Below, piece by piece: positions 1 through 64,000 of a stretch of 64,000 nucleotides of DNA (positions within the stretch are counted from its first letter, which is position 1; the number at the start of each line of letters is the position of its first letter). The translations under genes and the position numbers were made by a program. Origin of the DNA: Escherichia phage Killian. The stretch lies in sequence record OQ446694.1. The stretch is one strand, 5' to 3'. The notes under the pieces are model-generated. The model was not told the origin of the DNA. It saw only the letters and a list, made by a program, of their open reading frames with translations, and did not search any database.

Positions 1-346
1 ACACAGATTGAACTAATACCATCCCAAAGAACCAAACAATATTATCAAACAGTGTCTGTTTTACGTCGAAAGGACGTAAACTTACAGTAATATTATCACC
101 TTTTTCTATTGAAGAATACATCTCTGGGGAAATATATTCACTAAATCTATAACCGTCTTTAAGTTCATATACGGCAATAAACGATAAACTAGACCCTTTT
201 CCTTGTGTTCCTGTAATGGTATTAACTACAGTAACATCATAATCTTTATAATGCATATAATCATTAATAGCATAATAACCGTATGCAACTACTACACATA
301 AACAACATATCAATAAATTCAATCTTTTAATTATCAACCGTTTCAT
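1..346 (-). CDS. Hypothetical protein, N-terminal part only (gene continues past the window start); hydrophobic signal-anchor-like N-terminus
   Basis: Minus-strand ATG at 346, open to position 1; translation begins MKRLIIKRLNLLICCLCVVVAYGYY; not in the supplied ORF track because it is truncated by the window edge. Confidence 0.4.
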   Translation of the reverse strand, partial: MKRLIIKRLNLLICCLCVVVAYGYYAINDYMHYKDYDVTVVNTITGTQGKGSSLSFIAVYELKDGYRFSEYISPEMYSSIEKGDNITVSLRPFDVKQTLFDNIVWFFGMVLVQSV

Positions 347-401
347 AATAATCTCAATTAAAAGGGCTTAGAACCATTATACCATCCTTGGTATAAAGCG
401 G

Positions 402-929
402 TTATGCGAGTACCGTCTTTAACCGTTCTTCAAACTTCCGAAGAGTATTTTGGCGTTCAGCTCTTTGCTTTTTGTAAGTTTCAATACGCTCTGAAATGAG
501 AGTGTATCGTTCATTTACTGATTCTTTCATAAAATCAGGAATTTCACGAGAAGCTTTAATCTCATCAAATTTATCAATAACAGCTTGCTCTTCAGCAATT
601 AAGTTATCATACATTAAAATATCTTTCTTGATGAACTCAATATCTTCTTGAGTTACACGAGATAATTTAGATGCTTTATCCTTTTTGTACTGTTCGTTAG
701 TATCACGAGACCAGTGTAATGTACGATTTTTATTCGTATTTTTGTAAATTTCTACAATACCAATCTCATCAATAATAACGATCCAATTCCAGCGGGATTT
801 GTAAATTTGTCCTCCATCAACTGTGATTTCACCTCCGATTGAGATGTCGTTAAAGAACTTGCTTTGTGCTTCAGATTTAAATTTACCATCATTGTAATTT
901 ACCAGGTTGAAAATATCTTTAGCGTTCAT
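402..929 (-). CDS. Hypothetical early protein (175 aa)
   Basis: ORF track; SD GGAGGAACAG upstream of ATG; early promoter cassette directly upstream. Confidence 0.6.
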   Translation of the reverse strand: MNAKDIFNLVNYNDGKFKSEAQSKFFNDISIGGEITVDGGQIYKSRWNWIVIIDEIGIVEIYKNTNKNRTLHWSRDTNEQYKKDKASKLSRVTQEDIEFIKKDILMYDNLIAEEQAVIDKFDEIKASREIPDFMKESVNERYTLISERIETYKKQRAERQNTLRKFEERLKTVLA

Positions 930-957
930 TTTCTGTTCCTCCGTAGTTGATAGTTGT

Positions 958-986
958 ATAGTACCACAGAGGAACAGTCTTGTAAA
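958..986 (-). promoter_or_regulatory. Sigma70-type phage early promoter (-35 TTTACA, 17-nt spacer, extended -10 TGGTACTAT)
   Basis: Minus strand reads GTTTACA-N17-TACTAT with TGn extension; same cassette recurs at least 9 more times upstream of minus-strand genes. Confidence 0.7.
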
Positions 987-989
987 CCA

Positions 990-1292
990 CTAAAAGAAAC
1001 TTCTTTCACAATTTTTTCCACTGAACCATGCGCTCACTGCTTTCTTAGTCTCAGGAGCAGTGTTATCCATAAACCATTCAAAGGCAGCCTTTTTATGATT
1101 CTGGAGGGCTTCTCGGGCTTTAATCTGCTCACGGTCTATTAACACTAACATATGAGCCTTTCTTGTCACCATGGGCTTCTTATGATTTTTTGAATACTCC
1201 CAGTCATTTGTCCATCGCATTGTCGTTGCGAATTGAAATACAGCTTCTTTAATCTTAGTTTCGTAAATTTCACGAGCCTTTGAGTATAACAT
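990..1292 (-). CDS. Hypothetical protein (~100 aa); start moved to second ATG which has a GGAGGT SD
   Basis: ORF track 990..1304; internal ATG at 1292 preceded by GGAGG. Confidence 0.5.
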   Translation of the reverse strand: MLYSKAREIYETKIKEAVFQFATTMRWTNDWEYSKNHKKPMVTRKAHMLVLIDREQIKAREALQNHKKAAFEWFMDNTAPETKKAVSAWFSGKNCERSFF

Positions 1293-1393
1293 CACTACCT
1301 CCATTCACCAGTTTAATTCTAGTCATCTTTTTAATGGCAGTCCATATAATCTATTTCTGAACTGCCTTTTTGTCATAGAAGTCCTCTTATGAA

Positions 1394-2362
1394 TTATTTC
1401 AGAAGAGTAACCTCAGCAATTTCTTCCCAACCGTTTTTGTCGGTCATAATAAAGTCAGCAAGATAAAGAGCAGTACGCAGTGAAACATTGCGTAAACGAT
1501 TAACATTAACTTTCATCCATGATAATGCTTTATAAGTTTCTTCATCAGAAAGACCGCGCTTTTGCATCATGTCAGTTGAAAGAATAACATCTTCAACCCT
1601 GACCATAATTTCTTCATTAGTATGAACACCCAAATCCAAATAAACTGAGCGGGACACTAATGCTTGTAAGTGTGGAGCAAGTTTAGTACCACGGTCTAAT
1701 TCGCGGTCAATGTCAACGTTTGTGATAAAAACAATCGTTCCTTTAAATTCAAACTCACGCTCAATGCCTTTTTCTTCTAAGTAAGAAGATGCAGTGCTCC
1801 AGCAGACTTTACGGGTTTCTCCGGTGTCCAGAGCGGCTTTTAGAAGATTAAGAATGTCCATATCAGAGAAAACATCCACATCATCAATCAAAAGGACAGA
1901 ATTCTCTTCACGATTATTCCAAAGCTGTTCATAAAGACCAATACCAGAGATTTTACCATTAATGCTTTTATATTCAATGTATCCAATATCATTTGCTTTA
2001 TTTAAAGCTTTATCTAAAGAATACGTTTTACCAATACCTGCTGCGCCAGAGATAATTAATGAACGAATATTTCCATTAATAATACCGTTCGTCATCATTC
2101 CCATAACATTAAATCTTTTATTAATGCGGGTTTTCATATCTTCATATGATTCTTTAACTTCTTCAACTTTTACACCATCATATGAAATATCTGATTTGTA
2201 AACCCAAACACCGCGACGTTTACCGTCAATTTCAACAAAAACTTTACCATCTCCTTGTGCATCTACCGGAGCATTATCTGGGAACCATTCGCCTAAGAGC
2301 TCAAAAGTTCCAGAGATTTCTTTACCGAAGTAGATACCCTTATTGATAGTTACAGTTTTCAT
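1394..2362 (-). CDS. P-loop NTPase / AAA-like ATPase (Walker A GAAGIGKT, Walker B VLLIDDVD)
   Basis: Motifs read directly in the translation; start placed at ATG 2362 (MKTVTINKG) with GGAGAA SD rather than the track start 2380, which has none. Confidence 0.7.
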   Translation of the reverse strand: MKTVTINKGIYFGKEISGTFELLGEWFPDNAPVDAQGDGKVFVEIDGKRRGVWVYKSDISYDGVKVEEVKESYEDMKTRINKRFNVMGMMTNGIINGNIRSLIISGAAGIGKTYSLDKALNKANDIGYIEYKSINGKISGIGLYEQLWNNREENSVLLIDDVDVFSDMDILNLLKAALDTGETRKVCWSTASSYLEEKGIEREFEFKGTIVFITNVDIDRELDRGTKLAPHLQALVSRSVYLDLGVHTNEEIMVRVEDVILSTDMMQKRGLSDEETYKALSWMKVNVNRLRNVSLRTALYLADFIMTDKNGWEEIAEVTLLK

Positions 2363-2398
2363 TTTATTCTCCAATTTCACATTTGTTTTGATAGGGTA

Positions 2399-2427
2399 AT
2401 AGTATCACACTACTACCCTACTGTAAA
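2399..2427 (-). promoter_or_regulatory. Sigma70-type phage early promoter cassette
   Basis: Minus strand GTTTACA-N17-TGATACTAT upstream of the ATPase gene. Confidence 0.65.
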
Positions 2428-2431
2428 CAAT

Positions 2432-2695
2432 TTATTTTAATGTTCGCCAAATTTTTACTGCTTCGCGACGAGATACTTCTACAGCTCCAAGTTCTACGGC
2501 TTTTTGGCGGCGGCGCGCGTGTAAGTCATAATGTTTAATGCGTTTATCTTGAAACCAAGAGCGTTTCATTCCTATTGCTTCTGCCATTTCATGAAGCTCT
2601 TCAATATCTCCATCAGTGAACATATGACAATTTTTAGTTGGATGACCGCGAAGTTTCCACCCATGATTCATTAAAACATCTACGTAAACTGTCAT
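2432..2695 (-). CDS. Small conserved hypothetical protein (87 aa), basic C-terminus
   Basis: ORF track; stop/start overlap with upstream gene. Confidence 0.55.
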   Translation of the reverse strand: MTVYVDVLMNHGWKLRGHPTKNCHMFTDGDIEELHEMAEAIGMKRSWFQDKRIKHYDLHARRRQKAVELGAVEVSRREAVKIWRTLK

Positions 2696-2841
2696 TGATT
2701 CTGCTCCAAATATGTTTCTATAATTTTCTGAGCGAGATAAACTGCGTTATCTTCAGTTGCATCTTCTAAGAAATTTTCAAAACAAGCTGAAATCTCTTCT
2801 GTGTCAATCAACTTTTTTACTTCAATTAACGTAGTTTTCAT
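2692..2841 (-). CDS. Small hypothetical acidic protein (49 aa)
   Basis: Track ORF 2692..2886 begins inside the promoter cassette (artefactual MVLYNYQL); true start taken as internal ATG at 2841. Confidence 0.4.
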   Translation of the reverse strand: MKTTLIEVKKLIDTEEISACFENFLEDATEDNAVYLAQKIIETYLEQNQ

Positions 2842-2876
2842 TTTATTCCCCCAAATCCACATCAGTTGATAGTTGT

Positions 2877-2905
2877 ATAGTACCATAAAGCTTTATGCTT
2901 GTAAA
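2877..2905 (-). promoter_or_regulatory. Sigma70-type phage early promoter cassette with A/T-rich upstream element
   Basis: Minus strand AAAGTTGTTTACA-N17-TGGTACTAT. Confidence 0.7.
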
Positions 2906-2928
2906 CAACTTTGTGACGTCATTTTAAA

Positions 2929-2955
2929 CAAAAAAAGGGAGCCCGAAGGCTCCCT
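2929..2955 (-). terminator. Rho-independent terminator (UUCG-loop hairpin GGGAGCC-UUCG-GGCUCCC followed by U7)
   Basis: Perfect 7-bp GC-rich stem with tetraloop and T-run on minus strand, immediately 3' of the nucleotidyltransferase gene. Confidence 0.8.
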
Positions 2956-2956
2956 A

Positions 2957-3970
2957 TCATTTATAATAACTTCGGTGGTTTTCAAGATATACCTCTTCAA
3001 CGAACTTGTCCCAGAACTTCATGTCTACCTTATCAGGCATACCGTTCTTAGCTGCCTGGATGGCTAGGACTTCAACCAAATCAACAGTATCTTCAAGAAG
3101 TTCTTGAACTTCTTTAAATGGTAATTCACCGGCTTTAATCAGCTTAATGATAGAGGCTTCGCGCAATGGGAACGCCAAATCACCTGTTTGGTAGATTTCC
3201 ATCAATTGATACCCTGCGCGATAAGCATGACTCAGAGCTTTCCAGTCAATACCTTCATTAGCTTCAGCCTTACGAGCACGTTCACCATATTCCGCATCGA
3301 GCTTATTCAGAGATTGCTTGAGCTCGATTAAAGACAAGGTGGTTTGGTACTTACGTCCAAGAACAGTATAGAACGTTTGAGGACCTGTTTTCTCGTGGTT
3401 ATGGAATACCCATTCACAGAACTCGTTTTCAGGAAGCCGATGTTTAATATCTACAATTTTAGTACGACGTTGTCCTTGTGTTCCATCTTCTCGGTAATCA
3501 ACCCACTGGTCAGGAATTTGATTAACTACTTTCAATACATCACGTAATGCGGCCAAACGAGAACCCTTAACACCATATTTAGAAGCTTGCTTGCGGACAT
3601 ATCCTAAATAGGATTTCATGTTAGTCGTATAAAACCGTGAACGATTGTCTTGAATAAACTTCCATACATCAGGCAAATCAGATTTAACTACTAGTTCAGG
3701 TGGAGTGTGGAGCATATCCAATGCTACAGTTTCACCATCTGCTGCTAATTTAAAGAAATATTTAAGACTGTATAGTTCATGGTCAATATCATCTTTAGTG
3801 TTTTTAGATGATGTGTTGTTAGTGTTTTTACTCATATGCTCTTTAACATTTCCGATAAGAATATCGCGAGCAGGAGGAACAAAGATTTCTTTAAAATCTA
3901 CATCAGATTCTGGAGTAGAAGTTCCATAAAGATGACTACCAAAATAGCTTTTCATTACTGTTTTCATCAT
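2957..3970 (-). CDS. Nucleotidyltransferase-fold protein (pol-beta-type GS...DxD signature)
   Basis: N-terminal YFGSHLYGTSTPESDVDFK matches the G-S-x(n)-D-x-D minimal nucleotidyltransferase signature; 337 aa. Confidence 0.65.
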   Translation of the reverse strand: MMKTVMKSYFGSHLYGTSTPESDVDFKEIFVPPARDILIGNVKEHMSKNTNNTSSKNTKDDIDHELYSLKYFFKLAADGETVALDMLHTPPELVVKSDLPDVWKFIQDNRSRFYTTNMKSYLGYVRKQASKYGVKGSRLAALRDVLKVVNQIPDQWVDYREDGTQGQRRTKIVDIKHRLPENEFCEWVFHNHEKTGPQTFYTVLGRKYQTTLSLIELKQSLNKLDAEYGERARKAEANEGIDWKALSHAYRAGYQLMEIYQTGDLAFPLREASIIKLIKAGELPFKEVQELLEDTVDLVEVLAIQAAKNGMPDKVDMKFWDKFVEEVYLENHRSYYK

Positions 3971-4440
3971 TCAGCCTTATATTCAATAACAGGACATACT
4001 TTAGCTTTACGAGCTTTTAAAAATTCGACGATAATAGATTTCTTGGGTTGAATAGGAGGTAAACCTTTATACGCCCTATCAATATTTTCTACATGTAAAG
4101 CATAATCCTTTTTCCATTTATAATCTTTATATTTTTCATGCAATTGTGCAGGAATAACAAATGAACCGATAATAAGTAAAACAAGCAAAATGGCAAGTAT
4201 AAATGCTGCTGGAATAAGAGTCCATAAACTACCAAAAATAAGCCATTTCTGTATGATTTCTGCACAGATGATAGTTAGACCTGCGAGTATAGTACATCCG
4301 AAAAAAGAAACGAAAAATGTAGGAATAACAATAGACCAAAAATACGCGCATAGTGTCTTAGGCCGTTTCCATTCATCATTAAACATTTTGAATAATTTAT
4401 AGTGCCAAGAGCTTTCATTAATAATCATAATTATAATCAT
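3967..4440 (-). CDS. Integral membrane protein (157 aa, 2-3 predicted TM helices)
   Basis: Long hydrophobic stretches (FWSIVIPTFFVSFFGCTILAGLTIICA; LIPAAFILAILLVLLIIGSFVIPA). Confidence 0.55.
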   Translation of the reverse strand: MIIIMIINESSWHYKLFKMFNDEWKRPKTLCAYFWSIVIPTFFVSFFGCTILAGLTIICAEIIQKWLIFGSLWTLIPAAFILAILLVLLIIGSFVIPAQLHEKYKDYKWKKDYALHVENIDRAYKGLPPIQPKKSIIVEFLKARKAKVCPVIEYKAE

Positions 4441-4958
4441 CCTTTCATTGAAGGTGTAACAGTTGTTAAATACTTAATCATAGCTTCAGCTTCTGATTTT
4501 GATAATGAAATTTCTCCATTGTTTTGACGAATAGAAATAAAATCTGGATGACGGTCACCACCAGCTTTCAAAACACACATATAAGTATCAGTTTCATCTT
4601 CAATATTTGAAATGATTGAAGCAGTTCCACATGAATGCGGTTTTTGATAAATCAATACGGCTTTTCTTCCACCGTTTGACTGTTCATAAACTTTTAACAC
4701 ATCAAACAAATCACTTCTTTTATCAATAGCTAAGATGTTGTTTTCATCTTCAATGTTAAATCCTTCGGATACTTCATAAAGTGTCACCCATAAATCACCT
4801 ATATCGATAGTAGCATTTTCCTTTCCATGACTTTCAAGAGTATGACAAATTTTCTTGATTTCGTCATAACTCATTTTAATAATATCATCTCCTTGAATAA
4901 GGAAGATGTCATTTTTAAATTCAACACGAATTAAACCACTTTCACTTGAAATAAACAT
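4437..4958 (-). CDS. Hypothetical protein (173 aa), paralog of the adjacent gene
   Basis: C-terminus SKSEAEAMIKYLTTVTPSMKG resembles C-terminus of 4965..5522. Confidence 0.55.
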   Translation of the reverse strand: MFISSESGLIRVEFKNDIFLIQGDDIIKMSYDEIKKICHTLESHGKENATIDIGDLWVTLYEVSEGFNIEDENNILAIDKRSDLFDVLKVYEQSNGGRKAVLIYQKPHSCGTASIISNIEDETDTYMCVLKAGGDRHPDFISIRQNNGEISLSKSEAEAMIKYLTTVTPSMKG

Positions 4959-4964
4959 ATTTCC

Positions 4965-5522
4965 TCACTTTGAAATCATAGTTGGAATGACAGAATCAAG
5001 ATAAGTCTTTAGCGCAATAGCTTCGTCTTTGGTAAATGTGACAATATGTGATCGAAAATCGTCAATTTGACGAATAGTTAAGACATCTCCCTCTTCATAA
5101 CATTTTGATACATTTAAAACAGTTTCATAATTTTGATTACAAGCGTTAGTAATAATAGCATTGCAATTTTTAAACCATTTTAAACTATGTTTTCTTTCAT
5201 TAGAATAATAAAAATATTTAATCTTATCTATAAAACTATCCCAATGGATAACTGATAAACACATTGACTCACTTTTAATATTAAATCCTGGGCATAAAGA
5301 ATAAAAATGAATTTTATGCTCATCATTAATGCTTACAATTTTATCAGTGTAAGGTTTTTCAATTTGGGTTAAATGAATAATTTCGCTAGGCGTAAAATAT
5401 AGCATATCGTCTTCTTGCGTCAAACGATACATATTATTTACTTTTTCTATAGCCAATTCACCAAAAAGTGAACTAACTTCTAGTACTAATCGTTTCATAT
5501 TGATTCTCTTCGACTCACTCAC
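4965..5522 (-). CDS. Hypothetical protein (185 aa), paralog of the adjacent gene; probable GTG start
   Basis: C-terminus TKDEAIALKTYLDSVIPTMISK; AAGGAG SD 9 nt upstream of GTG at 5522. Confidence 0.5.
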   Translation of the reverse strand: MSESKRINMKRLVLEVSSLFGELAIEKVNNMYRLTQEDDMLYFTPSEIIHLTQIEKPYTDKIVSINDEHKIHFYSLCPGFNIKSESMCLSVIHWDSFIDKIKYFYYSNERKHSLKWFKNCNAIITNACNQNYETVLNVSKCYEEGDVLTIRQIDDFRSHIVTFTKDEAIALKTYLDSVIPTMISK

Positions 5523-5657
5523 AATTACATACTCCTTTGAATAATATCAATAATGTTGTTTACCAGATTATAAGTAAACATTGGGTAATTATATTGAATC
5601 ATCACATACACAACAAACAAAACTTTCATTCTCTTCTCCTTGGCAGTTGACAAGATT

Positions 5658-5686
5658 ACTATACCATAACCTTGCCAACTTGTAAA
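5658..5686 (-). promoter_or_regulatory. Sigma70-type phage early promoter (GTTTACA-N17-TGGTATAGT)
   Basis: Cassette variant on minus strand. Confidence 0.6.
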
Positions 5687-5852
5687 CCATTAAATGACGT
5701 TTTCAATAAAATTCTGAAGCTTTGTGTGAGCATCAACCATGATTTTCATTTCTTCCTTTGCAAAAGCTGTACCTCTTTCACGAGAAGAATACTCATAGTC
5801 AGAAACTGCATTAGCGTATTCTTCAATTAGCTTCATTAAAAACATCTGCTTT

Positions 5853-6047
5853 TCAGTTTTCATTATTCCACCTAATCATTTCAAGATATTGAACTAACTT
5901 AGCTTTGGATTTATCCAAATCCTTTTTAGCTGCTTCTATACCATCGTATGAATATCCTTCACAATGCTCAACTGCCAATTGGTATGAATCTATTTCAATA
6001 TCACGTGCTAATTTAATGATTTTTTCAAACTGTTCACGTGTTAGCAT
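5853..6047 (-). CDS. Small hypothetical protein (64 aa)
   Basis: ORF track. Confidence 0.45.
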   Translation of the reverse strand: MLTREQFEKIIKLARDIEIDSYQLAVEHCEGYSYDGIEAAKKDLDKSKAKLVQYLEMIRWNNEN

Positions 6048-6049
6048 AC

Positions 6050-6253
6050 TTAAACTCTCGTATTATGATCGATAATTTCATCAAGAAACATATCTAAAGC
6101 TTCTACAGCATTATCAACTTTAGCTTCAAGTTCTTCAGCGCCTTTATTTGCAATGCCTGCCGAAAACCAAGCAAAGTCACTAAGTTCCTCATCTGCTTTG
6201 CGAATTAAAGCTACCAATTCTTTAATTTTATCTGCTTGTTCGATACTAATCAT
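6050..6253 (-). CDS. Small hypothetical acidic protein (67 aa)
   Basis: Start moved to internal ATG that overlaps the upstream stop (TAATG-type coupling). Confidence 0.45.
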   Translation of the reverse strand: MISIEQADKIKELVALIRKADEELSDFAWFSAGIANKGAEELEAKVDNAVEALDMFLDEIIDHNTRV

Positions 6254-6441
6254 TATTCCACCACATATGAAAGAGAGAATATTGCACACGCCATATGAGT
6301 TGCAGCTTCATCACACATATCATAACGTTTCTTAAGAAGTTCTACAAGTTCTTCACTTGTAACTTCATCCATGTCGACGAAAAAATCACCATTAATGATG
6401 ACGTAAATATTTCCTTCTTGATTAAGTGCTTCAATTTTCAT
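6253..6441 (-). CDS. Small hypothetical acidic protein (62 aa)
   Basis: Track start lies inside the promoter cassette; true start ATG at 6441 with GGAGAA SD. Confidence 0.45.
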
Positions 6442-6469
6442 GATGTTCTCCTCTTTATCCGATGGTTGT

Positions 6470-6498
6470 ATAGTATCACAACTCAAATGGAAAGTAAA
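6470..6498 (-). promoter_or_regulatory. Sigma70-type phage early promoter cassette
   Basis: Minus strand TTTACT-N17-TGATACTAT. Confidence 0.6.
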
Positions 6499-6507
6499 CC
6501 GGTAAAA

Positions 6508-6531
6508 TGAAAAAAGTCTCCCGAAGGAGAC
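6508..6531 (-). terminator. Rho-independent terminator (GUCUCC-UUCG-GGAGAC hairpin plus U-run)
   Basis: Hairpin and T-run on minus strand 3' of rI.-1. Confidence 0.75.
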
Positions 6532-6536
6532 TAATG

Positions 6537-6923
6537 TTATTCGAGGGAAAGAAGATATTTGCTCTGGTAAAACATTCCAGTAATATCATCTATCGTGCTT
6601 TGAATGGCTGGAGGCATTTCTTTATAAATGCTGTTAGATTGGTCTAGTATGCGATCAATCATTTTAATTGTGTCGGTAGGAAGTTTACTAGCATCTGGAA
6701 TTGAAGGTGTGTATTTTCTACCAGAATACCCCAAATATTGCTCGCCAAATTTATCAATCAAATCTGGCAACTCAGAGAAAATAAAATCGTATGCCTTGTG
6801 TCTAACATAACTTTTAGTTTCAAAATGCGCAGAATGAAAATAAGCTTGTGCAGCCATTAATAAACCTAAGTATTCATCTGCCTTTGAAGGTTTTCCACTT
6901 TGTGAAAAGTCGCTGAATTTCAT
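6537..6923 (-). CDS. rI.-1-position conserved hypothetical protein (128 aa)
   Basis: Position immediately downstream of rI; size as I recall for T4 rI.-1. Confidence 0.6.
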
Positions 6924-7213
6924 TCAGTCTCCAATTTAATGTTCATAATTCTAGCGTATGATTGTGCCATCTCCGCGCCTCGTTCTATACATTCAAAATC
7001 GGAAGAGCACGGGTCATTTTTATAGGTCGTTCGCATAAAACTATAGAACTGTTCAGATGATTCTACGCTTTTATTTTCAAAAAGCATATAAACATGTCTA
7101 ATACCAGATTCCATAAATTTATCAAAATGAGGATCGACATTCGCTTCAATCGGTGGAGATAAAGCAAATGCTAATCCTAGCATGGCAAATAATGCCGTTG
7201 CTTTTAAGGCCAT
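6920..7213 (-). CDS. rI: Lysis-inhibition antiholin RI
   Basis: 97-aa protein MALKATALFAMLGLAFALSPPIEANVDPHFDKFMESGIRHVYM... near-identical to T4 RI; N-terminal signal-anchor. Confidence 0.92.
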   Translation of the reverse strand: MALKATALFAMLGLAFALSPPIEANVDPHFDKFMESGIRHVYMLFENKSVESSEQFYSFMRTTYKNDPCSSDFECIERGAEMAQSYARIMNIKLETE

Positions 7214-7225
7214 AAAGGCCTCCTA

Positions 7226-7438
7226 TCATTTTTGTCCTGTATTTACTTTATGCCGATGCACGGCCTTAACTTTATCAAGGTATTTTTCAAAATTTCGCAA
7301 TCTAGTATAGTCTGCCGGAGATTGGTTGAGTGATACTTCTCGACGCAAAGCTGAAATGATATTTCCAACTTCCCTACGAATTTCATCTAATTGAAGAACA
7401 GTAAGATTGCGAAGTTGCTTTTCAGTTAATTGTAGCAT
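7226..7438 (-). CDS. rI.1-position small protein (70 aa)
   Basis: ORF track; location between tk and rI. Confidence 0.55.
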
Positions 7439-7480
7439 ATATACCCCTTTAGTTAGATAAACCTATTTATAACTTTTGCA

Positions 7481-8062
7481 CTAACCGAGCTTTTTAGTTA
7501 ATTCATTCCAATGTTTTCTGCACAAAGAAACATAAATTTCATCACCAATACAGATTTGATTACCTTCTTTAACTGGTGTTCCATCTTCCATTAATCGAGC
7601 CGTCATAATCGCTTTTTTACCGCAATGACAAACTGCCTTTAGTTCAATAAGTTTATCTGCAATCGCCAAAAGTTCTTTAGAACCTTCAAATAATTTTCCG
7701 GCGAAATCAGTCCTTAGACCATAAGCCATAACAGGAACATTATATGTATCAACAATTCGACTTAATTGATGCACCTGTCCAGTTTTTAAAAACTGGGCTT
7801 CATCTACAAATACACAATGAATATCTTTTTGTGCTTCAGCCCATTTATAGAACTCAAAAATATCCATATCATCCGTAATAATATTCGCTTCCTGCTTAAT
7901 TCCAATACGAGAAACGACTTCACAGACAGAATCGCGAGTATCAATAGCAGGCTTAAGAACTAATACACCCATTCCACGTTCTTTATAATTATGCGCAGCA
8001 GTCAAAAGAGAAGCAGATTTTCCAGCATTCATTGCTGCATAAGTAAAAATTAAACTCGCCAT
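7481..8062 (-). CDS. tk: Thymidine kinase
   Basis: 193 aa; P-loop AMNAGKS, CxxC...CxxC zinc ribbon near C-terminus; matches T4 Tk. Confidence 0.92.
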   Translation of the reverse strand: MASLIFTYAAMNAGKSASLLTAAHNYKERGMGVLVLKPAIDTRDSVCEVVSRIGIKQEANIITDDMDIFEFYKWAEAQKDIHCVFVDEAQFLKTGQVHQLSRIVDTYNVPVMAYGLRTDFAGKLFEGSKELLAIADKLIELKAVCHCGKKAIMTARLMEDGTPVKEGNQICIGDEIYVSLCRKHWNELTKKLG

Positions 8063-8071
8063 ATCACCTTC

Positions 8072-8257
8072 TTAAAGCGTATTCACATAAGCTATTAATT
8101 CGTTTTCTTTCTTATCAAACCGATCAGCAAATTCTTCTTGTTGATCGGGAGATAGCGGGCCGTATTCATCATAAAAGGTGTTTGCTTCTGTATGCTCATC
8201 TAGAAGTTCATGGATAAGCTCAAACAATTTATCTTTTTGTTCTTTACTCAGACTCAT
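8072..8257 (-). CDS. Small acidic hypothetical protein (61 aa), tk.1 position
   Basis: ORF track. Confidence 0.5.
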   Translation of the reverse strand: MSLSKEQKDKLFELIHELLDEHTEANTFYDEYGPLSPDQQEEFADRFDKKENELIAYVNTL

Positions 8258-8427
8258 ATATTAATTTCCAGGAGTTTTAAAATAATTCGCTTTTGCTTAA
8301 ATATTTCCATAGTTAAATGACCAGTATCTTTTTGACCGATTCCAATGGCAAAACCTTTATTGACAGCGAGTTCAATTAAATTATCAAGCTCACGTAACAC
8401 TTCATATTGTAACTCAAAACTATTCAT
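8254..8427 (-). CDS. Small hypothetical protein (~57 aa), not in ORF track
   Basis: ATG at 8427, stop overlapping the start of 8072..8257 (ATGA coupling); below the track length cutoff. Confidence 0.35.
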   Translation of the reverse strand: MNSFELQYEVLRELDNLIELAVNKGFAIGIGQKDTGHLTMEIFKQKRIILKLLEINI

Positions 8428-8651
8428 TTCGGTTTACCTTCTTTAACGAAATCGGGATAAGGATAAAATCCTGAATAAAATCCTTCACCTTTATGATTGA
8501 TGCATCCTTTATTAGAACAATAGCACCAATAATCGAAATCACAAGCCATTTCATCATTACATAAAGCAAAAACAACTGGCCATTCACACTTTTCGCAGTG
8601 GGCATTTTTAAGAATACTTGTTTGGCTCATAACCATGTAACCTTTAAACAA
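8424..8651 (-). CDS. Small cysteine-rich protein (75 aa), possible zinc binder
   Basis: 12 Cys/His in CEKCEWPVVFALCNDEMACDFDYWCYCSNKGCINH. Confidence 0.45.
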   Translation of the reverse strand: MFKGYMVMSQTSILKNAHCEKCEWPVVFALCNDEMACDFDYWCYCSNKGCINHKGEGFYSGFYPYPDFVKEGKPK

Positions 8652-8839
8652 TATTCTTCTACGTGTTGTTTACGACCTTTCTTATCAATAAAGTTATATT
8701 CAACGAATGTTCCAATATAGTCTTTATCTACACCATGTGGACTATTAATTGGGCATTTAGTACGGCAAATGCGTTCCCATTGACGAATAATTTCCACTTT
8801 GTTTTTAGGATCAAACGGATGCGGGTAATGTACTTTCAT
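8627..8839 (-). CDS. Small hypothetical protein (70 aa)
   Basis: ORF track. Confidence 0.45.
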   Translation of the reverse strand: MKVHYPHPFDPKNKVEIIRQWERICRTKCPINSPHGVDKDYIGTFVEYNFIDKKGRKQHVEEYCLKVTWL

Positions 8840-9290
8840 AATCCACCACTATTAAATCAATATCAGGAGTAAACATGTCGATTAATTTAGAAACCTTATC
8901 CCAATCGCCGCCAGCAATACCGCAACCTATACGTGGAATGTAAATTACTGGTTTAAACAAAAGGGTTTCTGCCTGTAGATTTAATTCTATCATGCAGTTT
9001 ACTAAAGCACCATAATCAAGATTAGGACCCGGTTCGTATTGTGTATACAGGTTATAGCATATACTAAATCCCGTAGGACTATGTTTAAAAACAATAGACA
9101 TATCGCCTAATTTATCACGAGAACCGTACTCGGTAGTGGTTTTATCTATTTCTAAAATTTTGGGATAGGCTCTTGCTAATTGACCCGCTACGCCAGAGCC
9201 CATTGTGTGGAAGCAATTGCACCCGTGCGCAATAATATTACCTTGAAGAAATAGGGCGACAATATCGCCCTTGATATATTTTACAATCAT
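8811..9290 (-). CDS. Macro-domain-like protein (putative ADP-ribose binding/processing)
   Basis: Glycine-rich motifs IAHGCNCFHTMGSGVAGQLARAY and IPRIGCGIAGGDWDKV resemble macro-domain phosphate-binding loops; inference from motif resemblance only. Confidence 0.45.
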   Translation of the reverse strand: MIVKYIKGDIVALFLQGNIIAHGCNCFHTMGSGVAGQLARAYPKILEIDKTTTEYGSRDKLGDMSIVFKHSPTGFSICYNLYTQYEPGPNLDYGALVNCMIELNLQAETLLFKPVIYIPRIGCGIAGGDWDKVSKLIDMFTPDIDLIVVDYESTLPASV

Positions 9291-9634
9291 CTAGTACTCA
9301 ATCCTCGATTATAAGAATCTACTAAACGGTCAACCATTGAATGACAAGCGGCTTTATCTTTCTCCTCCGCAACTGAACATTCTAAGGTATTCCACTTTTT
9401 AGCATATCGTTTTAACAATGTATCATTTTTGTATCTGCTTGATTTATCTCTTTCTCCGTCTTTATATGCATATATTAATTTCTGCGCAAATTCAGCTTGG
9501 CATGCTTTATTTTTCCCACAATAATCCGCGGCAGTACGGTTTACATACTCTCTAATTTCAGTATATGATGTATCTGCTAACGCAGAAGCAGAAAATGAAA
9601 TTAATCCTATACATAAAACCAAAATTTTAGTCAT
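9287..9634 (-). CDS. Secreted/periplasmic small protein (115 aa) at the position of T4 vs
   Basis: N-terminal signal peptide MTKILVLCIGLISFSASALA; 4 Cys in mature part. Confidence 0.5.
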   Translation of the reverse strand: MTKILVLCIGLISFSASALADTSYTEIREYVNRTAADYCGKNKACQAEFAQKLIYAYKDGERDKSSRYKNDTLLKRYAKKWNTLECSVAEEKDKAACHSMVDRLVDSYNRGLSTR

Positions 9635-10172
9635 TTACTATTTCCAAAAGTTTATTATTTTTAAGGTAATTAGCCTTTTCTAGGACTTCAGAAGCATATT
9701 TAGAACCTGCTTTAACATTCCATCCCGAATTATAAGAGGATATTGCTTTTCTTATATCGCCCTTATGTATATTTAACCAATAAGAAAGTTCAATGTACGC
9801 CCAGGAAGCTGAATTGGACCGTTTATTCAACATTCTTTTTATTTCAGCATCGGTCATATTATAACCAAGTTCCTTAACTCTCGCTCGCATAGTAGGCAAA
9901 TAATTTTGGAACATTCCATAGGCATGATGCTTTGGTTTAGATTTTAAATTAACTCCGGCAGAGCTTTCTTGCCACAAAATAGCAGCCATTATATGACCTA
10001 ATCCGCTCTTGTGGATATTTTTGTGTGTTTTATATTTTCCATCCTTAGAAAATTGTTCCCCGAATTGATATGCGTAACGCATGTTATCGAGTTGGACATT
10101 ACTGAAAGTATGCTCGGAGCTATGCGCCATCATTGAAATGGCCAATAGACCAGCGAGTAGTGCTTTTCTCAT
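9627..10172 (-). CDS. Secreted lytic-transglycosylase-like protein (vs.1 position)
   Basis: Signal peptide MRKALLAGLLAISMMAHS; LGHIMAAILWQESSAG resembles SLT-domain catalytic Glu region. Confidence 0.55.
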   Translation of the reverse strand: MRKALLAGLLAISMMAHSSEHTFSNVQLDNMRYAYQFGEQFSKDGKYKTHKNIHKSGLGHIMAAILWQESSAGVNLKSKPKHHAYGMFQNYLPTMRARVKELGYNMTDAEIKRMLNKRSNSASWAYIELSYWLNIHKGDIRKAISSYNSGWNVKAGSKYASEVLEKANYLKNNKLLEIVND

Positions 10173-10179
10173 GCTTACC

Positions 10180-10641
10180 TCATTGAGTTTTAATTACTGC
10201 TTTAGAAGCCTTTCCTGGTAAACGACGACTGTTAATAATTGCCATCCTACATTGAAGTGACGGGTCTTTGAACTTCGCATTAGGTTTACAAACTGTAAAT
10301 CCAAGCCAAAGATTTCCATCTGTGATTTCTAAACGTCCAGGACGGTATTCAACCCCATCAATAAAATCCTCATCAATGTCAGGCCGCGGAGGCATACTCA
10401 GGAATTCATTAACTTCTAAAACATGGTCTTTTATTTTGTGGAATAATTCAAAAACATATGTCTCATCAATCTCCCGCTGAATTGCACGATCAAGAAGATG
10501 CTGAGAATATTTTAGATGAAACGATGAGACTCCTGCTGCTTTTGATGCCTCACGAATCTCATTGTTAATTTGACGAAACTCCGACTCAAAATGACGACGG
10601 AGTTTATTTCGACGGATAAAAACTTCTGTGTTGATAGTCAT
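10180..10641 (-). CDS. regB: RegB site-specific endoribonuclease
   Basis: 153 aa, MTINTEVFIRRNKLRRHFESEFRQINNEIREASKAAG... matches T4 RegB. Confidence 0.88.
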   Translation of the reverse strand: MTINTEVFIRRNKLRRHFESEFRQINNEIREASKAAGVSSFHLKYSQHLLDRAIQREIDETYVFELFHKIKDHVLEVNEFLSMPPRPDIDEDFIDGVEYRPGRLEITDGNLWLGFTVCKPNAKFKDPSLQCRMAIINSRRLPGKASKAVIKTQ

Positions 10642-10668
10642 GTTATTCTCCTCTTAACTGATAGAAAA

Positions 10669-10697
10669 ATTATACCACAGTCAAGAGGAAAAGTAAA
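10669..10697 (-). promoter_or_regulatory. Sigma70-type early promoter for regB (TTTACT-N17-TGGTATAAT)
   Basis: Perfect extended -10 TGGTATAAT on minus strand. Confidence 0.7.
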
Positions 10698-10700
10698 CAG

Positions 10701-11021
10701 TTATTCTTTAAATCTAATCAATTTATTCATAGACTTTGAAACTTCTGCACGAACCTCATGTAAATTTTTGAGTTGCTCAAGACGCTGCGCATAGTAAGCA
10801 ATTTCATCTTCTTCGAGACAGTCCTGTGAATCTTCTTTAAGATAACGCGCATAGTCCTGGAAAGCGTTACGGACTACTTCCTGGAAGTCATCAAGACTTT
10901 GAATTTTCTTAGGAGCAACAGATACACGACGAGGGGCAGTATAATACTCATAACCAAACCCTGCGCTTAATTGAGCCATTAATATTTTTCCTCTGGTTGG
11001 AACACAGCACGACAAGCCCAC
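10701..11021 (-). CDS. Hypothetical protein (106 aa)
   Basis: ORF track. Confidence 0.5.
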
Positions 11022-11245
11022 ATACTGGCTTCTTTGAGTTTCGTTTTAGCAATAGTTAACTGATCAAGACTTTCAGCATAATTCTTCGCGAATTCACAGT
11101 CTTCACAATTATCTAGCGCTTCCCAGAATTCATCATATAAAGCATCAAAGATAAGTCCTAAACGAACTTCAGCATCTTTGATAGCATTCACTTTACTGAT
11201 TTTATCGTCAGTATGTGGCTTATAACCTTTAATGTCTTCAATCAT
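10979..11245 (-). CDS. Hypothetical acidic protein (88 aa)
   Basis: ORF track. Confidence 0.5.
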
Positions 11246-11459
11246 ATTTTACTTCCTCACCTGTTCCCAAATCGTATTCAACTAAACGAATAGGTTCATG
11301 AATGCCATATCCTTGAACAGAAATTTCTGTCGTAGGATAAATTCCATTAATATCACCCATGTTCCACGCTTCATTAAATTGCTGTTCGCCTGAATTACTA
11401 AACCACTCGGCGAAAGCATTTAGCACATCTTCAGAACCTTCAATAATTATCTTTGCCAT
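11238..11459 (-). CDS. Hypothetical acidic protein (73 aa)
   Basis: ORF track. Confidence 0.5.
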   Translation of the reverse strand: MAKIIIEGSEDVLNAFAEWFSNSGEQQFNEAWNMGDINGIYPTTEISVQGYGIHEPIRLVEYDLGTGEEVKYD

Positions 11460-11833
11460 TACAAACTCTCAGTAAAGGTACGAGCAATAACGTCGCGTTG
11501 CTGCTCCGGAGTCAGAGAGTTAAAGCGAACTGCGTATCCGGATACACGGATGGTCAGCTGCGGATATTTTTCCGGATGCTTAACTGCATCTTCCAGAGTT
11601 TCGCGACGCAGAACGTTTACGTTCAGGTGTTGACCACCCTCGATTTTAACTGTAGGTTGTGTTTCAATTTCAATTTCACGGGCATGCAAACCATAGAAAA
11701 TTTCTGGGTCTACAAAAGAGTCCTCTTTAAAGGTTTTAGAGACAATAATTCGTGCTTGAATACCATCTTCAAAATAAATAGTACCTTTATGTGTGCCTTC
11801 AAGAATTTGATATGCTTTCATATACCCTCTCAA
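11459..11833 (-). CDS. Autonomous glycyl-radical cofactor (GrcA/YfiD-like)
   Basis: C-terminal half [59 protein letters not shown] carries the RVSGYAV glycyl-radical motif and is near-identical to E. coli GrcA as I recall it. Confidence 0.85.
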
Positions 11834-12210
11834 TTAGAAAATAAATTTATCCAAGATTGCTCTTTAATTAAAAATGGCTCAGAATCATATGCCATCAAAC
11901 TTTGGGTGATTAGTCCTTTAAAAGGTCCATCAATAAATTCCATGGTAAAATATGGAATTTTATTCATTAATCTTGCATTAGGAGCAGTGCACAAAACTCT
12001 GCATCCTTTGAATACGCCTTTTTGTAATTTGTATTGCTTAGGATAAAATTCGCTCAAGACGTTGTTATTTGCCAAAATTTCAAAATGATTCACCAACTTA
12101 TTTTTAATAGTTTTTGGTGAAAAATAAAGATATTCGAAAAGCTGTGTGTCTGTCATCATTGCATTCCGATTACGAAAAACTGCGGACGAGTAATACCACC
12201 GATGCAGCAT
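11830..12210 (-). CDS. Hypothetical protein (126 aa)
   Basis: ORF track. Confidence 0.5.
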
Positions 12211-12746
12211 TTACTATTGCAACAGTATTGTACAGTTTCAATATGAATATCGTAAATTTTATCCATATCAGGAGATTTAACAGGCTCATCGATTATATAC
12301 AGAATTCGAGAAAGCGTTAAACCTCTGAACTTGCTACCTCTATTACCAACAAAACTACGGACAGAATCAGTAAATAAACGGAATCGAATATCATCGCTAG
12401 AATAACGAGAAAATTCTTTTTTAATGTGGTCCGCAGAAATTTTAGCGTAAGATGAAGTATTAGAAAGAACAATAACTGTTCCACCGTCATACAACCAATT
12501 AGCAGCAAAGTTAGTCACAGCAATTGATTTACCGGATTGACGTCCACCATCTAGTCGAAGTGTGCAGTATTCTTTAAATAAATGTGGCGAATCAGGTACA
12601 TAAAATCCACTATTACAAATTTCTTCTACTCTAGCATCAGAATGGTGTGTAAAAGCATTCATCAGGGATAGATAAGGACCAGTTAAAAATGTTCTCATTT
12701 TGTTATCTCTAAATTTGGGCCATTCCATGGCGCATGAATTTTCCAT
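12156..12746 (-). CDS. Hypothetical protein with P-loop-like motif (start uncertain)
   Basis: GGRQSGKS Walker-A-like and YIIDEP Walker-B-like motifs; 5' end overlaps the extended denV ORF. Confidence 0.45.
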
Positions 12747-13260
12747 TTCTGTATTTACCCATTACCGCACTTGGGCTCGACCTTATTACAGGTTGGCGGG
12801 AATCCCTCATAGAATCATGAGGTCCAGCTTGTTCCCATGTTATTTGAATGTAAATATTTTTGCCGTAGTATTTATACCAGTGTGGCTTCATTAAAATTTT
12901 TTCATCGAGTCGTTGTTGACTCAACTTAATAGCTGATTTGCATGGGTTATAATCATTTTTCCATTCTGCTGGAATATCGCTGATGTCAGGAACTTCAGTA
13001 TCTTTTATACTAAACCCACGTTTTAAGCATTCCATTATAATGTCTGATTGACGCTTTCGCAAAAATTCTAACTTATCGTAAAAGAACGTGACATGACCAG
13101 AACCTAAAATAAACTCGGAAGATATTTTAAAATCTTTAACCCGTTTACCATTTGCCACGTGTTTACGAACTATACCAAAAACACGTGGCAATTCACGGTA
13201 TTCTGCAATTAAATGTTGGTCAGCAAGTTCAGATACTAAAGTCAAATTAATACGAGTCAT
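12709..13260 (-). CDS. denV: Endonuclease V (pyrimidine-dimer DNA glycosylase/AP lyase) with C-terminal extension
   Basis: [29 protein letters not shown]... matches T4 DenV N-terminus (catalytic Thr2 amine, Glu23); ORF runs to 183 aa versus 138 in T4 as recalled. Confidence 0.85.
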
Positions 13261-13317
13261 TTTATCTCTCCAAGTAACTGTGAATATACTATCACAATTC
13301 TAGGAGAAAATAAACTG

Positions 13318-13620
13318 TTATTTACCTTTAATTACTTTAGCTGCTTCGATAGCCGCTTGCTGAAGGTCATCCATAGACATACCGAATTTAGAAGCAAAGT
13401 TATCAATTTTCTTTTCGACAGCATTCAAAGGCTTGGCCTGTTTACCTTCATTAGCGCCAGGAAGAGCGAGAATACGCTCTTTGTCAATATAAAGGCTTAC
13501 AAGTTTCTTACGGTCTTTATCGGACAAATCGTGAAATGAATGGGCCTTTTTATTTATAGCGGCTTCTAATTTACCTGCACTCACTCGCGCTTCAGTAATA
13601 AATTCTTGATATGTTTTCAT
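13318..13620 (-). CDS. ipII: Internal protein II (capsid-packaged, CTS-bearing)
   Basis: 100 aa; N-terminal capsid-targeting sequence MKTYQEFITE (gp21 cleavage after I-T-E); position between denV and e. Confidence 0.75.
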   Translation of the reverse strand: MKTYQEFITEARVSAGKLEAAINKKAHSFHDLSDKDRKKLVSLYIDKERILALPGANEGKQAKPLNAVEKKIDNFASKFGMSMDDLQQAAIEAAKVIKGK

Positions 13621-13691
13621 ATGTTTCCTTTAAATATTTTAATTAGTAATTGTGAATATATTATCGCAGTTTTAGGAGAAAATAAACAACT

Positions 13692-14222
<531 letters not shown>

Positions 14223-14678
14223 TTAAAAGAGGTTGTTCATTATTCTGTAAAGTGAAGGACCCATCACATATTGCCACTGAGTACGAGGAATAAGAGCAAA
14301 AGCATCCATCTCTGGAATCATAACGCCATCTTTATTTTCAAAATAAGACTCGCAATGGCAATTTCTAAACATCTCATGCTCTACTGGAATCGTATAATAA
14401 AATAACTGTAAGTCTTTATTACTAGAATATTTAAATACACCTAAGTCTTCTAGAAGGTCTGGATTATAATTGCTAAAGCCAGTCTCTTCTAAGCATTCTC
14501 TTCGTGCTGCATCTAGTGCGCTTAAATCAGAACTTTCTACACGCCCCTTTGGAATATCCCAGCGATGTGCCATCATTCCAGGCTTACGAGAACCAGTAAC
14601 CCGTCCCATGAATAAATCTTTATCTTCTGTCATAAAGATAATACCAGCTGATAGTGTTTTCATTTTAATTTCCTGCAT
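14223..14678 (-). CDS. nudE: Nudix hydrolase NudE
   Basis: 151 aa; Nudix box GRVESSDLSALDAARRECLEETGF. Confidence 0.85.
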   Translation of the reverse strand: MQEIKMKTLSAGIIFMTEDKDLFMGRVTGSRKPGMMAHRWDIPKGRVESSDLSALDAARRECLEETGFSNYNPDLLEDLGVFKYSSNKDLQLFYYTIPVEHEMFRNCHCESYFENKDGVMIPEMDAFALIPRTQWQYVMGPSLYRIMNNLF

Positions 14679-15148
14679 TCAGTGATAAAGTTATTTAAAT
14701 TTTGAGTATATTTCTTTTCATCAAAAATCTTTTGTTGTCTGCGCATCCGCCATGGCATTTCAATGAACATGTACCATATTCCTGATAATATTGATGCTGT
14801 AAAAATATTAACAAGTATGGTTAAAAGAATCCAATCTCCTATTCTGTCCATTGGATTTTTTATAAAAAAGTAAAATACGAATGATGACACAGGAAGACTA
14901 ATGATATACCACAGAATCATAATCTTATCTGTGAACCATTCAGCATTCGTTAACTTAGCACGACCATTATGAATACACACGAATTTATCATCTGTTACAG
15001 TAGATGGCTTAACTGCTTGATATCCCATTCTAAACTCCCTAATTAATCGTTTCTTTGTATCTTCAGAACAGCCGCTCCAGTCAACTCTATCAACTGAAAT
15101 GCCATCGTCCCCATCATCTAAATCATACCAGTGAGTTTTTAAAATCAT
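14660..15148 (-). CDS. Membrane protein (e.2 position), C-terminal FITECRKLK tail
   Basis: Two hydrophobic helices; C-terminal motif shared with the next three genes. Confidence 0.55.
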   Translation of the reverse strand: MILKTHWYDLDDGDDGISVDRVDWSGCSEDTKKRLIREFRMGYQAVKPSTVTDDKFVCIHNGRAKLTNAEWFTDKIMILWYIISLPVSSFVFYFFIKNPMDRIGDWILLTILVNIFTASILSGIWYMFIEMPWRMRRQQKIFDEKKYTQNLNNFITECRKLK

Positions 15149-15519
15149 TTAATTTTCCTACAATCACTCACAAACTCTTCCATTGATTCTTTTTCAATAT
15201 AAGACATATAGCTATTATATTCCTTTAATTGTATTTTGTAATCCTTTTTTCTTTGCCAATTTATTTTAAAATTATCATAATGAAAATATAACATGGTACC
15301 AAAGAATGAAAATAATGAAATTGCTATAGTATAATGAAGTTCACTCCAAACTTCTATTATATCTACTATACCGCTGACGTTACTGCGGATGTTTAAAATA
15401 AAACAGTCAATTAACAATCCAATAAAACTACCCGCAAGAGCTGCAGCCAATGCCACAGCAAAAATTGAAAATGACTCAGAAAAAGAATATTTGACTTTAT
15501 TTAGTTTTGGCTTTTGCAT
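15145..15519 (-). CDS. Membrane protein (e.3 position), C-terminal FVSDCRKIK tail
   Basis: Two TM helices; shared C-terminal motif. Confidence 0.55.
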   Translation of the reverse strand: MQKPKLNKVKYSFSESFSIFAVALAAALAGSFIGLLIDCFILNIRSNVSGIVDIIEVWSELHYTIAISLFSFFGTMLYFHYDNFKINWQRKKDYKIQLKEYNSYMSYIEKESMEEFVSDCRKIK

Positions 15520-15893
15520 CGTGATTCCTTAACAAATTTCATAATTTCATCAAATTCATACATATCTAGCTTAAGCTGGTGTTCCTTTTTAATCTTTTTA
15601 CACTGAGCTTTCCAATCACGTACACGTTTACGATAATGTCTTCCTTGATACCAGTATCCTACCCAATTTACAGGTACTAATAAAAGCGGAACTACCAATG
15701 GAAGAATTAGTGTTGCTCCAAATATTACACCAGATTCAATATCAGTCATAACGTCTATAACCATTCCAGCAATCACCAAAATCACAAATGATACAGCTAC
15801 CACAGGACCTATTAACACATCAGTAGAAATTAGCTGACGCTTTGGTTCATACTTCACGGGTTTACTTGGAAGGTATAGTGATGGCTTTGACAT
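15501..15893 (-). CDS. Membrane protein (e.4 position), C-terminal FVKESRCK tail
   Basis: Two TM helices; start uncertain (overlaps 3' end of upstream gene). Confidence 0.5.
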   Translation of the reverse strand: MSKPSLYLPSKPVKYEPKRQLISTDVLIGPVVAVSFVILVIAGMVIDVMTDIESGVIFGATLILPLVVPLLLVPVNWVGYWYQGRHYRKRVRDWKAQCKKIKKEHQLKLDMYEFDEIMKFVKESRCKSQN

Positions 15894-16476
15894 ATTCTCT
15901 ACATTCCTTAACAAATTTTTCTAATAATAAATCGCTTTCAAAATTGGGATTTTCTACGAATTTATCAAAAAGATCATCAACAATAGTTAAGATATTCTTT
16001 TTACTAAGAATACGCTTATTTTCATATTTTGTTTCAGAGTCAACTATAAGAGTAAAGAAATATTTCTTTCCCTGAAATTTTACCGTAGTATCAATATAAA
16101 ATAAATTTGATTTTTGTAAATTACGTTTAAACCATGCATCACTTAAACTATAAACGCCAAGATAATCATAATCGTCGTTTAAATAACAAACCGTCCATTC
16201 AGGAGAAATGAAATCAGTAAATTCAACATCAAAATCACACGTCAATGAATGAATTGATTCAATACTGTTAATGAGTATTCCAGGACGTATTAAAGACTTT
16301 TTACCTCTATAAAATCTTCCAGAAAGACTTTCATCAGTTTCATATGAAGACCCCCAATAGTAATTACGTCCTTCTGCCATGCGTTTAAGAGCATTTAGTA
16401 ATTGGTCTGGAACATCAACCTGTCTTTGGAACTCTTCAAACATTGAATTGAAATCACTTTGCATTTTCATTTTCAT
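15862..16476 (-). CDS. Hypothetical protein (204 aa, e.5 position), C-terminal FVKECREYVK motif
   Basis: ORF track; shares the F-V-K-E-C-R motif near the C-terminus. Confidence 0.55.
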   Translation of the reverse strand: MKMKMQSDFNSMFEEFQRQVDVPDQLLNALKRMAEGRNYYWGSSYETDESLSGRFYRGKKSLIRPGILINSIESIHSLTCDFDVEFTDFISPEWTVCYLNDDYDYLGVYSLSDAWFKRNLQKSNLFYIDTTVKFQGKKYFFTLIVDSETKYENKRILSKKNILTIVDDLFDKFVENPNFESDLLLEKFVKECREYVKAITIPSK

Positions 16477-16495
16477 TCCTATTTACTCCAAGTAT

Positions 16496-16513
16496 AAGGG
16501 GCCGAAGCCCCTT
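16496..16513 (-). terminator. UUCG-tetraloop hairpin (AGGGGC-UUCG-GCCCCU); RNA stabiliser or weak terminator
   Basis: Identical hairpin sequence recurs at 58245..58262; no strong U-run. Confidence 0.5.
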
Positions 16514-16517
16514 ATCA

Positions 16518-17111
16518 TTATTTCAGAGAATTAATGTATTCCTGAACATCGGCAGAGGTAGTTTCAACCCCAGAAATATTACCATTAAAGGTTTCAACTC
16601 GAGCAAGGGTATCTTCAATATCAACCTTAGTCAGTGCTGCAATTTCAACTACATCATCGGCAGTACTAATTCCAAGGGCATTTGCCGCACGAGTTTCACG
16701 GATATATTCCAATTTAACTGCAAGCTCTTGACGAGCATCATCTAACTCAACTACTTTCTTGGCGATTTCAATTCGCATTTCAGCATAACCGTCAGCCTTA
16801 GTAGTCAACTGCTCAGCTGTTCGACGATATAGTAAACCGAGTTTAGCATGCATTGTTACATCTTGACCTTCGGAAAGAAGTTTACGAATTTCACGCTCTT
16901 TTGATTCAGCCTGTCGATTCTTTTCGACAATAAGTTCACGAATACGTTTTTCTTCATTAATAGATTTAACAGAAGCAGTTTTTAGATCTTTAATTTTATC
17001 AAGCAGTTTTGCTGCTGCAGCAGTATACTGTTCTTCAACAGATAGATTTTTAGCCATAGCAGAACCAAGTTTAGTGCGAATAAACTCAACAATTTTCTTT
17101 AGTGTGTTCAT
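16518..17111 (-). CDS. Coiled-coil protein (197 aa, e.6 position), PspA/IM30-like features
   Basis: Heptad-rich charged sequence; weak resemblance to PspA family, inference only. Confidence 0.5.
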
Positions 17112-17153
17112 AGTATTTCCTTAAGTTGATTAAAAATAAAATCTGTGAAAGAA

Positions 17154-17684
17154 TTATATCATACTATTTAAGAGATGTAAACTATTTTTAATTTTACAAA
17201 TTCGTTCAGCTTCTTCAACAGCGGCGGCGATAATGCTTTTAGCTATAGGAGTATTAATACTAGTAGCTTTTACACTTAACACGATTTCTTTATCTTTACT
17301 AGGCCAACCCCACGATTTTTCACCATGAGTGCCTTTAATTACAGCAGACACCTCAAGTGAGCATCCATTATCACATGTTTTTACATTAACAACCCAAGGG
17401 TCACTTTTCTCAACCGGTTTATCAATCGGTTTATCCCAGTAAATATTAAGAATACGTGGGACATCAAATTTAGCAGGGCAAATCTTAACCGTAAGACCTT
17501 CGCTTTCTAGCCAATTAATAAGAGGGCGTTCATACATGCGGCGATGTGGGCTTCGGACTCGACAAGCCTTGTGCCCATTGCTTGCGGCTTCACTAAGCTG
17601 TTCTAATACCTGCTTTTGCATTATTGATAAGATACCATCAAAAGATTTTTCGGAAGTTTCATTCAGTTCTGTATAAAGAGACAT
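17154..17684 (-). CDS. Hypothetical protein (176 aa, e.7 position)
   Basis: ORF track; GAGGAAA SD. Confidence 0.55.
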   Translation of the reverse strand: MSLYTELNETSEKSFDGILSIMQKQVLEQLSEAASNGHKACRVRSPHRRMYERPLINWLESEGLTVKICPAKFDVPRILNIYWDKPIDKPVEKSDPWVVNVKTCDNGCSLEVSAVIKGTHGEKSWGWPSKDKEIVLSVKATSINTPIAKSIIAAAVEEAERICKIKNSLHLLNSMI

Positions 17685-17739
17685 AACGGTTTCCTCAAGT
17701 TACAGGCTCATAATATCTCAATCATGAGCCTGTGTAAAC

Positions 17740-18003
17740 TTATTTCATATTATTAAAATATTCTTCTGCGATTTCGTCGTTATCATGGTAAACTTTAGAA
17801 GACAGTTTAACATAACCTTCAGCAGTGAACATGTTAATCACAACATTTACAGTATACCACTGACCATCTTCATTACCCATTACTGCGTAAGTTTCAAACA
17901 TCGGATGATCAGGACCGATAACTTTAATATCATTCACTGTACGACCGAAATCTTCTGAAACGCATTTCATAAAGAAGTTGAACAGTTCGCCGTAATTATC
18001 CAT
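17740..18003 (-). CDS. Small hypothetical protein (87 aa, e.8 position)
   Basis: Track ORF starts inside the promoter cassette (MVLYNYQL artefact); true start ATG 18003 with GGAGAA SD. Confidence 0.5.
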   Translation of the reverse strand: MDNYGELFNFFMKCVSEDFGRTVNDIKVIGPDHPMFETYAVMGNEDGQWYTVNVVINMFTAEGYVKLSSKVYHDNDEIAEEYFNNMK

Positions 18004-18047
18004 TTCATTCTCCAAGTTGTTTTTCTGTATCAGTAGTTGATAGTTGT

Positions 18048-18076
18048 ATAGTACCATGGAAGAACAGGGATGTAAA
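18048..18076 (-). promoter_or_regulatory. Sigma70-type phage early promoter cassette
   Basis: Minus strand GTTTACA-N17-TGGTACTAT. Confidence 0.7.
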
Positions 18077-18208
18077 CAGTTTTGTGAAAAATTTTTTAAA
18101 AAGTTTTAGGGAATTCTAGGGAAGGGAGGGGCAATTAAAGGATAGGATAATATATTATAAAGGGTAGAAACTAAATGATGCTTAGAGAGGTCCAGAAAGG
18201 CCTAGATA

Positions 18209-18235
18209 CCAAAAAGCCCTATCATTTAGATAGGG
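18209..18235 (-). terminator. Rho-independent terminator (CCCUAUC-loop-GAUAGGG plus U5)
   Basis: 7-bp stem and T-run on minus strand just 3' of the 18244..18807 gene. Confidence 0.7.
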
Positions 18236-18243
18236 ATTTAAAA

Positions 18244-18807
18244 TTATTTATCTAGTTTAGTTATTATAGCTTCTGCGGCAGCTTTTAGCTTAGATGCAGT
18301 GTTAATACGATTTTTAATTTCAGTATACGCATCGCCAAGAACATCAAGGCTATCAGAATAAACACTTACACTATTGCGTTCGCTATTTGAAATAAAACCT
18401 TTAGTTTTACGATCAAAATCGGTGTACACGTCTTGAAGATCACGGGCAGCCTTCTTTGCATCATCCAATGCATCAAGAGCTTTATTCAAAGCATTAACAT
18501 ATTTTTTAGTGTCAAACATATTCTTAGAAATTTTAACAGGTGCACGTTCAGGAGTAGCTAAGGCAGATTTAGGAACCTGAGCGCCAGATGCCAATTTCTT
18601 AGAAATTTTGAAAAACGCTTTATTGAATTTATTTTCTTGACTCATCGTAAAAGAACTATTATCGATGTTATACATTTCAATAGCTTTAGCTTTCCACTTA
18701 AGAAAATCGCCACGGTCTTTTGGGTCTAATTGAAAGAATACTTTAGTAAGATCTGCTTCAGACGGTAATTTTGCTGCTTCGGTCAAAAATTCGGCATAGG
18801 TTTTCAT
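18244..18807 (-). CDS. Capsid-targeted internal protein (CTS-bearing, 187 aa; IPIII-like in size)
   Basis: N-terminus MKTYAEFLTE is a capsid-targeting sequence with a gp21 protease site (L-T-E); basic, low-complexity mature region. Confidence 0.65.
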   Translation of the reverse strand: MKTYAEFLTEAAKLPSEADLTKVFFQLDPKDRGDFLKWKAKAIEMYNIDNSSFTMSQENKFNKAFFKISKKLASGAQVPKSALATPERAPVKISKNMFDTKKYVNALNKALDALDDAKKAARDLQDVYTDFDRKTKGFISNSERNSVSVYSDSLDVLGDAYTEIKNRINTASKLKAAAEAIITKLDK

Positions 18808-18895
18808 TTAAAATCCTTGAAATAATTTATCGGTTGGTTATTAATTATTTATTACTTTGTTATTATCCGCAACAGCATTCTCTATGTGATTCAAA

Positions 18896-18924
18896 CTAAA
18901 AAGCCCCAACCTTTCGGTCGGGGC
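18896..18924 (-). terminator. Rho-independent terminator ending the tRNA/stable-RNA operon (GCCCCGACC-GAAA-GGUUGGGGC plus U5)
   Basis: 9-bp stem (one G-U pair on the minus-strand RNA), GAAA tetraloop, T-run. Confidence 0.8.
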
Positions 18925-19238
18925 TAAGCCTTGCGGCAACCTTGTCGGGGTTCCACCTGCTAAGGCAAGTGTTTGTACGAAACGCCGGGATTTGAACCCG
19001 GTTATTAAGCAGTTGACGCTACTCAATATTTTTAAAAGGCCATATCTCGACCATATCCGAACGTTCCGTCAAAAACGCTACTCGGCTTACGGCAAAGATA
19101 TTTCCTCGAATCGATAATTCGGTGCGCCGTTTCTGCTGTGATGTAAGAGGGCATCAACAAATCATAAAGATTTATTAACGCAATTCCTTACCCAGGGAAC
19201 ATCAGTCCGACGACTTACCGGTAGCGACCCGGCTTCTT
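18925..19238 (-). ncRNA. Stable small RNA region downstream of tRNA-Arg (T4 species 1/species 2-like RNAs); boundaries approximate
   Basis: Non-coding GC-rich structured sequence with a tRNA-like T-arm (CCGGGTTCAAATCCCGG) between tRNA-Arg and the operon terminator; the only track ORF here (18841..19026) is implausible. Confidence 0.45.
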
Positions 19239-19241
19239 GTC

Positions 19242-19318
<77 letters not shown>

Positions 19319-19321
19319 TAA

Positions 19322-19987
19322 TTAAAATTTCATTTTTCGACCTTTAAACCATCCTTCTGGAATTGGGTCAGTTTTCTTAATACGTTTAGAAACTTTTTCA
19401 TCTAATGAATGAATCCACATCATACCAAATTGGGAATTCTTTTCGCCCTGTTGATGTTTATTTCTGGCGTGAGATTCTTTCATTTTATTAATAGTTTCAG
19501 GAGTATGGGTCTTGCCCAAGAAAGATTTAGTATTTAAAAATTTCTCTCTATACTTAGGATTATCCCAAAGCTGTTTAAACCTTTCTGAACCCATTTTACG
19601 ATATTTTTCTTTAAGGTCTGGGTCGTTCTCAAATCTGGTTTTAAAAGCGGCAGCTCCTTTTAAGGAAGCTTCTTTCTTTTTATCCAAATATTCTTTAGTG
19701 TTTAAATGGTCCCAACCACCTTCACCACCTAATTTCAAATTATAAACATCAGGGCGCTTTAAAAACTCTTCAGTCACAATATTCTTTTCTGACTCAAACA
19801 TAGAGGTTTTATCGTCAAAGAACTCTAATATTTCTTTAGAAAAATTTTCTATACCATACTTATCTTGGGCTCTTTTTAATAATTTACCAGAACCCATATA
19901 TCCATCATCTAAATTTTCGGTAGAATGAGCGCCTATATAGATTTTATTATTAATTTTATTTGTTATTTTATAAATGTAATGGAACAT
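19322..19987 (-). CDS. segB: GIY-YIG homing endonuclease SegB
   Basis: 221 aa; N-terminal GIY-YIG motif (HYIYKITNKINNKIYIGAH); located between tRNA-Ile and tRNA-Arg as in T4. Confidence 0.85.
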   Translation of the reverse strand: MFHYIYKITNKINNKIYIGAHSTENLDDGYMGSGKLLKRAQDKYGIENFSKEILEFFDDKTSMFESEKNIVTEEFLKRPDVYNLKLGGEGGWDHLNTKEYLDKKKEASLKGAAAFKTRFENDPDLKEKYRKMGSERFKQLWDNPKYREKFLNTKSFLGKTHTPETINKMKESHARNKHQQGEKNSQFGMMWIHSLDEKVSKRIKKTDPIPEGWFKGRKMKF

Positions 19988-20018
19988 AAATATCTCCTAT
20001 TTCTAAGAGTATTTATGT

Positions 20019-20090
20019 TCCCAAAATATGGCCCTGGGTGGAATTGAACCACCATCTGGCGATTATGAGTCGCTTGCTTGAACCTTCCAG
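20019..20090 (-). tRNA. tRNA-Ile (anticodon CAU; T4 tRNA-Ile homolog, often auto-called tRNA-Met)
   Basis: Manual fold: acceptor GGCCCTG/CAGGGCC, anticodon loop CTCATAA, T-loop GGTTCAATTCC. Confidence 0.75.
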
Positions 20091-20096
20091 CTACAG

Positions 20097-20169
20097 GGCC
20101 TTGATATGCTGATTGACGGAATCGAACCGCCGACATCCTCATTACAAGTGAGGTGCTCTACCTACTGAG
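20097..20169 (-). tRNA. tRNA-Thr (anticodon UGU)
   Basis: Manual fold: acceptor GCTGATT/AATCAGC, anticodon loop CTTGTAA, T-loop GGTTCGATTCC. Confidence 0.8.
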
Positions 20170-20176
20170 CTAAATC

Positions 20177-20263
20177 AGCGAAATTACGGAGGCGATAGGA
20201 TTTGAACCTATGAGTCGCCGGAGCGACTGCCGGTTTTCAAGACCGGTGCATTAAACCACTCTG
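20177..20263 (-). tRNA. tRNA-Ser (anticodon UGA), type II with long variable arm
   Basis: Manual fold: acceptor GGAGGCG/CGCCTCC, anticodon loop CTTGAAA, variable arm GTCGCTCCGGCGACT. Confidence 0.8.
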
Positions 20264-20265
20264 CC

Positions 20266-20339
20266 ACGCCTCCAGTCTCCGCGGCAGGATTTGAACCTGC
20301 GACATTCTGCTCCCAAAGCAGACGCTCTACCAAACTGAG
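20266..20339 (-). tRNA. tRNA-Pro (anticodon UGG)
   Basis: Manual fold: anticodon stem CTGCT/AGCAG with loop TTTGGGA; 2 nt from tRNA-Ser (dimeric precursor arrangement). Confidence 0.8.
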
Positions 20340-20352
20340 CTACACGGAGTAA

Positions 20353-20516
<164 letters not shown>

Positions 20517-20532
20517 CCATTCTCGCTCTATA

Positions 20533-21165
20533 TTATTTATTACGTGAAAAAGATTGTTCTATCAATTCTGGACACTTTCGTTCTATCCATTTTCTAGCTT
20601 TTTGTGGGCTTATACCTATTATTTTAGCAGCTTTACTAACCCATCCAAATTTAGAATAATCGATTTTAACTAATTCTTCGTAAATTTCATCAGTTAAAAT
20701 CTTTTCATTAATATTTACCAGTAAATGATATAATTTATTATCATTAGCAATTTTAATGAATCTTTTATAGTTTCCGCCTTTACTTAAACCTAATGAAGTA
20801 ATTGCAGATGATATAGTAGCCGAATTTAATAGTGCGTTTAAAATTTCTTCATCACTAACATTATAACGCTTTTTATTATTTTTAATATTTTTACCAGCAA
20901 AAGTATCAGTTTGCGAATGGCAATTTGGACATAATAATCTTAAATTTGATTTAAGATGATTTTTGTTATTTCCATCAATATGGTCTAATTGCAGAACAAT
21001 ATGCTTATTTTGCCATTTTGAAATTTTACAAATTGCACACTCATATGGAAAAATATTTTCTTTTATTATTTTGTCTTTCAGCTTTCCTGTACTAAAATTT
21101 GGATGTTTTCCTTCAAAAATTTCAGCTAATTTAGTATCCATAATATAATTCCCAATTATTAACAA
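20533..21165 (-). CDS. HNH homing endonuclease (zinc-finger HNH core plus C-terminal helix-turn-helix-like DNA-binding region)
   Basis: CxxC...HIVLQLDHIDGNNKNHLKSNLRLLCPNCH HNH/zinc motif; gene abuts the 5' end of the tRNA operon. Confidence 0.8.
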   Translation of the reverse strand: MLIIGNYIMDTKLAEIFEGKHPNFSTGKLKDKIIKENIFPYECAICKISKWQNKHIVLQLDHIDGNNKNHLKSNLRLLCPNCHSQTDTFAGKNIKNNKKRYNVSDEEILNALLNSATISSAITSLGLSKGGNYKRFIKIANDNKLYHLLVNINEKILTDEIYEELVKIDYSKFGWVSKAAKIIGISPQKARKWIERKCPELIEQSFSRNK

Positions 21166-21240
21166 AGGCTCTCAAGCAAGAACCCTTGATGATAGAGGGT
21201 ATTAATCAGTGCGATATGAGTTAATAATAACAAATAATTC

Positions 21241-21756
21241 TTAAAGCAAATTAAACATTTTAACGGTCGGCAAAACAATTTCTTCTTCTATATAAGAGTA
21301 TTTAACACTCTCAACTACACGCAAAAAATCATAATCATAATACTCAGAAGCATTACCTAAAATATTAATAAGTCCTTCAAGCACCTTATTACTATTCACA
21401 AAGAATAAGTCAAATACACGTTCTTCATCTTCTTCAGATTTATTACCAAGATCAACTTCTATGCGAAAGACCTTTTTAATGAATTCTGGATAAAGCTGGT
21501 CTGAGAACAGTCCTTCAACCAAGTATTCATAAATAAAAAGAGATTGCTCGCTGAACAAACCATTACCGCAATAGCGCTCAATTTTAGTACTAGAATATCT
21601 GCTTTTAAATTTCTTTAAAAGATACTGAAATTGTAAGATTTCATGCTCTTCTACGCCAAACAGTGTTTTAGTTTTATAGTTGTCACCATCATTTTCCCAG
21701 GTAGTGACATCAATTACGTAGCCCTGCGGAATTGTAGTACCTAAACAAATATTCAT
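21241..21756 (-). CDS. Hypothetical protein (171 aa)
   Basis: ORF track; no recognisable motif. Confidence 0.5.
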   Translation of the reverse strand: MNICLGTTIPQGYVIDVTTWENDGDNYKTKTLFGVEEHEILQFQYLLKKFKSRYSSTKIERYCGNGLFSEQSLFIYEYLVEGLFSDQLYPEFIKKVFRIEVDLGNKSEEDEERVFDLFFVNSNKVLEGLINILGNASEYYDYDFLRVVESVKYSYIEEEIVLPTVKMFNLL

Positions 21757-21759
21757 TTT

Positions 21760-22050
21760 TCACCACGCTGCGTTAATGTAAGTATATTTAATACATTCAA
21801 GACCCAAAGGATTCTTGAAAATATCATATTCAAGAGGACCTTTTTCTGTTTCAATAAAGAAATCAAAATTTACTGTATTAAATTTACGTTCTTCCTTCAC
21901 TAATTTAACTTGAGAAGATGAACGGTCAATGTAAACCCTTTCAACTTCAAAACATGTTAAAATGCCATAATCATCAATCAAAGCTTTAGCCGCGTCTTGA
22001 TCATATTTATATCCATTTTCAATGGATGATACTTTCGCATAAAGAATCAT
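21760..22050 (-). CDS. Hypothetical protein (96 aa)
   Basis: ORF track. Confidence 0.5.
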   Translation of the reverse strand: MILYAKVSSIENGYKYDQDAAKALIDDYGILTCFEVERVYIDRSSSQVKLVKEERKFNTVNFDFFIETEKGPLEYDIFKNPLGLECIKYTYINAAW

Positions 22051-22052
22051 TA

Positions 22053-22451
22053 TCAGCCTTCATCAACAATAGTGTGAGTATTGGCATTTACGATTTGCCA
22101 CCAGTCAAATCGATTAGAACCCATCGGTTTGTTTTCATTTTCTTTGATAATGTCACGGAGTTCATCTTCAGAGAATGCTTTAGCGATTAAATCGGTATAC
22201 CCACCACGGGGATAATAATTATCACCTGCAAACAAAAGGAAATTTACCTTCCCGGAAGCAACATATGCTTCCTTAGGATACTTGTTTCCTGCGTGGTCAA
22301 CCACTTCAATATAACGGTAAGGAATATCGGTTCTTTCAACCCATTGCCATGCCGCCGCAGGGGAATCGAAAGCATCTACACCTAAACGATTATCTTCATC
22401 TTTAGACGGATTATTTTCGTAATCCGCATATACATAATATTCAACGTTCAT
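22053..22451 (-). CDS. Hypothetical protein (132 aa)
   Basis: ORF track. Confidence 0.5.
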   Translation of the reverse strand: MNVEYYVYADYENNPSKDEDNRLGVDAFDSPAAAWQWVERTDIPYRYIEVVDHAGNKYPKEAYVASGKVNFLLFAGDNYYPRGGYTDLIAKAFSEDELRDIIKENENKPMGSNRFDWWQIVNANTHTIVDEG

Positions 22452-22636
22452 TATTCACCTTTAGAAATTTTATCCATAACGATAGCAATTAAACCAATTA
22501 AAAATGCTACTACAAGTGAAAAAACATTTTCTGCCGTAGTCAATAATCCGCATATAAATCCAACAAACATTGAAAAACTGAAAGCGGAAGCAGAAATTGC
22601 AATAGCAACATTTCGAATTAATTCACAACGTTTCAT
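22451..22636 (-). CDS. Small two-helix membrane protein (61 aa)
   Basis: Track ORF begins in the promoter/upstream gene; true start ATG 22636 with GAGGAGAA SD; sequence MKRCELIRNVAIAISASAFSFSMFVGFICGLLTT... Confidence 0.45.
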   Translation of the reverse strand: MKRCELIRNVAIAISASAFSFSMFVGFICGLLTTAENVFSLVVAFLIGLIAIVMDKISKGE

Positions 22637-22664
22637 TTTATTCTCCTCAGTAGTTGATAGGGTA

Positions 22665-22693
22665 ATAGTATCACTACCCCATCTAAAAGTAAA
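22665..22693 (-). promoter_or_regulatory. Sigma70-type phage early promoter cassette
   Basis: Minus strand TTTACT-N17-TGATACTAT. Confidence 0.6.
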
Positions 22694-22694
22694 C

Positions 22695-22928
22695 TTATTT
22701 TTTACGAAAAATTGATTTATTTTCTGCTGCCCATTTTTCAATAACTGCAACAGGACCAGTAACAACAATTTTATCACCGTAATCTTCTGCGGCGAGTTGA
22801 CCGAAATTATCTAATGCATCACGAAGAACTCCATGAGGCATTTCACCCATTTTATCTTTCTTGCCGGTGTAAATAAACTCAGCTTTTACATCAGAAGATT
22901 CAGCGATAAACTCTTTGAAAGTTTTCAT
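22695..22928 (-). CDS. Capsid-targeted internal protein (CTS-bearing, ~77 aa) at the ipI locus
   Basis: N-terminus MKTFKEFIAE (CTS with gp21 site I-A-E); start taken at second ATG. Confidence 0.6.
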   Translation of the reverse strand: MKTFKEFIAESSDVKAEFIYTGKKDKMGEMPHGVLRDALDNFGQLAAEDYGDKIVVTGPVAVIEKWAAENKSIFRKK

Positions 22929-22962
22929 TTTGATTTCCATTTGGTTTTGTTTTGATAGGGTA

Positions 22963-22991
22963 ATAGTATCACAGCTAAAACCCTATGTAAA
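22963..22991 (-). promoter_or_regulatory. Sigma70-type phage early promoter cassette with conserved upstream AACTTTGTGAAATTATTTT element
   Basis: Minus strand GTTTACA-N17-TGATACTAT. Confidence 0.65.
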
Positions 22992-23004
22992 CAACTTTGT
23001 GAAA

Positions 23005-23262
23005 TTATTTTAAATCTTCTAATCGTTTCTTCATCTTAGAACCATTCTTAGCGATTTCTCCTGCATCAGAGCATAATGCTAAAAGCGCTTTAACTTTAGT
23101 TTGGTCTCCTTTAAAAGATGAAGGATCGACTGCAGCAGCAAGTTCTTTAATACGAGAGAAAAGACGCTCGGCTTCAGCTAAAGCCATTCCAAGCTTTACT
23201 TCCATACCGTGGGAAGATTCAGTGATAGTAGTTTTTGTAGCAAACTCTTTGAAAGTTTTCAT
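23005..23262 (-). CDS. Capsid-targeted internal protein (CTS-bearing, 85 aa) at the ipI locus
   Basis: N-terminus MKTFKEFATKTTITE (CTS-like, I-T-E cleavage site); AGGAAA SD. Confidence 0.6.
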   Translation of the reverse strand: MKTFKEFATKTTITESSHGMEVKLGMALAEAERLFSRIKELAAAVDPSSFKGDQTKVKALLALCSDAGEIAKNGSKMKKRLEDLK

Positions 23263-23292
23263 TTTATTTTCCTAATTAATTTTGATGAGGTA

Positions 23293-23321
23293 ATAGTATC
23301 ACTACTAAAACCCCGTGTAAA
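23293..23321 (-). promoter_or_regulatory. Sigma70-type phage early promoter cassette with conserved upstream element
   Basis: Minus strand TTTACA-N17-TGATACTAT; upstream AACTTTGTGAAATTATTTT identical to the copy at 22992..23010. Confidence 0.65.
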
Positions 23322-23334
23322 TAACTTTGTGAAA

Positions 23335-24019
<685 letters not shown>

Positions 24020-24020
<1 letters not shown>

Positions 24021-24745
24021 TATAGTACCTTTAGTGTATTTTTAATTTTAGAAAAAAGTTCTTCAAGAGAACCATCGTTTGTAATTACTAAATCGCCATC
24101 ACGAATTGGCAATCCAGCTTCTGTAATATGAGTATCATTGGATTTTTGACCAGGACGAACTACATGAATTACTGTAGCACCCATCGCCCTAGCCGCATCC
24201 ATTTCATGGTCTTGACGAGTATCAGGAACGATATAATAATCATAACCTGAGTTAAATTTATCAAGATAATCTAAAGCAAATAATTTTACCCAATACATGC
24301 GGTCGAAGTTATTAACAATCAAATCCGTACCTAGGGCTTGCATCAGACGACGGACTGACCATTGATCTTCAATATTATTTATAACGTCAGCAATCTTGTT
24401 AAATGCTACGAAAGTAACCGATTCTTTTCCTTCGTCATCAAAAACAAACACGCCTTTAATTGGGCTTTTACTATTAAGATAGCAAAATGCTTGTTCCATA
24501 ATCGTAATTACTTCTAATTTAGTCAGATTTAAATTAGTCTCGCGATCATAGTCAATTCCTTCAAACTCTTTACGAGTTAAACAAGGATAGTCAGTGTTTG
24601 CTGCAAATACGCCCCATGCATAAGCCAATGCATCTTTAATAGGACCAGCAAGTTGATATTTAACTGCAGAATAATTATTCATGATAAAATCTGCAGTAGT
24701 ATCTTTTCCACTACGCTTTACACCACTTAAAAAGATTAGTTTCAT
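24020..24745 (-). CDS. 1: Deoxynucleoside monophosphate kinase
   Basis: 241 aa; P-loop GVKRSGKDT; matches T4 gp1. Confidence 0.93.
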
Positions 24746-24770
24746 ATGTTTCTCCTCAAATTTAGTTAAG

Positions 24771-24794
24771 ATTATAACATATGAAACTGAAGCA
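24771..24794 (-). promoter_or_regulatory. Candidate MotA-dependent middle promoter for gene 1 (MotA box AATGCTTCA, 11-nt spacer, TATAAT)
   Basis: Minus strand TTTAATGCTTCA-N11-TATAAT about 25 nt upstream of the gene 1 SD. Confidence 0.5.
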
Positions 24795-25325
24795 TTAAAC
24801 TTCTGCTATAATTTTGCCATCTTTTTCTACTTGAAAATACGTATAAGGAATCGTTGCTGTACATACTAAAGCCGGGTCTGAATCTTCCGTGTAGCTAAAT
24901 TCTACTTCAGACAGGTCAGAAACCCAAGGCTTATAAAAATTTATTGACATCACGATTTCAGTTTTACTATTATCTAAAATGTAAAGCGTAATGTATTCAG
25001 GACCTGTTTTTTGGGCAGTATTTTCACCTGTAAGATAGTTACTAGTTCCTAGCATCCATTCATACATTCCTATCCACGACTTAAGTTCTTCATCAACTAT
25101 AAATCTCACAATGAGTGGGTCGTACTCAAATGTAACACCTGGACGTTGTGCTCGGCCTAGTCCAAACGGCCCAGTCACGGTATCAGTAACAGGTATCCTA
25201 ATTCCTGGAATAGGAACTGACTGAGCATTTAAAGTAAAAGCAGATGTAGTATTACTATGTGGTATTGATACTACAAAGTTAGTTGTATTTGCTTGGTTAA
25301 AAATTTGTTGCAGAGCTTGTGACAT
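24795..25325 (-). CDS. 3: gp3 tail-tube terminator / sheath stabiliser
   Basis: 176 aa from ATG 25325 (MSQALQQIF..., GAGGAA SD); track ORF is extended upstream to a non-SD ATG. Confidence 0.85.
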   Translation of the reverse strand: MSQALQQIFNQANTTNFVVSIPHSNTTSAFTLNAQSVPIPGIRIPVTDTVTGPFGLGRAQRPGVTFEYDPLIVRFIVDEELKSWIGMYEWMLGTSNYLTGENTAQKTGPEYITLYILDNSKTEIVMSINFYKPWVSDLSEVEFSYTEDSDPALVCTATIPYTYFQVEKDGKIIAEV

Positions 25326-25431
25326 ATATTCCTCATAATGCTTTATAAATGTTGGTGGTATAATGGGTTTAAGTCCCTTCCATTCAATTCCAATTAGAAC
25401 AAACAATAGAAAAGAATGGAAGATAATAGAA

Positions 25432-26256
25432 TTAGATATTTGACCAGACTTTGTTTGCAGAGAAACGTTTTCCTTTTGAAACGAACTGCTGAAGTGGCAT
25501 TAATACAACGTTCGCCCAGTCTTTCGGGGCGATTTCAACTAGGCTACCCATAATATTACCAGGTATATATGCCTTAATCATTTGGTCTGCACCCCTAAAT
25601 CCTTTCACTTGACTCCAATCAATTTTTAATTTCGTTTTATTAGTAATAGTAGGTGTATTTGAATATTGCTTTAAAAGCTCTTCTAGAAATTGCTGACGAG
25701 CTTTAGGTGGAATATAGTGCAAGTTCAATCCATACATTAAATTATGTTTACCTAAACCGAGGTAAATTATCAAAGGAAATTTATCCCAATAAGGAAGAGT
25801 TTCTTTGTGTTTAGCATCATAAGCAAAAGCATATATTCGTCCCGGCTGCGGGCGAACAACCTTATGTCCTTTTACTTGCTTAATAGTTTCAGCAAACCAC
25901 TTTCTGGTTTTATTATTAATTGCTGCACCTTCATTACGAATTTTATCACGCAATGTTTGCCTGAATGAATTTATCATAAGCAGTTGTCTTTCTTGCTTAT
26001 TGAGTTTATTCATTGGTTTTGATTCAAGCTTTTGAATCTTTTCAGCTGTTTTAATTCCTGAAGCATATTTTGACATTGCTGAAGTAAACGTAGAGTATTT
26101 GATTCCTCTTTCTTCAGCAAATTGCTTTCCTGTCATTCCTTTTGCTTTGGCCTTTTTGTATTCAAGACCTATCTGAATCCATTTCTTTTCGTTTAATGAT
26201 TGCTTAACCTTTGGAACTTGGGGAGTGCTTTCATTAATTATTTGAAAAATAGCCAT
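25432..26256 (-). CDS. 2: gp2 DNA-end protector protein
   Basis: 274 aa; size, order and sequence consistent with T4 gp2. Confidence 0.9.
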
Positions 26257-26708
26257 TATGCCCCCTTAAAGCCAAGAGCTCGTAATCCATCTTCTGTTAA
26301 AATTCTAAATTTTATTCCACGCTTTTCAGCTAAAGCTTGTGCTGCTTTCCATTTGTCAGTATTAACGGAATATGTATAAATTTCATTCATAAATCTTTTC
26401 TTCGCTGCAGTTGTTAGATGTGCTGGTTTAACTGGTGGTTGTGTTTCTTTTTTAGGTTTTATTTCAATAAAAAATTCTTGTCCAGAAGAATCTTTCATCC
26501 AAATATCCATGAAGTATCTACGTTTTTTCCCTTCTGCATTACAAAAATAAGGAATTACTGCCGTTTCACTACCCCATGCAATAATTTCTGGATTTTTATC
26601 TAACCATTCAAAAAAGAATTTTTCCCAATTTGATCTATACGTAATTTTTTTAGGGTCACCTCTATATTTTGATATATTTTTAGGAACCCATTTTCCAGAA
26701 TATGCCAT
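26256..26708 (-). CDS. 4: gp4 head-completion protein
   Basis: 150 aa; stop overlaps gp2 start. Confidence 0.9.
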
Positions 26709-26719
26709 TGGATTCTCCT

Positions 26720-26727
26720 TATAAATA
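26720..26727 (+). promoter_or_regulatory. Late promoter (TATAAATA) for gene 53
   Basis: Exact TATAAATA about 29 nt upstream of ATG 26756. Confidence 0.7.
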
Positions 26728-26734
26728 GATAATA

Positions 26735-26742
26735 TATTTATA
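26735..26742 (-). promoter_or_regulatory. Late promoter (TATAAATA) for gene 4, divergent from the gene 53 promoter
   Basis: Plus-strand tatttata, i.e. TATAAATA on minus strand, 27 nt upstream of gene 4 ATG. Confidence 0.65.
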
Positions 26743-26755
26743 AACAGGAGGGCCC

Positions 26756-27346
26756 ATGCTCTTTACATTTTTTGATCCGATTGAATATGCGGCCAAAACG
26801 GTGAATAAAAACGCGCCGACTATTCCTATGACAGATATTTTTAGAAACTATAAAGACTATTTCAAACGTGCTCTTGCGGGATACCGCTTACGTACTTATT
26901 ATATTAAAGGTTCACCGCGCCCGGAAGAATTAGCAAATGCTATATATGGAAATCCGCAGTTGTATTGGGTTTTATTGATGTGTAATGATAATTATGATCC
27001 GTATTATGGATGGATTACTTCGCAAGAAGCTGCTTATCAAGCATCTATACAAAAATACAAAAACGTAGGTGGAGACCAAATAGTATATCATGTGAATGAG
27101 AACGGTGAAAAATTTTATAATTTAATATCATACGATGATAATCCATATGTTTGGTATGACAAAGGCGATAAAGCTAGAAAATATCCTCAATATGAAGGAG
27201 CACTTGCTGCGGTCGATACGTATGAAGCTGCTGTTCTTGAAAATGAAAAACTTCGTCAAATAAAAATAATAGCAAAATCAGACATCAATTCATTTATGAA
27301 CGACCTTATACGTATAATGGAGAAATCTTATGGAAATGATAAGTAA
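26756..27346 (+). CDS. 53: gp53 baseplate wedge subunit
   Basis: 196 aa; order and sequence as T4. Confidence 0.92.
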   Translation: MLFTFFDPIEYAAKTVNKNAPTIPMTDIFRNYKDYFKRALAGYRLRTYYIKGSPRPEELANAIYGNPQLYWVLLMCNDNYDPYYGWITSQEAAYQASIQKYKNVGGDQIVYHVNENGEKFYNLISYDDNPYVWYDKGDKARKYPQYEGALAAVDTYEAAVLENEKLRQIKIIAKSDINSFMNDLIRIMEKSYGNDK

Positions 27347-29057
27347 TAACCTTAATTGGTTTGTTGGTGTTGTTGAAGATAGAATGGACCCATTAAAATT
27401 AGGTCGTGTTCGTGTTCGTGTGGTTGGTCTGCATCCACCTCAAAGAGCACAAGGCGATGTAATGGGTATTCCAACTGATAAATTACCGTGGATGTCAGTT
27501 ATTCAACCTATAACTTCTGCAGCAATGTCTGGAATTGGAGGCTCCGTTACTGGTCCGGTAGAAGGAACTAGAGTCTATGGTCATTTTTTAGACAAATGGA
27601 AAACTAACGGAATTGTCCTTGGCACGTATGGTGGAATAGTTCGCGAAAAACCTAATAGACTTGAAGGATTTTCTGATCCGACTGGACAGTATCCTAGACG
27701 TCTAGGAAATGATACTAACGTATTAAACCAAGGCGGAGAAGTAGGATATGATTCGTCTTCTAATATTATCCAAGATAGCAATCTAGACACTGCGATAAAT
27801 CCTGATGATAGACCACTATCAGAGATTCCAACTGATGATAATCCAAATATGTCAATGGCTGAAATGCTTCGCCGCGATGAAGGATTAAGACTAAAAGTTT
27901 ATTGGGATACTGAAGGATATCCGACAATTGGTATTGGTCATCTTATCATGAAGCAGCCAGTTCGTGATATGACCCAAATTAATAAAGTTTTATCAAAACA
28001 AGTTGGTCGTGAAATTACCGGAAATCCAGGTTCTATTACAATGGAAGAAGCGGTAACTTTATTTGAACGTGATTTGGCTGATATGCAACGTGACATTAAA
28101 TCACATTCTAAAGTTGGCCCAGTTTGGCAAGCAGTTAATCGTTCTCGTCAAATGGCATTAGAAAATATGGCATTTCAGATGGGCGTTGGCGGTGTAGCTA
28201 AATTTAACACAATGTTAACTGCTATGTTAGCCGGAGATTGGGAAAAGGCATATAAAGCTGGTCGTGATTCATTGTGGTATCAACAAACAAAAGGCCGTGC
28301 ATCTCGTGTTACCATGATTATTCTTACAGGTAATTTGGAATCATACGGTATTGAAGTGAAAACACCGTCTAGGTCTTTGTCAGCAATGGCTGCTACTGTA
28401 GCAAAGTCTTCTGATCCAGCTGATCCTCCTATTCCGAATGATTCGAGAATTTTATTTAAAGAACCTGTTTCTTCATATAAAGGTGAATATCCGTATGTTC
28501 ACACGATGGAAACTGAAAGCGGTCATATTCAGGAATTTGATGATACCCCTGGGCAAGAACGATACAGATTAATTCATCCGACTGGAACATATGAGGAAGT
28601 ATCACCCTCAGGAAGAAGAACAAGAAAAACTGTTGATAATTTGTATGATATAACAAATGCTGATGGTAATTTTTTGGTAGCCGGTGATAAAAAGACTAAC
28701 GTCGGTGGGTCAGAAATTTATTACAACATGGATAATCGTCTCCACCAAATAGATGGAAGCAATACAATATTTGTACGTGGCGATGAAACTAAGACGGTTG
28801 AAGGTAATGGAACTATCTTAGTCAAAGGTAATGTTACTATTGTAGTTGAAGGTAATGCTGACATTACAGTTAAAGGAGATGCTACCACTTTAGTTGAAGG
28901 AAACCAGACTAATACAGTAAATGGAAATCTTTCTTGGAAAGTTGCTGGGACAGTTGATTGGGACGTTGGTGGTGATTGGACGGAAAAAATGGCATCTATG
29001 AGCTCTATTTCATCTGGTCAATACACAATTGATGGATCGAGGATTGACATTGGCTAA
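27330..29057 (+). CDS. 5: gp5 baseplate hub / cell-puncturing spike with lysozyme domain
   Basis: 575 aa; MEMISNNLNWFVGVVEDRMDPLKLGRVRVRV...; internal T4-lysozyme-like domain (MAEMLRRDEGLRLKVYWDTEGYPTIGIGH); C-terminal VxGxxxxx beta-helix repeats. Confidence 0.97.
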   Translation: MEMISNNLNWFVGVVEDRMDPLKLGRVRVRVVGLHPPQRAQGDVMGIPTDKLPWMSVIQPITSAAMSGIGGSVTGPVEGTRVYGHFLDKWKTNGIVLGTYGGIVREKPNRLEGFSDPTGQYPRRLGNDTNVLNQGGEVGYDSSSNIIQDSNLDTAINPDDRPLSEIPTDDNPNMSMAEMLRRDEGLRLKVYWDTEGYPTIGIGHLIMKQPVRDMTQINKVLSKQVGREITGNPGSITMEEAVTLFERDLADMQRDIKSHSKVGPVWQAVNRSRQMALENMAFQMGVGGVAKFNTMLTAMLAGDWEKAYKAGRDSLWYQQTKGRASRVTMIILTGNLESYGIEVKTPSRSLSAMAATVAKSSDPADPPIPNDSRILFKEPVSSYKGEYPYVHTMETESGHIQEFDDTPGQERYRLIHPTGTYEEVSPSGRRTRKTVDNLYDITNADGNFLVAGDKKTNVGGSEIYYNMDNRLHQIDGSNTIFVRGDETKTVEGNGTILVKGNVTIVVEGNADITVKGDATTLVEGNQTNTVNGNLSWKVAGTVDWDVGGDWTEKMASMSSISSGQYTIDGSRIDIG

Positions 29058-29067
29058 TATACTTCCA

Positions 29068-29586
29068 ATGAGCGCTGATTTAGGAGAATCCATGGAAGGT
29101 TCTTCTATCGACGTCACCTTTACCGCTCAATTAGAAACAGGTGAAACGTTAGTATCTATAAATATAACTAGTTACGAAGAAACTCCTGGAGTTTTAGTAG
29201 AAGAAAATCGTTTATATGGAACGTATGAATCTGTATTTGGATTTGGAAATGATGCGTTGAAATATCGTTTAGATAATGAATTTAAAACTGCTGCTTCATG
29301 GGAAGACCTTCCAACTGATTCTAATACCCAATTGTATTTATGGAAAGCTCCTCAGAACCTCCAGAAGACATTCACTTACGAAGTAACATTAATATATGAC
29401 TACCAAGAACAAAGTGAATCTGGAGGTTCTGGTAGTAATTCTAGGTCATCTTCTGATACCACTGAACCAACTGATCCTCCAGCTCCAATAAGAAAAACTC
29501 TTGTTAAAAATTACACAAAAACTATAGTTGGAAATTGGAGTCGTTGGGCTAATAAATTGAGAAGCTACGTGTATGAGAGGCAATAA
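29068..29586 (+). CDS. 5.1: gp5.1-position protein (start uncertain)
   Basis: ORF between gene 5 and 5.4; Ser/Gly-rich linker then basic C-terminus; first ATG after gp5 stop used. Confidence 0.55.
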
Positions 29587-29880
29587 ATGTCAGGATTAAG
29601 CTATGATAAGTGTGTTACTGCTGGCCATGAAGCATGGCCTCCAACAGTTGTGAATGCTACACAAAGTAAAGTATTCACTGGAGGAATTGCTGTTCTCGTA
29701 GCAGGCGATCCAATTACAGAACATACAGAAATTAAAAAGCCATATGAAACACATGGCGGAGTGACACAACCTAGAACTTCTAAGGTATATGTCACTGGAA
29801 AGAAAGCTGTTCAAATGGCTGATCCAATATCATGCGGTGATACTGTGGCTCAGGCATCATCTAAAGTATTCATTAAATAG
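29587..29880 (+). CDS. 5.4: gp5.4 PAAR-repeat spike-tip protein
   Basis: 97 aa, position directly after 5.1 and before gene 6. Confidence 0.85.
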
Positions 29881-29888
29881 GATTTAAA

Positions 29889-31871
29889 ATGGCAAATACC
29901 CCTGTAAATTATCAATTAACAAGAACAGCAAATGCTATTCCCGAGATATTCGTCGGGGGTACATTTGCTGAAATAAAACAAAACCTCATTGAATGGCTTA
30001 ATGGCCAAAATGAATTTTTGGATTATGATTTTGAAGGCTCAAGATTAAACGTTCTGTGTGACCTTTTGGCTTATAATACATTGTACATTCAGCAGTTTGG
30101 TAATGCTGCCTTGTATGAAAGCTTTATGCGTACTGCTAATTTACGTAGTTCAGTAGTTCAAGCTGCACAAGATAATGGATATTTACCTACTTCAAAATCA
30201 GCTGCTCAAACTGAAATTATGCTAACTTGTACAGACGCATTGAATAGAAATTATATTACTATTCCTCGTGGTACTCGCTTTTTAGCATATGCAAAGGATA
30301 CTTCCGTTAATCCTTACAACTTTGTATCTACCGAAGATGTTATTGCTATTCGTGATAAAAATAACCAATATTTTCCACGTTTAAAATTGGCCCAGGGACG
30401 TATAGTAAGAACTGAAATCATTTATGATAAATTAACACCTATTATCATTTATGACAAAAATATAGATAGAAACCAAGTTAAACTATACGTTGATGGAGCA
30501 GAATGGATTAACTGGACAAGAAAGTCAATGGTTCATGCTGGTTCTACATCAACAATTTACTACATGCGTGAAACTATTGATGGAAATACTGAGTTTTATT
30601 TTGGTGAAGGCGAGATTTCTGTTAATGCGGCAGAAGGAGCATTGACTGCTAATTATATTGGAGGTCTTAAACCTACCCAGAACTCTACGATTGTTATTGA
30701 GTACATCAGTACTAACGGTGCAGATGCGAATGGCGCAGTCGGATTTTCATATGCAGATACATTAACAAATATAACTGTCATCAACATTAATGAAAATCCA
30801 AACGATGACCCAGATTTTGTTGGGGCAGATGGCGGCGGTGATCCAGAAGATATTGAACGTATTCGTGAATTGGGTACTATTAAACGCGAGACCCAGCAAC
30901 GCTGCGTAACTGCGACTGACTATGATACATTCGTTTCAGAGAGATTTGGTTCTATTATTCAAGCAGTTCAGACTTTCACTGATTCTACTAAACCTGGTTA
31001 TGCATTTATTGCCGCTAAACCTAAATCAGGACTATATTTAACTACTGTACAGCGCGAAGATATTAAAAATTATCTCAAAGACTATAATTTAGCTCCTATT
31101 ACGCCATCAATTATTTCTCCTAATTACCTTTTTATTAAGACTAATTTAAAAGTCACATATGCTTTAAATAAGCTGCAAGAATCCGAACAGTGGCTCGAAG
31201 GTCAAATAATTGATAAAATTGATCGTTATTATACCGAAGATGTAGAAATTTTTAACTCATCTTTCGCTAAATCTAAGATGTTGACATATGTAGATGATGC
31301 AGATCATTCTATCATTGGCTCATCAGCGACAATTCAAATTGTTCGTGAAGTACAAAACTTCTATAAAACGCCTGAAGCAGGTATTAAATACAATAATCAA
31401 ATAAAAGATCGTTCTATGGAATCTAATACGTTTTCATTTAATTCTGGACGAAAGGTTGTAAATCCTGATACTGGTTTAGAAGAAGATGTATTATATGACG
31501 TTCGCATAGTATCAACAGACCGAAATTCTAAAGGAATTGGTAAAGTTATTATTGGTCCATTTGCTTCTGGCGATGTTACAGAAAATAAAAACATTCGTCC
31601 ATATACAGGAAACGATTTTAACAAATTAGCAAATTCTGATGGACGCGACAAATACTATGTTATCGGTGAAATAAATTATCCAGCTGATGTGATTTATTGG
31701 AATATCGCTAAAATTAATTTAACATCTGAAAAATTTGAAGTTCAGACCATTGAATTATATTCTGACCCAACCGATGATGTTATCTTTACTCGCGATGGTT
31801 CACTGATTGTATTTGAAAATGACTTACGTCCACAATACTTAACTATCGATTTGGAGCCTATATCACAATGA
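29889..31871 (+). CDS. 6: gp6 baseplate wedge subunit
   Basis: 660 aa, matches T4 gp6. Confidence 0.95.
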   Translation: MANTPVNYQLTRTANAIPEIFVGGTFAEIKQNLIEWLNGQNEFLDYDFEGSRLNVLCDLLAYNTLYIQQFGNAALYESFMRTANLRSSVVQAAQDNGYLPTSKSAAQTEIMLTCTDALNRNYITIPRGTRFLAYAKDTSVNPYNFVSTEDVIAIRDKNNQYFPRLKLAQGRIVRTEIIYDKLTPIIIYDKNIDRNQVKLYVDGAEWINWTRKSMVHAGSTSTIYYMRETIDGNTEFYFGEGEISVNAAEGALTANYIGGLKPTQNSTIVIEYISTNGADANGAVGFSYADTLTNITVININENPNDDPDFVGADGGGDPEDIERIRELGTIKRETQQRCVTATDYDTFVSERFGSIIQAVQTFTDSTKPGYAFIAAKPKSGLYLTTVQREDIKNYLKDYNLAPITPSIISPNYLFIKTNLKVTYALNKLQESEQWLEGQIIDKIDRYYTEDVEIFNSSFAKSKMLTYVDDADHSIIGSSATIQIVREVQNFYKTPEAGIKYNNQIKDRSMESNTFSFNSGRKVVNPDTGLEEDVLYDVRIVSTDRNSKGIGKVIIGPFASGDVTENKNIRPYTGNDFNKLANSDGRDKYYVIGEINYPADVIYWNIAKINLTSEKFEVQTIELYSDPTDDVIFTRDGSLIVFENDLRPQYLTIDLEPISQ

Positions 31872-34800
31872 CAGTAAAAGCACCTTCAGTCACTAGTCTC
31901 AGAATTTCCAAGTTATCCGCAAATCAGGTGCAAGTACGCTGGGATGACGTTGGTGCTAATTTCTACTATTTTGTAGAAATCGCTGAGACAAAGACAGACT
32001 CGGGGGAAAATCTCCCGAGTAATCAATATAGATGGATTAACTTAGGATATACTGCAAATAACAGCTTCTTTTTTGACGATGCTGACCCATTGACATCATA
32101 CATTATTAGAGTAGCTACAGCTGCACAAGATTTTGAGCAGTCTGATTGGATTTATACCGAAGAGTTTGAAACTTTTGCTACAAATGCTTATACATTTCAA
32201 AACATGATTGAAATGCAATTAGCTAATAAATTCATTCAGGAAAAATTTACTCTTAATAATTCTGACTATGTTAATTTTAATAATGACACTATAATGGCTG
32301 CATTGATGAATGAATCATTCCAATTCAGCCCATCATATGCTGATGTTTCATCAATAAGTAATTTTATTATTGGTGAAAATGAGTATCATGAAATACAAGG
32401 TTCTATTCAGCAAGTATGTAAGGATATTAATCGAGTTTATTTGATGGAATCAGAAGGGATTCTATATCTTTTTGAGCGTTATCAACCTGTAGTTAAAGTA
32501 TCCAATGATAAAGGTCAAACCTGGAAAGCTGTAAAGCTCTTCAATGACCGTGTAGGATATCCTTTATCTAAGACTGTATATTACCAATCTGCGAGCACAA
32601 CATATGTTCTAGGATACGACAAGATTTTCTATGGCCGCAAATCTACTGATGTTAGATGGTCAGCTGATGATGTCAGATTTAGTTCGCAGGACATAACATT
32701 CGCTAAACTTGGTGATCAACTTCATTTGGGATTTGATGTTGAAATCTTTGGTACTTATGCTACATTACCTGCAAATGTGTATCGTATAGCTGAAGCTATT
32801 ACTTGCACCGATGATTACATTTACGTTGTCGCCAGAGACAAAGTTAGATACATAAAAACGAGCAATGCACCTATAGATTCTGATCCATTATCTCCAACAT
32901 ATTCAGAAAGGCTATTTGAACCTGATACAATGACTATAACTGGAAATCCTAAAGCAGTATGCTATAAAATGGATTCTATTGGTGATAAAGTTTTTGCTCT
33001 TATTATCGGTGAAGTTGAAACATTAAATGCTAATCCTAGAACGTCAAAAATAATTGATTCTGCTGATAAAGGAATATATGTTTTAAATCATGACACAAAA
33101 ACGTGGAAAAGAGTTTTTGGCAACACTGAAGAAGAAAGAAGACGTATTCAACCTGGGTATGCGAATATGTCAACTGATGGTAAATTAGTTTCTCTATCTT
33201 CGAGTAATTTTAAATTTTTAAGTGATAATATTGTTAATGACCCTGAAACTGTAGCAAAATATCAGTTAATCGGTGCCGTTAAATATGAATTTCCTCGTGA
33301 ATGGTTAGCTGATAAGCATTATCATATGATGGCATTTATAGCAGATGAAAAGTCTGATTGGGAAACTTTTACGCCTCAGCCGATGAAATACTATGCAGAA
33401 CCATTCTTTAACTGGTCTAAAAAGTCTAATACACGGTGCTGGATAAACAACTCTAATAGGGCTGTGGTAGTTTATGCAGATTTAAAATATACTAAAGTTA
33501 TTGAAAATTTTCCAGAAACATCGCCAGATAGATTAGTTCATGAATACTGGGATGACGGCGATTGCACTATAGTAATGCCAAACGTTAAATTCACGGGATT
33601 TAAAAAATATGCGTCTGGGATGCTTTTTTATAAATCCTCTGGTGAAATAATTTCTTATTATGATTTTAACTATCGAGTGAGAGACACGGTTGAAATAATT
33701 TGGAAGCCAACTGGAATATTTTTAAAAGCATTTTTACAAAACCAAGAGCATGAAACTCCTTGGTCACCAGAAGAAGAGCATGGATTAGCTGACCCTGATT
33801 TAAGACCATTGATTGGCACAATGATGCCTGATTCTTATTTACTACAAGATTCGAATTTTGAGGCATTTTGCGAAGCATATATTCAATATCTTTCTGATGG
33901 ATATGGAACTCAGTATAACAATTTACGAAATTTAATTCGTAACAAATATCCACGAGAAGAGCATGCATGGGAATATTTGTGGTCAGAGATATATAAAAGA
34001 AACATTTATTTAAATGCTGACAAACGTGATGCTGTTGCAAGATTTTTTGAATCACGTAGCTATGATTTTTATTCTACTAAAGGAATTGAAGCATCATATA
34101 AATTTCTTTTTAAAGTTCTTTATAATGAAGAAGTTGAAATTGAAATTGAATCTGGTGCTGGTACTGAATACGATATAATCGTTCAATCTGATTCTTTAAC
34201 TGAAGATTTGGTAGGACAAACGATTTATACAGCTACAGGAAGATGTAATGTTACTTATATAGAAAGAAGTTATTCTAATGGTAAATTGCAATGGACCGTA
34301 ACTATTCATAATCTTTTGGGAAGATTAATTGCTGGTCAAGAAGTTAAAGCAGAAAGACTTCCGAGTTTTGAAGGCGAAATTATTCGTGGTGTTAAAGGAA
34401 AGGATTTGCTTCAAAATAATATAGACTATATTAATAGAAGCCGATCATATTATGTAATGAAAATTAAATCCAATTTACCTTCTTCTCGCTGGAAATCTGA
34501 CGTTATTCGTTTTGTTCATCCAGTAGGATTTGGATTTATAGCAATTACCCTTTTAACGATGTTTATTAATGTTGGTTTAACTCTTAAACACACAGAGACT
34601 ATAATTAATAAATACAAAAACTACAAATGGGATTCTGGATTGCCTACTGAATATGCTGATAGAGTAGCTAAATTAACTCCAACTGGTGAAATTGAACATG
34701 ATTCAGTAACAGGAGAAGCAATTTATGAACCTGGCCCAATGGCTGGTGTAAAATATCCTCTTCCTGATGACTATAATGCTGAAAATAATAATTCAATATT

Positions 34801-34966
34801 TCAAGGTCAATTGCCTTCTGAACGACGCAAGTTAATGAGTCCTCTATTTGACGCATCTGGAACAACATTTGCACAGTTTAGGGATTTAGTTAATAAACGT
34901 CTAAAAGATAATATAGGAAATCCAAGAGACCCTGAAAATCCAACACAGGTTAAAATAGATGAATGA
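31868..34966 (+). CDS. 7: gp7 baseplate wedge initiator
   Basis: 1032 aa, matches T4 gp7. Confidence 0.95.
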   Translation: MTVKAPSVTSLRISKLSANQVQVRWDDVGANFYYFVEIAETKTDSGENLPSNQYRWINLGYTANNSFFFDDADPLTSYIIRVATAAQDFEQSDWIYTEEFETFATNAYTFQNMIEMQLANKFIQEKFTLNNSDYVNFNNDTIMAALMNESFQFSPSYADVSSISNFIIGENEYHEIQGSIQQVCKDINRVYLMESEGILYLFERYQPVVKVSNDKGQTWKAVKLFNDRVGYPLSKTVYYQSASTTYVLGYDKIFYGRKSTDVRWSADDVRFSSQDITFAKLGDQLHLGFDVEIFGTYATLPANVYRIAEAITCTDDYIYVVARDKVRYIKTSNAPIDSDPLSPTYSERLFEPDTMTITGNPKAVCYKMDSIGDKVFALIIGEVETLNANPRTSKIIDSADKGIYVLNHDTKTWKRVFGNTEEERRRIQPGYANMSTDGKLVSLSSSNFKFLSDNIVNDPETVAKYQLIGAVKYEFPREWLADKHYHMMAFIADEKSDWETFTPQPMKYYAEPFFNWSKKSNTRCWINNSNRAVVVYADLKYTKVIENFPETSPDRLVHEYWDDGDCTIVMPNVKFTGFKKYASGMLFYKSSGEIISYYDFNYRVRDTVEIIWKPTGIFLKAFLQNQEHETPWSPEEEHGLADPDLRPLIGTMMPDSYLLQDSNFEAFCEAYIQYLSDGYGTQYNNLRNLIRNKYPREEHAWEYLWSEIYKRNIYLNADKRDAVARFFESRSYDFYSTKGIEASYKFLFKVLYNEEVEIEIESGAGTEYDIIVQSDSLTEDLVGQTIYTATGRCNVTYIERSYSNGKLQWTVTIHNLLGRLIAGQEVKAERLPSFEGEIIRGVKGKDLLQNNIDYINRSRSYYVMKIKSNLPSSRWKSDVIRFVHPVGFGFIAITLLTMFINVGLTLKHTETIINKYKNYKWDSGLPTEYADRVAKLTPTGEIEHDSVTGEAIYEPGPMAGVKYPLPDDYNAENNNSIFQGQLPSERRKLMSPLFDASGTTFAQFRDLVNKRLKDNIGNPRDPENPTQVKIDE

Positions 34967-35963
34967 TTCAAGTGTTATCTATCGTGCGATAGTTACTTCA
35001 AAATTTAGAACAGAAAAAATGTTGAATTTTTATAATTCAATTGGGAGTGGTCCGGATAAAAACACTATCTTTATCACATTTGGAAGATCAGAACCGTGGT
35101 CATCAAATGAAAATGAGGTGGGCTTTGCTCCACCTTATCCAACTGATTCTGTATTGGGTGTAACTGACATGTGGACTCATATGATGGGAACCGTAAAGGT
35201 TCTTCCATCTATGCTTGATGCGGTTATTCCTCGTAGAGATTGGGGAGATACTAGATATCCGGATCCATACACATTTAGAATTAACGATATTGTAGTATGT
35301 AACTCAGCTCCTTACAATGCTACTGAATCAGGCGCAGGCTGGCTAGTATATCGTTGTTTAGATGTTCCTGACACAGGAACATGCTCAATAACATCTTTGA
35401 CTGACAAGGATGAATGTATTAAGTTAGGTGGAAAATGGACTCCTTCTGTTAGGTCAATGACTCCTCCTGAAGGTCGAGGAGACGCGGAAGGAACAATCGA
35501 ACCTGGAGACGGATATGTTTGGGAATATCTTTTTGAGATTCCGCCTGATGTATCTATAAATAGATGCACAAATGAATATATCGTAGTTCCTTGGCCTGAG
35601 GAATTAAAAGAAGACCCTGCTAGATGGGGGTATGAAGATAATCTCACTTGGCAACAAGATGATTTTGGATTAATTTATCGCGTTAAGGCAAATACTATCC
35701 GTTTTAAAGCATATTTAGATTCAGTTTACTTTCCTGATGCTGCATTACCGGGAAATAAAGGATTTAGACAAATATCAATAATCACCAATCCTCTTGAAGC
35801 TAAAGTTCATCCAAATGACCCAAACGTTAAAGCTGAAAAGGATTATTATGATCCGGAAGATTTAATGAGGCATTCGGGCGAAATGATTTATATGGAAAAT
35901 AGGCCACCTATTATCATGGCAATGGATCAAACAGAAGAAATCAATATTCTGTTTACATTTTAA
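34959..35963 (+). CDS. 8: gp8 baseplate wedge subunit
   Basis: 334 aa, matches T4 gp8. Confidence 0.95.
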   Translation: MNDSSVIYRAIVTSKFRTEKMLNFYNSIGSGPDKNTIFITFGRSEPWSSNENEVGFAPPYPTDSVLGVTDMWTHMMGTVKVLPSMLDAVIPRRDWGDTRYPDPYTFRINDIVVCNSAPYNATESGAGWLVYRCLDVPDTGTCSITSLTDKDECIKLGGKWTPSVRSMTPPEGRGDAEGTIEPGDGYVWEYLFEIPPDVSINRCTNEYIVVPWPEELKEDPARWGYEDNLTWQQDDFGLIYRVKANTIRFKAYLDSVYFPDAALPGNKGFRQISIITNPLEAKVHPNDPNVKAEKDYYDPEDLMRHSGEMIYMENRPPIIMAMDQTEEINILFTF

Positions 35964-35968
35964 ATTAA

Positions 35969-35994
35969 GGGAGCCCATGGGCTCCCTTTTTTTT
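35969..35994 (+). terminator. Rho-independent terminator after gene 8 (GGGAGCCC-AT-GGGCTCCC plus T8)
   Basis: 8-bp perfect palindrome followed by tttttttt. Confidence 0.85.
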
Positions 35995-35997
35995 CTT

Positions 35998-36005
35998 TAT
36001 AAATA
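35998..36005 (+). promoter_or_regulatory. Late promoter (TATAAATA) for gene 9
   Basis: Exact motif 25 nt upstream of ATG 36030. Confidence 0.75.
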
Positions 36006-36029
36006 CTATAAACTCATAAGGAAACCGCT

Positions 36030-36896
36030 ATGTTCATTCAAGAACCAAAGAAATTGATTGATACCGGCGAAATTGGTAACGCTTCTACTGGTGATATCTT
36101 ATTCGACGGTGGTAATAAAATTAATAGTGATTTTAACGCAATTTATAATGCGTTTGGCGATCAGCGCAAAATGGCAGTAGCAAATGGCACTGGAGCAAAT
36201 GGCCAAATTATCCATGCTACTGGATATTATCAAAAGCACTCTATAGCAGAGTACGCAACTCCAGTAAAAGTTGGCACTAGACATGATATTGATACCTCTA
36301 CTGTAGGTGTTAAAGTTATCATTGAAAAAGGCGAACTTGGCGACTGTGTTGAATTTATTAACTCAAATGGATCAATATCAGTTACTAATCCTTTAACAAT
36401 TCAGGCTATTGATTCAATCAAAGGTGTTTCGGGTAATTTGGTAGTAACTAGCCCATATAGTAAAGTTACTTTACGATGTATTTCATCTGATAATTCTACA
36501 TCTGTTTGGAATTATTCTATTGAAAGTATGTTTGGACAAAAGGAATCACCAGCTGAAGGTACATGGAATATTTCTACATCTGGATCAGTTGACATTCCAC
36601 TATTTCACCGTACTGAATATAACATGGCTAAATTGTTAGTTACGTGCCAATCGATAGATGGAAGAAAAATTAAAACAGCAGAAATAAATATTCTTGTGGA
36701 TAATGTTAATTCAGAGGTCATTTCTTCTGAATATGCTGTCATGCGAGTTGGGAATGAAACTGAAGAAGACGAAATCGCTAATATTGCATTTAGTATTAAA
36801 ACAAATTATGTAACAGCGACTATAAGTTCTTCAACTGTCGGTATGAGAGCAGCAGTTAAAGTTATCGCTACGCAGAAAATCGGGGTGGCTCAATAA
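36030..36896 (+). CDS. 9: gp9 baseplate protein, long-tail-fibre socket
   Basis: 288 aa, matches T4 gp9. Confidence 0.95.
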   Translation: MFIQEPKKLIDTGEIGNASTGDILFDGGNKINSDFNAIYNAFGDQRKMAVANGTGANGQIIHATGYYQKHSIAEYATPVKVGTRHDIDTSTVGVKVIIEKGELGDCVEFINSNGSISVTNPLTIQAIDSIKGVSGNLVVTSPYSKVTLRCISSDNSTSVWNYSIESMFGQKESPAEGTWNISTSGSVDIPLFHRTEYNMAKLLVTCQSIDGRKIKTAEINILVDNVNSEVISSEYAVMRVGNETEEDEIANIAFSIKTNYVTATISSSTVGMRAAVKVIATQKIGVAQ

Positions 36897-38701
36897 TGAA
36901 ACAAAATATTAATATCGGTAATGTTGTTGATGATGGTACCGGTGACTACCTGCGTAAAGGTGGTATAAAAATAAATGAAAACTTTGATGAACTTTATTAT
37001 GAACTTGGTGATGGAGATGTTCCATATTCAGCCGGTGCCTGGAAAACTTATAATGCTTCATCCGGTCAAACATTAAAAGCTAAGTGGGGAAAATCATACG
37101 CTATTAATACCTCTTCTGGAAGAGTAACTTTACAACTTCCTAAAGGAACTGTTAATGATTATAATAAAGTAATTAGAGCTAGGGATGTATTTGCAACATG
37201 GAACATTAATCCAGTTACTTTAGTAGCTGCTTCTGGGGATACAATTAAAGGGTCGTCATCGTCAGTTGAAATTAATATTCAATTTAGTGATTTAGAGCTC
37301 GTTTATTGCGCTCCAGGACGTTGGGAGTATGTCAAAAACAAACAAATTGATAAAATTATTAGTTCAGATATTAGTAATGTAGCTCGCAAAGAATTTTTAG
37401 TAGAAGTTCAAGGACAAACTGACTTTTTAGATGTTTTCCATGGAACTAGTTATAATGTCAATAACATCAGAGTAAAACACCGCGGTAACGAATTATATTA
37501 CGGCGATGTATTTAGTGAAAACAGTGACTTTGGCTCTCCGGGGGAAAATGAAGGAGAATTAATTCCTCTTGATGGATTTAATATTAGGTTAAGACAGCCT
37601 TGTAATATTGGCGACACTGTTCAAATTGAAACGTTTATGGATGGTGTATCACAATGGAGAAGTTCATATACAAGACGCCAAATAAAAGTACTAGATTCAA
37701 AACTAACATCAAAGACTTCTTTAGAAGGAAGCATTTATGTTACTGATTTATCGGCGATGAAATCAATTCCATTCTCTGCGTTTGGATTAATTCCTGGCGA
37801 ACCCATTAATCCTAATTCTCTCGAGGTTCGTTTTAATGGAATTTTACAGCAACAGGCTGGAACAGCTGGGTATCCTCTGTTTTTGTGCGAAGGCGCTAAT
37901 TCAGATACGCAAGAAGGATGTATATCTCTTGGTGGCGAATGGAAAGAATCAAACACAGATTATTCTATAGAATATGAAGATGGAAAACCTACCAGTCTTT
38001 TATTTGATAGAAAATTTGAATCAGGCGATATAATCGTTATAACGTGGTTCAATAATGATTTAGGAACTCTTTTAGAAAAAGATGACATCATTGAATTGAC
38101 TGATGACCGTTATGTTAGCAAAGGATCGTCTACCGAAGTTACTGGCGATGTAGCTTTAACAGATTTTGATAAAATTGGTTGGCCAAATGTTGAAAAAGTT
38201 GATTCTTATACTAGAACGTATAATTCAATATCATCTATTTTCGATAGCATTTATCCTGTAGGTTCAATTTATGAAAATGCTATAAACCCAAATAATCCGG
38301 TGACTTATATGGGGTTTGGTTCATGGAAATTATTTGGTAAAGGACAAGTTTTAGTAGGATGGAATGATGATGTTACGGATCCAAACTTTGCTTTAAACAA
38401 TAATGATTTAGATTCTAGTGGAAATCCTTCACACACTGCCGGTGGAACAGTTGGAACAACATCAGTAACGCTTGAAAACGCAAATCTTCCTGCGACTAAA
38501 ACTGATGAAAGAGTTTTAATTGAAGATGAAAATGGATCAGTTATTATTGGAGGTTGTCAATATGACCCAGATGAAACTGGTCCTATATATACAAAATATC
38601 GTGAAGACTATGCAACAACAAACTCTTCACATACTCCTCCTACTAATATTAGTAATATTCAACCGTCTATTACTGTATACCGTTGGATAAGGATTGCATA
38701 A
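36896..38701 (+). CDS. 10: gp10 baseplate wedge / tail-pin subunit
   Basis: 601 aa, matches T4 gp10. Confidence 0.95.
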
Positions 38702-39360
38702 TGAGTTTACTTAATAATAAAGCGGGAGTTATTTCCCGCTTAGCGGATTTTCTTGGTTTTAGAACTAAGAAAAATGATATTTCGATTATGAATAATCAGC
38801 CAGTAGGCGCTGTAACAATTTCACAAATATCAAAAGGTTTTTATGATTCAAATGTAGAATCTGCTATCAATGACGTTAGAAATATGGCAGAGCAGCCGGT
38901 TGGAGCTGTATTAGTTAATATAAGCGGCGTATCTCCTACTGGCGTGCAACAAACCGACTATTGGTCATTTGAAGGAACTGTTACTGATACTTCAGTCAAA
39001 TCAGGTGACCCAGTTATTGTTAACATGTTTGGTATTCCAGTTAAAGCTACTAATGGAATGACTTCAATTGAATTTACTAGTGCCGTTAGAATAGCTCTAC
39101 AGGAAATGGTTGTAAAATTTATTGCAATTGATTCATTTGAAGACCATCCTACCATAGGAAATAAAATACAAGTTAAGTATTTAGATAACCAAGAACATAT
39201 CTTAGAACAATACTCTGATAAAGGAATTACTTTCAAACAGGAAATAATTTCTCCTTCTAAACCTGGGTATGGAACTTGGCAATTATTAGGTGCGCAAACT
39301 GTTACGCTAGATAGTCACACACAACCTACAGTATTTTATTATTTTGAGAGAGTAGCATGA
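38701..39360 (+). CDS. 11: gp11 baseplate wedge / tail-pin subunit
   Basis: 219 aa from ATG overlapping gp10 stop (TAATG); [14 protein letters not shown]... Confidence 0.93.
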
Positions 39361-40907
39361 GTAACAATACATATCAGCACGTATCAAATGAATCAAAGTA
39401 TGTTAAATTCGATCCAGTAGGATCGAATTTTCCTGGCACTGTTACGACAGTACAGTCTGCATTATCAAAAATAAGTAATATCGGCGTAAATGGTATTCCT
39501 GATGCAACTATGGAAGTTAAAGGAATAGCAATGATTGCGTCAGAACAAGAGGTTTTAGATGGAACTAATAACTCTAAAATCGTTACACCAGCTACATTAG
39601 CAACAAGATTATTGTATCCAAATGCTACTGAAACTAAATATGGTTTAACGCGTTATTCAACAAATGAAGAAACATTAAAAGGCTCAGATAATAATTCATC
39701 AATAACACCACAAAAACTGAAATACCACACTGACGATGTGTTCAAAAATAGATATTCGTCTGAGTCATCAAACGGGGTTATTAAAATATCATCTACACCT
39801 GCAGCTTTGGCTGGAGTTGATGATACTACTGCGATGACTCCGCTAAAAACCCAAAAACTTGCAATAAAATTAATTTCGCAAATAGCTCCTTCAGAAGACA
39901 CTGCAACAGAATCGGTGAGAGGAGTAGTTCAATTATCTACTGTTGCACAAATTCGTCAAGGAACTCTCCGCGAAGGATATGCAATTTCCCCGTATACCTT
40001 TATGAATTCTGTTGCAACACATGAATATAGGGGTGTTATACGTCTAGGAACGCAGACTGAAATTAATAATAATTTGGGCGGTGTTGCAGTAACAGGTGAA
40101 ACACTAAATGGTCGAGGAGCTACCGGTTCTATGCGTGGAGTAGTTAAATTAACGACGCAAGCCGGTATTGCCCCTGAAGGTGATAGCTCTGGAGCATTAG
40201 CATGGAACGCAGATGTAATTAATACTCGTGGTGGACAAACTATTAATGGTTCTTTAAATTTAGACCATCTTACAGCAAATGGAATTTGGTCACGCGGTGG
40301 AATGTGGAAAAATGGCGATCAACCTGTTGCCACTGAAAGATATGCGTCCGAAAGGGTTCCAGTTGGAACTATTATGATGTTTGCGGGTGATTCAGCACCT
40401 CCAGGTTGGATTATGTGTCACGGTGGAACCGTGTCAGGTGACCAATTTCCTGATTATAGAAACGTAGTTGGATCAAGATTTGGTGGTGATTGGAATAATC
40501 CTGGTATTCCTGATATGCGAGGTCTTTTCGTCAGAGGAGCCGGTACTGGCGGTCATATTTTAAATCAACGAGGACAAGATGGTTATGGAAAGGATAGACT
40601 TGGTGTAGGATGTGACGGAATGCATGTTGGTGGTGTCCAGGCACAACAAATGTCATACCATAAACACGCCGGTGGTTGGGGAGAATATAACAGAAGTGAA
40701 GGCCCATTTGGCGCGTCAGTTTATCAAGGATATCTTGGAACTAGAAAATATTCCGACTGGGATAATGCTTCATACTTCACTAATGATGGATTTGAATTAG
40801 GTGGACCGAGAGATGCTCATGGTACACTTAATCGTGAAGGATTAATTGGTTATGAAACTAGACCATGGAATATATCATTAAACTATATTATTAAAATTCA
40901 TTACTAA
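39357..40907 (+). CDS. 12: gp12 short tail fibre
   Basis: 516 aa; [20 protein letters not shown]...; C-terminal receptor-binding region with HxH metal motif (SYHKHAGG). Confidence 0.95.
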
Positions 40908-40916
40908 GGATTACAA

Positions 40917-42374
40917 ATGATTGAATTAAAAGAGTTACCTTTTGTTGATAGCGCTCCTGACGAAGGTCAAGAGCGTATTTCATGGATTAAAAATGGTGAA
41001 GAAATATTAGGAGCTAGTACTAAGTATGGAAATGATGGATCAATGAATAGACCTATTGTTTCCGTGTTTAAAAATGTCGAAGTTCTTGATGAAAATGTGG
41101 GAATTCTTAAAACTGCCATTGAAACATCGCAGAAAGATATTAAAACAATTCAAGGAGTTTTAGATGTATCAGGAGATATAGAAGCACTAGCACAGATCAG
41201 TGTTAATAAAAATGACATATCAAATTTAAAGACACTTACTAATGAACACACTGATATATTAACTGGAACTAATAATACAGTTGACAAAATTATTGCTGAT
41301 ATAGGTCCATTTAATGATGAAGAAAACTCTGTTTACAGAACAATTAGAAATGATTTATTGTGGATTAAACAGGAATTAGGACAATATTCTGGTCAAGACA
41401 TTAACGGTCTTCCTGTTGTTGGTAATGCTAGCACAGGAATGAAACACAGAATAATAACAAATAGTACGTTATTATCTTCACAAGGCATTCGTTTAAGCGA
41501 ATTAGAAACTAAATTTACTGAATCTGACGTAGGATCATTAACTGTTGAAGTTGGTAAATTACGCGATGAACTTGGTAATAAACCGGTAGATTTTGGGCCA
41601 AATATTTATAATAGATTAAACACCATAGATGATAAACAAACTTTAATAAATTCTGATATAGCAGAAATTAAATCTTCTATTGGATACCCAGAAAATGTTT
41701 CTATAATAACAGAAATTAATAATAACAAAAGTAGCATTGAAGCTATTAATAATGAATTAAATCAGAGTGAAGGTGTTAAACAACGCTTAACGGCTATTGA
41801 AACTTCTATCGGTTCAGATGATATTCCTTCTAGTATTAAAGGAAAAATTAAAAATCACACAACTTCTATTGAGTCTTTAAACGGAATTGTTGGTGAAAAC
41901 ACTTCGTCTGGTTTAAGAGCGAATGTTTCGTGGTTAAATCAAATTGTTGGAACTGACTCCAGCGGAGGACAACCGTCTCCTTCTGGATCTCTATTAAATA
42001 AAGTTTCAGTGCTTGAAGGAGAAGTTTCAGTTTTAAACAATAATGTTCAAAATATACAAGTTGAAATAGGAAATAATAGAACAGGAATTAAAGGTCAAGT
42101 TATTGAACTTACTTCACTTATAAATGGAAATAATCCTGACGGATCAACTGTTGAAGAACGAGGATTAACTAATTCTGTAAAAACGAATGAAACCAACATT
42201 GCGGCAGTTACACATGAAGTAAATACAGCTAAAGACAATATATCCTCTTTACAGAGCAGCGTTCAAGCTCTACAAGAAGCAGGTTATATTCCTGAAGCTC
42301 CAAAAGATGGCCAAGCTTACGTTCGTAAAGACGGCGAATGGGTACTACTTTCTACCTTTTTATCACCAGCATAA
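40917..42374 (+). CDS. wac: Fibritin (whisker/neck collar protein)
   Basis: 485 aa coiled-coil with C-terminal foldon [27 protein letters not shown]. Confidence 0.95.
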
Positions 42375-42377
42375 CAT

Positions 42378-42393
42378 GGGGCCGCAAGGCCCC
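42378..42393 (+). terminator. Stem-loop after wac (GGGGCC-GCAA-GGCCCC), possible terminator
   Basis: Perfect 6-bp GC stem with GCAA loop; weak U-run. Confidence 0.5.
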
Positions 42394-42405
42394 AAAGGAT
42401 TTTAA

Positions 42406-44107
<1,702 letters not shown>

Positions 44108-44148
44108 TAAATATTATAAACTAATTAAAGCCCAGATTAGGAGAAATC

Positions 44149-47289
<3,141 letters not shown>

Positions 47290-47317
47290 TATTAAAGCAT
47301 ATTAAAGAGGATTAAAA

Positions 47318-49297
47318 ATGACTTTATTATCTCCGGGCATTGAGCTCAAAGAAACTACGGTTCAAAGCACCGTGGTTAATAACTCTACTGGTACAGCAGC
47401 TTTGGCCGGTAAATTCCAGTGGGGTCCTGCTTTTCAAATTAAACAGGTTACAAATGAAGTAGATTTAGTTAATACTTTTGGTCAACCTACAGCTGAAACT
47501 GCTGACTATTTTATGTCTGCAATGAATTTCTTACAATATGGAAATGATTTGCGAGTCGTGCGTGCTGTCGATAGAGATACCGCTAAAAACTCATCTCCGA
47601 TTGCCGGTAATATTGAATACACTATTTCTACCCCAGGTAGTAACTACGCGGTTGGAGATAAAATCACGGTTAAGTATGTTTCAGAAGATGTTGAAACAGA
47701 ATGTAAAGTTACCGAAGTAGATGCTGATGGAAAAATTAAGAAAATTAATATTCCTACCGCAAAAATTATCGCTAAAGCAAAAGAAGTAGGCGAATATCCA
47801 GCATTAGGTTCTAATTGGACCGCGGAAATTTCTTCGTCTTCCTCTGGTTTAGCTGCAGTAATAACTCTTGGAAAAATTATTACTGATTCTGGTATTTTAT
47901 TAGCTGAAATTGAAAATGCCGAAGCTGCTATGACAGCGGTTGAATTTCAGGCAAATCTCGAAAAATATGGAATTCCAGGAGTAGTAGCTCTTTATCCAGG
48001 TGAGTTGGGCGATAAAATTGAAATTGAAATCGTATCTAAAGCTGACTACGCAAAAGGGGCTTCTGCATTACTCCCAATTTATCCAGGTGGCGGAACACGC
48101 GCATCTACTGCCAAAGCAGTGTTTGGATATGGACCACAAACTGACTCGCAATACGCTATTATAGTTCGTCGCAATGATGCTATTGTTCAAAGCGTTGTTC
48201 TTTCAACAAAGCGTGGCGAAAAAGATATTTACGATAGTAACATCTATATTGATGACTTTTTCGCAAAAGGTGGTTCAGAATATATTTTCGCAACTGCACA
48301 AAACTGGCCAGAAGGCTTCTCTGGAATTTTAACTCTGTCTGGTGGATTATCATCAAATGCTGAAGTAACAGCAGGAGATTTGATGGAAGCTTGGGACTTC
48401 TTTGCTGACCGTGAATCTGTTGATGTTCAGTTGTTTATTGCGGGTTCTTGTGCCGGTGAATCTTTAGAAACAGCATCTACTGTCCAAAAACACGTCGTTT
48501 CAATTGGAGATGCTCGCCAAGATTGCTTAGTATTGTGCTCACCACCGCGTGAAACTGTTGTTGGAATTCCTGTAACTCGCGCTGTTGATAACTTAGTCAA
48601 TTGGAGAACCGCAGCAGGTTCATACACTGATAATAACTTTAATATCAGTTCAACCTATGCAGCAATCGATGGTAACTACAAGTATCAGTATGACAAATAT
48701 AATGATGTAAATCGTTGGGTTCCATTAGCAGCTGACATTGCTGGTTTATGCGCGAGAACTGATAACGTTTCTCAGACTTGGATGTCTCCAGCTGGTTATA
48801 ATCGTGGCCAGATTCTTAACGTTATTAAACTTGCTATTGAAACTCGCCAAGCTCAGCGCGACCGTTTATATCAAGAAGCTATCAACCCAGTAACTGGTAC
48901 AGGTGGTGATGGTTACGTATTATATGGTGATAAAACAGCTACTTCTGTTCCTTCTCCATTTGATCGTATTAACGTTCGTCGTCTGTTTAATATGTTGAAA
49001 ACGAATATCGGACGTAGTTCAAAATATCGTTTGTTCGAATTAAACAACGCGTTTACTCGTTCATCGTTCCGCACAGAAACTGCCCAATACTTACAGGGAA
49101 TTAAAGCTCTCGGTGGAATTTATGAATATCGTGTAGTTTGCGATACAACAAATAACACTCCGTCAGTAATTGATAGAAATGAGTTTGTTGCAACATTCTA
49201 CATTCAACCGGCTAGAAGCATTAACTACATTACCTTAAACTTCGTAGCAACTGCTACTGGTGCAGATTTCGATGAGTTAACTGGTCTTGCAGGTTAA
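47318..49297 (+). CDS. 18: gp18 contractile tail sheath protein
   Basis: 659 aa, matches T4 gp18. Confidence 0.97.
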   Translation: MTLLSPGIELKETTVQSTVVNNSTGTAALAGKFQWGPAFQIKQVTNEVDLVNTFGQPTAETADYFMSAMNFLQYGNDLRVVRAVDRDTAKNSSPIAGNIEYTISTPGSNYAVGDKITVKYVSEDVETECKVTEVDADGKIKKINIPTAKIIAKAKEVGEYPALGSNWTAEISSSSSGLAAVITLGKIITDSGILLAEIENAEAAMTAVEFQANLEKYGIPGVVALYPGELGDKIEIEIVSKADYAKGASALLPIYPGGGTRASTAKAVFGYGPQTDSQYAIIVRRNDAIVQSVVLSTKRGEKDIYDSNIYIDDFFAKGGSEYIFATAQNWPEGFSGILTLSGGLSSNAEVTAGDLMEAWDFFADRESVDVQLFIAGSCAGESLETASTVQKHVVSIGDARQDCLVLCSPPRETVVGIPVTRAVDNLVNWRTAAGSYTDNNFNISSTYAAIDGNYKYQYDKYNDVNRWVPLAADIAGLCARTDNVSQTWMSPAGYNRGQILNVIKLAIETRQAQRDRLYQEAINPVTGTGGDGYVLYGDKTATSVPSPFDRINVRRLFNMLKTNIGRSSKYRLFELNNAFTRSSFRTETAQYLQGIKALGGIYEYRVVCDTTNNTPSVIDRNEFVATFYIQPARSINYITLNFVATATGADFDELTGLAG

Positions 49298-49313
49298 TAC
49301 GGTGCATTCTAAA

Positions 49314-49331
49314 GGCCTGTTTCGGCAGGCC
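49314..49331 (+). terminator. Stem-loop after gene 18 (GGCCTG-TTTCGG-CAGGCC)
   Basis: 6-bp stem; no U-run, so partial terminator/processing site at best. Confidence 0.45.
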
Positions 49332-49332
49332 A

Positions 49333-49340
49333 TATAAATA
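49333..49340 (+). promoter_or_regulatory. Late promoter (TATAAATA), distal copy for gene 19
   Basis: Exact motif. Confidence 0.6.
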
Positions 49341-49391
49341 CACTATATCCTTAATTCTTTAATTCTATATGCCCTAGGTTAAACATAGGGA

Positions 49392-49399
49392 TATAAATA
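49392..49399 (+). promoter_or_regulatory. Late promoter (TATAAATA), proximal copy for gene 19
   Basis: Exact motif 14 nt upstream of ATG 49414. Confidence 0.7.
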
Positions 49400-49413
49400 C
49401 TACAGAGGCTAAT

Positions 49414-49905
49414 ATGTTTGTAGATGATGTAACACGAGCGTTTGAATCTGGTGATTTTGCTCGACCTAACTTATTCCAAGTAGAAATTTCTTATCTTGGA
49501 CAAAATTTTACGTTTCAATGTAAAGCCACTGCTTTACCAGCTGGTATTGTAGAAAAAATTCCAGTCGGTTTTATGAACCGTAAAATTAACGTAGCAGGCG
49601 ATCGTACATTCGATGACTGGACTGTTACAGTAATGAACGATGAGGCGCATGATGCTCGCCAGAAGTTTGTTGATTGGCAAAGCATTGCTGCTGGGCAAGG
49701 GAATGAAATTACTGGTGGAAAACCAGCAGAGTATAAAAAGAGTGCTGTTGTTCGCCAATATGCTCGTGACGCTAAAACTGTAACAAAAGAAGTTGAAATT
49801 AAAGGCCTGTGGCCTACTAACGTGGGTGAACTTCAATTAGATTGGGATTCAAACAATGAAATCCAAACCTTTGAAGTAACTCTTGCTCTCGATTATTGGG
49901 AATAA
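49414..49905 (+). CDS. 19: gp19 tail tube protein
   Basis: 163 aa, matches T4 gp19. Confidence 0.97.
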   Translation: MFVDDVTRAFESGDFARPNLFQVEISYLGQNFTFQCKATALPAGIVEKIPVGFMNRKINVAGDRTFDDWTVTVMNDEAHDARQKFVDWQSIAAGQGNEITGGKPAEYKKSAVVRQYARDAKTVTKEVEIKGLWPTNVGELQLDWDSNNEIQTFEVTLALDYWE

Positions 49906-49937
49906 AATGAATGGGGAGAAATCCCCATCCTGCTTAA

Positions 49938-51562
<1,625 letters not shown>

Positions 51563-51563
<1 letters not shown>

Positions 51564-51802
51564 TGGAAGGTTTAATTGAAGCTATTAAATCAAACGACCT
51601 CGTAGCCGCTCGTAAATTATTTGCTGAAGCCATGGCTGCAAGAACGATTGATTTAATTAAAGAAGAAAAAATCGCTATCGCTCGTAATTTCTTAATCGAA
51701 GGTGAAGAACCTGACGATGAAGATGACGAAGATAGCGATGATAAAGACGACAAAAAAGACAAAGACTCTGATGAAGATGACGAAGACGAGGATGATGAAT
51801 AA
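51563..51802 (+). CDS. 67: gp67 prohead core protein (acidic C-terminal tail)
   Basis: 79 aa with poly-acidic tail [32 protein letters not shown]. Confidence 0.9.
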
Positions 51803-52227
51803 TGCTTCTGATCCCTGAAACTCATGAATTAGTTCTCGAGAATGTCGAAGCACTTATTCCTGAAGCACAGGGTCGCTTTGACGAATTGTCTTCTGCTTTA
51901 AATAAAGACGATATAAATACAATTGTCGAGAATATGCTTGATGATGAAACTGATTTAGCGGTTGCATTAGCTTCTATTAATGAAGATATGCCGCTAAATG
52001 AATTCATCGTTAAACATGTTTCTGCTCGTGGTGAAATTACACGTACCAAAGACCGCAAAACGCGTGAACGTAATGCATTTCAAACCACCGGGCTGTCTAA
52101 AGCAAAACGTAGACAAATTGCTCGCAAAGCTACCAAAACGAAGATTGCCAATCCAGCAGGTCAATCTCGTGCTCAGCGTAAGCGTAAAAAAGCTCTTAAA
52201 CGCCGTAAAGCATTAGGATTAAGCTAA
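51802..52227 (+). CDS. 68: gp68 prohead core protein
   Basis: 141 aa, basic C-terminus; position as in T4. Confidence 0.9.
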
Positions 52228-52865
52228 TGAATGAACCCCAATTACTAATTGAAACTTGGGGTCAACCTGGCGAAATTATTGATGGCGTGCCAATGCTTGA
52301 ATCTCATGATGGAAAAGACCTAGGTTTAAAACCCGGTTTATACATCGAAGGAATATTCATGCAAGCGGAAGTCGTCAATAGAAATAAACGTCTTTATCCA
52401 AAACGCATATTAGAAAAAGCGGTAAAAGACTATATCAATGAGCAAGTTTTAACTAAACAAGCTCTCGGAGAATTAAATCATCCTCCACGCGCTAATGTTG
52501 ACCCGATGCAAGCCGCTATCATTATAGAAGATATGTGGTGGAAAGGAAATGACGTATACGGACGAGCTCGTGTTATTGAAGGTGACCATGGTCCTGGAGA
52601 TAAATTAGCAGCTAATATTCGTGCCGGATGGATTCCAGGAGTTTCTTCTCGTGGATTAGGTTCATTGACTGACACAAATAAAGGTTATCGTATCGTAAAC
52701 GAAGGATTCAAATTAACTGTAGGTGTTGATGCAGTATGGGGTCCAAGTGCTCCAGATGCATGGGTAACTCCTAAGGAAATTACCGAATCACAGACGGCGG
52801 AAGCCGATACAAGTGCCGATGACGCCTATATGGCTCTCGCAGAGGCCATGAAAAAAGCGTTATAA
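52227..52865 (+). CDS. 21: gp21 prohead core protease
   Basis: 212 aa, matches T4 gp21. Confidence 0.95.
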   Translation: MNEPQLLIETWGQPGEIIDGVPMLESHDGKDLGLKPGLYIEGIFMQAEVVNRNKRLYPKRILEKAVKDYINEQVLTKQALGELNHPPRANVDPMQAAIIIEDMWWKGNDVYGRARVIEGDHGPGDKLAANIRAGWIPGVSSRGLGSLTDTNKGYRIVNEGFKLTVGVDAVWGPSAPDAWVTPKEITESQTAEADTSADDAYMALAEAMKKAL

Positions 52866-52868
52866 ATA
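52861..52868 (+). promoter_or_regulatory. Late promoter (TATAAATA) for gene 22, overlapping gene 21 stop
   Basis: Exact motif 28 nt upstream of ATG 52896. Confidence 0.7.
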
Positions 52869-52895
52869 TTATTATCTAAACAACAGGACTACAAA

Positions 52896-53705
52896 ATGCT
52901 TAAAGAACAACTGATTGCTGAAGCGCAAAAAATTGATGCTTCCGTTGCTCTTGATAGTATTTTCGAATCAGTTAATATTTCTCCGGAAGCAAAAGAAACT
53001 TTCGGCACTGTATTCGAAGCTACCGTCAAGCAGCACGCCGTTAAATTAGCTGAATCTCATATCGCTAAAATTGCTGAAAAAGCAGAAGAAGAAGTAGAAA
53101 AAAATAAAGAAGAAGCCGAAGAAAAAGCTGAGAAGAAAATCGCTGAGCAAGCTTCTAAATTCATCGACCATCTTGCGAAAGAATGGCTCGCTGAAAATAA
53201 ATTAGCAGTTGATAAAGGCATCAAAGCCGAACTGTTTGAATCCATGCTTGGTGGATTAAAAGAGCTCTTTGTTGAACACAACGTTGTTGTTCCAGAAGAA
53301 TCAGTTGATGTTGTAGCTGAAATGGAAGAAGAGCTGCAAGAACATAAAGAAGAATCAGCTCGTCTGTTCGAAGAACTCAATAAGCGTGACGCATATATCA
53401 ATTATGTGCAGCGTGAAGTGGCATTGAGCGAAAGTACTAAAGATCTGACTGAGTCTCAAAAAGAAAAAGTCTCTGCTCTGGTCGAAGGTATGGATTATTC
53501 AGATGCATTCTCAAGTAAATTGAGTGCCATCGTAGAAATGGTGAAGAAGTCTAATAAAGATGAAAGCACTATTACTGAGGGTATAAATACTCCTGATACT
53601 GAAGCAGCCGGACTGAATTTCGTCACTGAAGCTGTAGAAGATAAAGCTGCACCTGGTGCAGAAGATATTGTAAGTGTATATGCGAAAGTCGCATCTCGTT
53701 TCTAA
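52896..53705 (+). CDS. 22: gp22 major prohead scaffold core protein
   Basis: 269 aa, highly acidic coiled-coil. Confidence 0.95.
   Translation: MLKEQLIAEAQKIDASVALDSIFESVNISPEAKETFGTVFEATVKQHAVKLAESHIAKIAEKAEEEVEKNKEEAEEKAEKKIAEQASKFIDHLAKEWLAENKLAVDKGIKAELFESMLGGLKELFVEHNVVVPEESVDVVAEMEEELQEHKEESARLFEELNKRDAYINYVQREVALSESTKDLTESQKEKVSALVEGMDYSDAFSSKLSAIVEMVKKSNKDESTITEGINTPDTEAAGLNFVTEAVEDKAAPGAEDIVSVYAKVASRF
53582..53589 (+). promoter_or_regulatory. Late promoter (TATAAATA) for gene 23, embedded in the 3' end of gene 22
   Basis: Exact motif 135 nt upstream of ATG 53724. Confidence 0.6.
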
Positions 53706-53723
53706 TTTTAAAGGTTAACACAA

Positions 53724-55289
53724 ATGACTATCAAAACTAAAGCTGAACTTTTGAACAAATGGAAGCCATTACTGGAAGGTGAAGGTTTACCGGAAATTGC
53801 TAATAGCAAACAAGCGATTATCGCTAAAATCTTTGAAAACCAGGAAAAAGATTTCCAGACAGCTCCAGAGTACAAAGACGAAAAAATCGCTCAGGCGTTC
53901 GGTTCTTTCTTAACAGAAGCTGAAATCGGTGGTGACCACGGTTACAACGCTACTAACATTGCTGCTGGTCAGACTTCTGGCGCAGTAACTCAGATTGGCC
54001 CAGCTGTTATGGGTATGGTACGTCGTGCTATTCCTAACCTGATTGCTTTCGATATTTGTGGTGTTCAGCCGATGAACAGCCCGACTGGTCAGGTATTCGC
54101 ACTGCGCGCAGTATATGGTAAAGACCCAATCGCTGCTGATGCTAAAGAAGCATTCCACCCAATGTATGGTCCAGATGCAATGTTCTCTGGTCAGGGTGCT
54201 GCTAAGAAATTCCCAGCTCTGGCTGCTAGCACACAAACCAAAGTAGGTGATATCTATACTCACTTCTTCCAGGAAACTGGTACTGTATATCTGCAAGCTT
54301 CTGCTCAAGTAACAATTAGTTCTACTGCAGATGATGCAGCTAAATTAGATGCTGAAATTAAGAAACAAATGGAAGCTGGCGCATTGGTAGAAATCGCTGA
54401 AGGTATGGCTACTTCTATCGCTGAACTTCAGGAAGGTTTCAACGGTTCTACCGATAACCCATGGAATGAAATGGGCTTCCGTATCGATAAACAAGTTATC
54501 GAAGCTAAATCTCGTCAGCTGAAAGCTGCTTACTCTATCGAATTAGCACAAGACCTCCGCGCTGTTCACGGTATGGATGCTGATGCTGAACTGTCTGGTA
54601 TTCTGGCTACCGAAATCATGTTGGAAATCAACCGTGAAGTTGTTGATTGGATTAACTACTCAGCTCAGGTTGGTAAATCTGGTATGACCCTGACTCCGGG
54701 TTCTAAAGCTGGTGTATTTGACTTCCAGGATCCGATTGATATTCGTGGTGCTCGCTGGGCGGGTGAATCCTTTAAAGCTCTGTTGTTCCAGATTGACAAA
54801 GAAGCAGTTGAAATTGCTCGTCAGACCGGTCGTGGTGAAGGTAACTTCATTATCGCTTCCCGTAACGTAGTTAACGTTCTGGCTTCAGTTGATACTGGCA
54901 TTTCTTATGCTGCACAGGGTCTGGCTACCGGCTTTAACACTGATACTACCAAGTCAGTATTTGCTGGTGTTCTGGGTGGTAAATACCGTGTATATATCGA
55001 CCAGTATGCTAAACAGGATTATTTCACTGTAGGTTATAAAGGTCCGAACGAAATGGATGCTGGTATTTACTACGCTCCATATGTAGCTCTGACTCCGCTG
55101 CGTGGTTCCGATCCGAAGAACTTCCAACCGGTAATGGGATTCAAAACTCGTTACGGTATCGGTATCAACCCATTTGCAGAATCCGCTGCTCAGGCTCCGG
55201 CTTCTCGCATCCAGAGCGGTATGCCTTCTATTCTGAATAGCCTTGGTAAAAACGCTTACTTCCGCCGTGTATATGTTAAAGGTATCTAA
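53724..55289 (+). CDS. 23: gp23 major capsid protein
   Basis: 521 aa, MTIKTKAELLNKWKPLLEGEGLPEIANSKQAIIAKIFENQEKDFQTAPEYKDEKIAQAFGSFLTEAEIGGDHGYNA... matches T4 gp23. Confidence 0.98.
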   Translation: MTIKTKAELLNKWKPLLEGEGLPEIANSKQAIIAKIFENQEKDFQTAPEYKDEKIAQAFGSFLTEAEIGGDHGYNATNIAAGQTSGAVTQIGPAVMGMVRRAIPNLIAFDICGVQPMNSPTGQVFALRAVYGKDPIAADAKEAFHPMYGPDAMFSGQGAAKKFPALAASTQTKVGDIYTHFFQETGTVYLQASAQVTISSTADDAAKLDAEIKKQMEAGALVEIAEGMATSIAELQEGFNGSTDNPWNEMGFRIDKQVIEAKSRQLKAAYSIELAQDLRAVHGMDADAELSGILATEIMLEINREVVDWINYSAQVGKSGMTLTPGSKAGVFDFQDPIDIRGARWAGESFKALLFQIDKEAVEIARQTGRGEGNFIIASRNVVNVLASVDTGISYAAQGLATGFNTDTTKSVFAGVLGGKYRVYIDQYAKQDYFTVGYKGPNEMDAGIYYAPYVALTPLRGSDPKNFQPVMGFKTRYGIGINPFAESAAQAPASRIQSGMPSILNSLGKNAYFRRVYVKGI

Positions 55290-55304
55290 TCTTTGACGAT
55301 TTAA

Positions 55305-55333
55305 GGGACCTTCGGGTCCCTTTAGTTGTTTTT
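55305..55333 (+). terminator. Rho-independent terminator after gene 23 (GGGACC-UUCG-GGUCCC plus U-run)
   Basis: UUCG-tetraloop hairpin followed by tttagttgttttt. Confidence 0.8.
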
Positions 55334-55337
55334 ATGG

Positions 55338-55345
55338 TATAAATA
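55338..55345 (+). promoter_or_regulatory. Late promoter (TATAAATA) for gene 24
   Basis: Exact motif 27 nt upstream of ATG 55373. Confidence 0.7.
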
Positions 55346-55372
55346 AATCATATAAACCAAAAGGAAAGCGCA

Positions 55373-56656
55373 ATGGCTAAAATCAACGAACTTCTGCGCG
55401 AATCAACCACAACGAATAGCAACTCAATCGGTCGCCCAAATCTCGTTGCTTTGACTCGCGCTACCACTAAATTAATATATTCTGACATTGTAGCAACGCA
55501 AAGAACTAATCAACCTGTTGCTGCTTTTTATGGTATCAAATACCTTAACCCAGATAACGAATTTACATTTAAAACTGGTGCTACTTACGCCGGCGAAGCT
55601 GGGTATGTAGACCGAGAACAAATCACAGAATTAACAGAAGAGTCTAAATTAACTCTCAATAAAGGCGATTTATTCAAATATAATAATATCGTTTATAAAG
55701 TATTAGAAGATACACCATTTGCTGATATTGAAGAAAGCGATTTAGAATTAGCTCTTCAGATTGCAATTGTTCTTTTAAAGGTTCGTCTATTTTCTGATGC
55801 TGCAGTAACAAGCAAATTTGAAAGCTCTGATAGTGAAATTGCGGATGCTAGATTCCAGATTAATAAATGGCAAACCGCAGTTAAATCTCGTAAACTTAAA
55901 ACTGGCATCACAGTCGAATTAGCACAAGATTTAGAAGCAAATGGATTCGATGCTCCTAATTTCTTGGAAGATTTGCTTGCAACTGAAATGGCGGATGAAA
56001 TCAATAAAGATATTCTACAGTCTTTGATTACAGTATCAAAACGCTATAAAGTTACAGGAATTACTGATACTGGATTCATTGATTTGAGTTATGCATCTGC
56101 ACCTGAAGCTGGTCGTTCATTATACCGAATGGTGTGTGAAATGGTTTCACATATTCAGAAAGAATCAACTTATACAGCAACGTTCTGTGTTGCTTCAGCT
56201 CGTGCCGCTGCGATTCTTGCTGCATCAGGTTGGTTAAAACATAAACCAGAAGATGACAAATATCTTTCACAAAATGCCTACGGGTTCTTAGCTAATGGTT
56301 TACCGCTTTATTGCGATACCAACAGTCCATTAGATTATGTAATCGTTGGCGTAGTAGAAAATATTGGTGAAAAAGAAATTGTTGGATCAATTTTCTATGC
56401 TCCGTATACAGAAGGTCTTGACTTAGATGACCCTGAACATGTAGGTGCATTTAAAGTTGTAGTTGATCCAGAAAGTTTGCAGCCATCTATCGGTTTATTA
56501 GTTAGATATGCTTTATCTGCAAATCCTTACACTGTAGCAAAAGATGAAAAAGAAGCAAGAGTAATTGATGGTGGAGACATGGATAAAATGGCGGGTCGTT
56601 CAGATTTGTCTGTTTTATTAGGTGTTAAGTTACCAAAAATTATCATTGATGAATAA
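55373..56656 (+). CDS. 24: gp24 capsid vertex protein
   Basis: 427 aa, paralog of gp23; matches T4 gp24. Confidence 0.96.
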   Translation: MAKINELLRESTTTNSNSIGRPNLVALTRATTKLIYSDIVATQRTNQPVAAFYGIKYLNPDNEFTFKTGATYAGEAGYVDREQITELTEESKLTLNKGDLFKYNNIVYKVLEDTPFADIEESDLELALQIAIVLLKVRLFSDAAVTSKFESSDSEIADARFQINKWQTAVKSRKLKTGITVELAQDLEANGFDAPNFLEDLLATEMADEINKDILQSLITVSKRYKVTGITDTGFIDLSYASAPEAGRSLYRMVCEMVSHIQKESTYTATFCVASARAAAILAASGWLKHKPEDDKYLSQNAYGFLANGLPLYCDTNSPLDYVIVGVVENIGEKEIVGSIFYAPYTEGLDLDDPEHVGAFKVVVDPESLQPSIGLLVRYALSANPYTVAKDEKEARVIDGGDMDKMAGRSDLSVLLGVKLPKIIIDE

Positions 56657-56686
56657 AACAAAGGGACCGAAAGGTCCCTTTTTATT
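56654..56686. terminator. Bidirectional rho-independent terminator between convergent genes 24 and rnlB
   Basis: AGGGACC-GAAA-GGTCCCT hairpin flanked by A-run upstream and T-run downstream. Confidence 0.8.
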
Positions 56687-57690
56687 TAACTTACCAATTC
56701 AATCCAAGCCGGACGAAGTACATCTTGTACCATTTTAACTAATTCCTTCTTAATCAAAGAAGGATTATCCGCTTGAGTTAGAGTAATACCTTCACGAGAA
56801 GTTTCTTCCAAAATATCTTGAACCGTTAGTCCCATCACCTTTCCAAAATCTTTTGGACCGATTTCGCCAATTTTAGAAATAACGTTATTTACTCGGTTCA
56901 GTGTAACGTAACAAGCTAAAATTCCAACCAATTTGTTATCAGCTTCTGACAGTTCAACTTTAGCTTTAATAGGCTTATCAGACTTTTTCTTTTCACTAAA
57001 TTTAGAGTTCTTGCATTTGATAGCTACGCGATTGCCATTAGGCATCCAAGAAGGATAACAAGGTTTCAATACATATCCTTCAGCGGTAAATACTTCGCCT
57101 TTTACTTCAGCATTCCAAACGCATTTATTCGCATCAACTAATCCAGCATGGTCTACTGTAAAATTATAATCTTGGACGACAGAATCTAAATCATTTGGCA
57201 ATTTAATAAGCTCTTCAAATTTACCGCGACCTAAAAGTGGAGCCATTTTAAATTTAAATGTATTACAGAATGATTCCATCATATAATCATCGACATAAGT
57301 CACATCACCACTTTCTGTAGTAACAATAATGTCAAATACATAAAAATCTTTATCGCCATAATCGACATTCTTCTGAATGCCAGGTCCGGCAAATTCACCG
57401 AAGACTTGATAAGATACAACCGCTGAAGTTTCCATAATATCTTGTACTGCTTTAATGGAATCAGCGTAATTCTTCAAAATAATTTCATACCCAAAGAAAT
57501 CTTCAGCAGGAAGAATAGGACCAGTTCGTTTAGCACAAGTTACTTTATCACGCTCAATAATCAATGAGAAATTTGTGCCATGAATCTTTTCACGAGCTAC
57601 CCATTCGCCACCAGTCAATCCTAAACTATAAAGTTTTTCAATGAATTTAGAATTGTAATGATTTTCAAGACTGCTATACTTTTTAAACAT
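56686..57690 (-). CDS. rnlB: RNA ligase 2
   Basis: 334 aa; nucleotidyltransferase motif I KIHGTN (lysine adenylylation site); matches T4 Rnl2. Confidence 0.95.
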
Positions 57691-57699
57691 AATTAATCC

Positions 57700-57978
57700 T
57701 CAAAATGTAATTTCTAACCAATCACCATCACGCTGATCACTATTGACTTTAAAGCTAAATCCTTCTTTTCTCAGCCAATCACCAATTTCTTCAGTAATCA
57801 ATTTATCGCGAGCAGTACAATAATAACTAAAATATGTTTTACCTTGTTCAGCTGCTTTATTAGCAAGTTCCGAAAAATCTTTAATAAAACACTCTAACTT
57901 AAACTGTTTACTTTTAAGTGCTTTTTCACGTAATTGATTAGCAAAAGATTCATTTTCATAAAGATCATACTGTTCCAT
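57700..57978 (-). CDS. Conserved hypothetical protein (24.2 position, 92 aa)
   Basis: ORF track; position. Confidence 0.6.
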   Translation of the reverse strand: MEQYDLYENESFANQLREKALKSKQFKLECFIKDFSELANKAAEQGKTYFSYYCTARDKLITEEIGDWLRKEGFSFKVNSDQRDGDWLEITF

Positions 57979-57981
57979 TTT

Positions 57982-58167
57982 TCACCTTTTATTAATATGT
58001 CTTTTTCTATAGACAACTTTTTCTCGAGTTTCAAATTTATTCTTAGCAGTCATAGCTCGAGCCCATAATACAGCCACTTCTTTCGCCTGTAAGTTTAATT
58101 CACGAGCAATTTCAATGAATGACTTTCCAGACTCATGAAGAGTAAACACCACAACCTCAGTTCTCAT
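57982..58167 (-). CDS. Small basic protein (24.3 position, 61 aa)
   Basis: ORF track; position. Confidence 0.55.
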   Translation of the reverse strand: MRTEVVVFTLHESGKSFIEIARELNLQAKEVAVLWARAMTAKNKFETREKVVYRKRHINKR

Positions 58168-58244
58168 ATCAATCTCACGTTATCGAGTTGATGCCATTAT
58201 ATACATCATTTTCTGAGTATGTTTTGTGTGCTTTCAAAATGAAG

Positions 58245-58262
58245 AAAGGGGCCGAAGCCCCT
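58245..58262 (-). terminator. UUCG-tetraloop hairpin 3' of hoc (AGGGGC-UUCG-GCCCCU)
   Basis: Identical to the hairpin at 16496..16513. Confidence 0.55.
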
Positions 58263-58273
58263 TATGATTATGA

Positions 58274-59692
58274 TTATGGATAGGTATAGATGATACCAGT
58301 TTCTAAAGCAGTTTTATGAATGATGTATCCATTACGTGATTCTTGAACATCAACTTCTGGATAGTCTTTCATCATCTTCTGAAGAGTGTAACGATGCAGG
58401 TAGTATTTACTGTCTGGATCTTCAGTTTTCCAATCTTTACCTTCTTCGGTCATTTTTTGGATTTCATCCATAACCCACCAACCGCACCAGATATAAGCTG
58501 AAGTACGATGTGGAAGAGGATGAACATAAGGCAATTCACCTTCTGGTTCCGGAGCAACTTTATCAGTTACCTGAACTTGGCCTGTTGCTTTAACTGTTTT
58601 ACTATCATAGTCGGTTGCTGTAACGACAGCAGTAACTTCAATAGTTTGACTTCCAATAGATGAGGTGTCAACGGTGTATACGTTAGTTGACCCTTCTACA
58701 GGAGAAGAATCTTTCTTCCATGAGTATTCGATTTGTGCTTCTTCTGGAGCATCAGTGACATTAGCCGTAAATGTAGCCGAAGCATCTTGCTGAACGTTAA
58801 TAGAAGGAGGAGTCAATGTAACCTGCGGATTCATTGTCTTCTTATTAACTGTCAATGATACTTCATTAGAAGTAACTTCCTTTTCATTGTAATTTTCAGC
58901 CGTTACTTGGGCTACACACTTAACTGTTTTAGCTCCAACTGTGGTAGGAGTATAGTTAAATGTAGTAGTAGTTTCTCCATCGACCAGAGAACCGTCAACA
59001 TACCACTGATACGTAGCAGACGCTCCTGGTGGCTGTGAATCCAAGGCAGCAGTAAATTGAACTGGGGTTCCAATTACTCCGGCAGCAGGATTAGCAGGAG
59101 TTACGGCTAACGTAGTTGTCTGTGTTTTCTTATTAACTGTTAATGATACTTCATTAGAAGTAACTGTTTTTGCGTCATAATCTGTTGCTGTTACTTGAGC
59201 TACACACTTGATTTTTTTAACTCCGCTTGTGTCAGGAGTGTAATTGAATGTAGCGTCAGTTGCTTCGTCTACAGGAGAACCGTCAACGTGCCATTGATAC
59301 GTAGCGTTTGCACCTGATGGCTGTGAAGCTAAGGCAGCGGTAAATTCAATTGGAGTTCCAATCACTCCAGCATCAGGGCTACCAGGAGTTACAGCTAAAG
59401 TAGTTGTTTGTGTTTTATTTTTGACTGTGATAGTTGTCGTAGTTTCTGCTGTTTCAGGATCAGCTTCTGGAACTGTATTTGTTGCAACCACCTTAATAGT
59501 CTTTTGACCTGCAGGTCCTTTTAGTACATAGCTAAAAGTTGCTTCAGCTCCATCCTGTGGAACATTATCTACACTCCAAGCATAGGTAATAGTTCCACCT
59601 TCAGTTTGACCACTGGGTGTAGCAGTAAACTGCTTGGTTTCATCAATAACTCCTGTTGGGGTTTTAGGAGTTATATCAACTGTAAAAGTCAT
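58274..59692 (-). CDS. hoc: Hoc, highly immunogenic outer capsid protein (Ig-like domains), 472 aa
   Basis: Thr/Val-rich Ig-like repeats followed by a conserved C-terminal capsid-binding region (PYVHPLPHRTSAYIWCGWWVMDEIQKM...); contains an internal tandem domain duplication. Confidence 0.9.
   Translation of the reverse strand: MTFTVDITPKTPTGVIDETKQFTATPSGQTEGGTITYAWSVDNVPQDGAEATFSYVLKGPAGQKTIKVVATNTVPEADPETAETTTTITVKNKTQTTTLAVTPGSPDAGVIGTPIEFTAALASQPSGANATYQWHVDGSPVDEATDATFNYTPDTSGVKKIKCVAQVTATDYDAKTVTSNEVSLTVNKKTQTTTLAVTPANPAAGVIGTPVQFTAALDSQPPGASATYQWYVDGSLVDGETTTTFNYTPTTVGAKTVKCVAQVTAENYNEKEVTSNEVSLTVNKKTMNPQVTLTPPSINVQQDASATFTANVTDAPEEAQIEYSWKKDSSPVEGSTNVYTVDTSSIGSQTIEVTAVVTATDYDSKTVKATGQVQVTDKVAPEPEGELPYVHPLPHRTSAYIWCGWWVMDEIQKMTEEGKDWKTEDPDSKYYLHRYTLQKMMKDYPEVDVQESRNGYIIHKTALETGIIYTYP
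58841..59416 (-). repeat. In-frame tandem duplication (2 x 288 bp) inside hoc encoding two ~96-aa Ig-like domains
   Basis: Protein units KTQTTTLAVTPGSPDAGVIGTPIEFTAAL...SLTVNK and KTQTTTLAVTPANPAAGVIGTPVQFTAAL...SLTVNK; DNA units visibly similar (e.g. ttcttattaactgt(c/t)aatgatacttcattagaagtaac). Confidence 0.85.
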
Positions 59693-59701
59693 AAGTTATC
59701 C

Positions 59702-60382
59702 TTATTTTAATGTTACGAAAGAAGAATTGCGTGTTTCACGAATTAGAACTGATCCGTCACGATTAATGTAGTAAATTAAGCTAAATAAAGTTTGATGCGC
59801 AGACGCATGTTCAAAACTGGTTGGGCGAGATTTCCAATCTGGAGTTTCAGCAATCCATTGGTAAATCCACCAAGGAACAGTGCAGAATCCTGGATTTTTT
59901 CCAATCAGCTGAAGATTTGGGCTAAAGTTTTCCGGAAGAGTAAATACAGACGGCTTTTCAGATTCAATAATCTCAGCTACAGCCTGTTCGAATTTTTCTT
60001 CAACAAAAGGAGTATCTTCAATCAAAACATCGGTATTTTCAGGAATTTTATCCGTTTCTACTACTTCAATTTTAATGTCAGATTTAACCGGAGAATCAAT
60101 CAGAAGTGCTGCCTCTGGATTGACTTCTTCATCGTCATATTTTAATCCGTCTGCGGCATCAGCAGCATCGATTAAGTCTTTAATAGATAACCCATCAGTC
60201 TCTGGCATAGGTTCACTAGCGAGCTTCTGGAGGGCTTCTTCAATATCATTAACGATATTATCAAAAGATTTATTCTTTTTGACCTTTATACCAAACTGTT
60301 CAGCATATTCAGCTAATTTAGCTTTAGCTTCTTTATTATCATCAAGAGCCTTCAGCTTTGCAATATAATCTTTATCTATCAT
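59702..60382 (-). CDS. inh: Inh, inhibitor of prohead protease gp21
   Basis: 226 aa; position between hoc and uvsW; matches T4 Inh. Confidence 0.85.
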   Translation of the reverse strand: MIDKDYIAKLKALDDNKEAKAKLAEYAEQFGIKVKKNKSFDNIVNDIEEALQKLASEPMPETDGLSIKDLIDAADAADGLKYDDEEVNPEAALLIDSPVKSDIKIEVVETDKIPENTDVLIEDTPFVEEKFEQAVAEIIESEKPSVFTLPENFSPNLQLIGKNPGFCTVPWWIYQWIAETPDWKSRPTSFEHASAHQTLFSLIYYINRDGSVLIRETRNSSFVTLK

Positions 60383-60395
60383 AATATTTCCTCAG

Positions 60396-60403
60396 TATAA
60401 ATA
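60396..60403 (+). promoter_or_regulatory. Late promoter (TATAAATA) for uvsW
   Basis: Exact motif 30 nt upstream of ATG 60433. Confidence 0.7.
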
Positions 60404-60432
60404 TAGATATATTTATTACATGGTATTTAAAC

Positions 60433-61944
60433 ATGACTGACATTAAAGTACATTTTTATGATTTTAGTCACGTGAGAATTGATTGCGAAGAAAGTACATT
60501 TCATGAACTCCGTGATTTCTTTAGCTTTGAAGCTGATGGGTATCGTTTTAATCCGAAATACAAATATGGCCACTGGGATGGACGAATTCGTCTTTTAGAT
60601 TATAATCGCCTTCTTCCATTCGGTTTAGTCGGGCAAATTAAAAAGTTCTGTGATAACTTTGGCTATAAAGCCTGGATTGACCCGCAAATTAACGAAAAAG
60701 AAGAATTATCAAGAAAAGATTTTGATGAATGGCTTTCTAAATTAGAAATCTATTCAGGAAATAAAAGAATTGAACCGCATTGGTATCAAAAAGATGCAGT
60801 GTTCGAAGGATTAGTTAATCGTCGTAGAATTCTTAATCTTCCAACATCCGCAGGTAAATCTTTAATTCAAGCTTTGCTCGCTCGGTATTATTTGGAAAAT
60901 TATGAAGGCAAAATTCTTATCATTGTTCCAACAACTGCTCTGACAACTCAGATGGCTGATGACTTTGTTGACTATCGTTTATTCAGTCATGCAATGATAA
61001 AGAAAATCGGCGGTGGAGCATCAAAAGATGATAAATATAAAAATGATGCACCGGTCGTTGTTGGTACATGGCAAACTGTAGTAAAACAACCAAAAGAATG
61101 GTTCTCACAGTTTGGAATGATGATGAATGATGAATGTCATCTTGCTACAGGAAAAAGTATTTCATCTATCATATCAGGTTTAAATAACTGTATGTTTAAA
61201 TTTGGTTTGTCTGGTTCATTGCGCGATGGCAAAGCTAATATCATGCAGTATGTTGGAATGTTCGGTGAAATATTTAAGCCAGTAACGACCTCTAAATTAA
61301 TGGAAGATGGACAAGTAACTGAGTTAAAAATTAATAGTATTTTTCTTCGCTATCCCGATGAGTTCACTACTAAATTAAAGGGAAAAACTTACCAAGAAGA
61401 AATAAAAATTATTACTGGGCTCAGTAAAAGAAATAAATGGATCGCTAAATTAGCTATTAAGCTTGCGCAAAAAGATGAAAATGCTTTTGTCATGTTTAAA
61501 CACGTATCGCACGGTAAAGCTATTTTCGATTTAATTAAAAATGAATACGATAAAGTTTATTACGTATCAGGGGAAGTTGATACCGAAACCCGCAATATAA
61601 TGAAAACCTTAGCTGAAAACGGTAAAGGAATAATTATAGTAGCTAGTTATGGTGTATTTTCTACCGGTATTTCAGTTAAAAATCTGCATCACGTTGTTTT
61701 AGCACACGGTGTTAAATCTAAAATTATTGTATTGCAAACAATAGGTCGCGTATTACGTAAGCATGGTTCTAAAACAATCGCAACAGTCTGGGACCTCATA
61801 GATGACGCGGGCGTAGTTTCTAAATCAAAAACATCTTCTAAAAAATACTCGCATTTAAACTATCTTTTAAAACATGGACTTGATCGTATTCAGCGTTATG
61901 CTGATGAGAAGTTTAATTATGTGATGAAAGAGGTTAAACTTTGA
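60433..61944 (+). CDS. uvsW: UvsW DNA/RNA helicase (SF2)
   Basis: 503 aa; Walker A PTSAGKS, DECH box; matches T4 UvsW. Confidence 0.95.
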   Translation: MTDIKVHFYDFSHVRIDCEESTFHELRDFFSFEADGYRFNPKYKYGHWDGRIRLLDYNRLLPFGLVGQIKKFCDNFGYKAWIDPQINEKEELSRKDFDEWLSKLEIYSGNKRIEPHWYQKDAVFEGLVNRRRILNLPTSAGKSLIQALLARYYLENYEGKILIIVPTTALTTQMADDFVDYRLFSHAMIKKIGGGASKDDKYKNDAPVVVGTWQTVVKQPKEWFSQFGMMMNDECHLATGKSISSIISGLNNCMFKFGLSGSLRDGKANIMQYVGMFGEIFKPVTTSKLMEDGQVTELKINSIFLRYPDEFTTKLKGKTYQEEIKIITGLSKRNKWIAKLAIKLAQKDENAFVMFKHVSHGKAIFDLIKNEYDKVYYVSGEVDTETRNIMKTLAENGKGIIIVASYGVFSTGISVKNLHHVVLAHGVKSKIIVLQTIGRVLRKHGSKTIATVWDLIDDAGVVSKSKTSSKKYSHLNYLLKHGLDRIQRYADEKFNYVMKEVKL

Positions 61945-62633
61945 ATTATAAATTAATATATGATAATTTAATTAATAGAGCCCAGAATCGGGCTCGCCTT
62001 AATGGATACACTGAAACTCATCATATAATTCCTAGATGTATGGGTGGTACAGATGATAAGTGTAATTTGGTAGAACTAACAGCTGAAGAGCATTTTATAG
62101 CTCATAAACTTTTAGCTAAAATTCATCCAAACCATTACGGTATAATTAAAGCCGTTATATGTATGGGAATGAATTCAAATACTCATGAAAGACACGTTAA
62201 TAAATCTTACGCCTGGGAACGTCGTAAAATGGCAAAACTTCAATCAGGTGAAGGTAATCCATTTTACGGAAAACACCATACGGAAGAACATAAACAATAT
62301 ATGTCAAAACTCATGAAAAATCGTCCAATTACGTGGGGAAGTAAAATTAGTAAAACTAAAAGAATGAACCCAACAAAATGGACTGAAGAAGCTAAAAGAT
62401 TGCATTCTATCAATCAATCAGGTAAAAATAATGGCATGTATGGAAGGAAACATTCCGCTAAATCTATTCAGAAAATTAAAGATAACATGCCAGATAATTC
62501 AGGAGCTAATAACCCAGCTGCTAAACCTATAGAAGTAAATGGTGTTAAGTATAAATGCATGAAAGATGCTTCTAAAGCTACTGGATTATCAATGTACAAA
62601 CTAAGAATACTTAGAAAAACAGTTAATTTATAA
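61941..62633 (+). CDS. HNH homing endonuclease with NUMOD3 repeats and C-terminal NUMOD1-like HTH; TTG start
   Basis: HNH core THHIIPRCMGGTDDKCNLVELTAEEHFIAH; NUMOD3-like GEGNPFYGKHHTEEHKQYMSK and GKNNGMYGRKHSAKSIQKIK; AAGAGG SD 7 nt before TTG overlapping the uvsW stop. Confidence 0.8.
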   Translation: MNYKLIYDNLINRAQNRARLNGYTETHHIIPRCMGGTDDKCNLVELTAEEHFIAHKLLAKIHPNHYGIIKAVICMGMNSNTHERHVNKSYAWERRKMAKLQSGEGNPFYGKHHTEEHKQYMSKLMKNRPITWGSKISKTKRMNPTKWTEEAKRLHSINQSGKNNGMYGRKHSAKSIQKIKDNMPDNSGANNPAAKPIEVNGVKYKCMKDASKATGLSMYKLRILRKTVNL

Positions 62634-62648
62634 GGGCTTCGGCCCTTT
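62634..62648 (+). terminator. UUCG-tetraloop hairpin (GGGC-UUCG-GCCC) directly after the HNH gene
   Basis: Hairpin followed by tttgg then the uvsW.1 SD. Confidence 0.5.
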
Positions 62649-62889
62649 GGAGAAAAAGATGTTACTAGAATTTAAACAATTTCTTTATGAAGCTTCTATT
62701 GATGAATTTATGGGTAAAATTGCCTCTTGTCAAACAATAGAAGGTCTAGAAGAACTTGAAGCTTATTATAAGAAAAGAGTTAAAGAAACTGAATTAAAAG
62801 ATACTGATGACATCTCAGTCAGAGATGCTTTGGCAGGAAAAAGAGCTGAATTAGAAGATTCAGACGATGAAGTAGAAGAAAACTTTTAA
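62647..62889 (+). CDS. uvsW.1: UvsW.1-position small acidic protein (80 aa)
   Basis: GGAGAAAAAGATG SD/start; small acidic protein downstream of uvsW. Confidence 0.65.
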   Translation: MEKKMLLEFKQFLYEASIDEFMGKIASCQTIEGLEELEAYYKKRVKETELKDTDDISVRDALAGKRAELEDSDDEVEENF

Positions 62890-62944
62890 ATTAAAAAAGG
62901 CCCAACCAAAAAGGAAGGGCCAAAACTATAGACTAAAGGTCACA

Positions 62945-63112
62945 CTATAGCAAAAGTTGAGTTTCATTTAATTGTTCTTCCGAACTTTCTGAAACTGGTA
63001 GTTCTTTAATGTAATTATAACAAGGCCCAGGATGTACAGGACCTTTGTCTGTTTCAACAACCAATGCAGAATCGATTGGAGTTTTACAGACAACGCAAAT
63101 CTTATCTGACAT
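62945..63112 (-). CDS. Small protein (55 aa) at the uvsY.-2 position, not in ORF track
   Basis: Minus-strand ATG 63112 to TAG 62945; MSDKICVVCKTPIDSALVVETDKGPVHPGPCYNYIKELPVSESSEEQLNETQLLL; CxxC...C motif. Confidence 0.5.
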   Translation of the reverse strand: MSDKICVVCKTPIDSALVVETDKGPVHPGPCYNYIKELPVSESSEEQLNETQLLL

Positions 63113-63140
63113 GATTGTCTCCTCTAAATTATATATCTAT

Positions 63141-63365
63141 TTATATAACTCTCATATGCATATCAATGCCCATATCTTTAGAATAAAAATATTCATCAAG
63201 ATATCCGGCAAATTTTCCTTTAACATAAAGTACATCTTCACCACATGGATGATCGGCCAGGATACGAATATCCTGACGCTTGAGATTATACTTTTTCATT
63301 AAGAATTGAATTTCCGTTTCGAATTCTTCTTCATAATTAAAAGCATCATCAATGCTATATTTCAT
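63141..63365 (-). CDS. Small protein (74 aa) at the uvsY.-1 position
   Basis: ORF track; immediately downstream of uvsY. Confidence 0.6.
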   Translation of the reverse strand: MKYSIDDAFNYEEEFETEIQFLMKKYNLKRQDIRILADHPCGEDVLYVKGKFAGYLDEYFYSKDMGIDMHMRVI

Positions 63366-63778
63366 TATTTTCCAGCCTCAAATGCTCGCATGTCTTGAAT
63401 ATGCTTAATAGCAAATCCGCGTGATTTAATAGCATCAAGAGCTCCGCTACAGAAATCCAATAAAATTCCCCAATACTGCAATGAAGTATCAACTTTTAAA
63501 ACATCCTTATCAGCTGATAGAACTGTCTTCATTTCTGATTTCTCATAACGGTCCATACTAAATTCATCACCATCTCCTCGTCCCGAGTAGTAGTCTAATT
63601 TAGCTTTAAGAGCAACTTTTTTCTGTGCTTCAATTCTAAGCATTTCCTTTTTAATACTTGAATGCTTATTGAGCCATTTACTATATAACATCACATTATT
63701 AGCTGCTTCATACTGTAATTTAGTCGAATCTATAAACACATCTTTCTTCAATTCTTCTTGAAGATCTTCTAATTTCAT
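63365..63778 (-). CDS. uvsY: UvsY recombination mediator protein
   Basis: 137 aa, MKLEDLQEELKKDVFIDSTKLQYEAANNVMLYSKWLNKHSSIKKEMLRIEAQKK... matches T4 UvsY. Confidence 0.95.
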   Translation of the reverse strand: MKLEDLQEELKKDVFIDSTKLQYEAANNVMLYSKWLNKHSSIKKEMLRIEAQKKVALKAKLDYYSGRGDGDEFSMDRYEKSEMKTVLSADKDVLKVDTSLQYWGILLDFCSGALDAIKSRGFAIKHIQDMRAFEAGK

Positions 63779-63818
63779 ATTGTTCTCTATTCAATTGTTA
63801 TTGGATGGACTTAGATTC

Positions 63819-63844
63819 ATTATACCACGTTTATACGTGAAGCA
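63819..63844 (-). promoter_or_regulatory. MotA-dependent middle promoter for uvsY (MotA box TAATGCTTCA, 13-nt spacer, extended -10 TGGTATAAT)
   Basis: Minus strand ATGCTTCA-N13-TATAAT about 40 nt upstream of uvsY ATG; MotA box overlaps gene 25 stop. Confidence 0.7.
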
Positions 63845-64000
63845 TTATACTCTGTTACTGGAAGCCAGTTGTAGTTTTATCTGCTCAATATCATCAGGGT
63901 TATCAATGACTGAAAAGCGTATTTCTACTATCAGAGTATAATCATCATAAACCGGTATTACATTAACTGCTAATTTATCAATACGTGGCTCGTAGTTTCT
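63845..64000 (-). CDS. 25: gp25 baseplate wedge protein, C-terminal part only (gene starts beyond window end)
   Basis: Minus-strand translation ...RNYEPRIDKLAVNVIPVYDDYTLIVEIRFSVIDNPDDIEQIKLQLASSNRV* matches the T4 gp25 C-terminus. Confidence 0.85.
   Translation of the reverse strand, partial: RNYEPRIDKLAVNVIPVYDDYTLIVEIRFSVIDNPDDIEQIKLQLASSNRV

Follow-up and report, generated by a model that had tools for sequence, protein, structure and literature searches.

Recurring T4-type early promoter cassettes with candidate spacer-leader hairpins in Escherichia phage Killian

Why does one short element recur in front of the early genes of this phage, and what might it do there? We addressed this question in a window of 64,000 nucleotides from Escherichia phage Killian (OQ446694.1), which is 95-97% identical to Tequatroviruses and is, judged from that sequence, a Tequatrovirus (T4-like coliphage) itself. 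The early-promoter interpretation is not new, and is ordinary for T4-like phages. In our reading, in which we have high confidence, the element is a T4-type early promoter, borne on PeSL-type cassettes that are also recombination sites, and on some of them a hairpin would act on translation.

Early-type promoters in the window

The pattern GTTTAC-N13-17-TGnTAnnAT had nine exact matches, compared with 0.15 expected from shuffled sequences. All nine were on the minus strand with N = 15, and each was found upstream of an ATG start with a Shine-Dalgarno sequence (SD), at a distance giving a leader of 19-38 nt. A one-mismatch scan added 5658 (TATAGT), 13286 (GTTTAT, TAGTAT), 23293 and 17710 (without TG). 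The total is 12-13 early-type copies, in keeping with the "at least ten" of an earlier note on this DNA, plus one degenerate copy (13658-13687). The eight sites which that note listed are all present; its motif, in the form GTTTAC-N15-TGnTACTAT, is exact at 958, 2399, 2877, 6470, 18048, 22665 and 22963, while 23293 reads ATTTAC. The copies and their neighbours are as follows, with predicted transcription start sites (TSS).

958..987, minus: early promoter, nrdC.8 orthologue (ATG 929); GTTTAC-N15-TGGTACTAT; TSS 951; T4 53914-53943, identical motif
2375..2832, minus: insertion of 458 bp compared with T4; holds the 2399 promoter and two small ORFs, a cassette at either end
2399..2428, minus: early promoter, nrdC.10 orthologue (ATG 2362); TGATACTAT; TSS 2392; cassette as at T4 146143
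2842..2886, minus: artefactual 15-codon N-terminal extension, MVLYNYQLMWIWGNK; begins at A-TGG of the extended -10
2877..2906, minus: early promoter, 49-aa ORF (true ATG 2841); TGGTACTAT; TSS 2870; T4 55355-55384
2936..2955, minus: intrinsic terminator, AGGGAGCCTTCGGGCTCCCT + T7; lies 30 nt ahead of the 2877 promoter's -35
5658..5687, minus: early promoter, mobD.2 orthologue (ATG 5629); TGGTATAGT; TSS 5651; T4 57961-57990
6470..6499, minus: early promoter, mobD.5 orthologue (ATG 6441); TGATACTAT; TSS 6463; T4 58751-58780
6515..6532, minus: intrinsic terminator, AGTCTCCTTCGGGAGACT + T6; abuts the 6470 promoter on its upstream side
10669..10698, minus: early promoter, regB (ATG 10641); TGGTATAAT; TSS 10662; T4 62768-62797
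13286..13315, minus: early promoter, denV (ATG 13260); GTTTAT...TGATAGTAT; TSS 13279
13658..13687, minus: degenerate cassette upstream of ipII (ATG 13620); GTTTAT-N15-CGATAATAT; repeat family D8
17153..17182, minus: early promoter, e.6 orthologue (ATG 17111); TGATATAAT; TSS 17146; -10 shares bases with the upstream ORF's stop codon
17710..17739, minus: probable early promoter without TG; GTTTAC-N15-AGATATTAT; T4 70330-70359
18004..18057, minus: artefactual 18-codon extension of e.8, MVLYNYQLLIQKNNLENE
18048..18077, minus: early promoter, e.8 orthologue (true ATG 18003); TGGTACTAT; TSS 18041; T4 70667-70696
22665..22694, minus: early promoter, trna.4 orthologue (ATG 22636); TGATACTAT; TSS 22658; T4 73543-73572
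22963..22992, minus: early promoter, extra internal-protein-like gene (ATG 22928, MKTFKEF...); TGATACTAT; TSS 22956
23293..23322, minus: early promoter, ipI-position gene (ATG 23262); ATTTAC...TGATACTAT; TSS 23286
24771..24800, minus: middle promoter P1 orthologue upstream of gene 1, no early cassette; MotA box TGCTTCA, TGTTATAAT

Eight of the 12 clear early copies carry TACTAT as their -10 hexamer and two carry TATAAT, which bears out the preference noted earlier. TACTAT is two positions off TATAAT, and this was counted against the promoter reading. The -35 element GTTTAC(A/T) is exact in 10 of the 12, the exceptions being GTTTAT (13286) and ATTTAC (23293), and all 12 have the extended -10 TGnTAnnnT, 15 nt after GTTTAC, with a hexamer spacing of 17 bp. 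The earlier note had put 17 nt between GTTTACW and TGn, a pattern that matches nothing real as written; GTTTAC and TGn are in fact 15 nt apart, which leaves the sigma-70 hexamers TTTACW and TAYWAT separated by 17 nt. Mean A+T in the UP region (-40 to -60) is 79%, against a background of 65%, and at 11 of 13 sites transcription is predicted to start with A.

The same motif occurs at syntenic T4 coordinates 53943, 55384, 57990, 58780, 62797, 69967, 70696, 73572 and 73939, and a scan of the whole T4 genome returned the same motif family, with TACTAT 15 times and TATAAT seven times. Subtracting 36 from the T4 motif position 133331 gives "Pe133295", in keeping with the 7-nt start rule; likewise, the start of T4 middle promoter P1, 75393, equals 75429 minus 36, 7 nt after the -10. 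In the literature the regB promoter is a typical early promoter. Consensus features, orientation, the 19-38-nt leader and positional orthology with T4 thus support reading the elements as promoters, and both their activity and their start sites are predicted from orthology and consensus. On these grounds the cassettes are taken to be strong early promoters serving about a dozen early genes. Each would comprise an A/T-rich UP element, -35 GTTTAC(A/T), a 15-nt spacer and the extended -10 TG(G/A)TA(C/T)(T/A)AT, with a start about 7 nt past the -10, usually at A, and then the leader with a GGAG-type SD. Unmodified host sigma-70 RNA polymerase would fire them in the first minutes of infection, and each early gene or small gene block would get its own strong transcript.

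The promoters also create false gene starts. MVLYNYQL... opens the translations of ORFs 2692..2886 and 17740..18057, and both N-termini are artefacts, as had been proposed, because an ATG recurs inside the promoter's A-TGGTACTAT. This corruption of ORF calls is real for longest-ORF calling but is limited to it: in the deposited record of the closest relative, both ORFs are annotated with short, T4-like starts, and T4 e.8 has 87 aa, which speaks against the extended 17740..18057 ORF.

Repeat structure and spacer-leader pairing

When repeats were sought without bias, the eight highest-ranking families in the early region all proved to be these cassettes. The shared blocks are 47-78 nt long, not about 45 bp as once estimated; alignment shows homology from the UP region to the SD/ATG, and there is a stem-loop component. 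The 21-mer TGGTACTATACAACTATCAAC occurs three times in identical form, and the 23293 and 22963 copies are 89% identical over 71 nt. PeSL are the promoter-early stem-loop cassettes of T4-like phages (Arbiol 2010, PMC2839356; Comeau 2014, PMC4122927), and since the homology runs well past the hexamers, the copies here behave as PeSL-type units. In this reading they are also preferred recombination sites for the insertion, deletion and swapping of early genes. Consistent with this, 6 of 16 synteny breakpoints relative to T4 lie inside a cassette or within 30 nt of one (1.25 expected; p~0.0008), a clustering expected from PeSL shuffling, and a nearly identical copy of the T4 denV cassette precedes regB in a Dhakavirus.

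The -35/-10 spacer and the leader of its own gene are complementary in about 60% of the copies, and the spacer's partner is either the first transcribed bases or, in nrdC.8, regB and denV, the SD. The hairpins located are given below.

933..977, minus: nrdC.8 hairpin round the -10 box; spacer arm CTGTTCCTCTG (977-967) with CGGAGGAACAG (943-933, over the SD)
2399..2428 cassette, minus: nrdC.10 hairpin GGGTAGTAGT/ACTATTACCC, -10 box inside it
5658..5687 cassette, minus: mobD.2 hairpin GGCAAGGTT/AATCTTGTC, bracketing the -10
10650..10688, minus: regB hairpin; spacer CCTCTTGACTG (10688-10678) with CAGTTAAGAGG (10660-10650, SD)
13286 cassette, minus: denV hairpin; spacer TTCTCC... with SD GGAGAG
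17710..17739 cassette, minus: hairpin AGGCTCAT/ATGAGCCT

Duplexes of a spacer with its own leader were more stable than cross pairs, and no permutation reached so extreme a value (window, p<5e-5; T4 and other genera, p<1e-5 each). The arm duplex of nrdC.8 (-18.5 kcal/mol) was the best among all cross pairs, and that of regB reached -21.8 kcal/mol. Complementarity was specific to the spacer, z<-2.5 being found in 11/31 spacers, 1/31 UP regions and 0/31 coding sequences. Folding energies of read-through RNA lay between -15 and -31 kcal/mol for 12 of 13 sites (17153, -9.0), and those of promoter-proximal RNA between 0 and -2.6 kcal/mol, again for 12 of 13 (2877, -6.7). The computed probability that the SD is unpaired, in read-through versus proximal RNA, was 0.25 versus 0.83 for nrdC.8, 0.19 versus 0.71 for regB and 0.31 versus 0.69 for denV. 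Upstream of regB, spacer-SD pairing is kept in 8 of 10 lineage sequences with at least six different stem sequences, and the hairpin is absent from three lineages, Muldoonvirus, Tulanevirus and Krischvirus; nrdC.8 has three different stems across three clades. Such different stems are not strictly independent compensatory mutations, because cassettes can move as units.

These folds suggest how a cassette could silence the translation of read-through transcripts. The -10 box would sit in the loop or stem of the spacer-leader hairpin. RNA from the cassette's own promoter would lack the 5' arm and be unstructured, whereas RNA from an upstream promoter would fold. For nrdC.8, regB and denV, whose hairpins have the SD as their 3' arm, we infer that the fold should block ribosome binding in read-through transcripts, and it should also shield GGAG from RegB. 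Coverage of the SD is limited to 3-7 of the 13 hairpins; the rest bracket or include the -10 only, and hence SD occlusion is not the whole story.

Other explanations of the stem-loops

The stem-loops might instead be transcription terminators or attenuators insulating neighbouring early units, the function first proposed for PeSL; we regard this as unlikely, though it is the strongest of the alternatives. With one PeSL stem-loop of RB49/phi1, downstream lacZ falls to much the same extent as with rrnB T1, and stem-loops between the -35 and -10 or overlapping the -10 are described in the same work (Arbiol 2010, PMC2839356). Canonical terminators do stand just upstream of two cassettes, at 2936-2955 and 6515-6532, and of the hairpins considered here only these two combine a GC-rich stem, short loop and U tract. 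The -10-bracketing hairpins, however, have loops of up to about 17 nt and precede A-rich leaders, not U tracts, and a terminator scan gave no call for them. In one class, moreover, the 3' arm lies precisely on the SD and stops 1-6 nt short of the AUG, a placement that termination does not need.

It is less probable still that the inverted repeats act as DNA, through cruciforms or single-strand hairpins that modulate promoter opening or promote cassette recombination (mini-circle formation and gene shuffling), the RNA fold being incidental. The clustering of breakpoints at cassettes fits this account, as do the PeSL mini-circles demonstrated in RB49/phi1 (Arbiol 2010, PMC2839356), but homologous recombination between cassettes requires shared sequence and no palindrome, and the exact overlap with the SD would be left unexplained. 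In T4 and the window, sense stems are richer in G.U than antisense stems (24 vs 7) and more stable; at mobD.2, where T4 carries GACAAGATT, the 5658 copy differs by two A-to-G changes, and pairing is kept only as G.U. This sense-strand preference is modest (p 0.002-0.014) and absent from the other-genera sample (p 0.27), in which both strands fold equally well, so a DNA-level role keeps some small probability.

That the elements are MotA-dependent middle promoters, or repeats without promoter activity, is very improbable. In its favour, the one look-alike at 24771-24800 is the P1 orthologue and has a MotA box, (a/t)(a/t)TGCTT(t/c)A centred at -30 in place of a -35 element. Against it, none of the 12 early-type copies has such a box, their -35 being of the GTTTAC type; neither these 12 sites nor their T4 orthologues coincide with entries in a list of about 58 mapped T4 middle promoters; the regB promoter is described as early; and strict orientation and distance to the SD/ATG point to function.

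Relation to known systems

T4 early promoters (Pe) were reportedly described by Liebig and Rueger in 1989 and by Wilkens and Rueger. They have been reviewed (Hinton 2010, PMC2988021; Nolan 2006, PMC1524935), and the early promoters of the window resemble them in UP element, -35 GTTTAC, TGn, -10 TAnnnT, 17-bp hexamer spacing, position before early genes on the counter-clockwise strand and preference for TACTAT. Nothing essential differs; some spacers and leaders diverge, and two promoters were apparently swapped or duplicated relative to T4, that of denV resembling the T4 ipIII promoter and 2399 being extra.

The cassettes share with PeSL the composite repeat of AT-rich region, early promoter, stem-loop, SD and ATG, and they fit the PST/T4 consensus TTTACW-N17-TAYWAT (PMC2839356; PMC4122927). 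Promoter and stem-loop lie in one repeat ending at the SD/ATG, and in about 8 of 13 the two arms of the same copy are significantly complementary. As in PeSL, the copies concentrate in variable early regions, beside indels and replacements, an association that we also found between close relatives. In PST/T4 the published stem-loops lie just upstream of the promoter (PMC2839356; PMC4122927), whereas most stems here join the -35/-10 spacer to the leader or SD, like the RB49/phi1 subclasses overlapping the -10, and a subset would occlude the SD rather than terminate transcription.

The closest parallel to the proposed silencing is found in T4 genes e, soc, 49 and I-TevI, whose translation is controlled by a promoter inside a hairpin: long upstream transcripts fold a helix that sequesters the SD/AUG, and a promoter within the helix yields a shorter, translatable RNA without the 5' arm (Uzan & Miller 2010, PMC3014915). 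Geometry and computed folding at nrdC.8, regB and denV match this arrangement: computation places an internal promoter within an SD-sequestering helix, and the pairing is conserved across genera. In the T4 genes the internal promoter is late (gp55) and delays translation to late times; no late promoter (TATAAATA) takes that place in the cassettes, whose promoters are of the early sigma-70 type. With an early sigma-70 promoter inside the hairpin (plus middle promoter P1), translation would be limited to the earliest minutes, and that of nrdC.8, regB and denV would be tied to the brief activity of their own early promoter.

A recurrent early-promoter cassette in the window and in T4

In order to locate the cassette that an earlier note had reported upstream of minus-strand genes, we scanned the window for GTTTAC-N13-17-TGnTAnnAT. 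The cassette was confirmed by nine exact matches against 0.15 expected, 9/9 on the minus strand and 9/9 with N15, and further sites appeared at 5658, 13286, 23293 and 17710 when one mismatch was allowed, while the late-gene part of the window held zero copies. The elements described in the note were real, but not its 17 nt from GTTTACW to TGn: that literal pattern gave a single chance-level match and was replaced by N15, the true spacing, where 15 nt from GTTTAC to TGn correspond to 17 nt from one hexamer (TTTACW) to the other (TAYWAT). A scan with a generic sigma-70 consensus was not enriched (94 found, 79 expected) and had no discriminating power in the window. Sites referred to by their full span are as follows.

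958-987, minus strand: early promoter, GTTTAC-aagactgttcctctg-TGGTACTAT, then acaactatcaactacGGAGGaacagaaaATG
13658-13687: degenerate cassette copy
13767-13796, minus strand: good extended -10 promoter-like site, GTTAAC-N15-TGGTATAAT, within lysozyme gene e; kept in T4 (66578-66607), with no start codon near
24771-24800, minus strand: look-alike upstream of gene 1 (ATG 24745)

Downstream of every copy we found a leader of 19-38 nt, then a Shine-Dalgarno sequence (SD) and ATG. The -60 to -37 region was 79% A+T against a background of 65%, and the base 7 nt past the -10 was A in 11/13 sites. As the note had claimed, TACTAT was commoner than TATAAT, with 8 and 2 respectively of the 12 clear early copies, the others being TATAGT (1) and TAGTAT (1). 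In an unbiased repeat search, the cassettes came out as the eight largest families, their shared blocks measuring 47-78 nt; the copies at 22950-23020 and 23280-23350 were 89% identical. Alignment resolved four modules, namely a UP block (often TTTCACAAAGTT), the -35, the TGnTAYWAT box with adjoining CTATCAA(C/A), and GGAGAATAAAATGAAAA. The 21-mer TGGTACTATACAACTATCAAC occurred three times in the window, and this block was present at six T4 sites. A 166 kb T4-like contig (IMGVR_UViG_2974770551_000001) held an array far denser and more uniform than that of the window: 11 kb contain six copies of one cassette, GTTTAC-aagggctataggtt-TGATACTAT-agccc..., and every copy has a GGGCTATAG/CTATAGCCC stem.

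Many Tequatrovirus genomes matched window 1-20000 at 95-97% identity across >90% of that stretch, with EPIMAM01 and UGKSEcP2 among the closest, and the first 26 kb were colinear with T4 between nrdC.7/nrdC.8 and gene 2 except for eight indels or replacements. The window genes lie on the minus strand, like the early and middle genes of T4, and Rfam returned tRNAs only on window 1-26000. The same motif was found at syntenic T4 positions 53943 (nrdC.8), 55384 (nrdC.10), 57990, 58780, 62797 (regB), 69967, 70696 (e.8), 73572 and 73939 (ipI), and none of the 12 early-type sites corresponded to a listed T4 middle promoter, both of which support the early-promoter reading of the note. A scan of three early/middle-gene stretches of T4 (~120 of 169 kb, outside the late-gene block at 77-126 kb) yielded 37 minus-strand sites, with TACTAT at 15, TATAAT at 7, TATTAT at 6 and TATAGT at 4, so T4 itself has the TACTAT bias.

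The T4 GenBank and RefSeq records carry no promoter features except a note naming Pe133295, and our literature search found no genome-wide T4 TSS data. The start-site rule, a start 7 nt past the -10, held at two T4 sites: 'Pe133295' equals motif 133331 minus 36, and the mapped start of middle promoter P1, 75393, equals look-alike 75429 minus 36. As the latter is the counterpart of window 24771-24800, with a MotA box (TGCTTCA), we rejected 24771 as an early copy and classed it as middle, the orthologue of P1. T4 early promoters are known to be of an unusually strong UP/-35/TGn/-10 type with further conserved positions and a GTTTAC -35 (PMC2988021; PMC1524935). Our results support the view that the elements are T4 early promoters of the already known promoter-early stem-loop (PeSL) cassette type, so that the note as given re-discovers both and adds no new biology. 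The GTTTAC-N15-TGnTAnnAT model can serve as a marker of transcription-unit starts in T4-like genomes.

False N-termini and synteny breakpoints at cassettes

An A before the repeated 21-mer (2886, 18057) creates an in-frame ATG, at which the mechanical ORFs 2692..2886 and 17740..18057 both start with MVLYNYQL, the artefact that the note had correctly described. The true starts are 2841 (MKTTLIEV...) and 18003 (MDNYGELF...), the latter giving 87 aa, the length of T4 e.8. The deposited EPIMAM01 annotation has the equivalent short starts, so the problem is confined to longest-ORF calling. Other in-frame extensions began at TTG 6486 and GTG 22777, within or upstream of a cassette, and at GTG 2380 in a leader; the motif model flags these as well as MVLYNYQL and is useful for annotation.

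Six of the 16 synteny breakpoints relative to T4 fell inside or <=30 nt from a cassette (1.25 expected, p~0.0008). A 458-bp insertion at 2375-2832, which holds an additional promoter and two small ORFs, is flanked by cassettes 2399 and 2877 and has its junctions in GGAGAATAAAATGAAAACT; e.7 is swapped for another gene between cassettes 17153 and 17710; and cassettes 22665 and 22963 enclose an additional internal-protein-like gene. The window lacks ipIII (T4 65834-66415), the junction of this loss falling in the repeated promoter/leader/CTS block, and the window denV promoter is closer to the T4 ipIII promoter than to that of T4 denV. The T4 denV cassette (65385-65413) is ~49/50 nt identical to the regB-upstream cassette of LHE83 (L157), an Escherichia phage of Dhakavirus. 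On these sequence comparisons, it appears that promoter/leader cassettes are transferred as a whole between genes and between genera. Canonical terminators lie just upstream of two cassettes. The breakpoints, swaps and upstream terminators of the window all match the published picture of PeSL cassettes (PMC2839356; PMC4122927). Further genes and insertions noted in the window are listed below.

17154-17684, minus strand: unrelated 176-aa ORF in place of T4 e.7, its TAA stop falling in the TATAAT -10 of the promoter that follows (17153-17161)
22695-22928 and 23005-23262, minus strand: two small genes beginning MKTFKEF..., a start similar to the capsid-targeting N-termini of internal proteins in T4, and each preceded by its own near-identical promoter cassette; T4 has ipI alone there
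18236-18894 and 20530-21784: two more insertions relative to T4, with ORFs of 187, 210 and 171 aa, flanking a cluster of seven tRNAs (19245-20526) and without cassettes at their bounds; terminator-like hairpins (18217-18235 and 18902-18925) lie at either end of the first
12709-13260, minus strand: denV homologue of 183 aa (138 aa in T4), 78% identical to T4 in the first 137 residues, then with 45 extra codons that overlap the following ORF, apparently after loss of the stop codon; the closest relative is annotated with the same long form

Complementarity between promoter spacers and leaders

Many copies had a spacer between -35 and -10 whose 3' part was reverse-complementary to the leader of the same gene. 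Own pairings were far stronger than cross pairings in the window, in T4 and in other T4-like genera.

Table. Mean strength of spacer/leader pairing (kcal/mol).
Set; own; cross; permutation p
Window, 13 promoters; -11.6; -7.7; <5e-5
T4, 32 promoters; -9.3; -5.7; <1e-5
Other T4-like genera in IMG/VR, 33 promoters; -12.3; -7.5; <1e-5

The IMG/VR motif scan matched mostly unrelated contigs, of which the T4-like ones alone were kept, and single-protein scans of IMG/VR gave few relatives (11, 8 and 3 loci). In the set of 33 IMG/VR promoters 67% of duplexes reached -10 kcal/mol or stronger, and in T4 the own duplex had z<-2.7 for 12/32 promoters. The signal was specific to spacers, with z<-2.5 in 11/31 T4 spacers as compared to 1/31 UP regions and 0/31 coding segments. 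Two classes were distinguished by the 3' arm: in class I it begins in the last -10 bases and the first transcribed bases, and in class II it finishes 1-6 nt short of the AUG, so that the SD is covered.

RNA from the predicted start to AUG+15 was essentially unstructured in 12/13 window promoters (0 to -2.6 kcal/mol), whereas read-through RNA, begun at an upstream promoter, folded at -15 to -31 kcal/mol in 12/13. For four genes the computed accessibility of the SD fell in read-through RNA, while SD pairing was computed to be unchanged there at 2399, 2877, 5658, 22665, 22963 and 23293.

Table. Computed P(SD..AUG unpaired).
Gene; promoter-proximal RNA; read-through RNA
nrdC.8; 0.83; 0.25
regB; 0.71; 0.19
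denV; 0.69; 0.31
e.8; 0.82; 0.32

Upstream of regB, spacer-SD pairing was found in 8/10 lineage sequences analysed, with at least six different stem sequences. One lineage had the class I stem alone, and no stem was found upstream of regB in Muldoonvirus, Tulanevirus and Krischvirus.

Table. Stems upstream of regB (spacer arm / SD arm).
Tequatrovirus: CCTCTTGACTG / CAGTTAAGAGG
77%-identity clade: CTCCTCTAGTTG / CAACTAGAGGAG
Two Dhakavirus-like types: CTCCTGTAAG / CTTACAGGAG and CTCCTGTAG / CTACAGGAG
Gelderlandvirus: TTCTCCTCTTTATG / CATAAAGAGGAGAA
Karamvirus and Jiaodavirus: two-part stems

At nrdC.8, three clades had three different stems, two of them over the SD. Compensatory or G.U-preserving differences were also present within Tequatrovirus, between 5658 and T4 57990, between T4 20612 and 57990, and at the gene 1 promoter. 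At the latter, 24771-24800, the gene 1 start codon falls within CATATGAAA, to which the spacer TTTCATATG is exactly complementary; the T4 counterparts are TTTTGTGTG/CACATGAAA, with a compensatory G-C to A-T difference and G.U pairs relative to the window. The promoter-in-hairpin layout may therefore reach a middle promoter. Taken together, the statistics and the comparisons lend good support to the spacer/anti-SD complementarity. It was not found stated in the literature searched; an earlier description is possible, since classical T4 promoter papers, which lie outside that search, may mention it.

A possible transcript-origin switch

We tentatively propose that in Tevenvirinae some 40-65% of early-promoter spacers are selected to complement their own leader, that in about one third of promoters the spacer acts as an anti-Shine-Dalgarno sequence, and that the promoter acts as a transcript-origin switch. 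RNA begun at a gene's own early promoter would alone be translatable and RegB-sensitive, and read-through RNA would be silent. The analogy with T4 e, soc, 49 and I-TevI suggests that class II hairpins would silence translation of read-through transcripts; since structure blocks RegB, they might also protect the GGAG of these transcripts from it.

The published alternative, in which the stems are attenuators or terminators (the PeSL papers call them terminators; PMC2839356; PMC4122927), we hold to be rather unlikely, given that the stems are without U tracts. An action of the stems on DNA seems improbable. A comparison of G.U strand asymmetry, meant to tell RNA-level from DNA-level pairing, showed a significant sense-strand excess of G.U pairs and stability for T4 and for the window (24 vs 7 pairs; p 0.002-0.014), a bias that was absent from the other-genera sample. 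If real at the RNA level, the proposed switch would explain the individual translational timing of densely packed early genes despite heavy read-through, as well as the sparing of some GGAG sites by RegB; spacer-leader complementarity is the one part of our findings with possibly greater import.

In the known cases, T4 e, soc, 49 and I-TevI, a late promoter lies within the SD-sequestering helix, and a 2010 review of post-transcriptional control names these four only for promoter-in-hairpin control (PMC3014915). The arrangement proposed here differs in that it concerns the early class, where, if true, it would be a general and conserved rule.

Follow-up and report, generated by a model that had tools for sequence, protein, structure and literature searches.

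The closest described relative of the genes considered here is mobD.1 of phage T4 (Y05I_BPT4, UniProt P39240), whose protein belongs to a cluster named 'MobD.1 conserved hypothetical protein' as well as 'Uncharacterized 21.1 kDa protein in mobD-ri intergenic region'. Because T4 has just one member of the family, we infer that MobD.1 is the 'y05I' behind the Pfam names T4_y05I_N and T4_y05I_C. In T4 the gene lies between mobD.2-type small genes and nrdC.11, as a single copy followed by the HNH endonuclease gene mobD; the 'mob' names of T4 denote its mobile HNH homing endonucleases, mobA-E (PMC2988022). A literature search found no functional data on mobD.1/y05I, its sole mention being in a table of a review of T4 mobile elements, where mobD.1 is listed as flanking mobD. 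The family and the gene pair are already annotated in Pfam, in PHROGs and, as mobD.1 and mobD.1a, in phage records, and tandem paralogs as such are already known.

At the level of fold, the described systems that invite comparison are PC4-like proteins. Pur-alpha is the sole known protein to combine a type I (intramolecular) with a type II (intermolecular) PC4-like domain (PMC7549692); its repeats I and II make up the binding domain, while repeat III mediates dimerisation, possibly including that of Pur-alpha/Pur-beta heterodimers (PMC7549692; PMC4764581). Whirly proteins (p24/PBF-2, StWhy2) and the trypanosome MRP1/MRP2 proteins are tetramers or heterotetramers that bind ssDNA or guide RNA, SsgA-like proteins (PDB 3cm1) are actinomycete cell-division proteins, and PC4, Sub1, YdbC and the PC4-like protein of phage T5 are single-repeat proteins that form type II dimers.

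The window analysed here, 64,000 nucleotides of Escherichia phage Killian (OQ446694.1), belongs to a Tequatrovirus (T4-like) genome, and the 2.2-kb stretch around the gene pair is 97–99% identical by megablast to Escherichia phages EcNP1, Nami and HY01 and to hundreds more. All genes in this AT-rich part of the window (30% GC) are carried on the minus strand in the order of the T4 early region: tk, rI.1, rI, rI.-1, DUF7438 genes, the 185-aa gene, the 173-aa gene, a membrane-protein gene and nrdC.11 (Table 1). The pair thus occupies the early-region position between rI/mobD.2-type genes and nrdC.11, a layout shared by ime09, T4 and JS09. Just upstream of it, the three DUF7438 genes form another small paralog array.

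Table 1. Features of the mobD.1 locus in the window, listed in the direction of transcription.
Feature	Position	Strand	Remarks
tk	7481..8062	-	
Promoter-like site TTTACA-17-TATAGT, extended -10 TG	5658..5686	-	Consensus scan, 10/12 matches
34-aa ORF (MKVLFVVYVMIQ...)	5525..5629	-	AAGGAG Shine-Dalgarno; within a 42-aa mechanical ORF
185-aa gene, T4 mobD.1 ortholog (mobD.1a in ime09)	4965..5522	-	GTG start
N-terminal domain of 185-aa protein, residues 12-108	5199..5489	-	Two beta4-alpha repeats, predicted intramolecular PUR/Whirly-like (type I PC4-like)
C-terminal domain of 185-aa protein, residues 113-182	4977..5186	-	Third beta-strands-plus-helix repeat; ends YLxxVIPTM; PF24448 E=4.4e-21
173-aa paralog (mobD.1 in ime09)	4437..4958	-	Absent from T4
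N-terminal PUR-like domain of 173-aa protein, residues 2-95	4674..4955	-	Strongly acidic, pI about 4.4
C-terminal domain of 173-aa protein, residues 102-171	4446..4655	-	PF24448; ends ...YLTTVTPSMKG
157-aa membrane protein, RB69ORF104c type, PHROG 944	3967..4440	-	
nrdC.11 nucleotidyltransferase	2957..3970	-	

The two ORFs, which lie where the sequence-only reading had placed them and end in the sequences that it quoted, are paralogs within the T4 MobD.1 (Y05I) family that are homologous over their full length and diverged long ago. That reading was correct in calling them tandem paralogs, as the two proteins share both Pfam domains and their PHROG. T4_y05I_N (PF24449) scored 111.7 bits (E=2.9e-32) against the 173-aa protein and 131.8 bits (E=1.6e-38) against the 185-aa protein, with a gathering score of 24.9 bits; T4_y05I_C (PF24448), which follows it on the C-terminal side, scored 82.9 bits (residues 102–171) and 75.4 bits (residues 113–182), respectively, with a gathering score of 27 bits; and PHROG 1502 was matched end to end (E=2.9e-66 and 3.2e-81). 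With 86% identity to T4 MobD.1 (tblastn) and the same position in the genome, the 185-aa gene is, on sequence grounds, the ortholog of T4 mobD.1. Both domains of MobD.1 recur, in like order, in the 173-aa protein, which is, however, more acidic and only about 26% identical to it. Killian also differs from T4 in having two family genes followed by the membrane-protein gene.

Structure prediction gave models of uneven confidence for the two proteins. For the 185-aa protein (AF2, 12-sequence alignment), pLDDT was about 90–95 over residues 10–110 of the N-terminal domain and about 48 in the C-terminal domain; for the 173-aa protein, whose 26-sequence alignment took in stand-alone C-domain proteins, mean pLDDT was 85, with 64–89 over a C-terminal domain of five strands and a helix. 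Both predicted models have the topology β4-α, β4-α, then four or five strands and a long helix, and fall within the PC4-like/PUR/Whirly structural class. With hhalign, repeat I was related to the C-terminal domain at 93.8% probability (E=1.8e-7), ...LTQEDD-x-LYFTPSEI... being aligned with ...IRQIDD-x-VTFTKDEA..., and the N- and C-domain profiles cross-matched in HMMER; comparisons of repeat I with II, and of repeat II with the C-terminal domain, gave no sequence signal in hhalign. Based on this relation between repeat I and the C-terminal domain, the protein is best described as three PUR-type repeats. Each of the two proteins is predicted to consist of three β-β-β-β-α repeats, of which I and II would pack as an intramolecular PUR/Whirly-like (type I PC4-like) domain, and, judging from the models, Pur-alpha's domain plan appears to be reproduced in the MobD.1 family.

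The resemblance is one of architecture. The phage proteins differ from Pur-alpha (PDB 3k44, 5fgp, 5fgo) in sequence, with 5–12% identity, and in being acidic. Neither matched the PurA, Whirly or PC4 families of Pfam at E≤1, and neither belongs to the PUR family by sequence. The Pur-alpha contact motif K-x-N-x-R plus Phe (KNR/F; PMC4764581) is absent from both proteins and from the family alignments; the conserved motif of repeat II in the family is G-F-N-I-(E/K)-x-E. Whirly proteins, MRP1/MRP2 and SsgA-like proteins, in turn, lack a third repeat and show no similarity in sequence to the phage proteins. A profile built from the family alignment and run against PDB sequences gave CsoS1D at E=0.94, a chance match only. 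A BFVD fold search returned mostly family members, together with weak matches to uncharacterised Bacillus-phage proteins, and was uninformative on function.

The family is genuinely small. Word-indexed protein searches found close relatives only, and an exhaustive profile search across 1.84 billion representatives turned up only 29 clusters (50% identity), comprising six of full-length proteins, about fifteen of stand-alone C-domain proteins (65–87 aa) and some fragments. Columns conserved across all clusters lie in the C-terminal domain (Q152, E167, Y174, L175, V178, P180 and M182), and the motif of this domain, ...I-x-Q...(T/S)K-x-EA-x-AL-x-x-YL-x-x-V-I-P-(T/S)-M, is what had caught attention at the two C-termini in the sequence-only reading. 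Klebsiella T4-like phages (Potts1 and relatives) have only an 83-aa C-domain protein in the syntenic slot, after a Phage_tudor gene, and at the loci examined the free-standing C-domain gene always adjoins the same membrane-protein gene. PC4 and Borrelia Pur-alpha likewise exist as lone repeats.

The arrangement of the genes suggests that they are expressed together. The promoter-like site, which precedes all four ORFs from the 34-aa one to the membrane-protein gene, is consistent with a T4 early promoter. The 34-aa ORF, a probable leader gene, stops 3 nt ahead of the GTG that opens the 185-aa gene; a gap of 6 nt lies between that gene and the 173-aa gene, with a GAGG overlapping the stop codon; and the start codon of the membrane-protein gene overlaps the stop codon of the 173-aa gene (ATGA). 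On this spacing, the four look like one early transcription unit. Within the 185-aa gene, a hairpin resembling a terminator (5073..5059) was put down to chance.

In every locus examined but that of T4, the gene directly after the last family gene encodes a homolog of the membrane protein. Its identity to the Killian protein is 52–56% in Mosigvirus and in metagenomic contigs that carry a hybrid family gene (P0021, described below), 29–34% in Dhaka/Gapriver-like phages and 27–29% in Klebsiella phages, while the neighbouring nrdC.11 stays 71–89% identical across the same loci. This conserved adjacency, set against the identities of nrdC.11, indicates that the membrane-protein gene accompanies the family gene and that both diverge at similarly high rates, and adjacency is kept even where the family proteins share just 28–33% identity. 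Because gene order in T4-like phages is conserved in general, the adjacency hints only weakly at functional coupling. The membrane protein ends in a basic, presumably cytoplasmic tail, with a charge of about +6 over the last 57 residues.

Taking these observations together, we consider it probable that the two genes encode diverged MobD.1 paralogs with a three-repeat PUR-like fold, acting as dimeric, non-enzymatic binding proteins. By analogy with Pur-alpha, proteins of the MobD.1 family would dimerise through the conserved C-terminal repeat and would bind their ligand without catalysis; where both genes are present, homodimers, heterodimers or both might form, as proposed for Pur-alpha/Pur-beta. 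Dimerisation through the C-terminal repeat would explain why the C-termini are the most conserved part of these proteins, why lone C-domains occur and how the paralogs might come to pair. As for the ligand, the predicted fold points to single-stranded nucleic acid. The proteins might accordingly resemble Pur-alpha, Whirly or PC4 as regulators that bind ssDNA or RNA, with the β-sheet faces of repeats I and II binding or melting nucleic acid early in infection; the Pfam label is 'putative transcription factor'. Simple nucleic-acid binding sits poorly, however, with the acidity of all family members (net charge −4 to −26), and the family alignments contain no conserved basic patch; we regard this alternative as possible but unlikely. 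Acidity combined with the absent KNR/F motif leads us to rate a basic protein partner likelier than nucleic acid. A dimeric acidic module that binds such a partner would be the more likely mode, one that we favour tentatively and credit with slightly less than an even chance. Candidate partners would be a nucleic-acid-binding protein of the host or, alternatively, the presumably co-transcribed membrane protein through its basic tail. Should the proteins prove to bind a host protein and not nucleic acid, phages would have put the PC4-like fold to a new use.

A more far-reaching version of the protein-binding proposal can be formulated, which we consider distinctly improbable. The family would be a phage counterpart of the type I plus type II architecture of Pur-alpha, adapted as an acidic protein-binding or nucleic-acid-mimicking module; the paralogs would heterodimerise through their C-terminal repeats and, with the co-located and equally fast-evolving membrane protein, would make up an early module of two or three components, serving for instance in exclusion or counter-defence, that was lost in T4 to mobD. 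The models in themselves offer a hypothesis of structure (PUR/PC4-like, three repeats, acidic) where a family of T4 early genes has been without a function for decades.

The locus varies considerably among relatives. The 185-aa type, in any allele, was found by tblastn in 728 phage records, and the 173-aa type, at ≥80% identity, in about 433. Whether homologs occur singly in related phages had been put forward as a check, and they do: in T4, in Mosigvirus JS09 and in eight other T4-like loci (~155–172-kb, IMG/VR), where the proteins are 31–36% identical to the 185-aa type; the IMG/VR scan for the family yielded only 14 loci. In T4 the slot after mobD.1 is taken by the HNH homing endonuclease gene mobD, which replaces both the 173-aa gene and the membrane-protein gene. 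The mobD arrangement is present in 47 of the 504 records that match the T4 flanks; the remaining records match the flanks only, and those sampled carry a different insert of roughly 1 kb between them. From these counts and the differing insert it follows that the pair plus the membrane-protein gene is the common state in Tequatrovirus, with T4 a minority variant. T4 keeps MobD.1 without the membrane protein.

Two further variants add to this picture. In T2, indels split each paralog into three reading frames, leaving pseudogenes, and two independent T2 records are 100% identical over the region. In six metagenomic contigs, the hybrid gene P0021 joins an N-terminal part of the 185-aa type to a C-terminal part of the 173-aa type, with the junction falling between ...NDET and DTYMC..., and the membrane-protein gene follows it directly; to judge from the sequence on either side of the junction, P0021 evidently represents a deletion by recombination between the two copies. 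Since both genes are pseudogenes in T2, and the 173-aa copy has been lost to the mobD homing endonuclease in T4, both are dispensable for growth in at least some backgrounds. That T2 does without these genes, and T4 partly so, is in line with an accessory role that depends on conditions. This single locus thereby offers a natural series, from tandem pair through hybrid gene and T2 pseudogenes to replacement by mobD in T4, that shows turnover in the plastic regions of T4-like genomes. Tandem paralogs are real here but ordinary for such regions; the new points are secondary and partly predictive, namely the Pur-alpha-like architecture, the acidity, the stand-alone C-domain, the constant membrane partner, the deep split and the series of hybrid, pseudogenes and replacement.

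The age of the split was approached with a neighbour-joining tree of 18 full-length members, rooted at the midpoint and bootstrapped 60 times. The 173-aa type formed its own clade (60/60 bootstraps), as did the Tequatrovirus and Mosigvirus-type MobD.1 proteins together (60/60), and the 173-aa clade fell outside the grouping of Tequatrovirus, Mosigvirus and Dhakavirus/Gaprivervirus-like MobD.1 orthologs; a sister relationship of the 173-aa type to the Tequatrovirus 185-aa type was recovered in 0/60 bootstraps. The split may thus reach back to these genera or beyond them, other lineages having lost the gene; or else the second copy may have come in laterally or may have evolved much faster in an early burst after duplication, a provisional reading, as the tree is a neighbour-joining one with a midpoint root, the sequences are short and divergent, and long-branch effects are possible. 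In informative pairs, dN/dS was 0.08–0.33 for the 185-aa type and 0.05–0.17 for the 173-aa type, values that mark both as real genes under purifying selection.

These results bear on the proposal, made in the sequence-only reading, of a local gene duplication followed by divergence: the paralogy stands, while a local duplication finds only partial support. That the pair arose by a recent duplication within Tequatrovirus and diverged quickly under an arms race would be in keeping with two genes that are adjacent, co-oriented and 6 nt apart, with other small paralog arrays in the region (the DUF7438 genes, for example) and with the recombination between copies to which the hybrid gene attests. 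Yet the 185-aa protein is 44–51% identical to its Mosigvirus-type and 31–36% identical to its Dhaka/Gapriver-like counterparts, as against only 26% to its 173-aa neighbour (23–27% across the comparisons of the two), and the 173-type clade never joins the Tequatrovirus 185-type. The low dN/dS of both genes gives no sign of ongoing rapid divergence, and RB27 and Sf22 pair the 173-type gene with a 47%-identity allele of the upstream gene. We therefore judge a recent duplication very improbable.

The similarity between the two proteins was itself examined by pairwise alignment. In BLASTP, residues 3–171 of the 173-aa protein aligned with residues 16–182 of the 185-aa protein (40/174 identities, 23%; 48% positives; E=3e-10). 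Their Smith-Waterman score was 108, compared with 31.6 ± 5.3 in 2000 shuffles of one partner that preserved composition (z=14.5), and none of the 2000 shuffles reached 108. Each half was significant by itself in the same kind of test (z=9.4 for the N-terminal and z=6.1 for the C-terminal halves), while cross-domain comparisons of N- with C-terminal halves stayed at background level. The similarity spans the full length and, by score, is greater in the N-terminal domain than at the C-termini, so that the sequence-only observation, though confirmed, had understated the similarity. A shared central Cys-containing segment, also proposed from the sequence, did not hold up: the cysteines fall in different alignment columns, and the family alignments contain no invariant or near-invariant Cys. 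The idea that the similarity reflects chance or composition and is limited to a few residues, or that one ORF is not a real gene, could draw on the AT-rich sequence (30% GC), which inflates both ORF length and compositional similarity, but it has a negligible chance of being right given the shuffle test, independent Pfam matches far above gathering thresholds for both ORFs, and the conservation of both, across phage genomes in their hundreds, at dN/dS values far under 1.

Annotation of the pair can be settled as MobD.1-family paralogs, neither molybdopterin-cofactor proteins nor receptor-type host-interaction genes. Their suggested place among phage host-interaction genes is unsupported in the receptor-binding sense, these being early-region cytoplasmic proteins encoded between tk/rI and nrdC.11. 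Many RefSeq phage records and WP_ entries name the 185-aa protein 'MobD', a molybdopterin-guanine dinucleotide biosynthesis protein, an identity whose probability is practically nil, as the protein matched no Mob (MobA/MobB) or molybdopterin family in Pfam (E≤1) or NCBIfam (E≤0.01). With T4 'mob' nomenclature referring to homing endonucleases, the best explanation of the molybdopterin label is that a name was transferred from the mobD.1 locus tag. NCBIfam gave no match of any kind for either paralog or for the membrane protein. Database entries for the 185-aa ORF differ also in length, since an in-frame alternative ATG at 5498 yields a 177-aa form that is common in databases.

The mobD homing endonuclease gene of T4 (comparison locus L002:4106-4885) fills the slot that, in the window (3967..4958), holds both the 173-aa paralog of the MobD.1 pair and a 157-aa membrane-protein gene. 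Because the endonuclease gene stands where two genes would otherwise lie, and because just 47 of the 504 Tequatrovirus records that match share the T4 arrangement, mobD appears to have taken the place of genes already present instead of inserting between them.

The membrane-protein gene is otherwise a constant neighbour, lying directly 3' of the last MobD.1-family gene in all loci but T4 (the window and comparison loci L004 and L008-L021), an adjacency that persists down to 27–29% protein identity in Klebsiella phages. Its product, for which Pfam gave no match, has a basic C-terminal tail that closes with a conserved C-x-x-IE(Y/F)K motif; the membrane protein and the acidic MobD.1 proteins may be functionally linked. 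In one Klebsiella T4-like phage (L016), the gene flanks a stand-alone T4_y05I_C gene, encoding only the C-terminal domain of the family, with a Phage_tudor gene on the other side, and no N-domain lies nearby. About fifteen clusters of stand-alone T4_y05I_C proteins (65–87 aa) occur in metagenomes.

Features of the window and comparison loci
Feature	Coordinates	Strand	Remarks
157-aa membrane-protein gene	3967..4440	minus	PHROG 944
34-aa ORF (MKVLFVVYVMIQYNYPMF...)	5525..5629	minus	AAGGAG Shine-Dalgarno sequence
DUF7438 gene	5690..5863	minus	Pfam DUF7438 match, E about 1e-16
DUF7438 gene	5853..6047	minus	Pfam DUF7438 match, E about 1e-16
DUF7438 gene	6050..6289	minus	Pfam DUF7438 match, E about 1e-16
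tRNA cluster, seven genes (Arg, Met/CAU, Thr, Ser, Pro, Gly, Leu)	19242..20526	minus	
P0021 hybrid gene, 179 aa	L019:3001-3540		Logan metagenome contigs L019-L022
Stand-alone T4_y05I_C protein, 84 aa	L016:3872-4126		Klebsiella T4-like phage, 99% identical to Potts1

The pair itself also varies in other ways. Six contigs carry, in place of the tandem genes and with the membrane-protein gene coming after it, a single hybrid (P0021) that corresponds to the 185-aa type in its N-terminal part and to the 173-aa type in its C-terminal part, with the junction at ...NDET|DTYMC...; it looks as if the paralogs recombined at a short common stretch, deleting the DNA between. In phage T2, each paralog is broken by indels into three reading frames (L003:2416-3516, PV958097.1; L023, AP018813.1), the alignment of the region to the window showing 92% DNA identity and four gap openings. 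Over 1131 nt, both T2 records agree at 100% identity. The fragments are annotated as unrelated products, for example 'prohead core scaffold protein' or 'integrase/recombinase'.

Naming also appears to be at fault for intact genes. RefSeq phage records matching 4965..5522 (e.g. NC_054910.1, NC_019503.1) name the MobD.1 ortholog 'molybdopterin-guanine dinucleotide biosynthesis protein MobD', and the name has spread to WP_ entries labelled bacterial. No Pfam or NCBIfam profile supports this label, which appears to be an annotation error originating from the T4 locus name.

Upstream, the 34-aa ORF has many hydrophobic and aromatic residues and is left unannotated in ime09. It follows closely on a promoter-like site, and only 3 nt separate its end from the GTG of the 185-aa gene. 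Immediately 5' of the MobD.1 pair lies another tandem array of paralogs, made up of three consecutive DUF7438 genes (57, 64 and about 67–79 aa); four or five copies are present in related loci.

Elsewhere in the window, about 700 nt separate the Arg tRNA gene from the other six of its cluster. T4 has eight tRNAs, Gln among them; no Gln tRNA was called in the window. GC skew turns from negative to positive at about 26000..28000, consistent with the changeover from early genes on the minus strand to late genes on the plus strand.

What the first reader, a model, noticed from the sequence alone, without database searches (positions are those of the whole stretch)
8811..9290. Possible macro-domain protein among early genes
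The 159-aa protein has two glycine-rich segments (IAHGCNCFHTMGSGVAGQLARAY; IPRIGCGIAGGDWDKV) arranged like the ADP-ribose-binding loops of macro domains. A macro-domain enzyme would be notable in a phage lineage that uses ADP-ribosyltransferases (Alt, ModA and ModB in T4) to modify host proteins, and could also counter host ADP-ribosylation-based defences.
Basis: inference. Interest (0 to 1): 0.5.

Follow-up and report, generated by a model that had tools for sequence, protein, structure and literature searches.

The report
Phage tk.4 macrodomain, anti-DarT2 counter-defence
The flagged gene is a real macro-domain (ADP-ribose-handling) protein, but it is the already catalogued tk.4 gene of T4-like phages, whose T4 version was recently shown to protect the phage against the bacterial DarTG2 defence that tags phage DNA with ADP-ribose.

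The parts
8811..9290 (-). tk.4 (adfM-type) coding sequence, 159 aa plus TGA stop; single macro domain
   Evidence: ORF list and translation. Pfam Macro 33 bits. Annotated tk.4 in the near-identical Shigella phage vB_SsoM_113. 58% identical to T4 Tk.4, E 6e-71.
9183..9227 (-). Loop 1, residues 22-36 (HGCNCFHTMGSGVAG). H22, G23, N25, C26, G33 and A35 are invariant in 110 family members. H22, G23 and N25 align to SCO6735 H24, V25 and N27, and N25 aligns to DarG N22.
   Evidence: Family alignment; hhalign; SCO6735 mutagenesis literature.
9039..9053 (-). N80-L-Y-T-Q84 motif. Invariant Q84 occupies the position of the catalytic Lys of DarG (K80) and TARG1 (K84), and of the essential Gln85 of SCO6735.
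   Evidence: literature.
8901..8936 (-). Loop 2, residues 119-130 (PRIGCGIAGGDW), the diphosphate-binding loop. G122 and G124 align to SCO6735 G126 and G128. A126 sits where TARG1 has catalytic D125.
   Evidence: SCO6735 G128E data.
8840..9242 (-). Diverged allele block: 57% DNA identity to T4, flanked by vs at 97.8% and tk.3 at 88%. This is a mosaic replacement of the gene body starting after about codon 16.
   Evidence: DNA alignment and per-segment identities.
9287..9290 (-). ATGA overlap of the vs stop and the tk.4 start, an arrangement consistent with translational coupling (coupling is inferred)
   Evidence: same arrangement in T4.
8811..8839 (-). 29-nt overlap of the tk.4 3' end with the tk.3 start. 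It encodes the tail YESTLPASV, in which residues 156-159 have pLDDT below 50. It arises from a 13-nt gap relative to T4, where the overlap is only ATGA.
10669..10697 (-). Candidate sigma-70-type promoter upstream of regB (TTTACT-17-TATAAT with TG) that could drive regB-vs.1-vs-tk.4. Weak evidence only.
   Evidence: Consensus scan. The number of such sites in the region is no higher than in shuffles (22 against 22.7), so this is a lead, not a finding.

Best explanation
The gene is the Tequatrovirus tk.4 orthologue (adfM in the T4 nomenclature). It encodes a stand-alone 159-aa macrodomain enzyme, probably made early in infection. It most likely removes ADP-ribose that the host toxin DarT2 attaches to N3 of thymidine in single-stranded phage DNA, which would restore replication and defeat the DarTG2 defence. 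It probably does not use the lysine chemistry of the DarG antitoxin and human TARG1. Instead it would use the Gln-type mechanism described for Streptomyces SCO6735. In that mechanism Q84, held by N25, positions the distal ribose, and a water molecule held by the backbone of residue 23 starts cleavage. Shown here: the gene, its fold, its orthology and synteny, the invariant H22/N25/Q84/G122/G124 set, and the correspondence of those residues to SCO6735. Taken from literature: the T4 knockout phenotype and the SCO6735 biochemistry. Inferred: that this 58%-identical allele has the same activity, and that the activity is enzymatic rather than toxin binding.
Against: No biochemistry exists for any Tk.4-family protein. 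The T4 evidence is genetic and comes from a preprint. This allele is only 58% identical to the tested one. The SCO6735 residues implicated in DNA handling are not conserved: K34 corresponds to S32, and K89 lies in a 5-residue loop insertion that is absent here. The HxCNC motif and the historical annotation point equally to Poa1p-type small-molecule ADP-ribose-1''-phosphate phosphatases. A cellular relative in Pelagimonas is a stand-alone gene with no toxin neighbour, so the ancestral role may be metabolic. Model coordinates could not be inspected, so the active-site geometry rests on alignments.
Confidence: 0.7

Rival explanations
1. It is a small-molecule ADP-ribose-derivative hydrolase of the Poa1p type (ADP-ribose-1''-phosphate phosphatase or O-acetyl-ADP-ribose deacetylase). 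It would clear NAD-derived metabolites or toxic or signalling ADPr derivatives rather than DNA adducts. This is the historical 'phosphatase, A1pp motif' annotation.
Against: The only phenotype known for the T4 orthologue is specific to DarTG2, a DNA-modifying system. Poa1p has Ser, not the family-invariant Gln, at position 84 (my reading of Poa1p's LFTS; that stretch lay outside the printed alignment). The best profile match is SCO6735, which acts on DNA and protein substrates. The two activities are not mutually exclusive.
Confidence: 0.12
2. It protects mainly without catalysis, by binding and inhibiting DarT2 or by shielding ADP-ribosylated DNA. It would be a macrodomain-shaped toxin inhibitor.
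For: Catalytically dead SCO6735 Q85A, DarG K80A and TARG1 K84A all inhibit DarT in vitro, and SCO6735 does so most strongly. The catalytic lysine is absent. The allele is highly variable outside the ligand loops, as expected for a protein-protein interface in an arms race.
Against: The ligand-binding and catalytic positions H22, N25, Q84, G122 and G124 are invariant across 38-97% identity, which argues for selection on catalysis. The protein lacks the C-terminal DarT-binding domain of DarG: it is 159 aa and matches only positions 3-144 of the 329-position model.
Confidence: 0.1
3. It erases or tunes ADP-ribosylation written by the phage's own Alt, ModA and ModB transferases on host proteins or RNA.
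For: T4-like phages encode these transferases. TARG1-class macrodomains can act on protein and RNA ADP-ribose.
Against: Alt and Mod mainly modify arginine (own knowledge). Arginine-ADPr is reversed by ARH1, not macrodomains, per the review read. There is no genomic linkage to alt or mod in this neighbourhood. The T4 knockout showed no defect without DarTG2.
Confidence: 0.04

Closest known systems
T4 Tk.4 = AdfM (anti-DarT factor Macrodomain; NP_049723; bioRxiv 10.1101/2025.11.20.689424)
   Same: Same locus between vs and tk.3, same orientation, and the same ATGA coupling to vs. Similar length (159 against 155 aa). Same invariant residues, including Q84. 58% identity with E 6e-71.
   Different: The gene body is a different allele: 57% DNA identity inside flanks of about 98% and 88%. 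Loop 2 reads GCGIAGGD, the family consensus, where T4 reads GAGIGKGN. A 13-nt gap at the 3' end gives a 9-residue tail read through the tk.3 start. Anti-DarTG2 activity is untested for this allele.
Streptomyces coelicolor SCO6735 (PDB 5E3B), Gln-type ALC1/TARG1-like macrodomain hydrolase
   Same: Gln at the catalytic-lysine position (Q84 to Q85), plus H22 to H24, N25 to N27, and G122/G124 to G126/G128. Loop 2 is nearly identical (PRIGCGIAGGDW against PRIGCGLAGGTW). It is the best profile match at 98.6% and E 1.4e-15. SCO6735 is also an orphan with no adjacent DarT, and it cleaves dT-ADPr DNA.
   Different: About 28% identity. The window protein lacks the 5-residue loop extension carrying K89, and has S32 where SCO6735 has K34. 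SCO6735 is cellular and DNA-damage-inducible rather than a phage early gene.
DarG antitoxin macrodomain (PDB 5M3I, 5M31) and chimallivirus PhiKZ gp104, also named AdfM (PMC13309987)
   Different: DarG and PhiKZ gp104 carry the FPTK motif with the catalytic Lys (K80 or K78), while Tk.4 has YTQ. On the PADLOC DarG model, PhiKZ gp104 scores 133 bits and the window protein 28. BLASTP between the window protein and PhiKZ gp104 finds only short, weak matches (best E 0.001 over 23 residues). There is no C-terminal DarT-binding domain and no adjacent toxin. The two proteins named AdfM belong to different macro subfamilies.
Human TARG1/OARD1 (PDB 4J5S)
   Same: Top Foldseek match (E 3.9e-10, TM 0.71-0.80). 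Shares the KGD, His and PRIGCG motifs. TARG1 also cleaves dT-ADPr.
   Different: Both TARG1 catalytic residues are replaced: K84 by Q84 and D125 by A126.
Yeast Poa1p (PDB 6LFQ) and Bacteroides BT1257 (PDB 2AFC)
   Different: Poa1p appears to have Ser at the Q84 position (my reading of its LFTS stretch, outside the printed alignment) and acts on small-molecule ADPr-1''-phosphate. BT1257 has no known function.

Membership tests
Macro domain (Pfam PF01661) | Profile match above the curated gathering score | tested here: met
   33 bits against a cut-off of 22, E 6.4e-8, profile positions 2-117 of 118
Macro domain (Pfam PF01661) | Three-layer alpha/beta/alpha fold with a central mixed sheet | tested here: met
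Macro domain (Pfam PF01661) | Two glycine-rich ADP-ribose-binding loops, plus the Asp after strand 1 (KGD) and the Asn before loop 1 | tested here: met
   The GSG (31-33) and GCGIAGG (122-128) loops, D9 and N25 align to the corresponding residues of DarG, TARG1 and SCO6735
Macro domain (Pfam PF01661) | Binds ADP-ribose | not testable with these tools
   Needs ITC, a crystal structure, or a docking model with coordinates
T4 Tk.4 / AdfM orthologous group | Conserved position between vs and tk.3 in a Tevenvirinae genome | tested here: met
T4 Tk.4 / AdfM orthologous group | Full-length sequence similarity to T4 Tk.4 | tested here: met
   58% identity over 155 aa with no gaps, E 6e-71
T4 Tk.4 / AdfM orthologous group | Confers resistance to DarTG2 | not testable with these tools
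   Reported only for the T4 allele
DarG antitoxin (NCBIfam NF048014; PADLOC PDLC02990) | Score above the equivalog cut-off | tested here: not met
   28.6 bits against a cut-off of 250. PADLOC gives 28 bits, against 133 for PhiKZ gp104.
DarG antitoxin (NCBIfam NF048014; PADLOC PDLC02990) | Catalytic lysine (K80) in the FPTK motif | tested here: not met
   Aligned residue is an invariant Gln84
DarG antitoxin (NCBIfam NF048014; PADLOC PDLC02990) | C-terminal DarT-binding domain and an adjacent darT gene | tested here: not met
   The 159-aa protein matches only model positions 3-144 of 329. Its neighbours are vs and tk.3.
SCO6735-type (Gln-type) ALC1/TARG1-like hydrolases | Gln at the position of the DarG/TARG1 catalytic Lys | tested here: met
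   Q84 aligns to Q85 at 98.6% hhalign probability and is invariant in 110 sequences
SCO6735-type (Gln-type) ALC1/TARG1-like hydrolases | His24, Asn27 and Gly126/Gly128 equivalents | tested here: met
   H22, N25, G122 and G124 are all invariant
SCO6735-type (Gln-type) ALC1/TARG1-like hydrolases | Five-residue extended mobile loop carrying Lys89/Lys94, and Lys34 | tested here: not met
   There is a 5-residue gap after Q84-Y-E-P, and S32 sits at the K34 position
SCO6735-type (Gln-type) ALC1/TARG1-like hydrolases | Hydrolysis of thymidine-linked ADP-ribose on ssDNA | not testable with these tools
   Requires an enzyme assay
TARG1/OARD1 | Catalytic Lys84 and Asp125 | tested here: not met
   Q84 and A126 at the aligned positions
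Poa1p-like ADP-ribose-1''-phosphate phosphatase | H-x-C-N-C motif with the His probed by the Poa1p H23A mutant | tested here: met
   HGCNC aligns to HSCNC. The mutant list comes from PDB titles.
Poa1p-like ADP-ribose-1''-phosphate phosphatase | Phosphatase activity on ADPr-1''-phosphate | not testable with these tools
   Requires an enzyme assay

The most novel reading that the evidence does not exclude
The Tk.4 family, including T4 AdfM, is a Gln-type DNA ADP-ribosyl-thymidine glycohydrolase. That would make it mechanistically distinct from the Lys-type DarG antitoxin and from the chimallivirus protein that shares its name. The sharp allele replacement seen here, 57% DNA identity inside near-identical flanks, could then reflect an arms race in which different tk.4 alleles neutralise different DarT2 variants or other nucleic-acid ADP-ribosylating defences. 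On that reading this allele has a specificity the T4 allele lacks.
Probability: 0.15. Interest if true: 0.55.

Novelty: already known. Interest (0 to 1): 0.25.

Why it matters
The result mainly confirms existing knowledge. T4-like phages carry an orphan macrodomain as one layer of a multi-layer anti-DarTG arsenal alongside AdfA and AdfN. Two points have some value. First, the catalytic lysine that defines DarG and TARG1 is an invariant glutamine in the whole Tk.4 family. That ties T4 AdfM to the SCO6735 mechanism rather than to DarG, which is the comparison made in the preprint passages I read, and it gives directly testable mutants (Q84A, Q84K, N25A). Second, tk.4 is a recombination hot spot with a graded series of alleles from 97% to 58% identity. 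That offers natural variants for mapping specificity against DarT2 variants. Neither point would greatly surprise a specialist.

Tried and rejected
(1) Single-sequence AlphaFold gave pLDDT 35 and was discarded. The 109-sequence alignment fixed this. (3) The phmmer alignment slid the NLYTQ loop against BT1257 ('GIYKD'), which wrongly suggested a nearby Lys. Alignments with the longer-looped relative P0088 and with hhalign show that BT1257 and SCO6735 'NMIGQ' align to NLYTQ. (4) A terminator-like hairpin inside codons 7-13 (9253-9271) is not more stable than shuffles (z -1.73, 15 of 200), so I treat it as coincidental. (5) A MotA-box-like middle-promoter match lies inside the gene (8984-9009, minus strand). 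It is not conserved in T4, which reads CGCTT, and is probably chance. (6) The sigma-70 scan shows no enrichment over shuffles, so promoter assignment stays tentative. (7) I looked for a toxin partner next to a cellular relative in Pelagimonas and found none. (8) I considered true DarG membership and rejected it on score, catalytic residue, domain architecture and gene context. (9) I considered a link to Alt/ModA/ModB and rejected it on linkage chemistry and on the absence of genomic association.

Full report
OBSERVATION. The interval 8811..9290 holds a 159-codon ORF on the minus strand, with ATG at 9290-9288 and TGA at 8813-8811. The plus-strand reading is full of stops. The start codon overlaps the stop of the upstream 115-aa gene (ATGA), and the last 29 nt overlap the start of the downstream 70-aa gene.

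IDENTITY OF THE WINDOW AND THE GENE. The region is 99.8% identical to several Tequatrovirus genomes. In Shigella phage vB_SsoM_113 the gene is annotated tk.4, lying between tk.3 and vs in the order rI, tk..., tk.3, tk.4, vs, vs.1, regB. The T4 reference record calls tk.4 'phosphatase; contains A1pp phosphatase motif'. Other near-identical records call it 'macro domain protein'. A tblastn search finds relatives in 2790 phage records.

WHAT IS ALREADY KNOWN. A November 2025 preprint (10.1101/2025.11.20.689424) screened a T4 transposon library on E. coli expressing DarTG2. It found tk.4 as the single significant hit, and a clean knockout sensitised T4. The authors named the gene adfM and proposed enzymatic removal of ADP-ribose from DNA, based on structural similarity to M. 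tuberculosis DarG. Earlier work showed that T-even phages resist DarTG2 independently of AdfA and the NADAR enzyme AdfN (gp30.3), which predicted a further factor (PMC11257639). A 2026 Cell Reports paper used the same name, AdfM, for the chimallivirus PhiKZ gp104 macrodomain. [quoted passage not shown] A 2022 survey reported macro domains in 41% of myoviruses (PMC9503650).

WHAT THIS COPY ADDS, PART 1: A MOSAIC ALLELE. The protein is only 58% identical to T4 Tk.4 (90 of 155 residues, no gaps), although the neighbours are nearly identical to T4. DNA identity is 97.8% across vs. It drops to 57% from about codon 17 of tk.4 to the tk.3 start, then recovers to 88% overall, and about 93% in the bulk, across tk.3. 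A 13-nt gap relative to T4 just before the tk.3 ATG shifts the end of tk.4. It therefore reads 29 nt into tk.3, producing a tail in which residues 156-159 have pLDDT below 50. Metagenomic relatives form a graded series at 97, 82, 79, 75, 65, 62 and 58% identity, so tk.4 is a variable cassette rather than two discrete alleles. Differences from T4 concentrate in the beta-hairpin (residues 60-79, 35% identity) and the C-terminal helix and strand (131-155, 24%). The ligand loops are 65-89% identical. The window protein keeps all 28 family positions that are at least 90% conserved. T4 deviates at two of them, K127 and L137.

WHAT THIS COPY ADDS, PART 2: THE CATALYTIC RESIDUE. In a 110-sequence family alignment spanning 38-97% identity, the invariant positions are H22, G23, N25, C26, G33, A35, D49, N80, Y82, Q84, P119 and W130. 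I confirmed reference sequences against the PDB sequence library: M. tuberculosis and T. aquaticus DarG, TARG1 and SCO6735. For SCO6735 a tag offset of 20 reproduces the published H24, V25, N27, K34, Q85, K89, G126 and G128. Profile-sequence alignment puts Q84 on DarG K80 (97.6%) and on TARG1 K84, with A126 on TARG1 D125 (98.2%). The family therefore lacks the lysine described as catalytic in DarG and TARG1, whose mutation inactivates both (PMC8883491; PMC9967889). PhiKZ gp104 has the DarG-type FPTK motif and scores 133 bits on the PADLOC DarG model, against 36 for T4 Tk.4 and 28 for the window protein. BLASTP between the window protein and gp104 finds only short, weak matches (best E 0.001 over 23 residues). 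The two proteins named AdfM thus belong to different macro subfamilies.

THE BEST MECHANISTIC PRECEDENT. The literature supplies one. Streptomyces coelicolor SCO6735 (PDB 5E3B) has Gln85 at the lysine position, cleaves thymidine-linked DNA ADP-ribose efficiently, and protects against DarT. It is completely inactivated by Q85A. N27 is proposed to lock the Gln rotamer, and a water held by the V25 backbone is the proposed proton donor. H24 and G128 were among the other residues probed by mutagenesis, and G128E substantially reduces activity (PMC9411070; PMC9967889; PMC12879935). The Tk.4 family profile aligns best to SCO6735 (98.6%, E 1.4e-15, 28% identity). That alignment gives H22 to H24, G23 to V25, N25 to N27, Q84 to Q85, and G122/G124 to G126/G128, with an almost identical second loop (PRIGCGIAGGDW against PRIGCGLAGGTW). 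BT1257 also has Gln in an NMIGQ motif. Not everything matches. The window protein lacks the five-residue loop extension carrying K89 and has Ser at the K34 position, so its DNA contacts must differ.

MOST LIKELY FUNCTION. The protein is most likely an orphan Gln-type DNA ADP-ribosyl-thymidine glycohydrolase, made from the leftward early or middle transcription unit, that strips DarT2 adducts from phage ssDNA. I put confidence at about 0.7. Shown here are the fold, the orthology, the conserved residues and their correspondence to SCO6735. Taken from literature are the T4 phenotype and the SCO6735 chemistry. Inferred are the transfer of function to this allele and the catalytic rather than binding mode.

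RIVALS. (a) A Poa1p-type small-molecule phosphatase or deacetylase, which is the historical annotation. It is supported by the shared HxCNC motif and strong Poa1p matches, and by a stand-alone cellular relative in Pelagimonas with no toxin neighbour. It does not explain the DarTG2-specific phenotype. (b) Non-catalytic inhibition of DarT2. This is plausible because dead SCO6735, DarG and TARG1 mutants inhibit DarT in vitro, but the invariance of the catalytic positions argues against it as the main mode. (c) Reversal of the phage's own Alt/ModA/ModB marks. This is unlikely because arginine-ADPr is an ARH1 substrate rather than a macrodomain substrate and there is no genomic linkage.

CONTEXT CHECKS THAT LED NOWHERE. 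The sigma-70-like sites in 7-13 kb are no more frequent than in shuffles. The best candidate upstream is TTTACT-17-TATAAT with TG at 10697-10669, ahead of regB. A hairpin in codons 7-13 is not significant. A MotA-box-like match inside the gene is not conserved in T4.

VERDICT. Novelty is 'already known' and interest is low to moderate (0.25). The residual value lies in the Lys-to-Gln difference, which ties T4-type AdfM to the SCO6735 mechanism, and in the sharply mosaic allele.

Noticed in passing
window 8424-8651 and 8254-8626 (minus strand), downstream of tk.3: Below about 8626, similarity to T4 collapses. Where T4 has tk.1 and tk.2, this phage has RB32-type ORFs (RB32ORF110c/111c in the closest record). 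They include a Cys-rich 75-aa ORF (…CEKCEWPVVFALCNDEMACDFDYWCYCSNKGCINHKGEGF…). This is a second mosaic block next to the tk.4 one.
   Followed up: partly
window 19242-20526 (minus strand): ARAGORN finds seven tRNA genes: Arg-tct, Met-cat, Thr, Ser, Pro, Gly and Leu. From memory, T4 has eight, including tRNA-Gln, which was not detected here. The 'Met-cat' gene is probably the T4-type tRNA-Ile read via a modified CAU anticodon.
   Followed up: no
window 9253-9271 (minus strand), codons 7-13 of tk.4: A perfect 8-bp GC-rich hairpin (AGGGCGAT ATT GTCGCCCT) followed by a T-rich run lies exactly where identity to T4 ends and the diverged allele begins. It is conserved in T4. Its folding energy is not significant against shuffles (z -1.73). 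The coincidence with the recombination boundary is unexplained.
   Followed up: partly
window 8984-9009 (minus strand), inside tk.4: There is a MotA-box-like middle-promoter pattern (TGCTTTA-N12-TAGAAT) inside the coding sequence. T4 reads CGCTT at this site. Window-wide the pattern occurs 13 times against 4.9 expected, so some of the other sites (for example 24769-24794 and 63819-63844) may be real middle promoters.
   Followed up: no
L005:12518-13006 (PhiKZ gp104) compared with window 8811-9290: There is a name collision in the literature. 'AdfM' denotes both T4 Tk.4 (Gln-type, 28-36 bits on the PADLOC DarG model) and the chimallivirus gp104 family (Lys-type FPTK, 133 bits). The two are only remotely related macrodomains.
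   Followed up: yes
L003:5001-5459 (Pelagimonas phthalicica chromosome): A cellular member of the Q84-type family (about 40% identical) sits alone among housekeeping-looking genes (Peptidase_M23, Trp_halogenase) with no ART or DarT neighbour. Its best PDB match is SCO6735. This suggests a broader class of orphan Gln-type macrodomains in bacteria.
   Followed up: partly
metagenomic relatives P0001-P0016 of window 8811-9290: tk.4 alleles form a graded identity series at 97, 82, 79, 75, 65, 62 and 58% rather than two discrete types. T4's own allele deviates from the family consensus in the diphosphate loop (GAGIGKGN against GCGIAGGD).
   Followed up: partly

Follow-up and report, generated by a model that had tools for sequence, protein, structure and literature searches.

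The vs.6 gene of a T4-type coliphage: a glycyl-radical spare part whose 3′ half was very probably overwritten by Escherichia grcA

Within the window, i.e. the whole 64,000 nt stretch of Escherichia phage Killian DNA (OQ446694.1) that was analysed, an open reading frame on the minus strand encodes a small protein with the C-terminus of the E. coli autonomous glycyl-radical cofactor GrcA (also named YfiD). An initial annotation, made from the sequence alone, proposed a relatively recent capture from an enterobacterial host. What is this gene, how much of it came from a host, when did it come, and what would a phage do with it? The gene itself is vs.6 of a T4-type phage, the product of which is known as Y06I; it is already known and is not a new find, since annotations of it exist and the biochemistry of the T4 protein has been worked out. 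With high confidence, it is the orthologue of T4 vs.6 and encodes a stand-alone glycyl-radical spare part that would repair host pyruvate formate-lyase (PFL), with a 3′ half overwritten by Escherichia sequence. Only this patch is somewhat out of the ordinary.

The gene, its family and its T4 counterpart

The open reading frame 11459..11833 (minus strand) is present as first proposed, and its product includes the peptide quoted in the initial annotation; what changes is the start. An ATG at 11821, four codons downstream of the TTG at 11833, is the likelier initiation codon, because it is preceded by GAGAGGG and because annotated homologues, that of T4 included, start at the ATG. From there, the CDS measures 363 nt, as in T4, and the predicted product has 120 aa (13.8 kDa). 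The features of the locus, numbered along the window, are the following.

11459..11821, minus strand: vs.6, the GrcA-type gene (open reading frame, CDS length and neighbours as in T4, PHROG 1209, Pfam Gly_radical)
11822..11833, minus strand: 12 nt upstream of the ATG, comprising the alternative TTG start, the vs.7 stop codon TGA (11830–11832) and GAGAGGG as ribosome-binding site
11457..11461, minus strand: TAATG, overlap of the vs.6 stop and the vs.5 start, read from the sequence
11238..11459, minus strand: vs.5 homologue, 73 aa, function not assigned, downstream neighbour
11830..12160 (start approximate), minus strand: vs.7 homologue, upstream neighbour (PHROG 2049)
11642..11821, minus strand: 5′ half of vs.6, residues 1–60, AT-rich and of phage lineage, corresponding to the disordered residues 1–60 of YfiD
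11462..11641, minus strand: 3′ half of vs.6, residues 61–120, glycyl-radical domain and putative host-derived patch, equal to E. coli GrcA residues 68–127
11537..11539, minus strand: Gly95 codon, within the RVSGYAV motif; radical glycine predicted from alignments

The surrounding block follows the T4 order, with e, ipII, denV, vs.8, vs.7, vs.6, vs.5, vs.4, vs.3, regB, vs.1 and vs all on the minus strand. The match to PHROG 2049 starts at residue 18 of the longest vs.7 frame, and vs.5, which overlaps the end of vs.6, is probably translationally coupled to it. An antisense frame (11453–12046, plus strand, 197 aa) is without a Pfam match and is taken as a shadow of vs.6 and vs.7. Scans of positions 10900–12900 are uninformative, with nine promoter-like sites where 7.8 are expected and one terminator-like site where 1.3 are expected.

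Several searches converge on the stand-alone GrcA/YfiD type. Pfam Gly_radical matches residues 60–101 of the vs.6 product (E = 2e-18), PHROG 1209 matches it over its full length (positions 1–121 of 121, E = 5e-63) and, in the PDB, residues 22–120 align to residues 28–127 of YfiD (6owr, E = 5e-42). The Pfam and 6owr matches are much too strong for chance and, together with the 60/60 C-terminal identity described below, bear out the claim that a phage carries a GrcA/YfiD-type cofactor gene. Its size and C-terminal radical domain fit what is expected of such a protein (about 120–130 aa, ~14 kDa). TIGR04365, the NCBIfam equivalog model for GrcA, scores 154.6 bits (E = 1.4e-45, profile positions 25–126 of 126) and does not reach its curated cut-off of 170, a shortfall caused by the first ~20 residues, which have diverged; RefSeq names the phage proteins GrcA despite this score. 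The N-terminal half is indeed diverged, as first noted, though with detectable homology to GrcA (35% identity over 40 aa, E = 2e-6), and the bacterial signature NSFWLLD is absent from it. An alignment of 12 phage and bacterial members is readable from end to end, and Gly95, within IRVSGYAV, is invariant among the aligned members. This residue, the predicted bearer of the radical, is equivalent to YfiD Gly102 and PflB Gly734.

The relationship with PflB is confined to one domain. In the PDB search, PflB residues 697–759 align to residues 58–120 of the phage protein (E = 5e-26); the fold-defining sequence and the radical motif are alike, and this PflB part is the one that the spare protein replaces. 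Vs.6 differs from PflB in being without the catalytic barrel and in its GrcA-type end, TESL, where PflB has TQSM, and NREMLLDAMEN in its sequence. A full-length formate C-acetyltransferase (a barrel of ~760 aa with Cys418/Cys419) is ruled out, as only the radical domain is present: the full-length PflB/TdcE model scores 89 bits where its cut-off is 994, and it matches only at its last ~65 profile positions. Public names for the 120-aa gene are inconsistent and include ‘pyruvate formate-lyase’, ‘glycerol dehydratase radical’, ‘ribonucleotide reductase subunit’ and ‘hypothetical protein’ (e.g. in MH051915.1, OM135583.1, AP018932.1 and MT682709.1); the first three misname a protein that consists of the radical domain only.

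T4 Vs.6 is identical to the protein here at 119 of 120 residues, the exception being Thr54 (Pro54 in T4), and shares with it the locus between vs.7 and vs.5, the length and the E. coli-like 3′ patch. At the DNA level, the gene is 98.7% identical to that of phage EcNP1 and 96.7% to that of T4, and megablast finds it in 806 phage records, sensitive blastn in 1,452. Databases already list an identical protein from Tequatrovirus phages under the name GrcA, and the name vs.6 is used in the records of phages RB32, T4T and 44RR2.8t; with annotations in phage genomes by the hundred, the gene as such holds no novelty. We take Y06I to be the product of T4 vs.6. This agrees with the protein size given in the paper on Y06I and with the description of vs.6 as the small T4 ORF with a Gly_radical domain (PMC1524935). 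In that study, 6/6 T4-like genomes carry vs.6, which is among the few T4 ORFs of then unassigned function that are conserved in all T4-like genomes compared (Nolan et al. 2006, PMC1524935).

A chimeric gene and the donor of its 3′ half

The C-terminal ~65 residues had been described as near-identical to E. coli GrcA. The identity holds, and the length shrinks to 60 residues: the last 60 (EGGQHLNV...TFTESL) are 60/60 identical to those of E. coli GrcA/YfiD. When the DNA is compared with the grcA gene of a RefSeq E. coli chromosome, the last 183 nt (stop included) agree at 175 positions (95.6%), and all eight differences are synonymous. Protein and nucleotide alignments to E. coli GrcA, proposed at the outset as a check, therefore find similarity over the whole radical domain and not just over a short motif. 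Identity breaks off sharply at the 61st/62nd codon counted from the 3′ end. Of the 180 positions aligned upstream, 96 differ, as against 8 in 183 (Fisher p = 2e-27), and the 5′ half is only ~47% identical to E. coli grcA in nucleotides.

Base composition divides the gene in the same manner. The 3′ half has a GC content of 0.51 and a GC3 of 0.47 (0.42 in E. coli grcA) and stands at the 99.7th percentile (top 0.3%) among the 180-nt windows of the 64 kb. The 5′ half has a GC content of 0.33 and a GC3 of 0.18, in a genome of 36% GC. The comparison of codon usage with neighbouring genes, also suggested initially, gives a GC3 of 0.22–0.32 for thirteen of them, so that the 3′ half lies above this range and the 5′ half below it.

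Which bacterium provided the 3′ half cannot be read from the protein, because the C-terminal 60 residues are conserved at 56–60 of 60 positions in all 55 bacterial genomes (Enterobacterales and Pasteurellaceae) whose grcA genes were compared as possible donors. Nucleotide identity of the 3′ half amounts to 95.6% and 94.0% for Escherichia, 88.5% for Citrobacter, 82.0% for Salmonella and 77% for Pasteurellaceae; over the same stretch, the grcA genes of E. coli and Salmonella are 85% identical. Because this identity peaks at Escherichia, the 3′ half appears to have left an Escherichia chromosome after the split from neighbouring genera. The direction from host to phage is indicated by two facts, namely that the two halves of bacterial grcA diverge similarly and that the patch has host composition.

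In T4, the 3′ half is 97.3% identical to E. coli grcA, so that the version found here, at 95.6%, is slightly further drifted. Amelioration from GC to AT is not supported as the source of the eight synonymous changes, the directions of which are mixed. Three of the eight fall within the last ~10 nt, i.e. the last four sense codons (window 11457–11470, minus strand), just before the vs.5 start; this 3′-terminal cluster may mark the right end of a conversion tract or may reflect selection for vs.5 translation initiation.

Compared with E. coli GrcA/YfiD (TIGR04365; 6owr), Vs.6 is alike in its stand-alone format of ~14 kDa, in its last 60 residues including RVSGYAV and in a homologous N-terminal half. 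It differs in being 7 residues shorter, in having first ~20 residues that are barely alignable, and in its setting, an AT-rich phage operon with overlapping neighbours, whereas E. coli grcA is a stand-alone chromosomal gene. Judged from the sequences, the supposed recent capture is a patch of host-to-phage gene conversion inside an old phage gene and not the capture of a whole gene. The claim of a recent enterobacterial origin thus survives for the 3′ half, with its Escherichia-specific synonymous sites, and fails for the gene as a whole, with its old 5′ half of phage composition.

A probable course of events can be outlined. An old phage gene of the grcA type would have had its 3′ half overwritten through homologous recombination with the chromosomal grcA of an Escherichia host. 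The left crossover would lie within the conserved EGGQHLNV-coding stretch. On the right side, the tract would extend nearly to the stop and leave the last ~10 nt before the vs.5 start phage-type, a junction that can be placed only approximately. Overwriting from the 3′ side would account for a radical domain that is an exact copy of the host protein next to an N-terminal half that is phage-specific.

Parallel patches and the age of the gene

Phages of Klebsiella offer an informative parallel. The K. pneumoniae grcA DNA used for comparison comes from mislabelled chromosomal records in a plasmid collection. In the Klebsiella phage genus Jiaodavirus, the 3′ half is 96.5–98.2% identical to K. pneumoniae grcA, with ~130 nt of unbroken identity, as against 92.5% for K. 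aerogenes and 86–87% for E. coli, and 106 phage records are 95–99% identical to the K. pneumoniae sequence. Jiaodavirus Vs.6 resembles the protein here in gene, type of N-terminus, chimeric layout and left boundary, which falls at the same codon as in T4-type phages; its patch, in contrast, follows K. pneumoniae grcA, whereas the patch here follows E. coli grcA. The difference extends to two host-variable positions, E/K in Escherichia and L/E in Klebsiella, so that Escherichia and its phages have LEDAVKH, and Klebsiella and its phages LLDAVEH. In Jiaodavirus, too, the gene departs from host grcA over the final ~10 nt upstream of the vs.5 start that overlaps it (record L083, ~765–775). Over the 3′ half, the two phage genera are 86.7% identical to each other, and the host pair is likewise 86.7% identical.

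Since parallel, identical synonymous changes need exchange, at least two independent host-to-phage replacements are indicated. The shared left boundary would be expected from homologous recombination, as crossovers within the conserved GAAGGTGGTCAGCACCTGAACGT stretch would leave no trace and, upstream of this stretch, identity would be too low for recombination. It is likely that the radical domain was overwritten at least twice by the grcA gene of the host genus (from Escherichia in Tequatrovirus and relatives, from Klebsiella in Jiaodavirus), with the N-terminal half kept. If true, this would be a natural case of gene conversion from host to lytic phage that holds a spare part in exact agreement with the host enzyme it repairs. 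No description of grcA exchange from host to phage was found in the literature searched, in a search far from exhaustive. The patch offers a compact and testable case of recombination between a lytic phage and the host chromosome, and it could be used for measuring host-to-phage gene conversion or for asking which residues must match host PFL. A related situation is that of cyanophage psbA, the lytic-phage copy of a short-lived or damage-prone host component, which exchanges segments with the host gene. There, the protein, the hosts and the chemistry of damage are different; here, only the functional half is host-matched.

Could the C-terminal identity instead reflect purifying selection on the radical domain after an ancient capture, with no later exchange? 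The conservation of 56–60 of the 60 residues in all bacteria compared is what such selection would produce. Selection on the protein would leave the host-genus specificity of the synonymous identity unexplained, be it in this phage (95.6% to E. coli versus 82% to Salmonella) or in Klebsiella phages (96.5% to K. pneumoniae versus 86% to E. coli), as well as the host-like GC3 that the patch keeps in a genome of 36% GC; this account is very unlikely.

The host-matched pattern is not general. For Salmonella grcA, no host-matched phage patch was found (maximum 83.6%), and for Enterobacter grcA none appears among the matches listed (up to 86.3%), with one further record at 90–95%. In Roth23 and PF-CE2 (Pseudotevenvirus), the 3′ half is at most ~85% identical to any sampled bacterial grcA. 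T5-like phages show no grcA patch; among E. coli genomes, it is pflB that comes closest to their 3′ half, at 77.4%.

Two side observations concern these phages. The N-terminal halves of Vs.6 from Klebsiella phage Roth23 (L084, 401–763) and Enterobacter phage PF-CE2 (L085, 360–722) are nearly the same, and the proteins read LLDAVEH and LEDAVKH, respectively; this difference may stem from older exchanges or from selection for host-type residues. The homologue in the T5-like Escherichia phage APCEc03 (L086, 420–788) starts with MKAYQ and ends with TFTQAM, and the T5-like radical domain may derive from a different source.

As a whole, vs.6 is old in T4-like phages and is not a recent acquisition. 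Its 5′ half occurs in other phage genera too, at 57–72% nucleotide identity; for genera with different hosts the range is 65–72%, the value for Klebsiella Jiaodavirus being 72%. A motif of the N-terminus is found again in phages of Klebsiella and Enterobacter, and MKAYQ even in T5-like phages. The patch has its own history. Among the 730 phage records that match the 3′ half of E. coli grcA, 643 do so at 90–98.4%, and none reaches 100% (maximum 98.4%). Yersinia-named Tequatroviruses carry the E. coli-type patch; more generally, in Yersinia- and Salmonella-named phages, the patch follows the phage genus and not the isolation host. The absence of any 100% match among these records and the distribution by phage genus argue for few, old events rather than for continuous homogenisation. 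The patch event looks ancestral to the phage group, with drift since then.

These data also bear on the idea that the entire gene was captured recently from E. coli, and that its N-terminal half, disordered and weakly constrained, then diverged fast. Such a history would accommodate both the near-identity of the C-terminal half to E. coli grcA DNA and the homology of the N-terminal half to the N-terminus of GrcA, a region disordered in YfiD. Synonymous sites, however, should then have diverged equally along the gene, and the 8 differences in 183 nt on the 3′ side contrast with 96 in 180 on the 5′ side. Moreover, the composition of the 5′ half is fully phage-like (GC3 of 0.18), this half is common to other phage genera, and vs.6 is conserved in distant T4-like phages. 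Whole-gene capture is thus highly improbable, and conversion of the 3′ half of an old phage gene is the preferred reading.

Role in infection and other features of the window

That GrcA repairs oxygen-damaged PFL, as the initial annotation stated, is documented for YfiD and for T4 Y06I in PMC8683613. Both are spare-part proteins of ~14 kDa, on which the PFL activase PFL-AE installs a glycyl radical and which form a complex with O2-cleaved PFL, whereby function is restored (Wagner et al. 2001, pmid 11444864, via Andorfer et al. 2021, PMC8683613). In that source, YfiD and Y06I are given as the only validated spare-part proteins; residues 61–127 of YfiD suffice to replace PFL residues 696–759, and the disordered residues 1–60 raise radical installation ~4-fold while being dispensable for catalysis (PMC8683613).

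By analogy, we infer that the phage protein carries a radical on Gly95 and repairs host PFL. In the mechanism worked out with YfiD and T4 Y06I, O2 cleaves active host PFL at its radical glycine, Gly734, and the spare-part protein docks on the cleaved enzyme as a substitute for the C-terminal radical domain, now missing. PFL-AE (PflA), the activase of the host, then installs a new radical, predicted on Gly95 in the present protein, and the conversion of pyruvate to acetyl-CoA and formate restarts. A phage would have reason to bring its own spare part because T4-type infection halts host gene expression and protein synthesis. The protein might in this way sustain fermentative flow of carbon and energy (acetyl-CoA, ATP) under microaerobic, gut-like conditions. 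The gene recalls to mind that T4-type coliphages come prepared for a gut in which oxygen fluctuates.

NrdD is also cleaved by oxygen, and it is conceivable that the phage protein serves the NrdD of the phage, or nucleotide metabolism generally, and not host PFL. A role of this kind was suggested by Nolan et al. (2006, PMC1524935), the Gly_radical domain being found in NrdD too. Yet the domain is an exact copy of a PFL-type GrcA, NrdD is absent among the 33 PDB matches and the 12 NCBIfam matches, the top ones being GrcA and PflB, and T4 Y06I works with PFL and PFL-AE (PMC8683613). There is little chance that NrdD is the true client. Least probable of all is a decoy that would titrate PFL-AE, or occupy PFL to no effect, and thereby slow the fermentation of the host: the phage N-terminal half does differ, and in YfiD that half influences activation and complex formation, but T4 Y06I, with one residue different, is reported to restore PFL (PMC8683613), and an exact host-type radical domain under selection fits a working part better.

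Beyond vs.6, the window shows further departures from T4 or from its own average composition. The denV frame for endonuclease V (12709–13260, minus strand) encodes 183 aa and overlaps the vs.8 start (12746), whereas T4 denV has 138 aa. Small indels just before the position of the T4 stop shift the TAA out of frame and add 45 residues; the longer frame may reflect either a genuine extension of the C-terminus or an error in sequencing. The lysozyme gene e (13692–14186) and ipII (13318–13620) are only 71 nt apart (13621–13691), and ipIII, which occupies the position between e and ipII in T4, is absent here. Seven clustered tRNA genes (Arg, Met, Thr, Ser, Pro, Gly and Leu; 19242–20526, minus strand) explain the GC-rich spot near 20.1 kb, and two more GC-rich 180-nt windows occur near 54061 and 55051.

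Follow-up and report, generated by a model that had tools for sequence, protein, structure and literature searches.

A repeated T4-type early promoter module on either side of ipII in Escherichia phage Killian probably arose by duplication together with denV

We analyzed a 64,000-nucleotide stretch of DNA from Escherichia phage Killian, a T4-like phage (Tequatrovirus); this whole stretch is called the window below. In the region considered here, four genes on the minus strand are transcribed in the order nudE, e, ipII, and denV. The identities of these genes are backed by annotated Tequatrovirus genomes that are 99.7% identical and by collinearity with T4. The 2-kb region at ipII shares 99.7% identity with Escherichia phages PBM-1 and UGKSEcP2 and 89% with T4, and it matches roughly 800 Straboviridae genomes. 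The denV product is 183 aa long in the window because the usual stop codon is absent. Each of the two gaps that flank ipII contains one copy of a short repeat, and the locus is made up as follows.

14223-14678, minus strand: nudE, upstream of e
13692-14186, minus strand: e (T4 lysozyme), the gene upstream of copy 2
13645-13687, minus strand: copy 2 of the repeat, e-proximal, joined to an internal-protein (IP) leader and orthologous to the e-to-ipIII promoter of T4 and JE01
13621-13644, minus strand: internal-protein leader AATTAAAATATTTAAAGGAAACAT, 24 nt, which carries a Shine-Dalgarno (SD) sequence and precedes the ipII ATG
13318-13620, minus strand: ipII (internal protein II), 100 aa, beginning with the capsid-targeting sequence MKTYQEF
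13273-13315, minus strand: copy 1 of the repeat, a denV-proximal predicted promoter module with an inverted repeat, in which GTTTAT-N14-GTGATAGTAT fits the T4 early-promoter pattern
12709-13260, minus strand: denV (endonuclease V), 183 aa, with its ATG at 13260

A repeat search showed that the two copies are 43 nt long, lie on the same strand, and are identical at 38/43 positions (88%), with a start-to-start spacing of 372 nt. The sequences quoted in the original prediction were found where it had placed them, and the unit is slightly longer and more alike than the ~40 bp and ~85% identity that it gave. Its claim that the motifs bracket ipII also proved correct, with the copies sitting at the denV/ipII and ipII/e gaps. 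On the coding strand, copy 1 begins 2 nt past the ipII stop codon and reads TAA-CA-GTTTATTTTCTCCTAGAATTGTGATAGTATATTCACAGTTACT-TGGAGAGATAAAATG into denV, ending 12 nt ahead of the denV ATG region. Copy 2 begins 4 nt past the e stop codon and reads TAA-AGTT-GTTTATTTTCTCCTAAAACTGCGATAATATATTCACAATTACT-AATTAAAATATTTAAAGGAAACATATG into ipII; it is followed by the 24-nt leader and then the ipII ATG. The homology between the copies starts exactly at the -35 box and ends with TTACT a few bases past the predicted transcription start, and the gene-specific leaders begin where this homology stops. The leader of ipII is the ipIII-type leader of T4 and JE01.

Only these two copies are present in the 64-kb window, as shown by a search for further copies of the kind suggested with the original prediction. 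The exact 15-mer GTTTATTTTCTCCTA occurs at two sites, which are the two copies, and a 19-mer core with at most 3 mismatches likewise returned only the two copies, compared to 0.10 expected. Same-strand pairs of 43-mers with at least 38/43 matches occur at three loci only in the whole window. It is next to inconceivable that this is a chance likeness of two stretches having only promoter consensus positions in common, and the idea is refuted: both stretches are AT-rich and intergenic, and T4 early promoters all agree at about 14-16 positions, but the 38/43 matches include non-consensus spacer positions, no pair with at least 38/43 matches was found in 20 dinucleotide-preserving shuffles of the window, and homologous copies detected with blastn are kept across hundreds of phages.

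Both copies have the sequence pattern of a T4-type early promoter and are oriented toward the downstream gene, copy 1 toward denV and copy 2 toward ipII. The predicted promoter elements are listed below.

13681-13686, minus strand: -35 of copy 2, TTTATT
13658-13663, minus strand: -10 of copy 2, TAATAT, with the TGn element gone (GCGA)
13309-13314, minus strand: -35 of copy 1, TTTATT, which is TTTACT in relatives
13286-13294, minus strand: extended -10 of copy 1, with TGa at 13292-13294 followed by TAGTAT at 13286-13291

The layout is GTTTAT-N14-GTGA-TAGTAT in copy 1 and GTTTAT-N14-GCGA-TAATAT in copy 2, and each lies between a stop codon and the next leader. Compared to the T4 early pattern, each copy has 2-3 mismatches, the C-to-T change at -35 among them. 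Both copies have a weakened -35 box (TTTATT rather than TTTACT), and copy 2 additionally lacks the TGn of the extended -10 that T4 early promoters are described as having; these departures weigh against the promoter reading. In phage SA35RD, the homologous element was annotated according to the T4 early pattern 'GTTTAC(N14)gtggTAttaT'. Using the usual 7-nt distance to the -10 box, transcription from copy 1 is predicted to start near 13279. A generic sigma-70 scan (TTGACA/TATAAT) of 11-17 kb called neither copy; such a scan is uninformative for T4-type promoters because it gave 28 hits compared to 24.9 in shuffled sequence. An Rfam search of 12-24.5 kb returned tRNAs only. The earlier description of both copies as promoter-like on the coding strand is borne out by the fit to the T4 early pattern and by T4 homologues that are annotated as -10 regions within inverted repeats. 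From this sequence pattern, we infer that both copies are active promoters in Killian. T4 denV RNA has been sequenced from RNA taken 3 min after infection.

A blastn search with a 55-nt query found the motif at 584 places in 551 phage genomes, about 6% of which have two. One detectable copy per genome is therefore the rule, and these numbers rule out a dispersed genome-wide repeat. We read the loci of 13 GenBank phages and about 27 IMG/VR phages, and in every locus read the copies were at the e/denV/IP locus. A collection of motif copies by fuzzy regular expression missed some, including copy 2 of the window, and is illustrative only. More than 10 different e/denV/IP architectures were seen among relatives, making this locus a hot spot of cassette gain, loss, and permutation. 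Examples are given below, where [P] is the promoter module.

Window, UGKSEcP1, and EPIMAM01: e-[P]-ipII-[P]-denV
T4: e-[P]-ipIII-[P]-ipII-[P']-denV
JE01 and VIPECOOM01: e-[P]-ipIII-ipII-[P]-denV
N2: e-[P]-denV-ipII-[P]-denV remnant
SH-2: e-[P]-denV-IP105-ipII-[P]-denV remnant
SH-1: e-[P]-denV-IP157
L017: e-[P]-IP105-IP157, with denV absent
L013, L015, L021, L029, and L035: e-ipII-[P]-denV-..., with no promoter ahead of ipII
Several IMG/VR phages: ipII paralogues on either side of denV

The constant of the locus is [P]-denV, with 0 to 3 IP genes on either side of it. The original prediction had linked the motif to the IP gene, and this link is not upheld: the motif is the denV promoter and lies upstream of denV in every Tevenvirinae locus examined. 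In the relatives L013, L015, L021, L029, and L035, the only copy is the denV promoter and ipII directly follows e with no copy upstream, which is the arrangement that the original prediction had named as speaking against it. We also considered whether the motif always follows ipII and rejected this, as ipII paralogues located downstream of denV (L012, L013, and L027) have no promoter after them.

Several loci preserve traces of how a second copy could have come about. The copy located after ipII in N2 and SH-2 leads into ATGACTCG, to which the final ~70 nt of denV are attached without intervening sequence. The Mosigvirus SA35RD contains a Tequatrovirus-type ipII-[P] block that is 94.5% identical to the window; there, the denV leader is retained in the copy after ipII, and the sequence then switches at a GGTAAA microhomology to that found downstream of denV. 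ZCEC14 has the promoter and a 46-codon denV fragment upstream of ipIII, and 27 nt of the T4 ipII leader are identical to the junction between the denV 3' end and ipII in N2. L017 has a PinkRuby-type locus minus denV in which the promoter is fused to an IP leader. The denV remnants beside supernumerary copies indicate that the repeats result from duplication and are not demonstrably its cause. Based on these results, we think it probable that the motif is a ~43-bp T4-type early promoter module, extending from -35 to about +7, that was duplicated as a [promoter-denV] unit around one or more IP genes. The motif would then be present twice in Killian because the upstream denV body was deleted after this duplication. 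The proposed order of these duplication and deletion steps rests on parsimony across the 13 GenBank and about 27 IMG/VR loci. According to this model, copy 1 would be the working promoter of the retained denV, and copy 2 would be the e-proximal denV promoter that lost its denV and is now fused to an IP leader. Copy 2 would presumably give ipII early transcription of its own, with its hairpin no longer maintained. With direct repeats of 43 bp lying 372 bp apart and very active phage recombination, unequal exchange between the copies may occur, as a by-product only.

The two copies differ in their predicted RNA structure. The features of the structure at copy 1 are listed below.

13259-13315, minus strand: predicted hairpin of the read-through RNA (RNA fold)
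13268-13271, minus strand: denV Shine-Dalgarno GGAG, within the 3' arm of the hairpin

In the predicted outer helix, UUUCUCC of the promoter spacer (13303-13309) pairs with GGAGAGA of the denV Shine-Dalgarno region (13265-13271). The predicted inner helix, AAUUGUGA/UCACAGUU, pairs 13292-13301 with 13273-13283 and has the -10 box inside. Copy 1 with the denV leader folds at -20.1 to -20.7 kcal/mol (z = -4.4), with 0/200 shuffles as stable. By contrast, copy 2 folds at about -2 kcal/mol (z = +1.5), so its hairpin has decayed. Thus, an early promoter pattern and a stable stem-loop are combined in one element in copy 1 and not in copy 2.

We examined whether this pairing is conserved among denV loci that were drawn from IMG/VR by a DenV search, a search there with IPII having given 6 loci only. 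The pattern GTTTAC-N16/17-TAnnnT is found upstream of denV in 22/22 T4-like IMG/VR loci, in which DenV is 54-99% identical. Among unique denV leaders from the IMG/VR and GenBank set, GGAG pairs with an upstream CTCC (anti-SD) in 28 of 30, and the anti-SD arm of these leaders lies before or at the predicted promoter start: within the spacer in 'type A' leaders, and past the -10 box but not beyond the predicted start in 'type B' leaders. The arm sequences vary by lineage (CUCCUGUAG/CUACAGGAG, UUCCUCCAAG/CUUGGAGGAA, and AUCUCCGUUUG/CAAACGGAGAU). Across 16 type-A leaders, 86.5% of the positions of the anti-SD:SD helix are paired compared to 68.6 +/- 2.3 in column shuffles (0/500), both sides change in 7/12 pairs, and the covariation score is 0.488 compared to 0.194 (0/500). 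Registers slid by 1-3 columns gave at most 54% pairing; the arms were anchored on CTCC:GGAG from minimum free energy folds, which somewhat favours the tested register. These results indicate that the denV Shine-Dalgarno is predicted to be paired in a stable helix of the longer transcript and that this pairing is conserved with covariation in relatives.

This arrangement suggests a possible mode of regulation. The 5' arm (UUUCUCC...) is in the spacer of copy 1, upstream of the predicted start, and the 3' arm holds the denV Shine-Dalgarno. Read-through RNAs from e or ipII would form the hairpin and mask the denV ribosome-binding site; RNAs started at copy 1 would lack the 5' arm and therefore should be translatable. 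A RegB study reported that the denV GGAG resists RegB and that the structure around GGAG was unchanged in its denV RNAs, a point against masking whose weight depends on where the 5' ends of those constructs lie. A broader proposal joins two statements: that the denV promoter of Tevenvirinae is 'self-licensing', and that all of the architectures are deletion derivatives of tandem [promoter-denV-IP] arrays. We offer this joint proposal tentatively and lean slightly against both parts holding together. If the first is true, denV would be translated from its own early transcripts only and would be masked on e/IP read-through RNA, mirroring the logic of gene e and soc at a place where the e and IP genes are heavily expressed. 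If the second is true, denV with its promoter would serve as the site where new internal-protein (anti-defence) genes land, with the flanking motifs as scars.

The symmetry of copy 1 could be read in other ways. The sequence AATTGTGATAGTATATTCACAATT in copy 1 contains TGTGA-N8-TCACA over the -10 box, which could be an operator for a dimeric DNA-binding protein. The paired change among phages from AATTGTGA/TCACAATT to AACTGTGA/TCACAGTT is symmetric and therefore fits a palindromic operator as well as a hairpin. TGTGA and TCACA resemble the half-sites of CRP, here with an 8-nt rather than a 6-nt spacing. This spacing is not the canonical one for CRP, and copy 2 lacks the symmetry. Furthermore, other Tevenvirinae denV promoters keep the hairpin and the SD pairing with entirely different arms and no TGTGA, pointing to an RNA or DNA structure rather than to the site of one protein. 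An operator is thus very improbable.

The inverted repeats could also be terminators or attenuators of the e and ipII transcripts, with the promoter-like hexamers incidental or secondary. The T4 early region from 58.3 to 65.5 kb is found in sequence record X04567, which we take to be that of Valerie et al. 1986. In this record, inverted repeats A/A', B/B', and C/C' follow e, ipIII, and ipII and are called potential terminators of these genes; each contains a potential -10 region of the next gene (IpIII, IpII, and denV, respectively), and the denV ribosome-binding site is inside C'. For the homologous element of SA35RD, its annotators found a rho-independent terminator predicted by WebGeSTer, and the stem-loops of the promoter-early stem-loop elements (PeSLs) of RB49 terminate transcription in a reporter assay. 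However, neither hairpin in the window is followed by a U-tract, and a scan of 11-17 kb for terminators gave no hit at the two motifs. Copy 2 is essentially without a hairpin and has kept its promoter hexamers, and the helix that is conserved across genera holds the Shine-Dalgarno, its position relative to the upstream stop codon being variable. We therefore consider a terminator unlikely to be the primary function, though distinctly less so than an operator.

The strongest alternative to a promoter module duplicated with denV comes from the PeSL model, in which the repeats are primarily homology for recombination, ipII is excised as a mini-circle, deleted, or inserted, and the motif is the vehicle. 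This model is published, is backed by inverse-PCR evidence of mini-circles in RB49/phi1, and has been extended to T4/PST and to IP loci. The e/denV/IP locus is extremely plastic, and an ipII-plus-motif block that is 94.5% identical to the window is present in a Mosigvirus. In addition, of the three loci in the window that have strong direct repeats, two enclose IP-like genes, the other IP locus being:

22652-22722, 22950-23020, and 23280-23350, minus strand: second repeat family, predicted early promoter and hairpin modules

This second family (22652-23350) flanks two IP-like genes encoding 85 aa and 77/81 aa; it is unrelated in sequence to the 43-nt family, so that its support is at the level of the class. 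Finally, the derived C-to-T change at -35 is in both copies of the window-type phages, and C is found in all copies elsewhere. This shared change is compatible with gene conversion and is the only hint of exchange between the copies, but it is a single site for which we roughly estimate the probability of coincidence at about 7%.

Other observations argue against the motif as the primary vehicle. Some relatives have ipII without the upstream copy, most genomes have one detectable copy, and the rearrangement junctions map to the motif's 3' edge or into denV, with none within the motif. The loss of ipIII, the one deletion of this lineage that can be reconstructed, used a different repeat. The 5' regions of ipIII and ipII in T4 share a perfect 47-nt repeat, 697 bp apart, that comprises the Shine-Dalgarno and the capsid-targeting codons. 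With this T4 repeat and the ipIII-type leader of ipII in the window, the ipIII loss maps to the leader/capsid-targeting sequence and not to the 43-nt motif. Laboratory-evolved T4 repeatedly loses ipIII, with deletions of 0.7 kb and larger (Srikant et al. 2022). We therefore regard the recombination model as doubtful, although it fares better than the terminator. As for the suggestion in the original prediction that such repeats could mediate cassette exchange or deletion, the locus is indeed a hot spot of gain, loss, and permutation, but the reconstructable ipIII loss maps to the IP leader/capsid-targeting repeat. Exchange of IP genes by such repeats is a published hypothesis that is partly supported here.

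Internal proteins are injected and act against host defence; IPI blocks GmrSD, and on E. coli ECOR17 the phage requires IPIII. The gain, loss, or swapping of IP genes is therefore relevant to host range and to how therapy phages are designed. At the locus described here, the movement of IP genes around a fixed [promoter-denV] unit goes along with short repeated regulatory sequences. Since this picture is already in the literature, our finding mainly re-identifies it in another T4 relative.

The promoter module, duplicated with denV as we favour, can be compared with three sets of known elements. The first comprises the T4 elements in X04567, which are orthologous to the window copies and share the plan of a stem-loop after each gene with the next -10 region in or near the loop. 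Between the T4 e-to-ipIII copy and the window consensus, 2/43 positions differ, and the T4 denV-proximal copy has a different stem sequence, CTCCTGTAG/CTACAGGAG. T4 has three copies and ipIII; in the window there are two copies, which resemble each other far more closely, and the stem of copy 2 has been lost.

The second set is the PeSLs, which flank variable ORFs in RB49/phi1 and recombine into mini-circles (Arbiol 2010), with similar elements reported for PST/T4 and nt-1/KVP40 (Arbiol 2010; Comeau 2014). PeSLs are intergenic composites of early promoter, stem-loop, Shine-Dalgarno, and start codon in hyperplastic regions, and their stem-loop often overlaps the -10 box or is located in the spacer that separates it from the -35 box. 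They lie near indels between close relatives and are the proposed mediators of modular shuffling. The window elements likewise have a Shine-Dalgarno and start codon at the 3' end, as in the ipII leader AAGGAAACAT followed by the ATG at 13620, and a hyperplastic location next to indels between relatives. According to Arbiol et al. 2010, Repoila et al. 1994 saw 'PeSL-like sequences' at two variable T-even IP loci, namely T4-type early promoters with weak AT-rich stem-loops by variable IP genes at both loci. The window shows exactly this picture at 13.3-13.7 kb and 22.6-23.4 kb, the individual identities following the 2010 description. The T-even IP elements are analogues and not homologues of the RB49 PeSLs (Arbiol 2010): they lack a G/C-rich stem and have T4-type boxes rather than near-perfect sigma-70 boxes. 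In addition, the 43-nt motif is locus-specific with 1-3 copies per genome, whereas RB49-type PeSLs are a dispersed family.

The third set consists of T4 genes with a sequestered ribosome-binding site, for which e, soc, 49, and I-TevI are named in a review of T4 translational control; denV is not among them, which counts against masking. In the leaders of these genes, longer transcripts initiated upstream hide the Shine-Dalgarno or the AUG in a helix, and transcripts from a promoter within this structure have no 5' arm and undergo translation. Copy 1 is predicted to have a like geometry. In e, soc, 49, and I-TevI, however, it is early transcripts that are masked and a late promoter that lies inside the structure, whereas the internal promoter of denV copy 1 would be early, so that the masked transcripts would be the read-through ones, late ones included. 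X04567 and the PeSL papers together place the repeat among elements of a known kind at a well-studied locus. The observation is confirmed, its interpretation is partly supported, and the element was already known; what is modestly new relative to these systems is a denV promoter design in which anti-SD and SD are conserved and covary across Tevenvirinae, together with an explicit model that explains the locus by duplication scars.

In T4 (AF158101), two internal protein (IP) genes share a repeat other than the promoter motif. On the minus strand of T4, the 5' regions of ipIII and ipII share a perfect 47-nt direct repeat (ATTTAAAGGAAACATATGAAAACATATCAAGAATTTATTGCCGAAGC) that comprises the Shine-Dalgarno sequence (SD) and capsid-targeting codons, and that exceeds the promoter repeat in both length and cleanness. 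The two copies lie 697 bp apart. Experimental evolution of T4 yielded ipIII deletions of ~0.7 kb, for which this repeat is a likely substrate.

The RB69-like Mosigvirus vB_EcoM_SA35RD (OL960577) carries a Tequatrovirus-type block of ipII and promoter at 1203-1620 with 94.5% identity to the window. This block is without denV, deleted at a GGTAAA microhomology, and sits downstream of the phage's own denV. The block is evidence of its transfer between genera. The T4-like contig IMGVR_UViG_2938479101_000005 has the order e-[P]-IP105-IP157, where [P] is a copy of the 43-nt promoter motif; here the promoter is joined to an IP leader and denV is absent from the e/IP locus. In the T4 mutant clone T4_3t3 (OL964735), a 100-bp deletion at the ipII/denV boundary has removed the ipII stop, the entire denV promoter and hairpin, and denV codons 1-14, leaving the junction GATAAA|CTGACC with almost no microhomology.

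The denV gene itself (12709-13260, minus strand) encodes 183 aa in the window and in its relatives UGKSEcP1 and EPIMAM01 versus the usual 138 aa. At the position of the normal stop codon (TAA within ATTTAAATAACATGG) there is a CAA, which fuses denV in frame to a small downstream ORF (MRDSRQPV...).

The 43-nt motif contains an inner palindrome, TGTGA-N8-TCACA (13279-13297), with half-sites that presumably resemble the CRP type at a non-canonical spacing. In the ipII-proximal copy of T4 there is a perfect 14-bp palindrome (TCCTAGAATTGTGA...TCACAATTCTAGGA), and the two strands read almost alike. The geometry of the denV promoter, in which one arm, located between the -35 and -10 boxes, pairs with a stretch downstream of the start, recurs in several other T4-type early promoters of the window:

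987, 5687, 10698, 17739 (also 2428, 6499), minus strand, predicted promoter starts with denV-like geometry

At start 987, for example, the arms are CTGTTCCTC/GGAGGAACAG (-25.5 kcal/mol). The downstream stretch contains the SD of the next gene in three of these promoters, and anti-SD arms embedded in promoters may be a general trait of the window's early region.

The other IP locus of the window (22652-23350, minus strand) contains a second repeat family of three ~71-nt copies that flank two IP-like genes:

22652-22722, minus strand, repeat copy (61%)
22695-22940, minus strand, IP-like gene, 77/81 aa
22950-23020, minus strand, repeat copy
23005-23262, minus strand, IP-like gene, 85 aa
23280-23350, minus strand, repeat copy (89%)

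In each copy, a TAGGGT/ACCCTA hairpin surrounds the -10 box of a predicted T4-type early promoter. These repeats are unrelated in sequence to the 43-nt motif except at promoter consensus positions. A further IP-like gene adjoins a tRNA cluster, and no T4-type early promoter was found directly upstream of this gene:

18244-18807, minus strand, IP-like gene, 187 aa (MKTYAEFLTEA...)
19245-20526, cluster of seven tRNA genes

A capsid gene holds a duplication:

58274-59692, minus strand, Hoc-like outer capsid protein, 472 aa

This gene contains a 276-nt tandem duplication (58835-59110 and 59123-59398, 79% identity) that codes for an additional Ig-like domain. The Hoc protein of T4 is shorter than this Hoc-like protein.
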